From assembly GCA_964057225.1 (NCBI GenBank), contig OZ059897.1:9982001-10046000 (forward strand): DNA of 64,000 nt, read 5' to 3'. Position 1 is the stretch's first letter. The number at the start of each line of letters is the position of its first letter. The translations under genes were made by a program, and so were the position numbers. Positions 1 through 64,000 of this stretch are shown here, piece after piece. The DNA comes from Auanema rhodensis (taxonomy: Eukaryota > Animalia > Nematoda). Under the pieces are notes generated by a model. The model saw only the letters and a list, made by a program, of their open reading frames with translations. It was not told the DNA's origin and made no database searches.

Positions 1-1543
1 GCCTTCTCGGTTTCTCTCTCTTTTCTCCCTCTTTCTTGCTTTCTCTCTCTCTCTCTCTATCTTCCTTGTATCTATTAACCATGAACAAACTTCATACAAC
101 TTCATACAACTTCAACAGAAGAGTCTCCTTTTTTCTTTATTCGTTTATATCGTGACCTAAAAAGGAAAAAAAAGAATAATACAACATGATGGCTGAAAAG
201 GAACAAATTTTATCCTATTTTGTATTTTCTTTTCATGAAAACAATCATTTATATCTGCATTAAGTCTATGACTTCTTTTGAATTTTTATAGATTCACGCT
301 TTTCTTGGCTTAAATGTATTATATCAAGACAGATAAAGAATTTCGAATGAGAGGTTGGAATTTCAAGGGGGTAAAGTGGATTGACGAGGAGTGGTGGGGA
401 GAAGGGTGGTGATGAAGGAGGGGGGTCAGTTAGAGAGAGGGGTGAATGAGCAAGGAGAATGATTGCTGATGTCTATAATTCTGTAGATTGTTTGTAGATC
501 ATTGAAAACTCTCACCGAGCCGCCTCAAATGTGCACGTTCGCTCAACAAAAAGCGAGTGCGAAAGAGCTTGTGAAAGAACGAACGATTACTATTGAAGAG
601 CCGAGAAAACGATAGACTATTGGTCATTGTACAGTTTTATGAAGAAAGAAATGTGAGGAAGTACGCATCTTAAATCTGAAGAAAAGGTGAAAATGAATGA
701 GAAGAGGACAAAACAGAAGTGCTTCGTCAAAACGCTTCTTCCAAACTTCTTTTTCTTCTCTTGAGCTCAGTCTTTTCTCGCCTCTTAACTATCTTTGGTT
801 GGTTACTTGCTTGGTCATCGTTAACGAAGAGACAAAGGGAGAGAAAAAGAGAGAGAGAATAACTTGTTCATTTCAAACAAATAGAAATAGGGCTATTTGA
901 ACATTAGAACGTTGGAAGAAAAAGACAAAAAACCTCTGTAGGTAAACTACCACGAGTTATTCCTTTCTTTCTCAATAGTAAATTCCTCATAATCAATTGA
1001 AGAATAAAGATTCTTTATTTGAATACTACTTCAGCGAATATCCAGCTTTGTCATCTGTTTCCTCATGGGATCACTCGTATGCACATTAAGATTTTACCAT
1101 AAAGCATGACAGATGACTTGTAGAAATCTAGAGTCAGAAAGATGTTTATCTGTGATTTTCCTGACTAGAAACCCAACAAGTCCAACTAAATCTCTTTTCA
1201 TGGTGAACATTGGAAATAACTTATTCTAACAATGAAAATTAGAATAATATATATTTAGTTTCAGATTAATCTAATCATATGACGTTTATTTCATCTCGTT
1301 CGGGTTTTCTAAAAGAATAAACAAGATTTTTTTAAAAGAAACGACATCTAAAACCAGTTGTTTCAATATGGATAATAAGCTAATTGTCATTTTATCCAAA
1401 CGTACCTACAGCTAGAATTACTTAAAATCCACTTTTTCCATCTTTTATGCAAATTTTATATTAAAATTATGCTTAGGTGTTAAAGATTAACTTATGTATA
1501 AACTTGAAAACTGCTATGCAATCTGTTAAAAGTCAAATTTCAG

Positions 1544-2350
1544 TTCAACATCCACATGTCAACCACAATGCAGAAATGCAGTTCTGAATGTTTATCAAAA
1601 TAAATTAGGAAGAAACCTTTTAAGGTAAGCTATTCAACAAACTAAAACATCTCATGAACTTAATTTGCTAAAGATCGGACGCTTCCTGTATTCATGGACG
1701 TGAAGAACTTCGAACATGCAATTTCTTGCCTGCTGGAGAACAAGTACATTGCAGCTTAGCCAAGCTCGCTTGTGAAGCTGACCTTCAGGTATTTACTTAA
1801 TTTCTTAATTTCTTAACGACTGTTGGAAAACAAAATAGTTTGGTGTGATGATAGGCATTTGTGGTTTCTCAGCAAATTCATTTATCAATTATTTATGAAA
1901 ATTTTTTTGGAAAAACTGATAACGAATATAAATCTTTCTAGTGTAATTCTAAATGGGGAATTTTCTTCTCTGAATGTGAAGCTGAGACTGGACGAGGGGA
2001 ATGTTCACCAAAATGTGCAGGTTTCTTGAAAGAAGCTACAGCAACACCTCATGGACAAGCTTTTATCAACTGCACATGTACTGATAGGGATGATCAACTA
2101 TGCCACAATCTTAAGAACAACGTATTGAAAGTTTGCGAAAAAGTGAGTTACAGCAATCAGTTGTACCATTATCAACCAAACATTTTTTCAGCCAACAAGC
2201 CCATCTTCATCAGTTGATAACAATGCTATTGTCGAAAATTCAAATGATTCCATGGACCAATCTTCTGCTTCATCTTGGTCATTTGATATTCTTCTTCCAA
2301 CTTTGATGATGTGTATCTTACTATCCGCCAGCCTTTTCCTTTCTTTCTAA
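1544..2350 (+). CDS. phg-1: GAS1/GDNF-receptor-domain GPI-anchored protein (phg-1-like), last four exons; 5' part lies upstream
   Basis: Spliced exons give STCQPQCRNAVLNVYQNKLGRNLLRSDASC...CSLAKLACEADLQCNSKWGIFFSECEAE...CSPKC...FINCTCTDRDDQLC, the GAS1/GFRa cysteine pattern. A Ser-rich spacer and hydrophobic tail (WSFDILLPTLMMCILLSASLFLSF*) fit a GPI signal. TAA at 2348-2350. Confidence 0.8.
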
Positions 2351-3471
2351 TCTATTTTTCAATTGCCATAGTAGTTGCTGATTCCAAATCTTATTTCATA
2401 GAAAAAAAAAAGAAAAATTGATAAAACGACCTCATATGAAGAACTATAGGAATGTCGTTTAATCTGCCGCTTTTAACTATTTTACGAGTTTTTCAACTTG
2501 TCGAATCGATTAGCTTCTTCAGCATACTACATGTAAATATATATTTAAGCTTAAAAAGACCTCAAATACAATATCCGGTTATGTCGAAATTGGCTAGTCG
2601 TCGTTCACAGAAAAACTTAATTTTCATAATAAGCTTCGAAGAACTTTTTTTTCAAAAAAAAAAAAAAAACAAAAAAAAAGGCAACTCTTTTCAATTGCTC
2701 AATGCGGTTGTTGTTATATTAAATATTATTATATTTTATTGAAATAAACTGATAAATTATGGATTTGTTCTGTATTGTAGTTGATGATGAATCACACAAA
2801 ATTGATATTATATTACTTTTTTCCCATTTTTCCATATAAACTTGAAAGCAATTTTAATTTAAAAAGATGTATATGCATACGTTTATCACAAAAAATCATA
2901 CGAGAATAAGGAGCAGAAACATATAAAATGCCATAAAGCTTTATATTTCTATCATAAATATGTTGATGATAAGATTATTAATATTTATTTTACTAAACTT
3001 TTATGTATTTTCATACATCATTATAGGAAATTATTTAAAGAAAAAAGCGAAATAACTTCTTCGAATTAATTACGACTTCAAGTTAAAAAAAATCTTGATG
3101 ATAATGTATGTATGTGTAGGAATTATATCACTTTTTCCTTTTCCTTTCTTTTATCTCACTTTTTTTCTCTTTTTAATATATTTTTGGTCATAAGAAGCTT
3201 TTAGCCATTGAGCTGAAGATATGGTTCATATCAGTTTCTAAATACACCAAAGGAGATAAGAATCAACACCTTACCGAAATAATGCTTTCGTAACTCCTCC
3301 CACGCTGCAGTTACCTCTCTTTTAAAAAGAAAAAAAAACACTTTTTTATTCGATTTTTTTCATAATTTTTCTGGTTTTTGATGTAAATTCTTTCTTTTCT
3401 TTCTCATTTTTTTATCTCGAGAATTCTTTTTGAGGACAAATTTAACAAAAAAAAATTTTACCTTCAGAGAA

Positions 3472-4418
3472 ATGCTAAAATCACATAATTCTTCAAATAC
3501 TAATGATCAAAATTCAAACAAATTTCGTCGACGTTATGATGTAAGAATATTTATTTATATATATTTTTTGAAAATTATTTGGCTGATTAAGAATGATGAA
3601 CCCCGTGTGTGCGGTTGTGGTAAAACTAGTGACGTTGAAAGGTAAGTCTAGAGAAAATCTTTTCAGTTGAAACCACTTAATCATTATTAGGAATTGGAAA
3701 GGACCTATTAGGCATTATGAACACAAAGTTGCTTCTACTGAAAATCAAACTAATATCAACTCTCTAGGCAAAAAATCTATTTACTTCACTATTACTTGAT
3801 TGATTGTTCTAGAGCCATCAGAAAAAGCAAGAGAAATGGCTGAACGATATGGACCAGTATTGGATGTTAATGTAGTTCAAGATTTGAAATAGTGAGAAAT
3901 AATAATTTTTTTCGAAAAAAATTAAAAAAGATTTCAAGTGTATTCAAAGGCAGAAATGTTAAACAAGTCAATGAATATCGACGAAAAATGGTAGAGGATA
4001 TGTTTCATAAAGTAATTTTATATTTTCTTAAAATTTATTTATATTATAAATACTATTAGACTCGTAAATTGATTGAAGAAGCTGCTGATACATACACGCC
4101 TGAATTTTTTGTAGCAAAGGTATGTATTTCAGCATAATTACTGATAAACAGAATAAAAATTGAAGATGGAACAATCACATCCTGATGTACCTGACTGGAA
4201 GAAATTACTTTTAGCCAGAAAGAAATCACAACAAGTCTTATCTGAATATGAGAAAAATGCTTGGGTAAGAACTGCTACTACTGCTACTGCTGTCAATTAT
4301 ATTATTATCATTAAATTTTTCTTTTCAGGACGAATTTCTGAAATGGAAAAAGACCTATTCACCAAGCGTTAAACTCAATCCTGACTTTAATTATAAATTG
4401 GATCCAAAATTACATTGA
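3472..4418 (+). CDS. Uncharacterised small protein (about 195 aa, 8 exons)
   Basis: Phase-compatible exons give MLKSHNSS...PRVCGCGK...MEQSHPDVPDWKKLLLARKKSQQVLSEYEKNAWDEFLKWKKTYSPSVKLNPDFNYKLDPKLH*. One intron (3768-3812) probably has a GC donor. Confidence 0.7.
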
Positions 4419-5777
4419 AGCTTCATTAGAAATATTGTTTATTTCGGTATTATAAGGAGTTAATATATCATATCAAACATTACTTTAGGCAGTATTAATA
4501 CAATTGAAAATACATGGATTTTCAATAAATCTCTTAACATTTTTCCTTTTTTTGCATATAAAACCTTTTGTTTCCGGCATTTTTCCATGAAAAATAGTTT
4601 TTATCTGGTTTAATGACGATTGGTTTAAATTGAAAAGTTTTTTTTTAAAGATTATTCTAGAATATCAAATACAAAGAAGAAAACCTTCACGTATTTTCTA
4701 ATAAATGCTTTTTTTCCTTTTTTTTTAAATAATTACGACATCAAGTATGCTCTTATGCCAATTCAAATATGAAATGTCATTTTTTAAATTTAAAAATGAA
4801 TGAACGGTTGATAATTTGATTTCTGCTGGTTGCTATACAAAGTTAACATAGAAGGCACATTTCATTGTATTTCACGGATTAATACATGTGTTCATACATT
4901 TTTTGATTGATTATGCCACAGATAAGAAGAAGATAAAAGAAAAAATTTGGTGAAAAAAAAACTTTTTTTTTATTTTCTTTAACCATTATATCATATAGTA
5001 TATTCATTTTCATTAACTATTCTCATTTATTTCTTTTTTTTTGTAAATTAGTATTAATTAATTTATAATTATATCAATATTTCAGAAAACGATCAGTCAA
5101 AATATAGGCTTTGTAATTAGAAAATGATAATTTTTCATCAGAAATATTTAGATGATATAAAACTATATGAAGATAGATATGTAGATCTATCTCTTTTTAG
5201 AAGTATATAATGAATAAATCCCTATTCCTCTCTTTTCCTAATAGATTTTGCTTATCTGAATGTGCTGACCTATTGATATATGTTAAATATATCTTCAGAC
5301 ACCCCTTATGATTGGTTGTTAGCATAAGTCCTTTGTCTGAAATATTGTGTATGTTTACGTCAACCGTCTACGGCGACTTCATCGTCATCCCCGTAGGTTA
5401 TGTAATCGTTGAATGAGAATAAACATTAAAACTTCTTACAAAATAGGTAAATCATCTTTAGAACTATAATTGGTCGACGAGAAAGATTCAAATCATTCGT
5501 TTGTTTTTTTTTCTGTTAATTAGAATAAAGTAATATAAATTATGCAATTTATTTAATAATTAATCTAATTATAAAATATAGATTTAATATATATTAGAAG
5601 GATATTCATCATTCAATTATCAAATTTACGGACAAAAAAAATCTAATTTTTGATTTTCGAAATAAAAAAATCGAAATAAGGTCTGATTATCTCTCAAACA
5701 GACAGTACTTCCTAGTAGACTTTTAGCATCGTAATCATCATCATCATCATCATAATGTTTGCAATTATTCGGGACTA

Positions 5778-5930
5778 TCTTCTTCTTCTTCATCTTCTTC
5801 TTCTTCTTCTCTAAATTCCTTCTTCATCATCTTCATCTTCATTATCTTCTTCTCCTTCTCCTTCTTCTTCTTCTTCTTCATCTTTATCTTATTCTTCTCC
5901 TTGTCCTCTTCATCAGCATCATCTTCATCG
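5778..5930. repeat. (CTT/CAT)n trinucleotide low-complexity tract
   Basis: Visible runs of tcttct and tcatct. Confidence 0.85.
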
Positions 5931-8735
5931 TCAACGCCACAACATTTTCCCTCTCGTTGTTTCCTTCTTCTAACCTTTTCAGATTATTTCGGTAAATAAA
6001 TTTCTTTAAAGATAATACGTAAGGTGAAAGAAAGATTAGTGATGTAACACAGGCTGTGAGCTGGTCAGCAGAAGCCAAAACTCAAGTAAAGTAATTTGAC
6101 CTATCTGACCCTTGACACTTGTAATTCATAGGTCAGAATCAATTTAGAGTGATTGTAGCAAAAATGAAAATTCTAAGGAAATGACGAATTTTATGATTAT
6201 CTTTTAAAAAATATAATAGTTAATAAGGGAGACAACCTGCACTTGTAATATGGATACATGTTTTTCAAAAGCCAGACTGTCAACAAACATTAGACGAAGG
6301 GGGGGAAGAAAATAATTTTTTCAGGATAAGTACATCGGTTGTAAGAAATGTAAACTTCTTAATATGGATGTCACTTCCTATCATAAAACTGATCAAAAAC
6401 ATGGTGTATAACAGTTTTGAAATTTGAAATGCATCATACAAAAAACAAAATTCAACAGTTTTTGTCTAATTTTCCATATAGGTTCGTAAAGAAATTCATT
6501 AATTCCTATCTCATATACTAATGTACATTGAAACATAATTTAAAAGGTCATCTGAATATTGCCTTGATGTCTGAATGTGAAAAGAACTATTCGAAATCTT
6601 TTAGGAACGGTTAAGCAGAGATACATTAAACAAGATTTTTCAGGAAAAATTACGTACATTCACTTTTTTCTCATATTATTTCTATTATCTCTTTCTTTCT
6701 CTTTTAAACCGGTTCTAATTAGGAGTCTTTGAACACCTCCGTTTAACAGGCTTAAAACATTTTTCTTTTTCAAAAGAAATTGAGAGAGCATCGACCTTAA
6801 GCATTGTTGCTAATTAAATTTTACATTTTCTTTCTATAATCGCGCACATACACACAAAAAAAACCCCAATATTCACATGACATTATTATTATTTTTTAAA
6901 AATTTATTGAACAATATATATATATTCTTCTTCTTCATTCATCACTTCCTACTTTTACTTTAAAAAATTGGCGCTAATTAGTAGAAACTAAGAAACAATT
7001 CTCGAATTATCGGGCAGAAGTTCAACACTGTTCAGGTAAAGTACGTGATTGCTGCAAAATCTGGATTGAATGAACTTACATGACCCATCGTGAATTAAGT
7101 GATGGAATTAACTATATGATCTTAAAGATCAAACAATCTCCATTATTCTTAAAAAGGACTTTGAAACAGATTTATATGTTTAATAGATGTGATGAACCAA
7201 AAAAACATTTATCCGACTATCACATGTAATACTCGGAGTTGTTCGTATTATAATCTTCTTTATCTTTACTATATATATTATGTTATATATATTTAAATTA
7301 AAATTCAGTATATTATAAGAATTTTAACAGAAATGTTAATATGATATACATATCTATATTTCTATATATATACATATATATTGACTACAACTAATTTCTT
7401 CTGTATGTATATTCAGAAGAGTATTTGTTTGATTTGGTCACTATAAGTAAATACAATATCCGATTATGGCATGAAAGATTCAATACTAAAATACAGAAAT
7501 TTAGTAAAATTAGGTATATATGGAGATGAGATGAAGCAAAAAAACTGAGAATAGCTTAAGAAGTTTCATTATTTGAGATGAGCACAAAGAGAAACATATA
7601 CAAGCTTTTCTGTGATTATCAACAAAGAAAGAATATATTTCAAGAAGATATAGTCAAAGAAAGAATTTGTTTTCCAAAAAAGTAGGAAAGATGGAATGAT
7701 TTGAATGAAGTTGAAACCACTAAACCGTCAGATAAATGTAAAAACCGTACAAGGCAAGTTGGAGGATATTCACTTAGACGATCAATTATAAGTTTCAAAA
7801 ACTTTGTTTAAACTGAATTTGAAACAGTTGTATAGATACATGTCTCTCTCTATATATATATGCATTTATCAACAATAACATACAAAAAATAAATAAAACT
7901 GATATTATCTTTAACATTTGCAATTAGATTGCAAAAATGTCCTCGACAATAGTTGCTTAATTCCCGTTCTCATTCTCTCAAATTTGTATCTCTCATCTGC
8001 CGCAAATTTCGTTATTTTGGCTGAATTAACCTAATTAATCAGAAATCAAACTATTCTTATGCTATTAAGCATTTTTGAGACATTTTATCTAAAGACCTTA
8101 CAATTCGATTTTCTTTTACTTTCTTACGTGAGCGAAATAAAGGCGGAGCGAAGGTTTAGGAGGTGGAGCTTTCGTGAAGTCTTTTGAGGTGCAACAAGGT
8201 TTGGTTGTGTTGTGTGAGAGCAGAACGGACACGGGTTTCCGATATTCTCAATCCTCCTCCTCCTCCCCTCTCTGTGAAGATACCCTCCTATTCTACTTAT
8301 TCATATCATAACTGATATTATATATTCTAGAAATTACTTTTTGGTAACTCATATCATCGCCAAACTACTCGGTTACTTCTACGAATCATCATCATCATCA
8401 ATCAAGCTAGTATCAACTATATCGTACTATATTGTATGAAAAATCTTATATTGTTCATTTGAAAATTGGACTTAAAATCTAAGATATATGAAACTTGCTT
8501 AGAATAAATTCAATTATTTGAATTAACATTCCAAACAACTTAAATATTGTTATTCATCTGTAGCTTTTTTTCTCATTATTTAGCTAAAAGTTTGTGAATT
8601 TAAGTGAGTTTTACACCATTTCATACAATTCATTTCGACACATACTGTCCAAGCAGCAAATGCTTCACAGACAAACATAAAACAACAACAAAATCTTCTT
8701 TCAGGAAGAAAAATTAAAAACTTAACCGAATAACG

Positions 8736-9488
8736 ATGTACATTCCACGCATTTTCATCATCTGCATAGTTATACTATTAAACTTGAGTTCGGTTGAGGG
8801 ATCTACACAGAAACGGCCGCATCGGTACTGTGGTCAACAGCTTATCATGCATATGAGTAAGCTTTGTAAGGATTCAGGATTTTCCGGTTTCCGAAACGGG
8901 AATGTAGGTAAGATATATGGATTTTAAGGTTTTCAAATAAACGAGTCAAATCTGTACCTCTCTTGTTCTTTATAATTGGTGCGTGTGTGTGTGTGTGTGT
9001 GTGTGTGCTATCCGCTACACCTGTACATCATGTTGTATTATTGACCTGAAATCTGAGAAAAAACATAAATTTCATGAGAAAAACTGCAATTACAGTAATC
9101 TTAATCTCATGACATATCTATAATTATACTTTCTATAGAAAATTCTATTATTTTTTATTGGAAAATAGAAATTGAAACCTTTAGAAGTCATAAAATCTAG
9201 TTTTGTTCCGTGAGCATTCTCAGATAATTTCAAGAGGATCGTACGCTTTTCCCAACTAGCAGCAGCTTAACCTGAGAGAAAAGAATTTCGAAAATTTGTA
9301 AAATTTCAGAGAAGATTTCATTGTTGAAAGAATAGATTTTTTGATTTTGTTCCAATTCTGAAAGTACTTATACGTTGCTCCCTCCCTCTCTCTTTCTCTA
9401 CCTGTCTCTCCGCATTTCTCATCAAATACCTCCCTCTTTCCGCCCCTCCCCCTTCTCTCTTTATGAACTTTCACAACTTCTCTCTCTT

Positions 9489-9539
<51 letters not shown>

Positions 9540-9540
9540 T

Positions 9541-9637
<97 letters not shown>

Positions 9638-10171
9638 TTCTCTTACTTCGTATACCTACATTCCATATCTATTACTATCCACCCTCTATCTTAACTATAT
9701 AAAAAAATATTTTATATTTTAAATAATTAATAATTACAGAGAGTATTTTACAAGGAGGAGCTCCTATTAACAAGAGGGGAATTGTCTATAATTGCTGTAA
9801 GCTTGGATGCTATGACAGCTATATGCTGACATTCTGCGACAGCTGTAAGTTTGTTTGTTTATTTATTTGTTGCTTATTATTTACTTTTTTCAACTTGAAA
9901 CAACGATAAGAGCAAAATCAAGATGAAACATGACAAGCAGACAAAGTTTCTCAGAAAACTCATTTCAAATTTTTGATTTTGTGGGGGAAAATAATGGAAG
10001 AAACTGTAGAAATTATCGTCACTTGTCATGCTTCATCTGATACTGTACCACGTATATTGCATGAATTTCAATATTGTGTTGTGCATTATTTTTTAAAAGT
10101 TTTAACATGGAATTTATATTGAAAAATGGTTTTACTTGTTATAATCGTACTTAGTGCTTGTGGTTTCAGAA
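8736..10171 (+). CDS. Insulin-like peptide precursor (signal peptide, B chain, C peptide, A chain)
   Basis: Exon 8736-8907 encodes a signal peptide and B chain YCGQQLIMHMSKLC. Exon 9740-9844 encodes ESILQGGAPINKR-GIVYNCCKLGCYDSYMLTFCDS, with the A-chain pattern CCxxxCx8C. The stop is probably T(9844)+AA(10170-10171) across a GTAAGT...TTTCAG intron. Unspliced read-through would stop at 9909. Confidence 0.9.
8983..9006. repeat. (GT)n microsatellite in insulin intron 1
   Basis: gtgtgt run. Confidence 0.9.
9479..9633. repeat. (CT)n microsatellite in insulin intron 1
   Basis: Long ctctct run; it produces the spurious SLSLSL ORFs in the track. Confidence 0.95.
9917..10041. mobile_element. Possible degenerate MITE (imperfect inverted repeats of about 35-40 bp) in insulin intron 2
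   Basis: atcaagatgaaacatgacaag (from 9917) versus the reverse complement of cttgtcatgcttcatctgat (to 10041). Confidence 0.4.
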
Positions 10172-11467
10172 TTTTTTTTTGAGGAGGATCTCGTGTTCAC
10201 AATCTGCCTTTCACAACATTCGTTGGTTTTACACCTCACACACATTCAAAAAAGTATTCTTGTAAAGCATGTTCCATAGTGATTTCTGCAACACACATCA
10301 CATCATATCCATAATCACTTTCTTCTCGGTGGGCTACTCTAGTCCTTGTGCAAATTCTGAGTGTCATAATGTTTTTTTTTAATAAGGATGAATGATATTT
10401 CATTATGTACTCTATCTCTCTTTTTCTCTCTCTATATACAATGTATATCATATCATTCAAAATTGTACAAAGTCCTTTAAAAGTTTTTTTTCCATAAACG
10501 AAGAAGAGATATTTCATATTTTACTTCCAATTTTCATAATTTATTTATTTTTTTTTGCAAAAAATGAAGAAAAAAAACATCTGATTCTAAATGTTGTTGA
10601 TCAAGATTGTAAAAAAAAAACAAAAAATATCTCTTCTTAAACCATATCGGGTACTTTTTTTACCTTCCCAATTTTTTTCTGTTTCAAAGAAATATATTCA
10701 AGTAGATACTTGGAAGTTTGTAAAATAATTTTTCAGAAACAATGATTTTCATATCTTCCTTAAGAATTATAATTGGTACGGTGATTACTTCGATCTCTTC
10801 GAATATTCCTAAAAAAAGTTGGAAAAAACATATTTTTTCCCTTTTAAAGTCGTAACTTGATGTGAAATTTATAATAATTTGACCTTTTTTTTTTATTTTT
10901 TTTTCATTTAATTGTTGTCAATAAATCTTTTTGAATATAACATGATGATTATGCATTGAATACAAGAACTTTATACGGATTTGATGAAGAAGATAATGAA
11001 AAATGTCATAAAAAAAACAAATTTTTTATTTCTCATCTCTGTTTCTTGCTCAGAATCAAAGTGATGCAAAAAGTTTACAACACAAGTGGAGCTTTGAGCT
11101 GTAAGGAAGAGTCTGACAGCCGCGTTAAAGAAGATGTGATTATGAGAGGTTTCTAGAGAAAATGAGATACAAAGAGATATTAACGTCAGAAGAAAGGAAA
11201 GAAAAAGAAAATAAGAAAAGTTCTTTGCTATAATACTTCTTCTCCTCCTCCCCCGCCTTCTCATCTTGCTTTGTCTGTAAGTAAAACAGCAAAACTTCAA
11301 TATTTTCATTTATTATGTTAGACCTTTGAACTCGTTTATTGTTTCATCTCATAATTTCTTTATTACAATTTCTTTTTTTCCCTTTTTTTTCATTGTCATT
11401 GAACCATGTTATACATTGAATAATCACATGCATCTTATTACTTAATGTCGTAGACCTGACAATCAAA

Positions 11468-14400
11468 ATGACCGAAGAAGATGAAGAACCGCCAGCTGCA
11501 CCTTTGTCCAACGGCTTGGACTGGGAACGAATGTATAAGCTGATGGAAGATCCTGATATAGAAGATATCTTTCGAGAGCCTGTAGATGCTGCTCTAAAGA
11601 ATCTTACGTATGTTTTCAGATATTGTTTGAAAGAATTCTTCACATTCTCAAGAAACGTTTTTTCGACAAAAAGTTTTTAATACAATCTGAAACTTTATTG
11701 ATTAGACTTAGCGGTTCGTTACAGCAGACGTCGAGTATAATATAGTTACAAACATTTGATATATGATGAGCAATGATGAAAGAACATTCATTATTTTTAT
11801 AAATATGTTTTTTCTATTTTTAGAAGTGATAAAGGAAAAGATGTTCAAAAGATACAAGTTATACGTAGTTTGCCAAACTTACTTGAGTCTCATGCTGATG
11901 AAACAATTGAATCTCTATTACCTGCTATTCAAGTCAGTCAATCAAGTTCAACTATTTTTAAATTATTTTTAAATTAATTAAAGAAAGTTCTTCGAGAAGA
12001 GAAAGAAAATCTAGATATTCATTGTGAAGCTGCTGTTGTTTTCAAATCAATTCTTCAAAATGATAATTTGTGTAATACTATACCGTAAGGCGTTTTTTTT
12101 TTGAGAGAAAAAGGAAGAATTAATAAGCTTTCAGTGGATTATCTCATGTTCTTCTTAAGCACATTTTGGGAAATATCCCTCCACCAGTGGAAATAGGTAA
12201 ATATCCTTTCAATTCAATTGAATAATTGATAAATCATTGTTGTTATAGTGTCAGACAATCGTGTATTACTGCATATGGGACCGACACCTCAGATACACCA
12301 TTGTAAGATTTTGAAAAACTTTCAAAGCTCAAAGCACATCATCAACCTTTTCAGCTAGTACTGCAGCTTGGTTGGAAACATTAGTTGATATTGCAGATAG
12401 AGTATCATTAGATGCTCAAAAACAATATGTATAAGAAATAATATTATATATAATCATATTAAATTTCTTTATTTAAGATAATTCCTATAGTTAAGCAGCA
12501 GGCTGAGCCAACACAACGAGTTCAACGAAGAATTATAGCAACAAAGTTACTTCATAAACTTGCTGATATCTTTTCTCCATCTGAGTATATTTGAAATATT
12601 TAAATTCTTTATATTATATTAATTTATATTATAGTATTCGTAAAGAGTTAGCATCAGTTGCTCAAGTCCTGAGTCAAGATCCAAATGGCAATGTTCGATC
12701 AGCTATGGCTGAACGATTACCAGTCATAGCTAGAGCTTTAAAGTAAAACTTTTTTATTCACAAAAAGAAGAAAATTTTATTTTTTATTTCTAAATTTAGA
12801 AATCCATCAGATACGGTTACATTACTTGTACCATCTTTGGTTCATTTATGTAATGATGATGAAGGAACAGTGAAAGAAGCATGTTTCCACAACCTAGCAT
12901 CTTGGTTTCCACATCTAACTAAAGGTTTTCTTTTTCTTTTTTTATAAAAAAAACAAAAATAAATAAAATAGAATCAAAGAAGACTACTATCTTTCCTTTA
13001 ATAAAGAAAACAATTGAGCAATGTATAGATAAAATGGATGATCTTTTAATGACTTTAACTGAAAATATTGGAGAATGGTTGGTTATTTCATCAAATTTTC
13101 AAAAATAAAAAAATCTATTTTTAGGGTTTTCCTGTTAATGGATATTTTAGATCAATTAGATTTAAGTTGGGTATTAAATACATATCTTAAAATATGTAAA
13201 TTATTCACAAAATCAAAAGAAGAAAAAACGTCAGCATTCACATTAATGTGCCGAAGAATGTGTGCTTATAACATTCCTGTAACTATTTATATATTTACTT
13301 TTATTTGAAAATAATGATGTTTTCAGTGTTTTGTGGAACTGTTTCCTAAAGCGTTCGATAAGATATTACCTATGTTTGAAAAATTTTGTCATGATTCAGG
13401 TATGTGATCAGACTTCTCTCTTCTCATGAAGCTTTCTCTTTCGTAAAACTTTCTAACATGTTGACCTGCAGATGTGGATGTGCGTATGTCTATAGCTGCA
13501 TCATATCATGAAATCATTGAACGAAAACCCGATCGTAAAGAACTTCTGGAGCCATTTATTGAGCTCATCAGAGGCGGAGCTATAGAGGTTGTAGCGAAAA
13601 TAACATTTCATCTGGATAAAATGTTGCCACACCTCTATCGTTTAGCTCAGCAACCACATTCTGTATGTTTCAGCTAAATTCATCTCGTTTTATAATTATT
13701 TTAGAAAATCACACATGTTCAATTGGATAGAATATTGGTTGGTTGTAATCAATTACTGAGAGGCACAGGCTCATGGAGATCTCATGAAGCTTTATTGAAC
13801 CATATTTCTGTGTTGCGTGAAGTATTACAACCTGATCAATTATATGAAACATTTATTCCCTTTCTCCAAAAAGAAGTTCTAACAGTGGTTAGTAAAATTT
13901 ATTTTTAAAATTTTTCTAAAAACGAATTAACATGTTTAGAGAGCTATTCCATGTAGAAGAGCAGCAGTTAAGACATTACTTCTATTTATGAGACAAAATC
14001 CTGATAAAGAAAAAAGAGAAAAAGTTATAAATTTCTTAAAAAAAGGTTTAAAATCTTGAAATATCATTCATTTGACTTTTTTAATTTAATTCAGAAATTG
14101 CTGAACATTCATGTTCATATCGAAGATCTTTGTTTGTTGATGTTCTTCAATCTGTTTTAGAAATTTTCAGTCGTCAATTTTTCTTTGAATATTTCCTTAT
14201 GGATTTATTGAATATGGCAAATGATTCTGATTCAAATATAAGGTTTTAAGATAATTTTGAAATCTTTTCTTAAACTTTTTTTTTGTTTTTAGATTGAGAA
14301 TTATGAAATTATTATCTGAAGTCAAAATAATTCTGTTATTACCTGATGATGATACTACCTTAGTTGATTTGGAAAAAGCTGTACGAACAACGCTAAGCAA

Positions 14401-15340
14401 TGAAAAGAAAGCTTATACAAGACAACTTATGCAAGCTGTAAGTTCTTTCTTTCAATTCCTACTTCACAAACGTGTTTATGCAACTTTAGGCTGCTTGTGA
14501 ATTATCACGCAAAGATTCTCTACTGAAAGAAGATTCAGCTAATGTGATAAAAGTTGAAAAAGAAACTGAATTATGGTCAACAGAAAAGCGAAAAGAGGAT
14601 AATGATACTGCTGTTGAATCAAGAAGACCTGAAAAGAAATTAATTGATAGTGATATTTCATCAAGATTAGGAGTATCAGAGCCTGCTAGATCAGTTTCTC
14701 CATGGAAACAAAAAAGACGAACAGTGGCCATTGTTCGACCCCAACCTGTTGTTGTGTTCAGGTTGAATTTGAGGTTTCTAGTTTAAATATCAAGTATTTT
14801 CTTCAGGTCTGCTAGTCCTGTTCCGAAAATAAGTGATGGTGGTAGGCCTAGTAGATTACCTCTCAGTACAGCTAACAGAGATAGAGATTACACAAGAAAA
14901 TGTAAGAAAATAATAATTGAAACAAAAAATCAAGTCATATTCAGCATCAATTGATTTAATTACAAGTCGATCATCACCTCGACCACCAATTTTGAGAAAT
15001 ACTATGTCATTGTCATCCGAAGGAACATCTGTAACTTGTGAGTAAAATTTAAATTACGGCTCATTTTTATAATTTTCAATCACTTTAGCCCCAACATCAT
15101 CTTTTGGCTTGAGGCGATCTGCTACAACCACATCAGCATTCAGCTCAAGTTCATCATCACAACAATCGTATCCATTATGCTCCTCTAGGTAAGCAATAAC
15201 ATATTTTCATTACATTCCATGATGTTTTAAGATCAAGTTCATGTTTACGTCGTCCAACGTTCGGTCTTTCTCGTGTCTCAAGTCATAGTACTTTTGAACG
15301 GAAACCTCCTCAATTATCACTTCGAGTGAAAGAATCATAA
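11468..15340 (+). CDS. PPP4R4: Protein phosphatase 4 regulatory subunit 4 (PPP4R4-like HEAT-repeat protein), about 20 exons
   Basis: Spliced product contains GKDVQKIQVIRSLPNLL, AAWLETLVDI, LSQDPNGNVRSAMAERL, LCNDDEGTVKEACF, CRRMCAYNIP and SWRSHEALL, collinear with vertebrate PPP4R4 as I recall it. Ser/Arg-rich tail; TAA at 15338-15340. Confidence 0.85.
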
Positions 15341-16016
15341 ATGTGATTATAATGATTCTATATGTGGGTATCTCAAATTTAAATTTCTTTTTTTTTATTT
15401 GAAAAAAGAAGAATAAATAATTTCAAAAGTCGCTTTTAATCAATATAAACATGTGTATGATGTATTGAAATTAGAATTTTAAGTTCACGCATACTCGTTC
15501 ACGTGTGTGCCATTGTTACAACGAAACACATTTGACGATCAAACCTCACACCCCATGGTTGCATTCGACTGTTCCAGCAAGAGTATTTGAGAAGAAAATA
15601 AAATGAATTTTGTTCATTTAGAAGAAGAAAAAACAATATAAATTTAAAATTATTTTATTATTTAATAAACATAATTATTTTGAAGTTGCAAAAAACATTT
15701 AGTTTAAATATAGTAAATTGATACTAAAAATTAAAAAAAAAAGTGTAAGTTAATATAAAATAATTTATAGTTACTATATGTATAACTTTAGGAAAATCTA
15801 AAATATACTGAATTGACTAGTAGCAAAAGAATTAAATAAAAGAAAATAATAATAATAATTACTGAGTATCAAGCATCTGTTGGTCCATTTATCATGACGT
15901 GTTTCTTAATAAATCTATTTTTGTAAATAAATTAACCAAAATGTTGTCAATTACGTATTGAGTTAGCCGTCTCAAATATGACATCACATGTATATTTTAT
16001 AATATAATTAAGAAAA

Positions 16017-18073
16017 TTATCGTATAGAGCAGCAGATTGTAATAGTTGGCTGAAATATATAAAATATATAATAAAGAATTGAGTGAAATGAAGATTACGC
16101 TGGTGGACTGTTCACAGGTATATCCTCTTGGACATTGGTTAGCTCTTGTTCTACTGCATAGTCTTGGCTGACCATTTAGAAGGAATGGATCTCCACGTGG
16201 ACAAACTATTGAAGCACCTAATCGACAGCATATGAATATTCCTTGAATAGATGATGGTGTACATGAATATCCAGTGGGACAACTGCAAGAAAAAAGCTCC
16301 ATGTGATATAGAATGAGATTAGAAAACCCAGTGTCAGTGGGTGAAGCACATGTACGTGGTTGAGCGTCAATTGCATTCCTATATGGATTCCATCCAGTCG
16401 GACATTGAAATGTATCTGTTGGATATGGTGGAGATATAGTAGTAGTGAATACTAGAAATATGATTTGATATATCATTATAAATAATATATGAAACATACC
16501 AGATTTTAAGCAACATACATTAACATTAGGAATTGTTGAAACTAAACAATCATATCCAACAGGACATCCAGTTGGAAATGACATTATATTACAAGTGTAC
16601 GTTTGACCTGAAAATTAAAGAAAAACAATTTTTTTGTTTTTGGAGCAAAAGATTTGTTAAACCTGCAGTTTGTACAAATGTTTCAAGTCCATTGGGACAA
16701 ATAGCATTTGATGGATCCATTCCGCAACAAATGTATTGAGCTAATATTGAAGAAAATTGACAACTATATCCTATCTTCAATATTTTGAAATTGAATATTT
16801 AAGGAATGTTCGAGACACAAGTTCTTACCCGGCTACATGGTGATCCCGGACCATTACAGGTCTCGACAGATGTTGAAGGTGTTAACAAAGCATTTTGATT
16901 GTTTGGGCAAACTCTGAAGAATTAGAGACTTAAAACAAATTTCTTATATTAAATACCTTGGAGAAGCTGCTGAACGACAACAGAGGAATAATGATTCACT
17001 GTTTGTTGATTTCAAGCAAACAGAACCAGATGGACATCCAGCAGGTTGCGAAGGAGAACAGAAAATCTGAAATTATCATCGGTGCTGACTCAAATAAACT
17101 GATTAATATACTGATTGTCCGCGATCATCCAAGCTTGCTGTGAATTGAGATGGACAGGTTGGTGCACTTGCTACAGTACAACAAACATAGGTTGTTGTAG
17201 TTCCGACTGATAATTGGCAGGCATATCCGGCAGGACAAGCTGTAGGTTGTGATGGTAAACAGAAGCGAGGACGCCCAGACTCCTGAAAAAAACGTTCGTT
17301 CCAACTTATTTCTTATAATTTACCGTAAATAAACGTTGTTGATCAGGACATGTCGGATCAGTACTGCTTTGTGAGGAGCAGCAGAGCATGATATTGAAAT
17401 CATTGACAGCTCTCACACATGTAAAGCTGAACAACTTTGAAACTATAACATTATAAAATGTTTAATCTTATTACCCAGTATCACATGATGGTGAAAAAAG
17501 TGAGCAGGGTACATAGTTGGAAGTTGATCGTTGTGGAACGCCGTTATTCGGACAAACAGGAGTCACTGTTGTCTGAGAGAAGCAACAGATGAACACATTA
17601 GCAACATTGCCTGATGCTAGACATAGTGAGCTGAAATTCCGTCAATGATCTTTGTCTGCTTAGGGTAAAAAATACTTTTGAGGACAATCTCCTCGTAGAC
17701 CAGGAGATGTACAGAACTGATTCGCTCCTCCAGATGTTACAACAGGTGATTGTCCAGCGAGTGGGCAACTGAATTGGGGTTGTTGAGCCTGAATAGACAA
17801 AAAAACGATGCGAAAGATTTTTTTGCATTTCGTTTAACCTGTGCAGACGGAAAAGTGAAGAAGAATTGTCCATCATGAATAAGAAACTGAGAAGAAAAGC
17901 TGAAAATATTCAGAAAATTATATTTGACAGTATAATAGAAAACGAAAATTACTCTTGTTGATCATTCTTTTTGCGATCATATTTATTCTTTCAACATTAA
18001 CTGATCAAATAAAAAAAAAAGAAAAAAGTGAATAGTCCAACCTCAATAACAAAGTAGCCAGAAATCGTATCAT
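16017..18073 (-). CDS. Secreted Cys-rich repeat protein (WR1/DC/Lustrin-cysteine repeats)
   Basis: MIRFLATLLLS signal peptide, then about 8 repeats of CP-x-C-x-CPxGYxC-x-CC (e.g. CPTGWNPY...RTCASPTDTGCPTGYSCTPSSIQGIFICC). Ends TICCSIR*. Confidence 0.85.
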
Positions 18074-18875
18074 ACTTCAGCTTCTTCATAACTTTCAATT
18101 TTTCAATGATTCATCTAATTATAAATATTATATAAAAGCTTTTAAGATTAAAAAACAAGAAAATAGGAATATTATTGTAAAATAAAAGTTAAATATGGTG
18201 TAGAATATAAGGTAATGTAGCAAATATCAAAGAAAAAACCAAAATGAGATGAGATGGACGTTAAACTTTTAGTCAAAATGCCTTGAATATGAGTCGTCGG
18301 CTACTCCTCCACGTCTCATCTCTTTTTCTCTCGGTTCCGTGTTTCCTTTATTTCATTCGCTCTCTCTTTCTCTTTAATTCTCTCATTTTCCTCTTATATT
18401 TGCTGATACTCTTTTTCTTTTGTCCAACTCAACAGTATGTTTCTCTATTTGCACAGCTATTGAGATGGCCAACCGGACATCACAATTAGCATTCAGAGAA
18501 ACTAGCAGTGCTCAAAATAAAGAATTCACCTTTTGTCTTTTCGATCAACTTTTAATTTTTTTTGGAAAGTTCATGAGAGCAAGAGATAGAGAGAAGAAGA
18601 GAGAAGCAGACGAGGAGAAAAGAAAGATAACGATAAAGAGAAAGAGAGAGGGAGAGAAAGAGAAAGAGAGAGAGAAGGGGGATTTGAAAAAATGTTGGAA
18701 ATCTTGCTATATACTATGTAATTTAAGTACATTCAAATGCTATAAATGTTTTGTTTTTATTAATTATTTAAAATTAAAACTAAAATTTATTATATTAAAT
18801 TATTATAATATAATATATTAAAAATATACCGCAATTTATAATACAAATAAAATTATTATAACAAATGAAAGAAAT

Positions 18876-21206
18876 TTAGTAATTAGGCAAGTGACGAATG
18901 TAAATTTGGGGGAAATTGGAATTAGTGTTGCTTCTTGAAGCTGGCACACAGCAGACAAACTGTTGTTGCACGAAGTTTGAACGAAGGCAAGACGAAAAGC
19001 CTGGACATGTTGATTCAAAGGTGTGAGGAGAACAGTACTGAAGTATCAATGATTTTAGTTTTCATATCATATGAAAGTAACTTACAATAGCCATATTATC
19101 TTGTAGAACCCATCCGTTTGGACAATGACTTGGTGGAACTGGCTTCTTATGGAAAGGAGATTTGCAGCATATTGGAGAGCCAGTAGTCAAACTAAAATTA
19201 AATTTCTTAGAAGGCTATCTAACATATTGAGTTTCATACCTTGTCATACATTGTCCTTCTTCGCAACCCCATGGATTTGATAATGAACAAACCTGAGGAT
19301 GTAAAGCATTTGGAAAGGGTGTAGCTGCCTCAGGGCACTTGTGTTCAATCTGCATTATAGAAATAGTGATTATTCGTTTCATTATAGAGATATTTACCTG
19401 AGCACAGCAAAGACTTTGAGATACAATCGAAGTTTTCAAACATGTTGATCCAACTGGGCATATATTACCATTTCTAGCAGAACATGCAGTATATCTCCCT
19501 ATAGAGAAAGAAATATTTGAAAGTGATATTCTATAAAGTAGAATCTTACCATAAGCATCTTTCATTGGACCATAAGTGTTAGGGCAAGTTCCAGGATGTC
19601 CACAGCATAAGTTGTTATCAGAGCAGAGATATCCAGCAGGACACTCATTGTCTTTCTTACAAGATTTTGGTGAAGAATCAGTTTCAGTTAAGAATGGAAC
19701 TTGACCAGATGGACATAAATCTAAACATGATAAGAGTTAAGAAACATCTTTGAAAGTTCAAAAGCTTTAGGTTTGTCTGTTTCATTCCCAGAAATACTCA
19801 CATTTGGAGGAAATATGATATGAAAATATTGTTGGAAGTAATAGAATTTGTAAGAAATAAATCATAAAAGTAAGATTCAGTATAGACCAAATGATTCGTT
19901 TAGTTTAAATTGAAAGAATTTTCTATGAATCGTGAAAATATAAAAGAAGGATCCGAGTCAAACAAACTGTATGGATGTATGAATACAAAAAAAAACGTAA
20001 ATACTATTAAGTTATTGACTTTGAACCTTCTGAGCTATATTCTCAATAACTTCTTAATTGAATTTCAAAGAGCAAAAAAAGGAATCAAAACATACCAGCT
20101 GTATCAGTACGACAACATTGATATTCAGAAGTCCAAAAATTGAATCTGCAACTAGCTCCACCGGGACATGGAGGACCGCCAACAGTACATGTGAGTGATT
20201 CGCCACGATTTGTTTTTAACGGTGATTGGTAACGGGGACATCCTACAATCAGATGAATAAGCGAAAGCATTTCAGATTAAGAATTACCGTTATCAGGTTC
20301 ACAACATTGATAACGATCAATTAAATGACTCCATTGACATAATCCAGATCGTGGACATGTTGTTCTACCAGGAGTACAAAGTAATGGAGTATCATTTACT
20401 GAATTTAATATAACTTTTGATCCAGATGGACATCCTTGTCCTAAAATTGAATTATATTTTCAAATAAAATCAATATCTTTTCATTTTAAGCGTCAACTGA
20501 TTATTTCTCTTCAAAAGCACGTTTTTTCAATAATTCGTTAACCAATTGTCGTCTGTATTTTGAGCAAAACCGGATACACACCTGGATCAGCGCCACAGCA
20601 GCGTCTTTGTTGAGTGAGAGAATCGGTGTAGCACATTGCTCCTCCTGGACAAGCATTTGGATCGGATGGATTGCACGAAAGTTCAGCTCCTGACGAGTTA
20701 CGAAGAGCACGAGTTCCTATAAACAATTAGCTTTTTATTTTATTTTCAAAGCTGAGCCTACCCATTGGACATCCAACTGGAGGTGGCTCTTGGTTTAAAG
20801 CCATCATACAACAATATCCAGTAGCCATGTTACATTGAGAAGGTGGTAGACATTCAGAATCAAGAGTGCATTGAACTAAATAATTTCCTCTTTCTAAAAT
20901 TAAATATTATTCTTTTTACTATTATTAATATTTGATTTACCTTTAAGAAGACGACCTTCTTTTCCACATAAACGTTCATGATCATCTTCCATTTCAAACT
21001 GTGTTTGATTATAAATTTCTCCTTCAGATATCATTGGTTTTGTAACTAAAATTTAATAATAAATAATGGAAAATATTAATTTATAGAAAAGAAAATTCAA
21101 AAAACACAAACTCACAGATCTCATATTCTTCTTCATCAGCTGAATTAACATAGTTAACTAATAATATTAATAGAATAGGGTATAAATACTTATTATACAA
21201 AATCAT
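18876..21206 (-). CDS. Second secreted Cys-rich repeat protein (WR1/DC/Lustrin-cysteine repeats)
   Basis: [22 protein letters not shown] signal peptide; repeats such as [44 protein letters not shown]. Canonical introns; ends IRHLPNY*. Confidence 0.85.
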
Positions 21207-21990
21207 TTTCAAGAAATTGTCGGTTAATGCTGTAGCTTTGATTTGACGTTGCCATTGTATATGCTTATATATACCTCACGGCACAAACCGGAAAACGGCA
21301 TGATTCATCAATTTTACCGGATTCTGTATTTAAGCATGATTCTAGAATCACACGTATCGACGTCACTTAGTCATCTTGAACACTTAACAAAGAATTTTAA
21401 ATAAATAAAAAAATTCCAACTGAGTAAATGTGATAATAAACGGTTACACGTAATCATGGACACGTAATCATGTTAGAAGAAGAACAAAGTAGTCATTTAC
21501 GAATAATTAGCATATGAATTAAGTGAAGATTATTCTAATATTTGACGTAAAAACAAATATTTTGACCTTTTAAGAGCATGATGAACGGTTGTATTCATTA
21601 TCCAATATTATAATTATTTTATCTTAGATGTATACATGTATATACAAAATAGTTTGTTTGTTGTTTATATTAATAGCTAATATAAATATATATATTTAAT
21701 ATATCAATATTACATATATATATATATATAGAATTGCATATTGTTCATTTATAGTGTCTCCTGCCACCCTCTTCTACTTCATCCCTATTGCTCATCTTAG
21801 ATTATGTTCACTTCCTTTCTATGCTTGAATCCTAGAGCTTGCCAGGGCGGGACTTGTGCACTTCTGTTTAAGTCGTGCGCATGTTTATCCTTCTTCTATT
21901 TTTTTTCTCTCCGAATGACATCTAATAACTATATATACTACTCTTTACCATTACTTCTTCTTATTTATACTTAAACTAATGTTTTTCAGT

Positions 21991-22549
21991 ATGTTCACAT
22001 GTTATGGATCCAAAATAACTTCAAATGGTTTTCTTATAATTACAATTTCATTTATTTCCTTTTCAACATATTGTAATGCTGATATATCAGTTAATCATTG
22101 TGTTCTTCGTTGTAAAGATAATCATATGAGAGAGGTTTTAGCTGTATTTCTTTTATTTTTTCATTCAAATATTTCTCTTATAGATGGATAATGAATGGTC
22201 AACTGATTTCACATTACCTCTTATTAGTCTTGTACAAAGGACAAATAATGAAACTGCTGCCTTACATCTATTCAAATCTATTTGCACGTAAGTTTGTATT
22301 TTTCATTTATACATTACAATATAAATTATTTTAATTCTCAGTTAAATATACAAATTTGAAGCTTAGAAAGAAATAATTACAAAAAACGTCTTCGCTTAGT
22401 GTTGTAACTACATATGCTTGACTATGGTTCCCTCTCATCATCTTATCCATCATCTTCTCAGATTACAACGAATTGCTTTAGAATAAGTAACCTATTAACT
22501 AAGAATCTGAAACTATAAGATTGTTGAAGAATGAGATAGATAGAGAGAG

Positions 22550-22611
<62 letters not shown>

Positions 22612-23955
22612 CGTGTTTAGTCGATTGTTGTGTCAAATTAAAAGGAAAACACTCTTCAAAATACATCGTTTAAGAAAGAATAATTGGGATCTTTAATTGG
22701 CTGAATTCAAAAAGAGCGTTTTGAATAAACAAATAACTTATTCATTTCTATTTAGATATTGTGTATTACGTTTTTTTCTTCTTTGATAATTATTTCTTAT
22801 GTCACTTAGTTGGTTATAACATCCATGATCCTAATAAGTTAGGACAGCATAAGATACAAAGCCATTTTCTTCTCAATATTAATTATTGTACATTAAGTAG
22901 AAATATGACTAATCTGCACGAATATGATGAGAGAGAGAGATAGAGAAAAGGATGAGTAGTCCTTAGATAAATGAAAAAGAGAAAGGCACAGAAAGATGAG
23001 ATACAGGGAAAAGGAGGGAGACAAGAGAGAAAGAGAGAGAAAGATATAGAGAGTAGCGAAAATCCGACATGAAAATGAGGATATGCGAAGAATAAATTTA
23101 ATTTTCCATATGAACCTCTCTAACTTTATGAAATAGAGAACGGAAGAATAAGTTTACTTTTATCTTGTACTCAAGCTCTCGAAACTCATCTCAATCATCG
23201 TACTGAATCCAATTTTATTCGTAAATTCTTGAAAATGTTATTATATTCAATATATTTCTGAATATAAACAAATTCAGGAGTAATCATTTATTGGAGAAAT
23301 GTTTGAGTAACTGTAATAAGTCACAAGAGACTGCTATTCTATTGGCCGGAAGTAAGTCCTGGGAATATTCATGTGGACATATCGATGGTACTTTCACAAC
23401 TTTTCTTCAAAAAAAATTTTTAACTGGAAATTTTAGAGATTAAATCGCAATTCACTTGTTGGCGAAATCATGCAGAAGCGATATCAATAGCATGTCGTGG
23501 TACTACTGTTCTACTCAGAAACTCAATGTTACAATTCACAAAAAATCAATCAGAAATCTTTATTGAGCACATTTGCAGGTGAGCCATAAGGATGAGATCT
23601 TGAAACTTAAACTTAAAAAATATATTTGAAGTGATTATGATAAATTCTCAACTTGTTATACTCAAGAACATGGACGACTATGTGGTCTAAGATCGGAAGT
23701 GGTAGGTGCTAGATGTTTGATTACATTTTTTCAATCTAAGTGCGTTTATAGATAACAGGACGAATGTTTCATGGTAATCGAGAAGCAATTTTCAATATGC
23801 TCAAGATGAAATGGTCAACATTGCCTACACAATGTGGATATTCGCAGTTACGAAGGGATATATATTACTATGAAAAGCATTCAAGATGGAACTCAAATCA
23901 TTATATAACACTTCCAATTACATTATTTGTGTATATATTAGTTGAGTTATTATAA
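21991..23955 (+). CDS. Cys-rich secreted or GPI-anchored protein, CPG4 (chondroitin proteoglycan 4)-like domain
   Basis: Six exons: signal-like N-terminus, HCVLRCKD, ICTSNHLLEKCLSNC, WEYSCGH, FTCWRNH...IAC, ICSDYDKFSTCY...LCG, LPTQCG, and a hydrophobic C-terminus. Family call rests on the cysteine pattern only. Confidence 0.65.
22541..22607. repeat. (GA)n microsatellite
   Basis: gagaga run in an intron of the CPG4-like gene. Confidence 0.95.
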
Positions 23956-24520
23956 AAAAATTAAATGGTCGTGATCTATGTATGTATGTTAGAATGTCCT
24001 GCGTCTCTAAAACCTTTATGCGATTGATAAGTTCAAACATTATTCTGGAACACATAAGGACTGTGAGAAGCTTAACTTTTCATGAGAACAAATAGTACTT
24101 GATAACAGTTTTATCTATATTAAATTCAATTAGAATGTCATTTAAAATCATATTTACAGATAAAGAATACACTATATTAGTGCATTTTTAAATAAATCAA
24201 ACTAAAAACTATTTTTCATATAATATTTTGCAAAGACAGTCGTTTCTCTGCAATATATAGGGATAGTAGAGTACAGTGAGTATATCGAAAATCTCCTAGA
24301 ATATGTTGTAACTTGTAACTAGTCTGCTTGAGAAAGACCTAGGTTTTCATTTAAATCACATGTATTGAATAGCAAATAAACCAACAAAAAAAACAATCAA
24401 GATCACAGAAATTCGGATCCGATCACTTTCAAAAAGTTATAAAACCGTCCACCTCGTATATCCTGGGTCCTGTGCGATAACTCTACTCGACTCATAAAGG
24501 CCCCTGTTAAAGGATTTCTA

Positions 24521-25911
24521 ATGATGTTGTCCGACGTTCATCGTATAGGACTGTATGTAAGTTTATAAAAAATAAACGTTTTAATCAAAAAAACTTATTC
24601 TCATATTTCAGAAATTTTCAGAATTGTTTTTGCTTTTTCAACATAACACTATTCCGTTTATTTCAATATTACGATCTAAGATACATATAATAAACTTTAA
24701 TATCTTCATATCATAAATAGATAAAGAATAACTTAATTAGAATCTAATTTTATATAGAAAAGTCTATTTTTATTATAATTTCTAAGAAGAACACAACTTA
24801 TTTTATGATTAAATCACTATCCAAATTAACATTTTTACCATTTTACCAATAAACTCACAAATTTTAAAATATTTAAAAGAATTTATATGTTCAGGTTCAT
24901 TATGTTTTGTTAAAATCAAAAATAGTTCGAGAACTGTGAAAGGAAGAAATTTTTGAAGGATTATCAGTAAATAAATGATATCATAAAGCGGCACTGGTAC
25001 GGTTTCACCTTCATAAAGCTAATAAAGTCGCCCCCCCTCCTCTTTATCTATAAAAAATGGTTATATTAACAACTTCCTGAATTGACTTTATAATTTCTCG
25101 ATTCTAAGAATTCTTATCAAAAAAAAAAGAATAGAACTATCGTCTTTTTAACTGTCCTTATATCATGGTACGTTTATTCAATTAAGGTTGTTCTTAAATT
25201 TCCGGAATATTTCTAATTACAGACTGCGCCACAATTAGAAAATCAAAAAAAAAATGTGAAAAGCTTTAAGTAATTATTTTTAAAAATATTCAAAATATTT
25301 TATTTTTATATTCAGAGTATTGAATATATCCTTATGTATTCTTCTTGTTTCATTTCTTGGTCATGCTCTGGTTGGTATAGCACTATATTATTTTTGGGGA
25401 AGATCGACAAGCTGCAGTGGATATACATCAATTCTTTCAAACATGCATAGTAATTAAATTTCAAAAAATCAGGAAAACTGATACATTTGATTTCAGTTGT
25501 ATTGTCCGCAATTTACTCTATATTTGCTTTGATCAAAAGTATCATAATGATAAAGCACAAGCGTAACGCTTTCACTATTCTCAGAATGAGTCGACAAATT
25601 AGCCAGTAATTCAAGTTTCAATACTCTTTTTTTAAATTTTTTATAAATTACAGGATGACACTCAGTAAAATAATAATGGCTTTGCTTACAGTTGTGTTAG
25701 TTGAACTGATACAACATCAAAACATAATAATTTGTACTCAGGGATTAAATCATGTACGTTTCCGAAGTAGGTAAAGTGAGCAACCCATCTTCTTTATTTT
25801 CAGAACACACTGTGGTTTACACGTATATTCTATGGTTTTTCTTTGGCTTTGAATACAATTGCATTCTTCGCATCAACGATTCATCGAGCTAACGCATATC
25901 ATAAAGAATAA
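24521..25911 (+). CDS. Small four-transmembrane protein of unknown function; first exon uncertain
   Basis: Exons from 25223, 25316, about 25497, about 25654 and 25804 splice in frame, giving four hydrophobic segments (VLNISLCILLVSFLGHALVGIALYYFW; IVLSAIYSIFALIKSIIMI; IIMALLTVVLVELI; IFYGFSLALNTIAFFA). TAA at 25909-25911. Confidence 0.6.
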
Positions 25912-26600
25912 TCTTATTGTAAAAATTATTTTTTAATTAATATAATTAATCAAAAATATCAGAGAAAATAAGAAGAATTATGTCATATAGAACATTAAAG
26001 GTTGGCCTTATTTGTTCATCTAGTGAAGGATGTTGGTCACTTATTGATTTTTCTCTCAGTTGTATTATTTCGTTCTCATATCATTATTCTATTATTTTTT
26101 TTATAATTTATCTGTATACAATTTAAATATCAAATAAAAATATATATAAATATCTAAAAATTATATAAATTATATTAGAAAAACAAATATCACATTTATT
26201 ATCTTGTAAACAAATTTTATAAATTAACTTCCTTTTATGAATTCTCGAAATCATTGCTTACGTTTGGAAAAAAAACATTTATTTCAAACAATCAAAACAG
26301 GTTTCGTTATTTCTTTTGAGATAAAGATACTGCTAATAAAGTGTATTGATAACATAGATACTGGTTATCTAAAGTGGAAAGACTTGAAAACAAAGTTTTT
26401 TCACTCAGCTTCAAATACTTTCTTACGCAAAAATTGGCTTTTTCTAAAGGAAAATGAGAATTATATCCTCGTTTTTAAGATCATCTAATAAAATTATTTC
26501 ACCTACCAGAAGAGAGGTAGAAAAATTCTTTATATTGCGTTTTATTTATATTTTTTTATTTTATTATAAATAATTATTCATATTATTTAAGATTTGTAAA

Positions 26601-28170
26601 ATGACTAATCCTACTCCACCTGCTTGTCTCTCAACCGAAATGGTTATTCCTCCTCGACAACTTTTTGGACCAGGTATTTTCAAAACGTTTGTTTGGCTTC
26701 TTATTCCAAAACCAATGTCAAGGTCCATCTAATATGACATCAGCTATTGCTAGTTCTCAATCCCGGAGTCTCCTTGGTCACCTCCACCCTGAATTTGTAA
26801 AGGTTAACGATACCTTTTATAATTATTTCTGTTTTCACCACCTTCATCTCTAGGTCATGTCAGATGTAAGAGTTGGACTTCAATATATGTTTCAAACTAC
26901 GAATGCTTACACCTTTGCCGTTAGTGGAACAGGTACTAGAGAAAGCATCTCTTATGTTCAATAATCTATGATGTTTAGGACATGCTGGTATGGAATGTGC
27001 TCTGCTCAACTTATTAGAACGAGGGGAAACTCTGTTAGTAGTTCAAAATGGAATTTGGGGGCAACGAGCTTCAAGCCTAGGAAAACGTATGGGTCTAAAC
27101 GTTATTGAGATTGAAGCTCCACTTGGGCAAAGTATGCCAACTGATCGTATCTGTGATGTATAAAAAGCACAAAATTCTGTTATTTAAGTATTATTTTCAA
27201 GGCAATTAAAGAGCATAAGCCGCAAGTTGTGTTCGTCTGTCATGGAGAAAGTTCGACAGGTGTGTGTCAACCTTTGACCAGCATTGGTGATATCTGTAAG
27301 CAAACGAATACACTCTTTCTTGTTGATACTGTGAGAACATTTTCTTTATTACATCACTGAATTATGAATTGAAGGTAGCTTCGTTAGGTGGAGCGAAATT
27401 CGCTATGGATGATCTTGGAGTAGATTGTGTTTACTCGGCCACTCAGAAGGTTTTGAACGCTCCTCCTGGTTTAGCACCAATATCATTTAGTGATCGAGCT
27501 ATGTACTGATTGTACAAAGTTATCTTTGTTAGTATTGTTGATCATTTTAGGAGTAAGATAAGGTCAAGGAAAGAAATAGTTCCATCATTCTACTTCGACT
27601 GCCTTGAATTAGGAAATTATTGGGGTTGTGATGATCAACTCAAAAGGCAAAATTTAACTAAAATTCATGCTCTAATTTAGCAATTTAGATATCATCATAC
27701 TGCTCCCATATCATCTGTTTATGCATTAAGAGAGGCTCTCGCAATTGTTGCGAAGGAAGGAATCAACAATGTTGTTAAACGACATGAAGAAAATGCTGTT
27801 TTTCTATATGATAAACTTAAAGAGATCGGTTTAGAATGCTTTGTCGCTAATAAGGTGTTGATTTATATTAATTCAATTAATTAGATAATTTTTTTAAAGA
27901 ACGATCGTTTGCCATGCCTAACTACGGTAAAAATTCCAGATAATGTAGATTGGAAACAGGTCATGAGCACATTATTGACAGAAGGAATTGAGGTAACTCG
28001 TATACTCAAGCTCTAATGTTCACATCGGTATATTCTAGATTGCTGGTGGGCTTGGTGCTACTGTTGGAAAAATATGGAGAATTGGAACTTTTGGCCAGAA
28101 TTCCGATCAGAAAAAAATAATAGAAGTTGTCTCCAAACTGGCTGCTGCTATTAACAAATCTAAGATATGA
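26601..28170 (+). CDS. agxt-1: Alanine-glyoxylate / serine-pyruvate aminotransferase (class V PLP enzyme)
   Basis: [55 protein letters not shown] (PLP lysine), [13 protein letters not shown] and GKIWRIG motifs; ends SKI*. Confidence 0.95.
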
Positions 28171-28652
28171 ATTAATTCGGGATAACTTCACTGACTATTT
28201 TTATACGATAACTTATGTGTTAATATTATTTATTATCCATTATTATACATTATAATTTATAATTATATTTTATTGTCTAATATTCATTAAATGATTTTAC
28301 GTATTTATCTTCCGGTTAACTAAAGTAGGGAAATTAACTATATACTGAACATTTACCCAGACAAATAATGTGTTAAAGAAAATAATTATTTCATAACCTC
28401 AGTTCCTTCCTATCGTATATAAAACCCAAATTCTTACTTTATAAACAAGATAATTTTGAAATTATGAATTTCTAATTTTCAAGGTGAAAACGGTGATAGC
28501 TCACGTACGCATTTTTGATTTCACGAAAACCGGGAGTAATTTTTCTTTTTTTAAATTTTGCATATATATTTTAATATTTTAGCTCTTTTTGTTTGAAATT
28601 TTGAAATTTCAATTCCTCTTTTTAGGTTTAATTCTTCCGAACATTTGCCAAG

Positions 28653-31600
28653 ATGGATGGAATGTGTTTCATCCGGTCGGGTGAAGAACCCTACATGCAA
28701 TTAGATAGATTACAACTTAGAAATTATTTTCCTCATGAAATAGAGAAATTGAGTGTTATACGTGTAACTCAAACGAAAACCTTTGACGAGGTAAAATATT
28801 TTTTTTACTAAGTTTTGATAATATATAATAACTTTAGATTGGTCATCCAGTCAAAGGAGGTTTGTACGATCCTGCTTTAGGTCCTCGAGGAAATGATAGA
28901 TGCGAAACTTGCCATCAATATGATGTTCACTGCCCTGGTTTATATTAAATTTTGTAGCTCTGTTAACAAAATATTTTCAGGTCATATCGGTCATATTAAG
29001 TTAGATGTTCCTGTTTTCAACCCAGTATTATATAGTTTCACGTTAAATGTGTGGATTTATCTTTCTTTATTTGTGCATATATGTTTCTTTTCAGTTGTTC
29101 AAAGGATCATGTGTGCAATGCCATAGACTTACGTGTAATGCTGACGGTTTAACAGCTAAAGTTTTCTTAGCACAATTGAGGTAGAAAAAATTCCAATGAA
29201 CAAAATATGTGTATTATTTAGATGTTTTGAATTGGGTGTACCTCACCTTATTCCTGTTGTTGCCTCGGCGTATAAGGACAAGCTAAGTAATATGGATGGT
29301 ATGAACCTCTTTCGTTGCACATATCCTCATTAAATTTGCAGTTTCTGACAACATGACCATTGAAGAAGAGATGCAACTGTTAGCTGAAGTTGATAAAATG
29401 ATTACTGATTATGTGGGTATACTATTGTAAATGCCAGTACTAAATATTTCTAGGTCGAAAAGCCATTGTCTGAATTGAAATGTGGTGTTCCGGATAAAAA
29501 TACTATTGACTTGAAGAAAGAAATAATGACAGAGTTTTTGAGAGGATCATTGGTATTTTTTTTAGTCTTGATTAATTAAACATATTTTTTCGTTTTAGTT
29601 CAGAAGACGAGAAAAATGTCCACTTTGTGGCGGCAAGAATGGCAAACTTACTAACGATCAAGCTAGATGTATTATTCTTAACTTTGCATCTGCTGCTAAA
29701 TCCAAAATTAAGACAACGAAAAAAGTTTGTCTATTTTTGTTGAGATTGTCTATAATTTATAGTTTTAGCCAAATATGTATAGAGATGAATTTGAAGTAGA
29801 AGAATCTGAAGAAGAATCTGATAAAGAAGGTATATTGAGAGAAAGTTTCTACTTTATTTTATCTGTATTTAGTTGATCTTGAAAAAATTGGTTACGGAGG
29901 AATTGATGTTTCTGAAGGTAGTTTAGATCAACAAATGATGGCTGTTCGAAGAGGAGCTTGTGATAAGGTTTTATACAAGATTTTATCAAAGTTAATTTTT
30001 ATTTTAAGTTGGCTTGGCGTGCTGCTGAGGTTCGTGAACACTTCCGGTTATTGTTCAAAAATGATGGAAGATTCCTTATGAAAGTATTTCCTTTTCTTTG
30101 CGAAGAGAATTCTGTAGGCTTTCTCTCATATAGCTTATCATTTTTTGTTTATTTGTAGTCTAACATTTGTCCATTGGATGGACTTTTCTCTGAATTAATT
30201 GTTGTTCCTCCTACTAAGTTCCGTCCAATTCGCTTCTTCAAAGGATCTAATTATGAAGATCCTCAAACCGTTAATCTTAGAAATTTGTTGGAAGCGGCAG
30301 AAACCATCAAAGTACGCCTATAGGTTATGATGGTTAATTACAGAATATATTATTTAAGGCTATTGTTCTTGTTATGAAAGGAGACAAATCTTCTGCTTTA
30401 CTTGAGTTGATTGCTCATAAAGTTCACGGAAAGACAATTAATGCTAAAATGCATAATGCTTATGTCTTCTTACAAAGAAAGATGAATGCTATCTTCGATG
30501 AGGTATTTATCTTTATATAAATATTTTACTACTACTACTCTATTCTTAGGATCTGGAAAAGGGCATGGACAGTACGACCATTCCTGGTATCAAACAGGTT
30601 TTGGAGAAAAAACAAGGACTTTTCCGAATGAATATGATGGGAAAACGTGTAAACTTTGCTTGCAGGTAAATAAAAAAGTATCTAATCTCTAATCATGTTA
30701 TGATTCAGATCTGTTATTACTCCTGATCCTTACTTGGACATTGACGAAATTGGTATTCCTGAGGTGTTTGCTAAAAAACTAACGTTTTCTGAACCTGTGA
30801 ATGTTTATAACCTACAATATCTACGAAAATTAGTCAAAAATGGTAGTGAAAACCACCCGGGGTACGTAAATAGTGAGAAGGGAATTATATAATTATCTTA
30901 TTTTTAGAGCTAACTTTGTATATAATTCTTCTCAAAAGAAAATTATCTTACAAGATGATTACAAAGAGCTGAGAAATGTTTCAAAGTCTTTGCAACCAGC
31001 TAATGCGGATCACATAAAAGGTCCGATGAGAGTTCTTCGTCATTTGAGAAATGGAGATATGATGATGATGAATCGTCAACCATCTCTTCACAAACCCTCT
31101 ATTATGGGTCACAGATGCCGTGTTTTGAAGGGACAACGAGCTTTGAGAATGAACTACGCTCCATGTAAAGCTTATAACGCTGATTTCGACGGAGATGAAA
31201 TGAATGGCCATCTTGTGCAATCATATATCGCTCAATCTGAAGTTGCTGACATAGGTATCTTTCGTCACATTAATTCTTCTGAGTACCCGCTTGTTTCAGC
31301 TGACGTTGGAAGTAATCTCTTGGTACCAAAGGATGCTACCCCACTTCTTGGTTTAATTCAAGATCACGTAGTTTCTGGTGTGCTTTTAACTCTTCGAGGG
31401 AGATTCCTCAACAAGGTTAAAATTATTCTTTTAACATTTTTTATTGGTTTGCTATAGGAAGATTTTATGCACCTTGTTCTTGCTTCCTTCGCTCATCATA
31501 CGGATAGGATCGAAATTCCTCCACCTTGTATGATTTTGCCACAACAACTATGGAGTGGAAAACAAGTATATATTATCCTTCTACATCTAATCTATCTATT

Positions 31601-34600
31601 ACTTTTAAGGTTATATCTTGTATCTTGAAGAATTGTATTCCTGCTGGAAAACCTTTAATCAATCTCAATGGCAAGGCGAAAACACCCTTGTCTTGCTGGA
31701 AGGTTCGCGGTTTTCCTGAGCCACAATTCGACATGAGTGAATCCCAAGTTATCTTTAGGTGAATATTTTCCAATTTATTGATAATTAATTTTCTTTCTTT
31801 CTTTTCAGAGAAGGAGAACTACTTGTAGGAGTTTTGGATAAGGCTCATTATGGTGCAACACAGTTTGGTCTTGCTCATTGTTGTTTCGAGCTCTATGGAC
31901 CTAAGATTGGCGTTAAAGTTCTTTCATGTTTCTCCAGATTGTTTACTACTTATTTACAAGTTAGATTAGTTTTGTTATCTTTGTTTAAGCAAAGATATTT
32001 CAGTTCCATGGTTTCACCTTAGGAGTAGCTGATATTTTAATTAGACCAGAAGCTGATGAGGACAGAACTAAACAAGTTTTAGAAAGCAGAACTATCGGAG
32101 ATCAAGTAATTGACTGTTTATAGAGTTCATTTTAACGTTTCTATATAGGTTACTATCAAAACATTCAATCTCAAAGAAAATGCTTCACAAGATGAGATTA
32201 AACATGCTCTTGCTTCCGCATATAACAATCCAGCTGGTCAAGGAACTGATGTGAAAATGCTTGATTATGGAATGAAACAAGGCGTTGCTAAATATAACGA
32301 TGCTATCATCAAGTATGTTATTGTTTATGCATCAAGTTGTTCATGGTCGTATTGTTTAGATCTTGTGTTCCTTCTGGTCTCATTCGTTCATTCCCAGAAA
32401 ATGCTCTCCAACTTATGATCCAATCAGGAGCTAAGGGATCTTCTGTTAATGCTATACAGGTACTTATTAGCCACCTATTTTTGAAAATCTTTTCTGTTTT
32501 CCGATTTCTTGCTGTCTTGGTCAAATCGAGTTGGAAGGTAAGCGTATGGCTGTAACCATTGCTGGACGTACTCTACCTTCTTTCAAGTATGTTTAGAAAC
32601 CAAATACGGTTTCGAGTTTTTTTTTTTAGATCTTTCGATTCTTCACCGAGAGCCGGAGGTTATATTGATCAACGTTTCTTAACTGGTATAAATCCTCAGG
32701 AATTATTCTTTCACACAATGGCAGGAAGAGAAGTTAGAATGTTTAATAATTCCTTCTTTAACGTGATCTTAAGGGTCTTATTGATACTGCTGTTAAAACA
32801 TCCAGATCTGGATATCTTCAAAGATGTATTATCAAGCATCTTGAAGGCATCAAAGTTCATTATGATTCTACTGTCAGAGATCATGATGGTTCTATTATTC
32901 AGGTGATTCATTTTAAAAGTGTGTTGTTTATTACTAAAATTTCAGTTCCGTTATGGAGAAGATGGACTTGATACCTGTAAATCGTCCTTTTTGTCTACCA
33001 AAACTTTCAAATTTTTGGAAGATAATCTGGATGCTGCTATGAGTTGTAAGCCCGGCAATGTCAGAGATAGGGAGTATGGTGTAGTCGAAGCTGAGAAACA
33101 GTATTACAAAATACAAAAGTGGAGAAGAAAAAGAGAGAAAAAAGGAATAACGGGAAAAACTTATCAATCCGGATTCACTGAATTCTCATACGAACATCTA
33201 GGTAAAAACAAATTTATAATTCTTTATTGTTTTCTTTTTTTAGGAATGGACAAGAGCTCTATTATTGCTCTATGGTTGGAACTTTCGCCTGAAGAGAAAA
33301 AAGAATATGAAAAGAGAGCCCCTAGCAGGTGTCCAACTGCTGTAGATGAGGTGAGACTTAAACCATTTTGTTTAAGTTTGTTTTTTTAAGAAATTCAATC
33401 TTATGCGTACTCTTGGTGCTTTGCCCGAGAAAACTCTTGATATTATCAATGACTACGTTGGTGATAATGATAATATGAAACATGTATTATTCTGGAAAGG
33501 TAGATACGTTAAACTGAAGCATTGTACTCATTCAAATTAAATTAGGTATGCAATCTATTGCTAGCCCCGGAGAAAATGTTGGATTACTTGCTGCTCAATC
33601 TATTGGAGAGCCTTCAACTCAGATGACACTCAATACTTTCCATTTCGCCGGTAGAGGAGAAATGAACGTTACGCTTGGTATTCCACGTTTAAGAGAAATT
33701 CTTATGACTGCTTCCAAAAATATTGCGACACCTAGTGCACAAGTATGTTGCTACTTACTCATTTGTTGAATTACAATAATTATCTCCAGATTGCTGTAAT
33801 CCCTGGTACATCTCGCGAGAAAATTGACAGAATCAAGCAAGATTTGGATAGAGTTTATCTTAAAGACGTTCTTCGTAACTTTACCCTCGAAGATAGAATA
33901 AATCTAAGCAATGGGTAAGTCACCCTTCCTGTTACACTTTAAAAATATTGGCTTTGCAGTGAACGTTGGAGAAGATACATCCTTCGTCTGGAAATTTTAC
34001 CTGCTCAAAAAAGAGAAAAAGGAGCTCAGCATTTGAAACGACGAAGAATTATGCGAGAAGTTGGAATACTTTAAATATTTTTCATAACTCTGATCCTTTA
34101 GATGGAAAAACGCTTCTTTAAATTGATTGCTAAAACCATAGAGAATAAATTGAAGACTATAGCAAACTATCAGCAAGTACAAACTAAGAAAATGCGTCAA
34201 GGAAATCTAATTGCTGGAATAGGAAATGATGTTCCAGATGCTCGTCAAAGGTATCTGTGAAAAAAATGTTTCGATCAGTAATAAACCATTCATAGAAGAC
34301 GTATTGATGACGGAGCTTCTTCCGACGAGGAAGCTGATGGTGGTAATGATGCCGATGCTGGTGAGAAGAGGCTTCATAATCGACACAAGTTAGTTTCATA
34401 TCTATTTCTTTACATGTTTTTGTGATGTTCAGTGACGAAGCTGCCGATTATGAAGGAGAAGAAGAAGATAGAGGTGCTGTCGAAGAGGAAGTACCAGAAA
34501 TTCCAGAAGATGAAGAGAACGATGACGAATATGATCAAGAATCTGAAGGAGAAGATACACCAGAATCTGGACCAGTAGATGAAACTTCCAATCCTGATTT

Positions 34601-36221
34601 ACGTATTCGTGTAAGTCATTCAATTATTTGTTCAGCTTAATGATATATCATTGTAGCAAGTTCTTCAATCTGCTGGATACGTCGTAGAGTATGAATTTGA
34701 TGTTCAAAAAGATAGATGGTGTCAAGTTGTTTTCCAAACACCCTTGAGCAGTAAGACCAAGCTAGACATGTCAGCGATTATTGATAAGTTAGTGAAACAT
34801 TTGTTGAACATACTAATCCTTTCATGTTTATAGGGAAATTGAGAACTTTATTGTTCATCAAACTCCAGGTATTGAGAGGTGCGTAGAAAGTGTACAAAAC
34901 AAAAACGGTGTTGATGTGACGTACATTCAAACACAAGGTGTCAATCTTCAGGTAAGTACAACTTTGTTATCAATTATTCAGAACAATTTTATTTTTAGGC
35001 TCTTTTCCGGTATTCAAATTGGCTGGATGTTAATAGTGTTTACTCTAACGATTTGAATTTGGTGTTGAACCAGTATGGTGTTGAGGCTTGTGCTAAAGCC
35101 ATCGTCACTGTGAGTTTATGTCTTCCATTCGCGAGTATTCTCCACCAAATGAATGTTTCAAAAACGATAATTCATGTTTTCCTCCACAATGCTTTGTTTT
35201 CGTAGTATAGCCATTGAAAACTTAGGAGATACGGTACTTTCTGTTTAAGTCTTCTGTGTTTTTCCGTATGCTACTGTAAACTCTCTAAGTTCTTTTTCTT
35301 CTGTTTCTAGTTGTTTTTCCTACTATTTCGTAACCATGTTACTGCTGCTTACAACAGAGAGCCATACGAAGCGGGGGTTGTCTATTGGTCTTTCTACGTC
35401 ATGAAACCCTGTTCCCAATTCATCAGCAATCAGCTATATCATTATTAATAATCTGATAGACATTTTTCCAAGATCAAAATGTTTAGTGATATTCGTTTAA
35501 ATTTTGGACGCTCCGATCAAAAACTTTTCTAATTTCTTTGAACCCAAACGTTTTACCGTGGAAAAATGCGTTGCAAAAAATTGATTAAAACTAGTGGAAT
35601 GAAACTTATATTTCTATATTTTAGGAAATGAATAATGTGTTCGGAGTGTATGGTATTGAGGTATCAAAGAGACATTTGTCATTGACCGCCGATTACATGA
35701 CGTTCACTGGACGTATAGCACCATTCAATCGCGGTGCCATGTCCTCCAGTGCTTCTCCGCTACAGAAGATGACATTCGAAACAACGGTTGCGTTCTTACG
35801 TGAATCTCTATTACATGGTACGTGAAAAAGTATTTGAACTCAAAAGAAAAGTTACACTGTAATTGACATTCTTATGACTCCGATATATACATGGTTGATC
35901 AATTAAATTAGTGATTTGTCACAAATGAATCTATTAATATAGATTCATGAACAAGAAATAGAATTATAAAAAATGTGATCAGGGAACATTAGTTATTTTC
36001 GTTATACTATTTTTAGCCAAACACAAAGACATGGAAGATATTTATTAAACTTTGTTTATCATGGCGTCATATCTAGGATTGTAAATGTTCTAAATGATAT
36101 ATTAATTTCAGGAGAAGAAGACTATTTGTCATCACCTTCAGCTCGTTTAGTTGTTGGTAGCTTGAGTCAAGGAGGTACAGGATCATTCGATATCCTTTTT
36201 GATATGGATTACTCTTCGTAG
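28653..36221 (+). CDS. rpoa-1: DNA-directed RNA polymerase I largest subunit (RPA1/RPA190), about 35 exons
   Basis: [10 protein letters not shown], CxxC...HCPGHIGHI zinc site, [37 protein letters not shown], catalytic [63 protein letters not shown] and an acidic expander-like loop. No CTD heptads. Confidence 0.97.
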
Positions 36222-36449
36222 AGGATAACTTTTTCATTTTGTTGTTATTTGTTGTTATCTGTTGTTGTTGTTGAATCCTTTATAACAGAATTTACTCAAA
36301 AGTTTTGACTGTAGTTGCTCGAAAGTAGGAACATCTTGAAACTGTTTCATGTTGTTGTCTGTTATGTATGTCTGTTTTGTGATATTCGTTACAGCTATTG
36401 TTTTTGTTATCTATTTAGTTTTAAATGATGATTGTTGACAAGCATTTAG

Positions 36450-36970
36450 ATAAATATACTATTTATTATATGTACATGTAGGGGGTACTAGCACCAAATA
36501 TGGTTAAAGCTCGATTTAGAGAACCACTTTATGAAAGCAATTTAAAAGTGACAGCCGAGTCGTTGATAGAGTTGATCATCTACGGGTTTCACATGACAGA
36601 ATAGCCAGAACGAGCAACGGCATTTGTTCTAAGAGAACTCGTCGAGATCAGCTTTTAACGATGTCTGCATCAGTTGCCGATTTGGTTACTGAAAAAACCA
36701 AACAATAAAAAAAGAAATAACAATAAAATATTAAAATGAAATAAAACAAAAAAAAAGAATTAAAATACTTACGTTGAGCACAATCGCTCTCGACCAATGG
36801 TAGAGAAACGATGAGGTTTCCTTTGATAAGAAGCCCATTCGAGGGTATCTCTTGTAGGATGAATAATACTAATCATAGTAATAACTTGCGAATATCTCTT
36901 AGTTTGTAAGAATACAGATAAATATTATCTCAATATTTATCGAGAAAGAGTTCTTTTTAATAGAGGCTAA
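36450..36970 (-). ncRNA. Spliced Pol II transcript lacking a long ORF (lncRNA, pri-miRNA or micropeptide gene)
   Basis: On the minus strand: TATA box near 36993-37000, intron 36772-36689 (GTAAGT...TTTTTTCAG), AATAAA at 36467-36462. Exons are GC-richer than the flanks. Longest spliced ORF is 40 codons. Ends are approximate. Confidence 0.55.
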
Positions 36971-36989
36971 CCGGGTCCTTTCAGCCAAC

Positions 36990-37120
36990 TGCCTTATATA
37001 TGGGTAGGCGACTCCGCCCCTACGCGCTTCCGAGCACTTGTACGGCCGTCCTATTGCACCCGACACCGTTGTCTATGACGTGAGAGACCAGCCGGGCATT
37101 GGGCCAAGTCCCGCCCTGAG
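36990..37120 (-). promoter_or_regulatory. GC-rich core promoter
   Basis: Read on the minus strand: GGGCGGGA and GGGGCGGAG GC boxes, CCAAT, TCACGTCA (CRE/E-box-like) and TATATAAG, in the order expected for a promoter. Confidence 0.65.
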
Positions 37121-39954
37121 AATCATCGTCATCTTCCAACGACTTACATGAAGAACTAGGGAGAACTAAAAGAGAAAGCCAAGTAAGAGAATTAAGAGAA
37201 AAACAGAAAGAAAGAGAAAAAAAAGAAGAGGAACTACTTAGGAATACTGTAGAGAAATTTTGCAGCTACAGCTATTGCAGACAGTGGAGATGAAACAATA
37301 ATCAGAAATATTTGAGTGTTTTCATGCTAATATCCAGTTCAGACATAGTAGTTTACTTCTACCAAATGTTGAAATATCTGTTTTCACTCATTTTCAGGTT
37401 AGACGATATCACAACGAGCCATGGTTTATAATCATGATCAACCTACTCACACTTTCCAATTTTGAACTTTGCCATTCTAGTCAAATTATCTTATCAAGAC
37501 ACAGCATGGCTTATTTGGCTTTTAATATTATTTGGCAAATGATTATTCAACACAACCCTTAGATATTAATGTTCCGATACGCAAGCAAAGAGGAAGGCCT
37601 TGAACCTGAAGCATAGCCTTACAACCAAATGGGTTTGGGTCCCATTTAGTAACTAATATGGTCTAATTTTCTGAACATGATGACGTTTGAAGTGCAGCAG
37701 ATCAGAATCTTTTATGTTATGCTAAACAAGATTTCTGACGAATCTAATGAATTTCAGATCTTCAGGAACTAAAAAGTTCTTGTTCCCCATCTGTTGGTTT
37801 ATGAAAGCCTCTACTGTTAGTAGTACTTTCAAAATACTCTTATCATTTGCTGCTGACGTAGAAAAATATTTTGTACGAACAAAGTTTAAGCTTGAATGAG
37901 ATCAAAGTATCTCGTGTGGTTATGAGTTTTGCGAACATGATACCGTAGCAATAGATTCAAACAAGCTTTACCCTCCTTTCTTACTGCATGTTAACAGTTT
38001 ATAAAAATGTACAGGATATGTATTGTTCACAAAAAAGAACACTAATTGATACAAATGAATCAACTAGCAAATAACACGATAATTTGATAAAAAGAAAAAA
38101 AATTATTATAAATTTCTGAATTTACTAAGATGATCGTCTTTCGTAGTTTTTGATGTGTGCTCTTAGTTAGTTGCTTTGTTTCTCATTCCATTTTTCTACT
38201 GATCATACATGAGCATGTACAACCAATTACCGTATACTTTGCCTAAGACACACGCATGTAGCTACTTCTTTTCTTACTTTTTAATCTTTATTTATCGAAT
38301 TATATTGTATTATTCTGATTATTATTATAACTTTTTTTATATTTTCAATCAATCTCGTCATATTTTAGTCGTAACAGATTACTATGAACCTTCAGAACTA
38401 CTTGATCGAGAAGACTATATACACGTAGAAAGTACTATTGCCCCCGAAGACGTATGCATGTATATGGTCTTTGCAGACATACGTATCCATTATATATGGA
38501 TGGAATTAGATTTTTGCAAAAAAAATCAAAGAAATTCGTTTTCTAGTCATTGAGGAACTGTTCCATTGGTAAAAAGATCTTTTGATTTTCAATTTAAGGA
38601 ATACGGAAAGTAGAAAACCTAACCACACACTTCCCCACTAGTTCATAATCGAATTAACATACTGTCTATCTTTAGGCATATCAGACTTTTCAAATTTGAA
38701 GAAAATTGCCGAAAAATTTTTTAAAGATCGCTGATCAAATTTCTGAATGAACCAGAAATTAAAGGGGGTGGCTATGTGGATATTTCCTATATCGAAGCCA
38801 GGGGGGCCCATAAACTGACGAATTCCTCTGATTTTAATCTAATAGTCTGCTTATAAGTATGACTATTCAGTTTTCGAAATTTCGAATTAATTCTTAAAAT
38901 TTTTTATCGTATAGTAGTGTGGGGAGTGGGGGTCTGTTTATAAGCAAACAACTTAACGATAAAAATGATAAGAGACGTTTAGTAGAAGAGGTTAATTCGT
39001 AGAATACTGTCAGTAAAAAAACTTGATAAAACGGATGAGATTTGGAAAACAAAGGCTGCAATTTTCTTTTGAGTTGTATTCTAGGAACATAGGATGAATC
39101 TATGTTTGTTTCGCAACAATGATTCATTTTGTTTGTTGAAGACTTAGAGAGTCAAACTGATATTATATAATTACTCATTTGTTTGGAGAATTTCGTCGGT
39201 CCTTGTCATCTAGTTGTGATTGAACTTCTACGGCTTACATCATCATCATTATCATCATCAACATTATCGACGTTATTACGGTGATCTCGATCTAACTAAA
39301 GAAATTTTGTTTTATTTGTTTCGTACTGCCAGTTCCTGTTTCTTATTAGACGATTTCGTTCATTGTTAGAAGTTTGTCCGAAATAACTGGCTACAATTAT
39401 CCTCGACCTCTGATGATAATCAGTTTTACTCGTATGGAAGGTTCAGAGCTTACCAGACGACCAGTAACTAGCCAACCTTTAGGCTACCCAGCTTGTTTCT
39501 ACCTTACCTCAAACTGGTAAAACCACTTATTGTATGAATTTACTACGTAACTCATACTAGTTCAAAAATGAAAACATTAAACTTAAAAAGAAAGTTTAAA
39601 AAATGAAAATTCACGAAGTTTCTTTGAGGGGCCATCAGGGAAAGGGAAGAAAAAATGAAATTATATTGTACCAATTTCATCATGTTTCACTGATGCAGAA
39701 AAAAGTTTTATCAATTAGGTGCAGGACAGAGTTTATGTGATCGCTTGTTTTCACAATCACACATACTTTTTTCTTTCTAGGATTTTATACGAAGTATCAC
39801 CTGGTTCAGAAAAGCATTGGTGTTAAATCACCTAGGTGTTTGTTACGTCCAAGAAAACAAGACAGAAAACTTCCGCTGAGATTTAGAAAACGGAATGAGA
39901 GTACAAAACTGATTGTTGGAATTTGTTTGAATGGAGAAGAAAAGAAGAAAGGAA

Positions 39955-40030
39955 CGAAGACGACGTTGGCGCTGCTGCTGCTGCTGCTGCTGCTGACGAC
40001 GACGACGACTACAACGACGACGACGCCGAT
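39955..40030. repeat. (GCT)n/(GAC)n compound trinucleotide repeat
   Basis: gctgctgct...gacgacgac runs. Confidence 0.9.
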
Positions 40031-42036
40031 GTGTATATGTGTGTATATGTGTGCGTTGGAAACAGAGAGCGAAATAGGAATACCACGTGTGGAGAATCAT
40101 GGGGATATCACGTGAACAACGACTTTTATCTACTCGAGCTTATTGTCAATGTGCGAAAAACTTATGAAATATATATTTATATATAATATAAATGTATATT
40201 TTTTAAATAAGTGCATTTTGATATACTGTACCAAAGTATCGTACATTACAAAAATTCGTTGGCATTTCGGTCAAGCATGTGGGTGTTCAATTGTAAACAG
40301 ATCAGAAATAAGTTAGGAGCCACTAAAAATAGATCATAAAGAGTCAGCATGAAACATGAATAAACTCATCTGATTCTCTTTAAAATCGTCCTAGTAAAGT
40401 GCTCACCTTTTGTGTGATAGTTATTATTAATGCCTTCTTTTTATATAAAACAAAAAATTTCGAAAATAGTCGAATATCTAATTCAAATCTGAAACAACCG
40501 TTCGTGAATCTAAAATAAGGGGGAAATGTAATGATTGAAATGTCACGTATTTGTTCACGTGAAACATTAATGGCTGTTAGATCTATCATGATATGTGAAA
40601 TGAGGGGAATATTCTAATTTTGAGATTGACGTTCCTTTATACATTTTTGGCTAAAAATCGTCATTTCAATGTGTTTTTTTTTGAATTTTTAATGACTGAA
40701 TTTTGGGAAATTATTCAATCAATATCATTAACACAAGACAACTTTTTTATGTTTTGTATACAAGTGATGTGTTAACTAATCATAGAGTCTGTAACTTGGA
40801 AACATATGAGACTTTATCATCAATTCTATTGAATTTAGGGATTCAATTTGTTTTTTTTTTGAAAGAAACAGGTAAAACTAAGAAACACAATGACATGAAT
40901 GATAGATATTTATCAGTTGACTTGTCGAATTGTGTTCGAAAACTGATGTATTCAGTAATGACAATTTGCCATTAATCTTATATGACGCAGATGGACAATT
41001 TATTTGAAGAACTATTTTTATTCCTCTGTCTGATGAATGAATAGTGGGTGGAGGGTGGAATAGTAAAAGAAACAAATCGGTTCACGTGCTTATGATAAAA
41101 CACTCAACCGCCTTCTCCTTTAGCTGATAACAAGTTGAGCGATTTATGTATGTATGATGCTTGGCCAAGAACATCAAATGATTGTTACTGCCTTTTCATC
41201 GTTTATCATTTGTTATATTGGTTAACGATATAAAAAATGAAAAATTATTATATGATTGGTAAAGTACGTCCATTGAAAAATTTTGAAAATTAATTAGGAT
41301 CATAATGTGATGATATTTACAATCATGAGAACAACATGTATTTTTGGTTTTTAGTCCAATTCAACTCTGGTCGAGAAGATGTTGGGCTCGAATAAACTTT
41401 CATCTTATCAAGGAAGTTCACTATCAATGTTTCTTTGTTATTATTTCTATCATTGTTTTAGTCTAGTTCTCTTTTCAGCTTGTACTGGTCAGCAAACTAA
41501 CTTATAAGGACATTTTTACCAGAATATACGGCATCGTTTTCCAGTTTTTAGCTGGAACTGCTTCTCAAGAAGGATACTATATAGAAAGCAAAAGCAGTTC
41601 ATGTATTAAACCAAGGACATTAATTGACTTCTAGTTTACTGGTCCTAGTATGTTTGAAAAGAAGAAATATAGTTATTAGGTATTCAAGAGTTCATGTAGT
41701 CTAGCGTAAACTCTAGCTGATGCCAGGTTCACCTGTTGCATCTTCTTGACCGACCACTATATGACCCAGTTGTAAGAGAATTAACAGTTTAAATATGAAG
41801 TAAAGTAAGTAAAGACAAATTTTCGTATTGTTACAATCTGCATGTACAGATTACGTGCTTCTCTTGTTTTCCAAGCTTTTACCATTGAGAGTATTTTGTT
41901 GAACCTCGTGCACAGTGATTCTTATCAATGAGATAAAGAAGCAATGATCATAAATAAAATTTTGATCCAATTTTGATAATAACTTGATTTCTTTACTGAA
42001 AATTTTTTTGGTAATTTTTATATTTAGAAAACAGTG

Positions 42037-42067
<31 letters not shown>

Positions 42068-42479
42068 TAATACCGTATTCTAATTGGAACCTGATGGAAA
42101 AAGAAGAACAAAATAAACATCATTACTTACTACTTGATATGATGATGCGACATTGTGCAAAATTCTTGTTGATGCTAGACTTCGTACAAGGGTAAAAAAG
42201 AATAAATTAAGCAGGTAAATGAAAGAAAAGAATTTTTTACTTCTTTTTGTTTCTATTAATCAATTTACAGTTGTAAGCTGTTTTTCATTTTTTCAAAAAA
42301 AACATACATAATGCCATCATATAATAATATATTGTTATACAAAGAGAATATTTGTAAAATGCAATTAAGGGGGGTAGTAGTATGAAGGAAAGGGAGGGAC
42401 GGAGGGAAAGAGGGAGAGGGGGATGTTCAAAATCTTTATTATTATTATTATTATTATTATATTCATTCATGCTATTTCT

Positions 42480-42640
42480 GAAATTAAAATGCTAAGCTCT
42501 CATTATGGCTCTAGCTTCTTGATATCCAGACAGTATATGTTCGCAGATGACGTGCAGAAAAGCTTGCCAAACTTTAAGATCTTCCTTCGACACACCTCCG
42601 ATTTCCTCCAATTCTTCTAGCATAGCAACCATAAATTCAT
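42480..42640 (+). mobile_element. Possible degenerate non-LTR retrotransposon RT fragment
   Basis: QYMFADDV (42531-42554) resembles the LINE RT [YF]ADD motif; no intact ORF. Confidence 0.3.
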
Positions 42641-45600
42641 CCCAATAAACGATCTAAAATCATGTAATAAACAATTTTATCTTTCCTCGTGTATGTGTTA
42701 ACATCGATTATGCTTTATGACAGTATGTCGTCAGAGGTGAGGTGGGGGGGGGGGGGGGACGTGAGAATTTTTTGTATTTCGTTACTATTTAAGGTGATGT
42801 TAATGGTGTTGGTGATGGTGATGATGGTGTATGATGATGATGATGATGTTAGCAAACTATTCCAGATTGTTTACGAAACTGTCTGGCACCGTCACACAGA
42901 TGATAACATAGTATGATGTTAACGTTGTCTTGATAACGGTTGATGTGCTTGTTATTAGGAAGAGATGAACATATTTGATTCCCCCCCCCCTCTCTTTGTT
43001 CAATTTTTCCATTTTCTATATAATCAAGTGCTGCAAACAATATGTATACATAAAACATAATTGTTCGTTAATTTTAGAAAATAGTATAAAGGTGATATGG
43101 CCAAGGTTTTTTTATTTTTAGGACAATTAGACGAAATTGTATGACCACTCATGGACTTTATAGCAATCAAGGTCATAAAGTTAGGAACTAAACTATATAA
43201 TTGCAAAAGTCCATGGTGATAGATGAAGCAGGACTTATGAAGTTCATGAAGAAGTTCATGAAATACATACATATGTCAGATTTCATGGACGAAACATAGA
43301 TCGTTCTCAACGACGGTATTGCAAGCTTTTTAAGAACAATTATTGCAGATAACTGCCCTGCTTAGTTCTTTCCAACATATTTTTGATGAAGAGCAGAATA
43401 AGAGAATGTAAGTGAATGAGAGAGATGGTTTTAACAGAGAGAAGATCAAACGAGAAAGAGAGAGATTGGGTTAGATAGAAATAAAAAACTGAGAGAGAGA
43501 GAGAAAGAGAGAGAAAGAGAGAGGGAGAAAGTAGTGGGAAAAAGGTTGACGTATAGAGATCGACGATCGGAAAGATATCTGAAAAGACGATCGAAAATTG
43601 CACCTTCTTCTTTGGGTCTTTATAGGTTAGGGATCGATTTTGGCTTTTAAACGCAATAGTTTAACAAAACTTCAAAATACTTATGGCCATTCTGCATTTT
43701 GAAAATATATTAAAAACAATTACGTTTTCTTTATCGAAGAGACAGGTTTCAAAACGGTCTTGCGAAGATTTTCGAAATTTCTTAATAATTTTCGAATTTC
43801 AAGGGAAATTTCAGGTTTTTCTTTTAGCAGTTTACAAGATATATTGTACCTTGAACGGCTCCTTCGAGTAGGCAGCATGCTGCTGTCCCATAGTATAGCA
43901 TGAATGTTTGAATTCCGAAATATTAGATATAAGATCTTCCTAGAAACAAATGCAAGCTTGCAGCATAAAGGTTGTCTTCAAACCATAATTAAGCAAGAAA
44001 ACCAGCTTGTTATCCTATTTGCTAATTGGCCCAATACAAAATCTCTTTCTTCATCATTTTGTGCATGAGATCTACTGGACATGAACACATCTCTCATGCC
44101 CTCATTTCTTCGAATTACATTCAATAAAACCTGCAAATTGGTTCAAAAAGTAAACTTTGAATCATACTATTTGAGGAAAAACCTTATGAAAATATTCCTG
44201 TTGAGAGATAATACAGGTATTCCAAATATCTCGAATGCGTTGAGGTTGGACACGTGGTCGACCACGAATTCTATCCAGCAGGGCTCCCATTATAACAATC
44301 TTGGCATTATAAAACTACAAAACAGCTTATTCAAGTAAAGTTTCTCTGAATGAATAATTAAAATATTGTACATATTAAACAGATAACCGTATAAAACTAT
44401 TTTAAATATTTCATAAATATCAAAAAAATATTAATAGGATTTGTGAGTTGAAGCGGAAATAAAAATGTCGGTCAAATGAAGGGTGCAGGAGCCGAATGGA
44501 AAAGCTATAAGTCTTGAACTCACCGAAGGTCTGTCCAAAGAAGGATTTTTATTGAAGACAGTAATTGTTTTTGACAATCTGTGGTTCAAGCCATTAACCT
44601 CTCGCTTGTCTGCTAAAACACTTGCAGGGTGCAAAATGTGAGGTAGAACTCTAAGAACAACATCACGTGTTAAGAAAATATTTAAGGGAAAATGTATATT
44701 TACTATATTCAACTTCATATGTTTCAAGTTGTTGCAGAATTACATTTTAAAATTTGAAATAAGAAGAATATTTTAATAATTATACTGTATAAACATTTAA
44801 TTTGTATATAAGAAAAGAAGAAATGCCATAGAAAATGAGAGATTAAGCGTTTCTAATTTCTGATTTCTTCTCAATATTTTTATATAAAATTATCAATTTT
44901 ATTTTATTTATAATTTAAATAATATTTATAATTATTTATTAATAAAATCAGTTTAATCTTTATATTTATTTTATTCAATTCACATCAAAATACATGGCCA
45001 ATTAAATCTTAAAATTCACTTATATGTAGTTCATAAACTAATAAAATTCATAATATTACAAAACTAATATTTTTGAATTTTATTTAAATTCTATTCAATT
45101 TTATTAAAAAGTTTGTGATTTTTAATTATTTTAATAAATTATTATATCTTATGGTATCAGAAATAGTATTTTAATATTCTTGTGAATAGTGATAAACGAA
45201 TATTGAATTAACTCAATCCTCCTCCCCCCCTCGATAAGCTTAACCTTAAGCTTTAGAAAAATAGAAATAAAAACAAAATTCTGGAAAAAACACTACAATT
45301 TTTTTTCTGTGAGTTTTCTAGCAAAATCTTCTCTATTTTTCTCCTTCATACCGTCCTCCATATGTGCATCGACAGATGAGAAGATTTAAAAGTTTAGCTT
45401 TTCAATGTTAAGCTTTTCGAAAAAATTTTAACAAAAAAAAAGATTTAAATAAATTTTTATTCTATTAACGTTAAAATAACATTTTGAAAAAACTAATGAA
45501 AGCATAAATTATTTTTTAAATTTACTAAATAATTCTTTAATTACGAAGAGAGAGAGAGAGAGAGAGAGTAACTTGATGAATCAGCTTGATCCATTCAAAG

Positions 45601-46304
45601 AGTATCACTTGATACCTGTGTTATGTATGAAATGAACTATGATTTTCTAAATTCTCCACTATATTCCAACATTTTCTCCTCTAGCCTCATTGCAAATTAT
45701 TTAAAAAAAAAAGAAGATTTCTTTTAAATTTCAGGTGACTGATGGTAGAAAAAAAAATTCGAGCTGTTTAAACACCTTAAAACCTAAAATGCTGTCGGCG
45801 GATTAAGCATTAAATAAGTTGGACATTGAAACTGAGGAAATCTAGCATTACATTCTCTGCTCAAAATCTATATTTCCCTTTTCCTAATTTCTATTTTCTT
45901 CATCATCTGCCCCCACCTTCATCATCTTCTCTTTATTTCTCTTGCGATCGTCACATTACAGCAGTGGAGTAGGCGCGCCCGACCGGAAACGATTCTCGCT
46001 CTGTCTTCCCCTTTAACCGCTTTTTCGTCCAATATCAGCAACAGCAACCAGACAGCAATTCATCCATCGTTGCCTTGATTGAATATAAACTTCTATATTG
46101 ATTGAACGTTTTAATTTCCAGCAAAACTGTACATTTTAATTTGAAATGCTTGAACTATATTTGAGTACTAGCCATGAAATACTTTTTCATTTTTGAGCTT
46201 ATCCACCTCAATTATCTTTATTTTTTCATGTAAAAATTCATATCATACTTTCTTACTATCACAATCCGCCACAAAATTTTCTGTTCACTTACATTCCTGC
46301 TACC

Positions 46305-46307
<3 letters not shown>

Positions 46308-46370
<63 letters not shown>
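46308..46370. repeat. (CT)n microsatellite
   Basis: ctctct run. Confidence 0.95.
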
Positions 46371-46373
<3 letters not shown>

Positions 46374-48157
46374 ATCACATTCTCATATACATTCACAATT
46401 GTGTATTGCTTTGGTTCTTCATTATCATAGAATCCAGTTTTTGCTTCACTTGCAATGGTAATAATGTTATATTGTCACCAATTTTGCTATCTGAATTTCT
46501 TTTTTCAATTTTTAAATATTTTTTCATAATATTGTTGTTAGACGGAAGCTATCATAATAAACTACATATTCAAGTCTCTACTACACTAGTCATAAAAGAC
46601 AGAACGATCTATCAGGCTCTTCCGATATTCTCTTCTTCTTCTATTTTTATCTTTACTATCCCGCATTAGATTCCAAAAAAATGTATATATTTCTCTATAT
46701 TCAGGTTGGAAACCAGTTATAATATGTTCTATTATACTAAACGTTCAGTTTGTGTAGTACCGATCATTGCAACCTTCTGTTCTTGTAGTAACTAAATTGG
46801 GAATCTCGGGTAAATGACAATCCTAAACCATCGAAGTTTAAACTTGTTAATAGCTCTTTCTTTGAAACGTTTTACAAGGAACCTGCTATCCTTTACTGTT
46901 CATACTCCTCCATTTCTTTCCTGATTGAAAGAAACTTCAGCTAGTATCTTGAAATTTTCTCCGTTACACACTCTTTTTGTCTTTGGTTTCATAATACTTG
47001 TTCGGCTCATAGCAATCGAACCAGATTGAATAGTTGGTAATCATTTCTTCTAACCGTGATATTCTTCATTATATTGCTAACAATAGTAGAAATTTAATAT
47101 GCGAATTGAGTCGGTTATTACAAATCGAAATCAATACTAATAAAACCAGGAACAGCTTGTCATCGTTATGAATAATATCTTTTTCCGCATCTTGACCTTT
47201 GCTTGAACACACAATTTCTCTCCTTCTCCCTATTTTACTATTCTCTTCGCTTTTATTCTCTTTTCTCTCATTTTATGCCATATCTCCTTTTCGTTCATCA
47301 TCTGTCCATCTGTTCCTCTGTATTCCCCGTCCTCTCTTAGTAAAGGGTCAGCCAATTAGCATTAGCACATATTATCGATTTTGTGTTCACCACCCACGCA
47401 TAGTTCTGAACGCTATTTCTATCAACTTATTCTGTTCAGCTTAACATATTAAAATTTTAATTATTCTGCATAATCTGGTATTGTATGTATGTCGTCAATC
47501 CAAAAATGTGGATGATTCTATTTATGGAACGTTAAAAGTACTATTTTTTACACTTCCTTCTCGTTTTTCTCTTTGAACTTACATCCAATTAACAGTGATT
47601 GTTTTCTTCAGTGAATTTTAATAACTTTGCTCATTTATATAATCAAAAATGAATGCTATGTTCATTTTTTAACTAATGTCATGATATTCTTTGTGTATAT
47701 GTTACATTTGTGAGTAACAATCACTTATCCTATTATGAATTTCCTTCAAATGTCTTAATCAATACGAATTGTAATATGGAGCAGCGCTAGTTTGAGTTGT
47801 TCAATGTCATAGCACTAATCCCCGAGGAATATTTTGCTTCGATAAAAGAGTTGTAGTGTGCATTTGAGTTACAGTTCTAATTTCGCGTAAAGATGTTAAG
47901 TAGGAGAGGAAACGATAATTAAATCTGCTCTCCGCCGAATATTGCTTCTTTCGAAGAGTTTTATTAAATTATATTCCGCTCCCTGATTTCTAATTGTCAA
48001 ATCGTACAATGTTCGAATGTCAACACTTTATTTTAGTTTCTTATTTAAATCGTATGCTTGTTCTCATGATTGAACTCTTTACACAACAAAGAACTCACCA
48101 AAATATTTGTTTTACATTTATTTTTCAGATAAATAACATGAGTTTGATAAATTAGAT

Positions 48158-51100
48158 ATGTTAAAAGGCTATTGGATATGGTATTCTTCTTTCATTATTT
48201 TACTCCTGAGGCATGAATTAGTGCAGGTTAGTATAACAATGCTTTAATTATGTTATTATTTGAATCTTCAGGCCACATCGCCCAGAGTTGTATCCAATGT
48301 AACGAACATCAAACGACCTAAAACAGCTGATGAGTTGGGTTAGTACGAACTTTTAGTTCTAATTCTATTTGCTAAATGGAATTTTTATTTTATTTTGTGT
48401 TACTCCAAAAAGTATTGTTCTTTTGTAGTTCTACATTTTGATGCTTAGTCATAAATTGCTCTTAATTATTAGTATTCATTGTATATTTTTTGTTATCTAA
48501 GGTGTTCCTAAATGCACTAGCAATTACAATTGCGTAAATAATGGAGCTTGTGTTCGTGATGCTGACGGCAACGGTCGGTGTCTGTGCCCCAAAAGTTGTA
48601 CAGCATGTAAGTATCATAGTTCTTATACACTCTTATATTTGGTTAATTGTTATAGTGATACCAATCACTTGTAAATATCAACGTGATGATTCGTCATGTC
48701 TTGCCATGGGTGAAGACTATTCCCGGAAGTATTCCATTGCTGAACCAACCTGTCACAGAGTAAGACTTGTATTGTTTTCCTTTTATTAACTATTAAAAAC
48801 TGTTTAGTCGAGATGTATATGCCCTCCTATGTTTGAGCCTATTACAAATACAAGATTTCCTATAAAGAACTTGCTTCCCACCAAATGTGACAAACGTTTG
48901 TTGATGATCGAAGATGAATTTTAAATGTTTTGTTTTCAGGAGAGCTTCAGGTCATTGGTGTTGCTCATCCATCTGATTCAGTTTATAAGGGGGCGGATGT
49001 TATTTTGTACTGTTGCATAAATATTGACCCTATAAATCATATTGATGCAAGTGGGGTAAGTATTTCGCCTATAATTTCATTGTAATTTTGTTATTTTACA
49101 GGTAACATTTGTCCAAAATGAAACTGTAACACGGGAACCGACCAAACACCCATTCCGTGATGTAAGATGCTTTTCTGTTTCTTTTTCTTCAATGTATTAT
49201 TATAGTTGTTATCTGAATACGAACAGCTCATAACACCCTCATGTTGGGAATTGGAAATTAAAAATGTCCAACTTTCTGACAGTGGTTCATACATGTGCAT
49301 AGTAAATCCATCTTCAAATTATACACCAGTCAATTACACTATTGAGTTTCAAGTGAAAGGTAATTTTTAATTTTTTTAGTTTCTCTCAAATAGGTAGTTT
49401 GGTAAATATTCTAGAACATGAAAAGCGTCACTACGCTTGGTTTAAAAGAACCAAAAAATTGAATAAATTAGGAAAGTGTAAGTAATGCATAGTGTTGTTC
49501 AGTTGTTTTGTGTCGTGTTGTGATATATATATTAATATTAACAACGACTATATCATGCATGATTTCTAAGAAAGCTTCAATACATATTCGCGCATTCATA
49601 TATTTTTCTGAATAGCTCTGTGGATCAAATCATAATTGTTGATTTTCAGCTCCACGAATGATTCAGAATCTATCTATTCATGCTAATGAAACTGCTGCTA
49701 ATATTACGTGGGATATTCAGGAGGGACCGCAATTGAAAATTGATTTGAAGTAAAATCAGTGATCGAGTTAAGATTTAATTTGTTTCTCTTAAGGTTGTTA
49801 CGGCGTACCGGCTATGAAGGAAAAGAAGTTTGGTCTCAAGAAAACTCCATTTCTCCCGTAACAATAGGTTTGGAATGTTGCAGTACATTATAATCAAATA
49901 TTCCGTTTTAGGGAGTCTTCGCGCTGCAACGCCATATACTTTGTTCGTTAGTGTGAAAGATGGTCAACTCGAGCCCTTCCAACTTTCTGAGCATTTCACA
50001 ACACTCGAAACAAGTATATTATTAAATATAGCATTTCCATTTTTTGAAAATTCAATTTCAGAACCATTACCACCGAAATTTGTTGGTGTTCGTGTTGGCT
50101 ATAACTCTGGTCCTTCAAATAGTGGTTCGTTTTTGAATTGCGAAGTTGAATGGAAAGCTCCAGCATTGACAAATGGAAGAATTGTGAAATATTATGTAAT
50201 GCTTTTCAAGTTTTAAGCATACTTATCTCATTATTCAGGTTCGTGTACGAGGACAACTCAGGAAATCTAAAGTTGGAGGTCCATTAGTTCAAGATGATTT
50301 TCCACCTTCTGTTGACAAAAGATGCGCTAATTGGGATGAGACAGAACAGGCAGTAAACGGAATCAATCCTATAGAGTTTTCAAGTGATTTATATTTCTGT
50401 AAATATGGACCATTGAAGGTATAACATAATCTTTCTTACACACTAGAATTATTGTTTTTAGCCTAACCGAAATTACACAATTACTGTTTGGGCTGAGAAT
50501 GCTGCAGGAAAATCTTCTCCTGTGACATTTCCGAAAACCTGCGTTACTCACTATGCTGAGCCTGATGAAGTAGAGTTCTTTTTCTTTTCAATTTATTTTT
50601 TTACTTCTCAGGTTGATAAGCCAATCACATCTGCAGGAAGTAACCATTCTTCATTTTCTCTTGCATTTGTTAAAAAACCTGAGGATATAAATGGGCCGAT
50701 AAGGTTTGTTAATTTAAGTTTTAAAGCTCTTAATTTAATTTTTTTTGTCTTAAGCTGCTACTATATTGCTGTTGTTCCTTTACCTAAAAACGTATCTCTT
50801 GATACTCTGCCTCAACCACCTAATATTGCAATGGATACTCATACTAAGGTAATTCATGATCGTTTTAATTTGATACTAATGAAGAATTCTAGGCATTTTC
50901 AAACAATCTTCAACCATATTCTGAACGGAAAGTATACTTCGCTTACATTGCTGAGAGTTACACCCAGCTACCAGATCATACAGTGATTGGCGACGATCTT
51001 TTCATTCCAGGAATCAAACAGTGCAACATGCTGTAAACAAGGAAAATCTATATGAAAACTTATAAATATAAATTTCAGATATTTGAGTAGATATTCTGTG

Positions 51101-54100
51101 TCTGATAAACCTATACGTCAAGGCATTAAGTACACAGGATTTCTTATTGTCAGAGTTGACAAAGAGAAAGAAGATATTGATGTGAATCCTTCTATGTTGA
51201 AGAAAAAAAGTAGCATTAGATACTTGAGGAATGTTTCTCAAAACAGGTATTAAAGTTTTATTTTTTCTCGTTTTCAATGTTCGTGTTCCAGAGATTCTCC
51301 TCATTATTCCTCTTCTGTCAGATCAATACGACAACTACATATGAGCGGCCCGGTTTACGGATACAGTGCATATTTCAAACCTGTTTTTCTACAAGATGAT
51401 GGTACCTGTGCTTTTACTTTTTTATTTCAAAATTTTACCTTTAGACGGAAGTTCGTTGGGAACAGTGTTTAAAGTTGTCGGACCTGTTCTGCTATTTGTT
51501 ATAATGGCATCCGTTGTGGGTTTGGTTTTCATGCAAAGGTTCGCATACTTCATAATTTTTAACTATTACATTTTTTGTTTATAGAAGAGGGATGCTAGGC
51601 AACTGGTGGCCTCTCAAAATAACAAAAGAAACTCCGGAAAGAACTTTGCTAAAGCCTACTTATCAGGTAAAATATTGCGTTAGCCTGTGATTCATAATTC
51701 ATTTTTCTCTATAGGCTGTTTTGATTGAAGATTTACCATCAGAATATCTTCTTAGACATCGTGATTCTGATTTTATGTTTAGTCAAGAATTTGAAGTAAT
51801 TTCTAAATTTCTTGTTATTTATAATTTATATTTTTATTTCAGTCATTACCATCGTATGCATATGAAGCACATTCTAGTAACCGAAAAGAAAATGCTCCCA
51901 AGAACAGGTTTTTTAAGGTTTCGTAACAAGTTTTAATCATTTGAATTTCAGATATAATGATATTAGAGCATTTGATTGTACCCGTGTCAAACTTAAGAAA
52001 ATAAATGGATTGGAATGTTCAGATTATATAAATGCTAACTATGTTAATGGCTGGGATCCTCGTAAGAAATTCATTGCTGCGCAAGCTCCATTAGAAAATA
52101 CTCTTGATGATTTTTGGCGGATGATTTGGGAACAAGTAGCCATTCCTCTCTCTTAACATATAATATTTTTTTGTTCAGGAAAGCAGAATTGTGGTAATGG
52201 TAGCTAACTTATTAGAAAAAAATAGGAACCAGTGTTGTAAATATTGGCCAGATGATGTTCCAATTAGGTAATTTATTTGAATTTAGAATTCAAAAATTCT
52301 TTTTTAATTAACAGATATGGCGATTATAAAGTAGTACCAGTAGCATCTAATTACAATGCTTGCTATACCGTTCGTAGTTTTGATCTAATTAATATGAAGA
52401 GTTCAAGAAATTCATTTTCAAAGAGGTACAGCTTTTTTATTTATGTTTTAAAATTGTCAAGACATTTAGATCGGAATTTGGATCTGCTGAATCGAACATA
52501 GGATCCGAATATGCTAATGTACCATCAGCTAGATTGAGTGGAAGAGTAGAAACACCTTTAAATGATTGTGAAGAAGGTATTTAACTATTTCGACATTTGA
52601 AATTAAATAATATATTATATTTAGTACGTAGAATAGTTCAATATCATTTTACTACTTGGAATGACTATAGAGCCCCTGAATGTTCAACTGGACTTTTAAG
52701 GTAATTGTGACTAGAAACATCTTCAATTTACGTCTTATTTTAAGATTTGTCCATCGTCTCCGAAGTCTGCCAGAATTTAATGAATATCCTGTTGTTATTC
52801 ATTGCAGGTATACTATTTCATCTTTATCAATATAATTATTATTTATATTTAGTGCTGGCGTTGGAAGAACTGGAACTTTTGTTGCTATTGACAGTATGTT
52901 AGATCAGATAGAAGCTGAAGGAAAAGCCAACATCTTTGGGTTTGTCTCGGATTTGCGAAAGCAGCGAAACCTGATGGTCCAATCATTGGTATTATACTCT
53001 CTTGTTAAAAATTTATATCTAACTTTGTGCTTTTCAGGAGCAATATGTTTTCATTTATAAAGCTCTAGCAGAATGGTATTTATATGGTAATACTGATGTC
53101 GAAGCTGAAGATCTAGAAGACTACTATAACAAGCTCTTAGATTCTTCTGATAGGTTTGTTCTGACACTCATGCCTGTATATTATTTCAATTTATTTTAGA
53201 TCTTTCCGAAATGTTATGTCATCTGGATTAGCTGCCCGTCCTGATTCTAATGCTCCTAAGAATGGGCTTGAAGCGCAATATAAGGTTGGTTCATTTTGTA
53301 TGGAAAATAAAAATAGTTGACAACTTTTAGAAATTGACTCAAAGCCTTGAGTCAACACCTAAAATTTCGTTTGCATTGAAAGAAGAAAATATAATGAAAA
53401 ATCGTTTTGAAGCTGCTGTTCCCTATGATAAGTAAGTTCACAGTCAAAATATTGCCTTGTACACTTTTTTTTTAGAAATCGAGTAGTTCTTGCTCCTCTT
53501 ATGGGATCTGTTGACGATTCTTCTTATATTAATGCCAGTGAATTGAAGGTATAATAACATTTGAAATTAATTTTATATGGTTTTTCTAGTTACAGGGTTA
53601 CTTCTATCCCTATATTTTGGCTCAAGATCCAGTTAGTGAAAACACCGTGTTCGATTTTTGGAGAATGATCAGCGAAAAGAATGTGACAACATTAGTCATG
53701 TTATCTCGTGAGGACGATCTAAGTCTTTCAGAAAAAGTATTTATATCTTATTATATATTTACTTAATTGATGTGATTTCAGTACTGGCCTGAAGACAGCG
53801 AAAAAGAGTTTGTAACATCTAGAAACCAGAATAGGTTTACCATCCAATTGCTTAGTGAAGAACGATTTTCATACTATCACACCAGAAAACTTCTGTATCA
53901 GTCGTCTGTATGTTATTTATCTTTTATTTTATTTTATAAATTCACCATTTAGTTCGGAGGCAAAGAATGGATTGCTGTAACTCAATATTGCTTACTTGAT
54001 TGGCCACCTGAGCAAAACGTTCCGTTTTCGTCTAGCTCGGTTCTTTCTCTGATTGGACGTGTTTTGGAAACTCAGAGTCAGCTTCCGGATTCCGGTCCTA

Positions 54101-54418
54101 TTGTAGTTCATTGCCGGTATGTGTAATTTACTCTTGATAGCAATGTAATTCAAATTATTCCAGAAATGGGTCTTCACAGGGAGGAATCTTCTGTTCTGTC
54201 TCCTTACTACTAGAACGTTTAAAAACAGAACAGAAAGTAGATGTTTTCCAAACTGTAAAGATGCTTCAATCTCAAAGAACTATGATGTTTATGAAATTGG
54301 TAAGTAAAGTCTCTTAACATCTTCAACTCAACAACCTTTTTTCCAGGATGAATATGATTTTTGTTATCGAGCAGTTATAGAATATATTCGGCATATGACG
54401 AAATTTCACCGGCTCTGA
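48158..54418 (+). CDS. clr-1: Receptor protein tyrosine phosphatase CLR-1 (Cys-rich, Ig, FN3, TM, two PTP domains), about 36 exons
   Basis: Signal peptide, Cys-rich N-terminal region, Ig ([16 protein letters not shown]), FN3 repeats ([26 protein letters not shown]) and TM ([20 protein letters not shown]). D1 has KNRYNDI, DYINAN, WNDY and [10 protein letters not shown]; D2 has degenerate [13 protein letters not shown] at 54416-54418. Confidence 0.9.
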
Positions 54419-55297
54419 ATTAATTGTTTCCACTCTCACTCATTTGATGATCTCTTGCGCCTTACTTCGAAAGACGTTCTGTTTTCAGTCTTTTTGATTA
54501 ACGGGTATCGTTATTCTCATTTTATTTTTGAACTCTTGTATGACATTTAGAGTTACTATTATAATGACTCCCCGAATAAGTTAAGGGAATAACCTTTTCC
54601 TCAATATTGCTAGTCAGATAATATCACTTTATTTATTGCAATTGATGTAATTTTCATTCACTCCTCCTCAATGTGCCTAATTTCTAACTTTTTTGAATTC
54701 AAATAATGCTTGTTCTTCTTTATACTTAACATTATTTTCTTATCTTTAGGTTTAACTGATTCACATTAAGCAATTCTACAATTTCTGATTTTCTCAATCA
54801 TTAATGGCCCTAAATTAAAGCCTCACACGAGTATTTGTGTATATATATTGAACAGTTTACTGGAAAAGTTCTATTTTGTTAATTTAATTCAACGTTTCTT
54901 TCAATAATAATTATTCATTCTACAAATCTTTAAGAGTATTTTAAATTTAGGTTGTAGACGATATACTCTCCCAGATATTCGTGTGGAATACATGGGGCTT
55001 CAAAAATAATTATGTGCCATATAGATGATATAGATTTACTTGTTATGTATGAGTAATAAAAATATAACTATTGATATAGTGATATTATATTTGAAAATTT
55101 CGTTCCCTCCCTACGTTTAGTCGACAATATTCGAATTTCATGATCTGTTTGTAAAGAAACAGATTTAGCAATACCATAGAAACTAAGCTAATTGTACATT
55201 TTGGAAATCAGAATAAGAAATGTTTAGATATCAATTATTTATCATAATATATTTGCACATTTGTTGAGATCATACAATATACTGATGAAAACAATTG

Positions 55298-57594
55298 TTA
55301 AGATAATCCCAATTTTTCGGACATCTGGGTATTTAAGGTTGTTGAACTATCACTTACAACATCGTTCATATACTCTATGCCATTAAGTCCCATTCGATTC
55401 ATTATATGTCCCATAGAGGGGAATCCTATTGAAGTTCCACTGTTTACATTAACTCCAATCAAAGGAACAGCCATTCCCTTCAAAATTTTAGTTTTTACGT
55501 CATAAAATTAGTTCAATAATACCTTATTGAATGATATTCCTCCATTATACCAATCTACTCCTACTCGATCTGCTAAGCCAATGAATGGTCCTACATGATA
55601 TCCGTTTGTTACTTGAATTGGCTTTCCTAGTTCTCCTTCTTTCAATGGAACGTGGACCTAAGATTCAAATGAGAGTTCTTTCTTCTATTGAGGACCACTT
55701 ACTTGAGTTCCTGCTCCTCCTTCAACTCCTAAACTTTGACCGATCGGCACACTCCAGCCAGTTTTATATCCATATGTTCCTTCGTACCAATTGGCACCAT
55801 ATTCACCGGTTTGAGACCAGAAATCTCGAACTCCAAGGTTGTTAGAGTATCCACCACCCCATGACCCGAAGTCAATTTTTCCGTGATGGCCATTGCCTAC
55901 ACCTCCTTCTTCATTCACAGGATAATAAGGAATTCCATTAACTCCCCAATCATAGTATGTTAATCCAACTCCAGAAGAGAAAGCATTTGCAACTGCTCCG
56001 AGTGGCTTAGCCTGAATATGGTATGAGGTGATGTTTAATCACGATGAATCGTTAAACCTGAGCTTGAAATTCACCACAGTCTTCGTTGTAACCTTGGCAT
56101 TTAGCTACAAGGGCTTCCGGAATTTTCGGACCATAACATACCGGAAATGGGGAAAATATATTTTGCTTTAATTTTTACTTTTCTAGTACCTGAGCAGCAA
56201 CTTTTGAGAATTTCAAGCATAAATCATAAATTTCTTTTTTAGAAAGCCCTAATTGTTTAATTGGAACTCTTCCAGTGAACTATAAATTATTTAAATTATG
56301 AGCTCTACTTAAGTATATGACATACTGTTTGTACTTTCTGTTTAATTGGTGTTTTTGATTCAGAATTAGTAAATGGTGAATCAGGTTCGCTCTCTTCTTT
56401 TGTTTCTTCTTCAATAAATCCTTCTTGATCTGAGCTTTGCTTCTTATTTTCATCTAGAAGATCACCATCCTCTACCTAAGTAGAATAAACAACTCAAAAC
56501 AAACAGTAAAAACAGAAAAATTACAGTTTTTGCTGCAAGCATTCGAGGTTGTGGTCGATTTTGGCCGCCGCCATTTTTACCATTAGCCATGTTAAGCAAT
56601 TCTTGAACCTAATTCATCAATATTGATTGAACATTTGAACAAGCGGGAACAAACCTCCTTGAAAGGTGTTGCTGGCTTAAAAGCGCTTTCACTTATTGGT
56701 TCATAATTTTGATTATTATTATTTTCTTTTATATAAAAGTAATCTCCAATTCTCTCATCTACATCTGTATTTTCACGATCTCCATCTTGATCAGATTTTA
56801 GTTTTGGTAATTCAAGGAATGGTAAAACTTAAAAACAATAAGAAATGATGTAATAATCTCAAAATAATTCCTACTTTTTTTTGAAAAATCTAATAATCCT
56901 GTTCCCTGTTCTCGAACATCAGAGACTTTTATTGTTCCTAAACCTGCTATTGAAGCCTGATAAGAACATTTTTCAAGTTCGCGACTTTAAGAAATTAATT
57001 GCATTACCTTAGCGCTTGATCCAGATTGTTCTCCAGTGGCTGTTTCTCTAGTCATATAACCCATATTAGGAGTATCAGACAGACTATATGTACCTCCATT
57101 GAAAGGCTCATTTTCTGATCCTTCTGAAAAAAAAAACATTGAAAATTGTATTCAAAAGTGATTTAACCTGGAATAAACTTGGCAACAATTTGCTCAGAAT
57201 CACCAGCTCCAAGCAATCCCAAACCGTTGATTGGTAGTTTGGTGTCATCTCCTATTTTGTGTCCAAAAGCAAGAGGACCTGAATAAAGATTCAGAAATGA
57301 TAAAGAAATTTCAGCCAGAGGCAAGAAATATAAAAATCAAAAAAATTCATAAACGTACCAATAGCTCTTAGAAAATTTGATGGACTTCTACGAACTTCCG
57401 AATAATATCCTAATGGCCTAGCAACAGGTGCATCTCTTTTAATTCTTAGAAAGCTTTGAAATAAGTTAGATTGATCATACATATACACTTCATTAGCTAT
57501 AAAATTAAAATATTAAATAAGAATATGATTAGATTTTACCAAATGCGTAGGTAACTAGAAGTAGGAGGCAAAAATTCCATATGGCTGTCCGCAT
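55298..57594 (-). CDS. Uncharacterised secreted protein: furin site, acidic linker, 4-Cys module, Gly/Trp-rich repeats
   Basis: MRTAIWNFCLLLLVTYAFA signal peptide, RIKR, LCLKFSKVAAQVCYGPKIPEALVAKCQGYNEDC, then YDWGVNG, ANWYEG and VDWYNG repeats; about 12 exons. One intron needs a CG acceptor (56142). Confidence 0.8.
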
Positions 57595-57861
57595 GATAAC
57601 GACAGCTAATGCTTAATGTTAGAAATTTCAAAGCTAATCTCGCATGTGATAAGAACTTCGTAAATTAAAACCGGATCGAGAACGAGATTTGACACTATCC
57701 TATTGTGATGAAGAAAACGCCGTGAATCGTTTATCATGTTACCTATCCGCCTGGTTTTATCTCAGCTTGAGAGCATGATAAAGACAATTTTAAAGATTAA
57801 AATAAATTCTTTATAAATTACAAAGATAACCGAAAAAAAAAGAAAAAAAAAAGAATGCTGA

Positions 57862-59502
57862 TCAAGAAAAAAATGATGGAAAAAAACTTTTGAGACCTCT
57901 GTGTGGAAACTGATCATGGCGTTCCCTTAAAAGTTTCTTGTATTCATTATTTTGAATTTCCTAAAAGAAAATATTAAATTTAATTTATTAACATCATTCT
58001 TCACTTTTAAAACTCTCCATCCATTTGATTGAGTTTTCAAAATATAATCAGAGTTATCTGTTCGCGTTGATAATCTATTAGTTCTAAAATAAATATTTAT
58101 AATTAAGTCAGAAGTTATATTAAGTTTAACCTTAAACCATAGATTAATGAACATGCTAGTCTAGCACTAATACAAGTGTATAAAAGATGCTCTTCCTTAT
58201 ATTCTTTTGATCTCTTCTCTTTATAACCGTTCAGAAAGTGTGAAGTAATATGCTCAAAACTGAAAAGAAACCTTCCATATCCATATAGTTTTTCAGAAAT
58301 TTAATAACTTTCCCCCACCTAATATTAGGATATGACAAATGCATGTAAAGAATACAAGCTCCTATATCACAGTTTCTTGCGGACACATGAACATCGCCAA
58401 AATCAAGAAGTCCAGATATCTAAAGATAAATAATTATATATATATATATATATATTATATGTTATAGTCTAATCTCAAACAAGTAATAATAATTGGAATT
58501 TTTATATTATCACGTAAAGTTCACGTTTGAGTAGTTCAGAAAGGTTTTGTTTAAAAGGCGTGAAACCCGGTTGTATACTATATAGAACTAACCTTCAACT
58601 CATAACTATGAGCGCTTGAAACCAAAATGTTAGTTTCATTGAAATCAGAATGAATAAGACCTTAATAATGGAATCAAATAGGTTGTTTAAAATAATTCTT
58701 ACCAATATCTAATTTATTCTTTTCAAAAAAAACTTTATTTTCATAATTTTTGATGGCATTTTGTGCCAAACTGCCTTTATCCTCAGGTAAATTTCCATTT
58801 TTCATTAGAATATCTATCTCACTATAAAAACATTTAAAGTTATCCGGAGATATGAAAGGTAAATGTGTTGTTTTCCAATCATTTTCATCACATATGTTAT
58901 GAAAGTCGGCCATTAATTTTCCAAGATCGGATAGGAAATCGTCATTTATTTCATGATCTTCAAGTACAGATCCTGGCAATGTTTCAAACATGCGAATAGG
59001 AAATTGCTCTGAAATTACAAGAGATGTTGGTTAAAATCGTTTTCCGTCTCAATAAGTAAACTTGAATTGATCGTAACTGATCCAGTCAGTGTTCCATGTA
59101 TCGTTGGAATTAATACAGGTGCCGGTATACCATTTGCATTCAGAACACGATACATTTCGTTTTGAAGATCTAAACATTACTTTCTGTGAATAAAATACCA
59201 ACTTTGTCTTGCAAGCCTAAATGTTCTTGATTTCGTGCTTCAATGGGATTTGATATTTTGATCACAACATCGTGAATATCACTCGCTTTGTGTTTGAACA
59301 CAACATTTTTGATTCGAAAATTAATATCTTCATATCCGGAAAGATGAACGAAATCGCCTTAAAATATTTATAAAAGTCATGTAAACAATTGGAACAAACC
59401 TTCATCAATATGATAAGTGTTCTTAGCTATTGCCAGTTTTTCCTCATCGCTCAAAAATGGAACTTGAGTTTCTTCATTTACGTCAATAAAAGGATCAGAC
59501 AT
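57862..59502 (-). CDS. HYKK: Hydroxylysine kinase / APH-family phosphotransferase (HYKK-like)
   Basis: LSGYEDINFRI, VIKISN, IRMFETLPG, LGKLMADFH, GLIHSDFNETNILV (Brenner-type motif), GLLDFGD, ARLACSLIYG and YILKTQSNGWRVL. The 3' end is approximate. Confidence 0.85.
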
Positions 59503-59843
59503 ATCTCAAAAAGAGAGAGATAGAGTTAATAAGAGAAAGAGAGAGAGAGAAATCCAAAAAAAGCTTTCTAATGGATAATCAATACATAATTTTTGAAACA
59601 TGAATAATAATTCTAAAATGATAAAACTGATAAAATTTATTATGTTTTTTATATCAATCAATTGATTATTTTCTCTTAATCAATAAACATTATTATATGA
59701 GCTCTTCCGCATTTGTTGCCACCTCACCCCTCCCCTCCCCCCCTTATATGTACTACTTACTACGAGTATTGTAATCTTCTTTAATAATTCTGAATGATTT
59801 ATTTCTTTGAGAAATTCGGAATAATCATTATTTTTCATTTTTT

Positions 59844-60875
59844 TCATGGAAAATCATCCATGTTATAGCTAAAAACTTCGCTTTCTTCTGCTTCATCGAA
59901 TAAAAATGCTTCACTTTTGCAACTTAAATCTGATGATAATCTGAAAAGTCAATGTTAAGTTGTATTGTGATCTTCTGAACTAGCCGAGATAGTTGTGATG
60001 ATGGCCTACTGTTTGGTGCTGATATTGGTGCAGATAGATGTTGACGTTGATTATTCGTCGTTGCAGGAATTGAATAGTTATGATGTGTCACAACAATTTC
60101 TGGCAAATATCCTTGAAACGATTTTGCTCGTGATGGAGGTTTGATAACCAACGGAAAACGTAAATTCGTGGGTACGCTTCCAGTGGAGTTGCGTTCTTTG
60201 ACTGAATGATTTTCTTAAAAACATTGCGTGCAAGTTAAATTACCTCCATGACAACTTGAACTCCGTCCCCTCAACTTCCGGATTCCTCGTAAACCTAAGT
60301 GAGTCAGCCAAGCTTGAGCCTTGCCCTTATCTTCTCTGAATTTGATCAAGTTAAAAATGATTTTTCTAATAGATTAAGTAAAGCTAACTTCAACTTTCTA
60401 CGTTGTCTCTCTCGCTCTTCATAGTCAACATGAATTTGCATTGAAGCCAACAACATTGCAACCAGAAAATAAAGTAAAAATTAAAAAAATATTTTTATGG
60501 AAGAAAACTATTTGTAGTTCAGTGTTCTTGTAATAGATACCTGATCATCAACATTTTCACTTTTACGTACAGAACGGAACAACAAGCAAACAATAACAGA
60601 AGCAAATACACCAAGTATAGCAATTATATAAATATCTGCTCCTCTTCTATGTTCCTTTAAATTTAAAATAAATAATATTTGCTGATATATATATCGAATA
60701 CCCTAGAGTTTTTATAATCATTCCATGCTTGATTATTAATTTGAGCTACAACATGAAGTAATTTCCGATAACATTCAGATGATAGCTCAGGCTGTACAAA
60801 ATTATGATTTTTGAAAGAAAAATGATTATTTGCAGATGATAATGAAGGAATTTCAGTGAGATTCATTCCTATCAT
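59844..60875 (-). CDS. Single-pass KCNE/MiRP-like K+ channel accessory subunit (nematode MPS family)
   Basis: N-terminal sequon (NLT), ECYRKLLHVV, one TM IYIIAILGVFASVIVCLLF followed by RSVRKSE as in KCNE proteins, charged coiled segment, Ser/Pro-rich tail. Needs a TG acceptor (60463) and probably a GC donor (59984). Confidence 0.65.
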
Positions 60876-61026
60876 TAGTTGACTGAAAATTAAGAATTAG
60901 AATTCAATAATGTGTTTGTATATCAAATAGAATTAGTTTTATTGAAAAAAGAAAAATGAATTTACATGTTATATCAATGGTTTCCTCAAAGAAAAACTCT
61001 GAGAGAAAGAGAGAGAGAGAGAGAGG

Positions 61027-61106
<80 letters not shown>

Positions 61107-61141
61107 TAAATAGATTGAAATAACTGAAGAATTTTTATATA

Positions 61142-61175
<34 letters not shown>

Positions 61176-62841
61176 AAACCTGAAATATTGGATTGTATGA
61201 AATCCGAACAAAACTGGGCTCAAAACCGAAAAAGGAAATTGTGGTGGAAAACGTTTAATTTGTTTAAAGTTTGTATTCATGTTGTTCAAATGCATGTATC
61301 TCTATGTATAGCAGTATCATCCGTGAGAAAAAATGTGAAAAAGAAGAAAAAATTATAAATTTCCGTATTAATTATAAAATAAAATTTAGTTAACTATACA
61401 TATATAATAATAATAATAATGATCCAAAGATATAAAATATACAATAATTAAAGTTTTTAAAATGATTTACCTATATTTAAAGAAAAAAATATTAAAATCT
61501 CAAAAAGGACTACGGATAAAATCTGGGAAAATTTATCATATTATTTATTTCTAATATATTTTTCCGTTGCTATGACAATATTTCTCCCATATAATATTAC
61601 TATATATAGATAAATGTATAGAGAGAGGATAGTTATCTTATACATAGATATGAATATACATTTTTGTTTTTCTTTATAATATATTTATTATAAAAATTAT
61701 TATATAAAACCCTCTCCTTGTATATACTATAGTTAGTCATGATTTTTGTCTGCTTGTCTCCTTTTTTTTTTCTGAAATCTAATAAACTTAGATGATTAGC
61801 CACACAAGCTTTTGATCAGAAAATATTAAATTAAAACTATTCTGCTACTACTATTACTACTGTACTATACTTGTATGTATGACAAATATTTTTTTTATAT
61901 GAAAAAACAAAAAAACGTCTAGTATGTCGCCACTATCCATCATTATCTGTTTTATAAAAAAATTAAATTTTATTTACTTATACTTTATCTATAGTATATA
62001 CTATAGTAAGTGTTGACGCTGTAGCATCTGTTTGCCCAAATACCATTTTCTGCATATTTCAGCTATTTTCAAGCTTTTGCCAAGCAAAAATATGTCTTAG
62101 CAAACGGAAAATTTCAAATCTTCAATTTCAGGCTCTTTTGACAGTTCTGGGACAACTGGGCAAAAGCCTACACCAGAATATTTCTCATAATTTCACAATT
62201 TTTTTGATATTTTAATCTTTTAGAGGTTTTCAAATAGTTACTCATAATCTCCGAAACGACCTGAAGCCTCTAACAGATCTTGACCTCTAAGAGTACGCAA
62301 AGAACTAATTTTAAAGAAGATCAAATACACATAACTACGGCAATGTCTTCTAGTTTTGAAAATGCTCGAAACTTATGAAAATTAGTTTTAATCTCATTAT
62401 TTTGATGAGTAATGACTTACCATTCAAACTAACAAATGAATCATAACGAGATTTTTCAAAGAAGATAATGCTCATTTGAGATTATCTAATCGTCTCTATC
62501 GAAGCGTGTTTAGAATATGGCAGAAGAATACTCTCACTTTCCATCTAAAGTTGGGATAAAAGACGAAACTGATATTAGAGGCAACTATTATAAATGTTTT
62601 TTCATATTTTCAGTCAAAATTTCGAATGTCACAGCTATTCTCTCTCTCAGAGTTTTTCTTTGAGGAAACCATTGATATAACATGTAAATTCATTTTTCTT
62701 TTTTCAATAAAACTAATTCTATTTCATATACAAACACATTATTGAATTCTAATTCTTAATTTTCAGTCAACTAATGATAGGAATGAATCTCACTGAAATT
62801 CCTTCATTATCATCTGCAAATAATCATTTTTCTTTCAAAAA
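60808..62841. repeat. 199-bp inverted duplication (60808-61006 and 62643-62841)
   Basis: The arms are reverse complements; I found one mismatch (atttgatata vs atttcatata). Spacer about 1.6 kb. Confidence 0.95.
61001..61104. repeat. (GA)n microsatellite
   Basis: gagaga run abutting the left arm of the inverted duplication. Confidence 0.95.
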
Positions 62842-63691
62842 ACCAACGTCAACACTATATACAACAGACAATTCGTTTTTTTATTTAACTATATAAACAT
62901 ATTATCTATCTATCTATCTATCTATATATATTAGTTTTGAAATCATTTTTTAAATTTCCTTTCTTGGATCATGTTACCCAGTTTATTCGTTATTCTCCTA
63001 TTTTCTTCAATTTCATTCACATTCTCTACCCCACAATTGGATAAAAACGTATTGTTCAATGCTTGTCATTTTGCCAAATCTTTTATTATCTTTAGAATCA
63101 GCTAATTGATAACCAACAGAAGAGTTTCACATCATTTATTAAAAATGTGATCAAAAAATTAAATGAAACTGACTACGAAGATGAGGAGACGTCATCGAAT
63201 TCCTTGTCTTCTACATGGCATTCACTCAGTTGCGGTTTCTGTCAGAATCTTATGACAACTAATATGGATCTTCTGAGTCAGGTCACAGTGAGTTCTTATC
63301 ATTCTTCCAGGTCACTGACAATTTTTTTTCTGAAAAATACCTGTTTAGTCAACAAATGAGAATACAATCACCAATTTTTGTGACAAAATTCTGAGTCATA
63401 TTGGGTTGGCGAAATGGGGTAAATTCATCTGTGATACACTATTGGAAGTAAGCTTAATAAGCATGAAATTGAACTTGATTTAACTTAATTTTCAGGCTAA
63501 ATTGAATATTTTCATAAATAAAGTGAAAAATCATCATTACAGAGATGAAAGCGTGAAGAAAATCTGTACAAGTATCAAGATGTGTACTTTCTGAGTATGT
63601 GGAAGTATATGAAAAGCCATTACTTGTTTTAATCATATTTTTGTTTTTAAATCTAATTACTATGTACTTTGAGTTGGTAAAGATTATATCA

Positions 63692-63693
<2 letters not shown>

Positions 63694-63729
<36 letters not shown>

Positions 63730-63742
63730 CCTCTCTCTCTCC

Positions 63743-63795
<53 letters not shown>

Positions 63796-63824
63796 CCTCT
63801 CCCTCTCTCTCTCTCTCTTTCTCT
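63694..63824. repeat. (CT)n microsatellite
   Basis: ctctct run. Confidence 0.95.
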
Positions 63825-64000
63825 GTCTTTAGTTTATCATATTCTTTCTTTTGTTTTGTTTTTTTTAACGGGATATCGAAGATGATCGTTTAATCACAAG
63901 AAAAGAAAAAACAACAATGATGGAAAGAATTCGATTGAAATACATATTGAAAAAACCGCTTTTATAAAGCTTTTGTCTTTCTTTGTTCTAGCTATGGATT

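What the first reader, a model, noticed from the sequence alone, without database searches (positions are those of the whole stretch)
1544..60875. Window-wide pattern: relaxed splice-site code (TTTC-N-G acceptors, weak GC donors, frequent AAG acceptors)
Seen: in roughly 160 hand-placed introns there are 3 non-AG acceptors, up to 4 GC donors, more than a dozen AAG acceptors (e.g. ending 26722, 27374, 32773, 33390) and very variable donor +3 to +6 bases (GTTTTA, GTAGAA, GTGGAT, GTACGC). Intron length is tightly 42-55 nt and I found no frameshift or nonsense lesions in the exons. Known: nematode U2AF reads an extended UUUUCAG/R motif and C. elegans can still splice at mutated AGs, but natural non-AG sites are normally very rare. 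Inference: this lineage may define short introns largely by length plus a TTTC-N-G motif, implying altered U2AF35, PRP8 or second-step fidelity. Three random errors at the same consensus position seem unlikely.
Basis: inference. Interest (0 to 1): 0.85.

Follow-up and report, generated by a model that had tools for sequence, protein, structure and literature searches.

The report
Worm introns that end without AG
In this roundworm, a relative of Auanema, about 2% of the very short introns in this stretch are cut out exactly although they end in CG or TG instead of the near-universal AG. This makes it a natural test case for how the splicing machinery finds an intron's end.

Summary
My own motif-agnostic gene finder found 162 short introns in this window (median 46 nt, 95% are 40-55 nt). 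17.6% of acceptors are AAG.

- **56142-56189 (GT-CG):** spliced RNA contigs from three runs skip it exactly. No GT-AG reading fits the junction.
- **60463-60540 (GT-TG):** contig-length and depth arithmetic fit its removal.
- **59170-59216 and 59941-59984 (GC donors):** both are RNA-confirmed.
- **DNA check:** contigs from another study carry the same bases, so these are not assembly errors.
- **32460-32503 (GT-CG, RNA polymerase I):** supported by conservation only. The single AG alternative would delete nine residues kept in all eight orthologs compared.

All three non-AG sites have TTTC at -6..-3, G at -1 and a purine at +1. A model without position -2 still ranks them first. But 98% of introns still end in AG. 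The closest relative found, Auanema sp. JU1783, shares the weak donors and AAG richness yet has AG at the same polymerase intron. C. elegans already tolerates mutated AGs. Altered splicing factors remain untested.

The scan noted this pattern before on other pieces of this genome. I found no paper describing it.

The parts
32460..32503 (+). 44-nt GT..CG intron (acceptor TTTTCCG, next exon starts with A) in the RNA polymerase I largest-subunit gene
   Evidence: Found independently by my gene finder. The junction Q|ISC is gap-free in 8 orthologs. The only AG alternative (32460-32530, 71 nt, GAG acceptor) deletes 9 residues that every ortholog keeps. The same intron position ends in TGTTTAG in Auanema sp. 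JU1783 and in TTTCAG in Pristionchus fissidentatus. No reads were laid here.
56142..56189 (-). 48-nt GT..CG intron (acceptor ATTTCCG, next exon starts with G) in a Gly/Trp-rich, probably secreted, protein gene
   Evidence: the joint 56138>56187 skips 48 nt in the spliced contigs of runs X10, X11 and X12. It can slide by 4 letters; of the five possible placements only GT..CG has a GT donor and none ends in AG. DNA contig X9 record 12 (55682-57501) has 0 differences.
60463..60540 (-).
   Evidence: X10 record 3 holds 279 nt for genomic 60202-60700 (499 nt). The 220 nt skipped equal 42+53+78+47, the four predicted introns. Bin depths fit a contig that skips it (11.2 expected against 11 seen; 11.5 against 11.7). 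The joint itself was among the 11 not displayed. DNA contig X9 record 17 (59774-60837) has 0 differences.
59170..59216 (-). 47-nt GC..AG intron with a weak donor (TAG|GCTTGC)
   Evidence: joint 59169>59217, ends CT..GC on the + strand, in 3 RNA runs.
59941..59984 (-). 44-nt GC..AG intron with a weak donor (TCG|GCTAGT)
   Evidence: X11 record 6 joins 59940 directly to 59985. X10 record 3 and X12 record 10 also start a piece at 59985.
27647..27688 (+). 42-nt GC..AG intron (AAG|GCAAAA) in the alanine-glyoxylate aminotransferase-like gene
   Evidence: The junction K|RYHHT aligns without a gap to the JU1783 ortholog, whose intron at the same position starts with GT. There is no GT donor nearby.
3768..3812 (+). 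45-nt candidate GC..AG intron (TAG|GCAAAA) in a small gene of unknown function
   Evidence: Gene-finder prediction only. Not verified.
28653..36221 (+). RNA polymerase I largest-subunit gene with about 40 short introns; host of the first CG acceptor
   Evidence: 73% identical to Auanema sp. JU1783 P0164. 38 of 42 intron positions are shared. My model of the 3' end beyond about 35260 is unreliable.
55298..57600 (-). Gly/Trp-rich protein gene with 11 short introns; host of the second CG acceptor
   Evidence: RNA contigs of about 1.8 kb in 3 runs (records 1, 4, 8). No Pfam match for its large exons. The 5' limit is approximate.
57674..59502 (-). Neighbouring gene with 8 introns, including one GC donor and two AAG acceptors
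   Evidence: Separate RNA contigs (records 2, 5, 9). My gene finder wrongly fused it to the previous gene through a false 391-nt intron (57497-57887).
59844..60882 (-). Small membrane protein gene; host of the TG acceptor and one GC donor
   Evidence: RNA contig X10 record 3, 817 nt. Gene model. The part that my model put upstream of 60882 is a CT microsatellite artefact.
55478..55522 (-). Example of an RNA-confirmed AAG acceptor (TTTGAAG). Others are 56828-56874, 58661-58702 and 59358-59399.
   Evidence: joints. 4 of the 16 RNA-confirmed introns end in AAG.

Best explanation
These are ordinary major-spliceosome (U2-type) introns of an Auanema-clade rhabditid nematode. Its introns are held to about 45 nt.

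The 3' splice site is picked mainly by three signals: a U-rich tract next to the junction (U at -5 in 91%, TTTY at -6..-3), the G at -1, and the narrow distance from the donor. The A at -2 adds little further information. Where the tract is optimal (TTTC) and the first exon base is a purine, a pyrimidine at -2 (CG or TG) is tolerated and the intron is still removed exactly.

The likely reader of these signals is the U2AF heterodimer, which in C. elegans binds UUUUCAG/R.

Such sites arise by mutation of normal AG sites. The orthologous polymerase intron in the closest relative found ends in AG. They persist as nearly neutral variants at about 2% in this window. GC donors with poor flanks (2.5%) and AAG acceptors (17.6%) belong to the same low-information signal set, which the relative shares.

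Shown: the sites exist in DNA, splicing is exact, and non-AG ends associate with TTTC.
For: - RNA contigs of 3 runs skip 56142-56189 exactly, with no AG placement possible. Contig length and depth arithmetic fit removal of 60463-60540. DNA contigs of another study match with 0 differences.
- The polymerase junction is gap-free in 8 orthologs.
- All 3 non-AG sites have TTTC at -6..-3 against 17.6% of AG sites (p=0.0065), G at -1 and a purine at +1.
- No AG lies within 27-46 nt downstream, nor in the last 24-45 nt of these introns, so nothing competes with the non-AG end.
- Without position -2, the length-plus-matrix model still ranks the true acceptor first in 147 of 162 introns and in 3 of 3 non-AG introns. 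Without position -1 the figure falls to 123 of 162.
- -5 U is the most conserved tract base, as in C. elegans (PMC4889670).
- The JU1783 ortholog has AG at the same intron and a similar AAG share, 8 of 40. Its aminotransferase intron has a GT donor where this genome has GC.
- In C. elegans a TTTC tract suffices for splicing after the AG is mutated (PMC4484395, citing Zhang and Blumenthal 1996 and Aroian 1993).
Against: - Only three events in one window, and the window was flagged because it has them. The 1.9% rate may overstate the genome average.
- The runs laid are assembled contigs, so splicing efficiency and minor isoforms are invisible.
- The polymerase intron has no RNA evidence here.
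- U2AF binding was not tested, and the splicing factors of this genome were not seen.
- The weight matrices were trained on the same introns they score.
Confidence: 0.62

Rival explanations
1. The splicing machinery itself has changed in this lineage. U2AF35/UAF-2, PRP-8 or second-step factors such as PRP-18, SLU-7 or PRP-22 would have lost stringency for the A at -2. YG ends would then be generally competent and hundreds of constitutive non-AG introns would have accumulated.
For: - The window rate (3 of 162) is far above the handful of natural non-AG sites reported for C. elegans, which are all alternative germline sites (PMC4484395).
- All three have a pyrimidine at -2 and none is GG or AA, which suggests a specific rule.
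- Many first-stage notes report further GT-CG and GT-TG introns elsewhere in this genome. These are leads only.
Against: - 98% of introns keep AG, and the exceptions occur only in the best TTTC context. A still counts.
- The relative with the same weak splice signals has AG at the orthologous site and no internal non-AG intron among about 50 introns inspected.
- No splicing-factor sequence was examined.
- C. elegans tolerance shows that unchanged machinery may suffice.
Confidence: 0.22
2. The non-AG and GC sites are mildly harmful lesions fixed by drift. They would be spliced inefficiently, with part of the transcripts retained or mis-spliced and degraded. The assembled contigs would show only the surviving correct form.
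For: - The contigs cannot show retention or rare isoforms.
- The polymerase CG state is derived relative to JU1783 and Pristionchus.
- The restriction to optimal contexts fits selection against weaker versions.
Against: - The contig depths of the genes that carry them are similar to those of their neighbours, though contig depth is a poor measure.
- One host is an essential single-copy gene, RNA polymerase I.
- The same bases occur in DNA from a second study.
Confidence: 0.12
3. Artefact: assembly errors at the -2 base, or misplaced introns in hand-made or automatic gene models.
For:
- A canonical in-frame 71-nt alternative exists there.
Against: - Two of the three sites are matched with 0 differences by DNA contigs of another study and are skipped exactly in RNA contigs.
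- The canonical alternative at the polymerase site removes 9 residues that every ortholog keeps, and uses a GAG acceptor. GAG occurs in 0 of 159 AG acceptors in this window.
Confidence: 0.03
4. The non-AG introns are U12-type (minor spliceosome) introns, which tolerate varied terminal dinucleotides.
For: The donor of the 78-nt intron, GTATCTAT, matches 6 of 8 letters of the U12 donor consensus GTATCCTT.
Against: - The other two donors (GTACTT, GTACTA) do not match.
- None has a TCCTTRAY branch site 10-15 nt from the 3' end.
- All three end in the nematode U2-type TTTC tract.
Confidence: 0.01

Closest known systems
C. elegans UUUUCAG/R 3' splice site read by U2AF, and AG-independent splicing of mutated sites (Aroian 1993; Zhang and Blumenthal 1996; Hollins 2005, as cited in PMC4484395 and PMC4889670)
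   Same: Short introns, a U-tract abutting the junction, -5 U as the most conserved tract base, a purine at +1, and splicing at the former site after loss of the AG when TTTC is intact.
   Different: In C. elegans the non-AG sites were induced mutations or reporter constructs. Here they are natural, apparently constitutive, present in independent DNA data and at percent level in this window. The consensus is also looser here: -3 is T 44%, C 38%, A 18%, where C. elegans has a strong C.
Natural non-AG proximal 3' splice sites used in the C. elegans germline (par-4 TG, ubxn-6 AT, icd-2 GG; Ragle et al. 2015, PMC4484395)
   Same: Natural use of a non-AG acceptor in a rhabditid nematode, including TG.
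   Different: Those are alternative sites a few nucleotides upstream of a strong canonical AG site, and they lack a U2AF65 tract. Here no AG lies within 27-46 nt, the site itself carries the optimal TTTC tract, and the only form in the RNA contigs uses it.
TG dinucleotides as alternative 3' splice sites in human U2-type introns (PMC2374985)
   Same: A U2-type intron ending in TG; G at -1 is kept.
   Different: The human cases are alternative sites beside an AG site in 36 genes. Here TG and CG are the sole acceptors of very short introns.
Nematodes with raised GC-AG content, such as Globodera rostochiensis (PMC4901422, as cited in PMC5906903)
   Same: GC donors above the usual level of under 1%. 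This window has 4 of 162, two of them RNA-confirmed.
   Different: The sample is small (p=0.017 against 0.6%). The donors here have poor flanks (GCTTGC, GCTAGT), whereas GC-AG donors in other species have better-conserved flanks than GT donors. Non-AG acceptors were not reported for Globodera in the text I saw.
U12-type introns
   Same: Tolerance of unusual terminal dinucleotides.
   Different: The donor and branch-site consensus are absent, the acceptor is the U2-type TTTC tract, and the clade is not known to have a minor spliceosome.

Membership tests
Nematode U2-type short intron with a UUUUCAG/R acceptor | GT (rarely GC) at the 5' end | tested here: met
   All three non-AG introns start with GT. 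Across the window, 158 of 162 start with GT and 4 with GC.
Nematode U2-type short intron with a UUUUCAG/R acceptor | U-rich tract at -7..-4, with U at -5 most conserved, and C or U at -3 | tested here: met
   The acceptors are TTTTCCG, ATTTCCG and TTTTCTG. -5 is T in 91% of all acceptors.
Nematode U2-type short intron with a UUUUCAG/R acceptor | AG as the last two intron bases | tested here: not met
   The ends are CG, CG and TG. The RNA joint at 56142-56189 allows no AG placement.
Nematode U2-type short intron with a UUUUCAG/R acceptor | Recognition by the U2AF65/U2AF35 heterodimer | not testable with these tools
   This needs binding or depletion experiments. The factor genes are not in the window.
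U12-type intron | Donor consensus RTATCCTT | tested here: not met
   GTACTTAT and GTACTAGA do not match. GTATCTAT matches 6 of 8.
U12-type intron | Branch site TCCTTRAY 10-15 nt upstream of the 3' end | tested here: not met
   No such motif occurs in any of the three intron sequences.
U12-type intron | Minor-spliceosome snRNAs present in the genome | not testable with these tools
   Only this window is available, and Rfam finds nothing in it. [quoted passage not shown]
Germline alternative non-AG proximal sites (Ragle type) | A strong canonical AG site 18 nt or less downstream, used alternatively | tested here: not met
   The next AG lies 27, 28 and 46 nt downstream. The RNA contigs show one form only.
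GC-AG introns | GC donor with AG acceptor, removed exactly | tested here: met
   59170-59216 and 59941-59984 are confirmed by RNA contigs. 27647-27688 is supported by the ortholog alignment. 3768-3812 is unverified.
GC-AG introns | Compensating strong donor flanks (consensus AG|GCAAGT) | tested here: not met
   The donors are TAG|GCAAAA, AAG|GCAAAA, TAG|GCTTGC and TCG|GCTAGT.

The most novel reading that the evidence does not exclude
This Auanema-clade lineage has evolved a spliceosome in which the A at -2 is no longer checked at either U2AF35 binding or the second catalytic step. UUUC-Y-G would then be a regular, efficient acceptor class used constitutively in hundreds of genes, including essential ones. 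That would make it the first animal with a percent-level class of non-AG major-spliceosome introns.
Probability: 0.22. Interest if true: 0.8.

Novelty: new variant of a known kind. Interest (0 to 1): 0.6.

Why it matters
The AG at the intron's 3' end is one of the most invariant signals in eukaryotic genes. It is read twice, by U2AF35 and in the second catalytic step.

Natural, constitutive CG and TG acceptors in conserved genes show how far a length-constrained, U2AF-tract-driven system can do without the A. They give a set of in vivo substrates for testing 3' splice-site proofreading.

There is also a practical cost. Annotation pipelines that allow only GT/GC-AG will break or mis-model these genes. 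My canonical-only run deleted 9 conserved residues from RNA polymerase I, dropped an expressed exon, and split a third gene in two.

Tried and rejected
- **Assembly error or misplacement.** Rejected for two sites by RNA and independent DNA contigs.
- **U12-type introns.** Rejected on donor and branch motifs.
- **Ragle-type tandem alternative sites.** Rejected because no AG is nearby.
- **False non-canonical calls by my gene finder.** I discarded CT-AG 893-941 (upstream of the real gene), GA-AG 20082-20128, GT-AC 15042-15083 and GT-GG 51881-51981 (all antisense to stronger genes). I also discarded GT-CG 63869-63956 and GC-AG 63496-63542 (GA microsatellite or weak ORFs). A GT-TG call at the end of the JU1783 polymerase gene was read-through past the true stop.
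- **Gene finder on the Pristionchus locus.** The output was unusable because base composition and intron lengths differ.
- **Own-species polymerase protein or transcript fragment spanning the CG junction.** None was found in the protein database at 177-3006 aa.
- **Pfam on the exons of the two less conserved host genes.** Nothing found.
- **Rfam and tRNA scans of the window.** Empty.
- **Literature searches** for natural GT-CG or GT-TG introns in nematodes, and for Auanema splice sites. Nothing relevant. Aroian 1993 and Hollins 2005 are not held, so I cite them through papers that cite them.
- **Orthologs of the two less conserved host genes in JU1783.** Not fetched: spliced proteins have no reference and I did not paste long sequences.
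Full report
**What the window is**

It is AT-rich DNA (about 32% GC) packed with genes that have very short introns. There are no tRNA or Rfam hits.

The RNA polymerase I largest subunit encoded at 28653-36221 is 73% identical to that of Auanema sp. JU1783. It is 61-64% identical to strongylid and Caenorhabditis orthologs. The JU1783 contig has the same aminotransferase-polymerase gene order. The source is therefore an Auanema-clade rhabditid nematode. I did not determine the species.

**Independent check of the observation**

I wrote a Viterbi gene finder with these parts: codon log-odds, donor and acceptor weight matrices, and an intron-length prior. Any terminal dinucleotide is allowed at a penalty. 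I trained it on the window itself.

- 32460-32503, GT..CG
- 56142-56189, GT..CG
- 60463-60540, GT..TG

Earlier first-stage notes on this window name the same three.

After removing artefacts, the census is 162 introns of 100 nt or less:
- 155 GT-AG, 4 GC-AG and 3 non-AG.
- Median length 46 nt; 95% lie within 40-55 nt.
- Acceptor -3 is T 70, C 61, A 28 and G 0 among the 159 AG acceptors.
- Donors are weak. +3 is A in 67% and +5 is G in 45% (on the 169 short introns before cleaning).

The relative entropy is about 6.1 bits for the donor and 6.8 bits for the acceptor.

**Read evidence**

Runs X10-X12 are recorded only as guessed RNA. Their contigs skip at least 15 predicted introns exactly, so they are spliced transcripts. 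All 15 joints displayed coincide with my predicted introns.

- **56142-56189 (GT-CG).** The joint 56138>56187 skips 48 nt in all three runs and can slide by 4 letters. The five possible placements read GG..CC, GT..CG, TA..GG, AC..GT and CT..TA on the coding strand. Only one has a GT donor and none ends in AG. This also refutes the canonical alternative, which is to skip the 28-codon exon with a 178-nt intron.
- **60463-60540 (GT-TG).** Its joint was among the 11 not displayed, but the data constrain it tightly.
  - X10 record 3 (817 nt) has 279 nt for genomic 60202-60700. The 220 nt missing equal the four predicted introns, 42+53+78+47.
  - The two bin depths match a contig that skips 60463-60540 (11.2 expected, 11 seen; 11.5 expected, 11.7 seen). 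They do not match one that retains it (14.9 and 15.6 expected).
- **GC donors.** 59170-59216 is shown directly (ends CT..GC on the + strand). 59941-59984 follows from adjacent pieces of X11 record 6.
- **DNA.** Contigs of run X9, from a different study, cover all of these sites with zero differences. Only one difference was found across the whole stretch (60924).

**The polymerase intron**

The junction Q|ISC is gap-free in eight orthologs, from nematodes to molluscs.

A canonical in-frame alternative exists: 32460-32530, 71 nt. It needs a GAG acceptor without a U-tract, and -3 G occurs in 0 of 159 AG acceptors here. It lies outside the length range that holds 95% of introns. It would delete ISCCLGQIE, which every ortholog retains. 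I rate use of the CG site at about 0.85-0.9.

**Comparison with relatives**

- At the same polymerase intron position, JU1783 has a 38-nt intron ending TGTTTAG.
- Pristionchus fissidentatus has one ending TTTCAG there, and C. angaria has no intron there. The CG state is therefore derived.
- 38 of 42 polymerase intron positions are shared with JU1783. Its acceptors are C 20, T 12 and A 8 at -3, and its donors are equally variable. Frequent AAG acceptors and weak donors are thus features of the clade, not of this genome alone.
- In C. angaria, 0 of 22 predicted polymerase introns end in AAG (small sample, my model).
- The aminotransferase GC-donor intron (27647-27688) has a GT donor in JU1783, and the junction K|RYHHT is conserved.
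- I saw no credible internal non-AG intron among about 50 JU1783 introns. At a 1.9% rate this is uninformative, since P(0) is about 0.35.

**What the three sites share**

- TTTC at -6..-3 in 3 of 3, against 28 of 159 AG acceptors (Fisher p=0.0065).
- G at -1, a pyrimidine at -2, and a purine at +1.
- No AG within 27-46 nt downstream, and none in the last 24-45 nt of the intron.
- Two of the three start with GTAC, against 8 of 159 AG introns (p=0.01). This is a post hoc observation and I give it little weight.

Given the donor, a length-plus-matrix model ranks the true acceptor first in 159 of 162 introns. Without position -2 the figure is 147 of 162, and all three non-AG sites are among them. 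Without position -1 it is 123 of 162. The matrices were trained on the same introns, so these figures are optimistic. The ranking of positions is still informative: the A at -2 is the most redundant signal.

**Mechanism**

In C. elegans, U2AF binds the UUUUCAG/R octamer, -5 U is the most conserved tract base, and a TTTC tract suffices for splicing after the AG is mutated (PMC4889670; PMC4484395, citing Zhang and Blumenthal 1996 and Aroian 1993).

From general knowledge of spliceosome structures: in the second step, the G at -1 pairs with the donor G at +1, and the A at -2 contacts the branch adenosine.

The simplest reading has three parts:
- In about 45-nt introns the tract, the G at -1 and the short distance fix the site.
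- Loss of the A is tolerated where the tract is optimal.
- Such variants drift to fixation.

This needs no change in the machinery. The alternative, a lineage-specific loss of stringency, is not excluded. It is favoured by the apparent frequency of such sites.

**How common it is**

Three of 162 is far above the C. elegans baseline. There only three natural non-AG sites were reported, all alternative germline sites next to a strong AG (PMC4484395). GC-AG is 0.6% in C. elegans and under 1% in most nematodes (PMC5906903).

The window was flagged because it has these sites, so its rate is an upper-biased estimate.

The scan holds many further first-stage notes of GT-CG and GT-TG introns on other pieces of this genome. 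One follow-up reports two such introns cut out exactly. These are leads consistent with a genome-wide pattern, not independent evidence. I found no paper describing natural GT-CG or GT-TG introns in nematodes or in Auanema.

**Verdict**

This is a new natural variant of a known nematode property.

Noticed in passing
window 32460-32530: A canonical-only gene model replaces the 44-nt CG intron by a 71-nt GT..AG intron and silently deletes 9 conserved residues from RNA polymerase I. Public annotations of this genome may carry such errors. No own-species polymerase protein was found in the protein database at 177-3006 aa.
   Followed up: partly
window 32460, 56189 (donor ends): Two of the three non-AG introns begin with GTAC, against 8 of 159 AG introns (Fisher p=0.01). 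This is post hoc. It could be chance, or a link between donor +4 and the acceptor.
   Followed up: partly
L003 8333-8378 (Auanema sp. JU1783 aminotransferase gene): The predicted orthologous intron ends in TTTTGAG, with G at -3. That never occurs among the 159 AG acceptors of the window. It rests on my gene finder only.
   Followed up: no
window 60998-61110 and 63690-63830: Long CT/GA microsatellites. The first lies just upstream of the small membrane protein gene. Both create fake open reading frames and fake introns in a simple gene finder.
   Followed up: partly
window 16017-18089 and 18876-21301, - strand: Two neighbouring genes with Lustrin cysteine-rich repeats (Pfam PF14625), probably tandem paralogs.
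   Followed up: no
window 48178-54755, + strand: A large gene of about 1350 codons and about 40 introns, with protein-tyrosine phosphatase domains (PF00102) and a cysteine-rich N-terminal part. All of its introns are GT-AG in my model.
   Followed up: no
window 57497-57887: The gap between two same-strand (- strand) genes. RNA contigs end or start near 57600-57674, so these are two transcripts, not one. Run X9 has loose ends at 57138-57517 and 58105-58207, which may reflect structural or repeat differences in that sample.
   Followed up: no
window 34910-34998: My model split this 89-nt stretch into two abutting introns with a zero-length exon. It is probably one 89-nt intron, or holds a tiny exon. 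It aligns to one 43-nt intron in JU1783.
   Followed up: no

What the first reader, a model, noticed from the sequence alone, without database searches (positions are those of the whole stretch)
32460..32503. GT-CG intron (acceptor TTTTCCG) required inside the conserved core of RNA polymerase I
Seen: the exon ends ...AAT GCT ATA CAG, then 44 nt starting GTACTT and ending TTTTCCG, then ATT TCT TGC TGT CTT GGT CAA ATC GAG TTG GAA GGT. Known: RPA1 has the motif NxxQIS[C]xLGQxELEG. Retaining 44 nt shifts the frame, the only internal AG would leave an 11-nt intron, and the next AG deletes ISCCLGQIE. Inference: an essential gene is spliced at a CG 3' site, i.e. the nematode TTTTCAG consensus with the A replaced. 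This is the best-constrained of three such cases.
Basis: partly seen in the sequence, partly recalled or inferred. Interest (0 to 1): 0.85.

Follow-up and report, generated by a model that had tools for sequence, protein, structure and literature searches.

The report
Worm intron spliced at CG
A 44-base intron in this nematode's essential RNA polymerase I gene ends in CG instead of the near-universal AG, yet transcript assemblies show it is cut out exactly, so the worm's ordinary splicing machinery tolerates a broken end signal.

Summary
Window 32460-32503 is a 44-nt intron (GTACTT...TTTTCCG) in rpoa-1, the gene for RPA1, the largest subunit of RNA polymerase I. The flanking exons align without a gap to human RPA1 residues 879-911 and 912-938, so only a 32459|32504 junction keeps the protein intact.

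Transcript contigs from two public runs skip exactly these 44 bases. All 14 other listed junctions of the gene are GT..AG. A genomic contig from another study spans the site with no difference, so the C at 32502 is not an assembly error.

The closest RPA1 found belongs to Auanema sp. JU1783. The intron sits at the same Q|I position and ends in AG in JU1783, Mesorhabditis belari, Pristionchus pacificus and Brugia malayi. CG is therefore a derived change at position -2. The acceptor TTTTCCG/A matches the C. elegans octamer UUUUCAG/R at 7 of 8 positions.

The likely mechanism, which is inferred, is that the U-tract and the short intron fix the site and the retained final G permits exon ligation.

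C. elegans is already known to tolerate non-AG acceptors, so this is a new natural member of a known kind. The scan has noted the same phenomenon many times elsewhere in this genome.

The parts
32460..32503 (+). 44-nt GT..CG intron of rpoa-1 (GTACTT...TTTTCCG)
   Evidence: Sequence. Skipped exactly in transcript contigs of runs X10 and X12. The same phase-0 Q|I intron position ends in AG in four other nematodes.
32497..32504 (+). Acceptor octamer TTTTCCG/A, which matches the C. elegans UUUUCAG/R motif at 7 of 8 positions; only position -2 (32502, C) departs from it
   Evidence: for the sequence. The octamer and the importance of the -5 U are taken from PMC4889670.
32360..32459 (+). Upstream exon, ending ...[11 protein letters not shown]
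   Evidence: human RPA1 879-911. The acceptor of the preceding intron lies at 32359.
32504..32586 (+). Downstream exon, starting [14 protein letters not shown]
   Evidence: human RPA1 912-938, yeast RPA190 943-970. The next donor is at 32587.
32529..32530 (+). The next AG downstream. It is not used in the assembled transcripts; using it would delete ISCCLGQIE in frame.
28653..36218 (+). rpoa-1 (RNA polymerase I largest subunit) gene, minimal extent, with many 40-52-nt introns
   Evidence: best PDB matches are RPA1; residue 1 of the JU1783 protein aligns at the ATG at 28653, and the last coding match ends at 36218; 5380-nt transcript contig.

Best explanation
This is a genuine, constitutively removed major-spliceosome (U2-type) intron of the essential gene rpoa-1. 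Its 3' terminal dinucleotide has changed from the ancestral AG to CG, and it is still excised at exactly the ancestral position.

Shown here: the DNA carries C at position -2. Assembled transcripts join 32459 to 32504. The orthologous intron ends in AG in the closest relative found and in three more distant nematodes.

Inferred: the 3' splice site is fixed mainly by the pyrimidine octamer directly next to it. That octamer, UUUUCCG/A, matches the C. elegans U2AF binding motif UUUUCAG/R at 7 of 8 positions, including the critical -5 U, the -3 C and the +1 purine. The tight geometry of a 44-nt intron helps as well: candidate branch adenosines at 32484-32487 lie about 16-19 nt upstream. The retained last G can still make the first-G/last-G contact needed for exon ligation, so the lost contact of A(-2) is tolerated.

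The spliceosome therefore does not scan on to the next AG 27 nt downstream. The A-to-C change behaves as a tolerated, probably slightly deleterious or neutral substitution, not as a regulatory device.
For: -: contigs of X10 (5380 nt) and X12 (3482 nt) skip 44 nt at 32458|32503, with one ambiguous G. The exons show 0 other letters. The 14 other listed joints are GT..AG. No intron-retaining contig was laid.
- the DNA contig of X8 covers 31508-32867 with 0 differences, and X9 has no variant rows.
- six DNA runs from two studies (P1, P2) hold 100% of the sampled words.
- gapless alignment to human RPA1 at residues 911|912.
- the same intron position is GT..AG in Auanema sp. JU1783 (38 nt), Mesorhabditis belari (123 nt), P. 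pacificus (231 nt) and Brugia malayi (255 nt). The intron is absent in C. briggsae.
- 19 of 19 intron positions are shared with JU1783. All 19 end in AG there; here 18 end in AG and one in CG.
- the octamer is TTTTCCGA.
- Literature: C. elegans splices mutated non-AG acceptors at the normal site, and TTTC is sufficient after AG is changed to AA (Aroian 1993 and Zhang & Blumenthal 1996, as cited in PMC4484395, and PMC10946897). U2AF binds the octamer and the -5 U is critical (PMC4889670).
Against: - The RNA evidence is assembled contigs, not raw reads. Splicing efficiency, intron retention and minor isoforms (for example use of the AG at 32529-30) cannot be measured.
- The two runs are labelled RNA only by guess. 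That they are RNA follows from all introns being skipped and no intronic sequence being present.
- Contigs drop rare variants, so a minor A allele cannot be strictly excluded. The X9 contig across 32502 is not among the listed pieces.
- The branch point, U2AF binding and the second-step contacts were not tested in any way.
- Most other acceptors of this gene are weak matches to the octamer, so octamer-driven recognition may matter less in this species than in C. elegans.
Confidence: 0.85

Rival explanations
1. Lineage-specific relaxation. This species, or the genus, has changed its 3' splice-site machinery (U2AF small subunit, or second-step factors such as Prp8, Prp18 or Slu7) so that position -2 is no longer read. 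Non-AG acceptors then accumulate across the genome. On this view the CG site is not merely tolerated by a generic nematode spliceosome.
For: - Unchecked notes of this scan report many GT-CG, GT-TG and GT-AT introns in other parts of this genome. Some follow-ups report exact excision in RNA.
- Two more candidates lie in this window.
- Tunicates with mostly non-canonical introns have duplicated, divergent U2AF subunits (PMC13326754).
Against: - In the roughly 10 kb I could check myself (about 30 introns of rpoa-1 and the neighbouring aminotransferase gene with a clear boundary), only one intron is non-AG.
- Eighteen of the 19 introns compared with the relative keep AG, so AG is still strongly preferred.
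- No splicing-factor gene of this species could be examined.
- C. elegans already tolerates such sites without any special machinery.
Confidence: 0.3
2. Assembly or sequencing error: the true base at 32502 is A and the intron is an ordinary TTTTCAG intron.
Against: -: the DNA contig of run X8 (study P3) spans 31508-32867 with 0 differences. Run X9 (study P2, not flagged as a possible source of the assembly) has depth in both bins and no other-letter rows.
- runs of three studies hold 97-100% of the sampled words.
Confidence: 0.02
3. Polymorphism: an AG allele, or a near-identical second copy, supplies the spliced mRNA, while the CG allele is unspliced and degraded.
For: Contigs cannot show minor alleles. 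X9 contigs break near 32440 and 32611, which could reflect variation or repeats.
Against: - No variant contig was found at the site in either DNA run (table 3).
- The X8 contig runs through it unbranched.
- The transcript exons are identical to this copy.
- An essential gene with a dead allele fixed in several independent samples is unlikely.
- Published Auanema rhodense lines are inbred (bioRxiv 10.64898/2026.08.27.747507), but the species identity of the window is not established.
Confidence: 0.05
4. The boundaries are shifted by one base (intron 32459-32502, GG..CC), or the junction is a reverse-transcriptase template-switch artefact.
For: One search prints the joint as 32458|32503 'GG..CC' with one letter that fits either side.
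Against: - Placing the joint one base later gives GT at the 5' end and puts the intron exactly between the CAG and ATT codons, where four other nematodes have it.
- One shared base is too little for template switching.
- The junction is the only one that gives an intact RPA1, and it is seen in two runs.
Confidence: 0.02

Closest known systems
C. elegans mutant acceptors that splice without AG (Aroian et al. 1993, Mol Cell Biol 13:626; Zhang & Blumenthal 1996, RNA 2:380; known here through PMC4484395 and PMC10946897)
   Same: A short nematode intron with the U-rich tract intact and the terminal AG destroyed is still spliced at the normal position. TTTC is sufficient to direct splicing.
   Different: Those are induced or engineered mutations, chiefly of the last G (AG to AA or AC), usually with reduced function. 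Here the change is natural, apparently fixed, at position -2 (AG to CG), and lies in an essential housekeeping gene.
Natural non-AG alternative acceptors in the C. elegans germline: par-4 (TG), ubxn-6 (AT), icd-2 (GG) (Ragle et al. 2015, PMC4484395)
   Same: Wild-type nematode transcripts spliced at non-AG dinucleotides and validated by RNA.
   Different: Those are proximal alternative sites next to a strong AG site and are tissue-specific. This one is the only productive acceptor of a constitutive intron, with no AG within 26 nt.
Annotated GT-CG introns of Drosophila melanogaster (FlyBase 'Rule-Benders', PMC4528330: 8 GT-CG introns, all with RNA-seq support)
   Same: The same dinucleotide pair, differing from GT-AG by one base, handled by the major spliceosome.
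   Different: All eight fly cases have a similar alternative splice nearby. The worm intron has no canonical alternative.
Lineage-wide non-canonical splicing in larvacean tunicates with divergent U2AF paralogues (PMC13326754)
   Same: Non-AG 3' ends recognised in vivo. This is a possible model if the worm's machinery has changed.
   Different: In those tunicates 95% of introns are non-canonical and the U2AF genes are duplicated. Here about 1 intron in 30 checked is non-AG, and no U2AF data exist.
Annotation-level reports of frequent non-canonical sites in plant-parasitic nematodes (Meloidogyne graminicola 5.3%, PMC7593179)
   Same: An AT-rich nematode genome with very short introns, and a suggestion of flexible splice-site recognition.
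   Different: That report rests on gene prediction alone and lists no validated non-AG acceptors. The organism here is a clade V rhabditid, not a tylenchid.

Membership tests
U2-type (major spliceosome) short nematode intron | 5' end GU within an AG|GURAGU-like donor | tested here: met
   The donor is CAG|GTACTT: positions -2 to +3 fit and +4 to +6 do not. Other donors of the gene are similarly loose.
U2-type (major spliceosome) short nematode intron | 3' terminal AG | tested here: not met
   The intron ends in CG. C at 32502 is present in DNA contigs of independent runs.
U2-type (major spliceosome) short nematode intron | Pyrimidine-rich octamer directly next to the 3' splice site (UUUUCAG/R) | tested here: met
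   TTTTCCG/A matches at 7 of 8 positions, including the -5 U, -3 C and +1 A (motif from PMC4889670).
U2-type (major spliceosome) short nematode intron | Exact excision in mature RNA, and a length within the genome's modal intron class | tested here: met
   One search shows a skip of 44 nt in two runs. The other introns of the gene are 40-50 nt.
U2-type (major spliceosome) short nematode intron | Homologous in position to canonical introns of relatives | tested here: met
   the same phase-0 Q|I position is GT..AG in four nematodes.
U12-type (minor spliceosome) intron | Donor /RTATCCTT and branch site TCCTTAAC near the 3' end | tested here: not met
   The donor is GTACTTAT and the 44 nt contain no TCCTTAAC-like motif.
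Nematode AG-independent 3' splice-site use (Aroian 1993 type) | Non-AG terminus, U-tract kept, and splicing at the ancestral position rather than at the next AG | tested here: met
Nematode AG-independent 3' splice-site use (Aroian 1993 type) | Dependence on U2AF binding to the octamer | not testable with these tools
   This needs binding assays or U-tract mutagenesis.
Lineage-wide non-canonical splicing system (tunicate type) | A large share of introns non-canonical | tested here: not met
   One of 19 RNA- or orthologue-checked introns of rpoa-1, and about 1 of 30 with the neighbouring gene and the 5' part of rpoa-1.
Lineage-wide non-canonical splicing system (tunicate type) | Duplicated or divergent U2AF subunits | not testable with these tools
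Sequence artefact | The base is not reproduced in independent data | tested here: not met

The most novel reading that the evidence does not exclude
This Auanema-type lineage has lost strict reading of position -2 of the 3' splice site, through a change in the U2AF small subunit or a second-step factor, or through drift in a small, inbreeding population. YG-ending introns (CG, TG) then accumulate at the percent level even in essential genes. That would make it a natural animal model, close to C. elegans, for AG-independent 3' splice-site definition.
Probability: 0.3. Interest if true: 0.7.

Novelty: new member of a known kind. Interest (0 to 1): 0.5.

Why it matters
The terminal AG is close to invariant in eukaryotic introns, and in C. 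elegans it is described as perfectly conserved. This is a natural, constitutive, RNA-supported GT-CG intron with no canonical alternative, in a gene the animal cannot live without, and its ancestral AG state is preserved in relatives. It shows in the wild what C. elegans mutants showed in the laboratory: a short nematode intron can be defined without the A of AG.

In practice, gene predictors that allow only GT/GC-AG will break or mis-frame such genes in this genome. If the many similar notes from other parts of the genome hold up, the species becomes a tractable system for asking what sets the 3' splice site when AG is absent.

Tried and rejected
- Canonical alternatives: every AG within reach gives an 11-nt intron, a frame-preserving 9-residue deletion of the conserved ISCCLGQIE, or a frameshift. 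None appears in the transcript contigs.
- Plant-parasitic nematode origin: I first suspected Meloidogyne because of the AT richness and the paper PMC7593179. This was rejected when the closest RPA1 proteins turned out to be clade V rhabditids, with Auanema sp. JU1783 best.
- Literature: no paper on Auanema splicing or on nematode GT-CG introns was found in the held library. Aroian 1993 itself is not held.
- Automatic screen for introns without any GT/GC..AG solution between conserved blocks: it gave false alarms wherever protein matches ran through short in-frame introns or the phase was not 0. The two flagged aminotransferase introns proved to be canonical by eye. The screen is used only as weak support.
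- Exhaustive path search for the 34611-35624 segment: it timed out, so the junctions there are not resolved.
- Look-ups of the Nippostrongylus and Ancylostoma loci found nothing on record.
- Rfam found nothing in or near the gene.
- In one search the exons were joined inside a local script, only to count stops per frame. No joined sequence was saved or sent to any search tool.

Full report
**The observation**

The exon ends ...AAT GCT ATA CAG at 32459. The next 44 bases, 32460-32503, read GTACTT...TTTTCCG, with C at 32502. The following exon begins ATT TCT TGC TGT at 32504.

From 32460 to 32540, AG dinucleotides start only at three places:
- 32469, which would leave an 11-nt intron;
- 32529, which would give a 71-nt intron and delete ISCCLGQIE;
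- 32536, which would shift the frame.

Reading through the intron shifts the frame and meets a stop.

**The gene and the constraint on the junction**

The gene is the largest subunit of RNA polymerase I. A 176-residue exon stretch has human, S. pombe and yeast RPA1 as its best solved-structure matches, ahead of the Pol II, Pol III and archaeal subunits.

The constraint on the junction is tight. The 33 residues before the intron align end to end with human RPA1 879-911 (E 5e-9). The 28 residues after it align from their first residue with human 912-938 and yeast RPA190 943-970. Only a join of 32459 to 32504 gives a gapless protein.

**Is the C real, and is the junction used?**

One search found 15 public runs that hold this DNA. 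Nine DNA-type runs from three studies hold 97-100% of the sampled words. Four small runs from a fourth study hold 59%, as expected if they carry exons only.

I laid two runs of each kind on 30200-35900. The two 59% runs each give a long contig (5380 and 3482 nt). These contigs match the exons with no differing letter and skip every intron.

At the site they skip 44 bases. The tool prints the joint as 32458|32503, with one base that fits either side. That is the same mRNA as a 32459|32504 join. The other 14 listed joints are all GT..AG, 40-50 nt long. Twelve further joints were not listed. Four of them (33915-34432) could be resolved uniquely as GT..AG from the contig coordinates.

No intron-retaining contig was laid. 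A genomic contig of run X8 (another study) runs from 31508 to 32867 without a difference. Run X9, which is not flagged as a possible source of the assembly, shows depth and no variant. The C is therefore in the DNA, and the transcript is spliced at CG.

Three limits apply:
- These are assembled contigs, so efficiency, minor isoforms and rare alleles cannot be judged.
- The 'RNA' label of the two runs is the tool's guess. It is supported by the complete absence of intron sequence.
- The X9 piece across 32502 is not among the rows shown.

**Which organism, and what was the ancestral state?**

A search of protein representatives with one exon, followed by a search with the Pristionchus protein, gave nematode RPA1 sequences. 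Ranked against the window, Auanema sp. JU1783 is the closest. I did not establish the species.

I fetched five orthologous loci and projected the two flanking exons onto them:

| Species | Intron at the CAG\|AT(T/C/A) position | Ends |
|---|---|---|
| Auanema sp. JU1783 | 38 nt, ...TTTTCTGTTTAG | GT..AG |
| Mesorhabditis belari | 123 nt | GT..AG |
| Pristionchus pacificus | 231 nt | GT..AG |
| Brugia malayi | 255 nt | GT..AG |
| C. briggsae | absent | - |

The intron is therefore old, AG is ancestral, and CG is a derived state of this lineage. This also settles the one-base ambiguity in favour of GT..CG over GG..CC.

Across 19 introns of the gene, every position is shared with JU1783. JU1783 has AG at all 19. 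The window has AG at 18 and CG at one. The two introns share only the U-rich 3' tract. A single A-to-C change from TTTTCAG is the simplest history, but that is inference.

**How it most likely works**

The shown steps are the DNA state, the junction and the ancestry. The rest is inferred from established work on C. elegans:
- The 3' splice site there is an octamer, UUUUCAG/R, that is bound directly by both U2AF subunits, and the -5 U is critical (PMC4889670).
- Mutated acceptors lacking AG are still spliced at the normal place.
- TTTC suffices to direct splicing after AG is changed to AA (Aroian 1993 and Zhang & Blumenthal 1996, as reported in PMC4484395 and PMC10946897).

The acceptor here, TTTTCCG/A, keeps 7 of the 8 octamer positions. 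That is a better match than most AG acceptors of the same gene, such as CTATAG, TTTAAG and AATTAG. The intron also has the modal length.

My reading has three parts. The U-tract, together with the short distance from the A-run at 32484-32487, fixes the site. The retained last G allows the first-G/last-G contact of the second catalytic step (my own knowledge of spliceosome structures, not tested here). The missing A(-2) contact is tolerated. The spliceosome demonstrably does not move on to the AG 27 nt downstream.

**Rivals**

- Assembly error is essentially excluded.
- A hidden AG allele or second copy is unlikely but not strictly excluded by contigs.
- A template-switch artefact is implausible: there is one shared base, two runs agree, and this is the only productive junction.
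- The serious alternative concerns cause, not fact. Is this tolerance generic to nematodes, or has this lineage relaxed its machinery?

Many unchecked notes of this scan list GT-CG, GT-TG and GT-AT introns elsewhere in the genome, and some follow-ups report exact excision. Two more candidates lie in this window on the minus strand, ending ATTTCCG and TTTTCTG. I did not test those.

What I could check myself is small. It covers the roughly 10 kb syntenic with JU1783: rpoa-1 and the aminotransferase gene upstream. It shows about one non-AG intron in 30, so AG remains strongly preferred. No U2AF or second-step factor gene was available to examine.

**Comparison with what is known**

- Non-AG acceptors that work are known from C. 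elegans mutants.
- Three natural germline-specific alternative sites (TG, AT, GG) are known in C. elegans (PMC4484395).
- FlyBase lists eight annotated Drosophila GT-CG introns, all with a similar alternative splice nearby (PMC4528330).
- Tunicates with divergent U2AF have mostly non-canonical introns (PMC13326754).

This case differs in being natural, constitutive, without any canonical alternative, in an essential gene, and with its AG ancestor documented. I found nothing on Auanema splicing in the held literature. I file it as a new member of a known kind, and the scan has seen the same phenomenon before on other DNA of this genome.

All searches used single exons by reference. In one search the exons were joined only inside a local script, to count stops per frame.

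Noticed in passing
window 36106-37155: A 1.05-kb block just past the last clear rpoa-1 coding match aligns to the Auanema sp. JU1783 locus (L001 8511-9530) at 77% nucleotide identity. That is far better than any intron. The one frame translated (36936-37140) carries a stop, and no long ORF lies here on either strand. The JU1783 annotation appears to fuse part of the block to the RPA1 C-terminus. There is no Rfam match.
   Followed up: partly
window 35337-35520: Inside the one long rpoa-1 intron (about 35110-35624, with no transcript-contig depth), a stretch of about 185 nt is conserved with JU1783 in several frames and on both strands. It is probably a conserved non-coding element, such as an intronic small RNA. 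There is no Rfam match.
   Followed up: partly
The sequences are as stated. I tested them neither with reads nor by homology.
   Followed up: no
window 25300-47200 versus L008: Gene order (class-V aminotransferase-like gene, rpoa-1, globin-like gene on the minus strand) is shared with the Auanema sp. JU1783 contig. Exons are 55-100% identical in protein, while introns are unalignable apart from their U-rich ends.
   Followed up: partly
window 31255-31299: This 45-nt intron has no in-frame stop, so the raw ORF 30873-31457 reads through it and shows a 15-residue 'insert' relative to human RPA1. Transcript contigs show that it is spliced out.
   Followed up: yes
window 31171-31205: DNA and RNA contigs of all four runs branch here into unlike sequence. 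The stretch encodes part of the catalytic [10 protein letters not shown] motif, so an identical 31-mer is probably shared with a paralogous polymerase gene.
   Followed up: no
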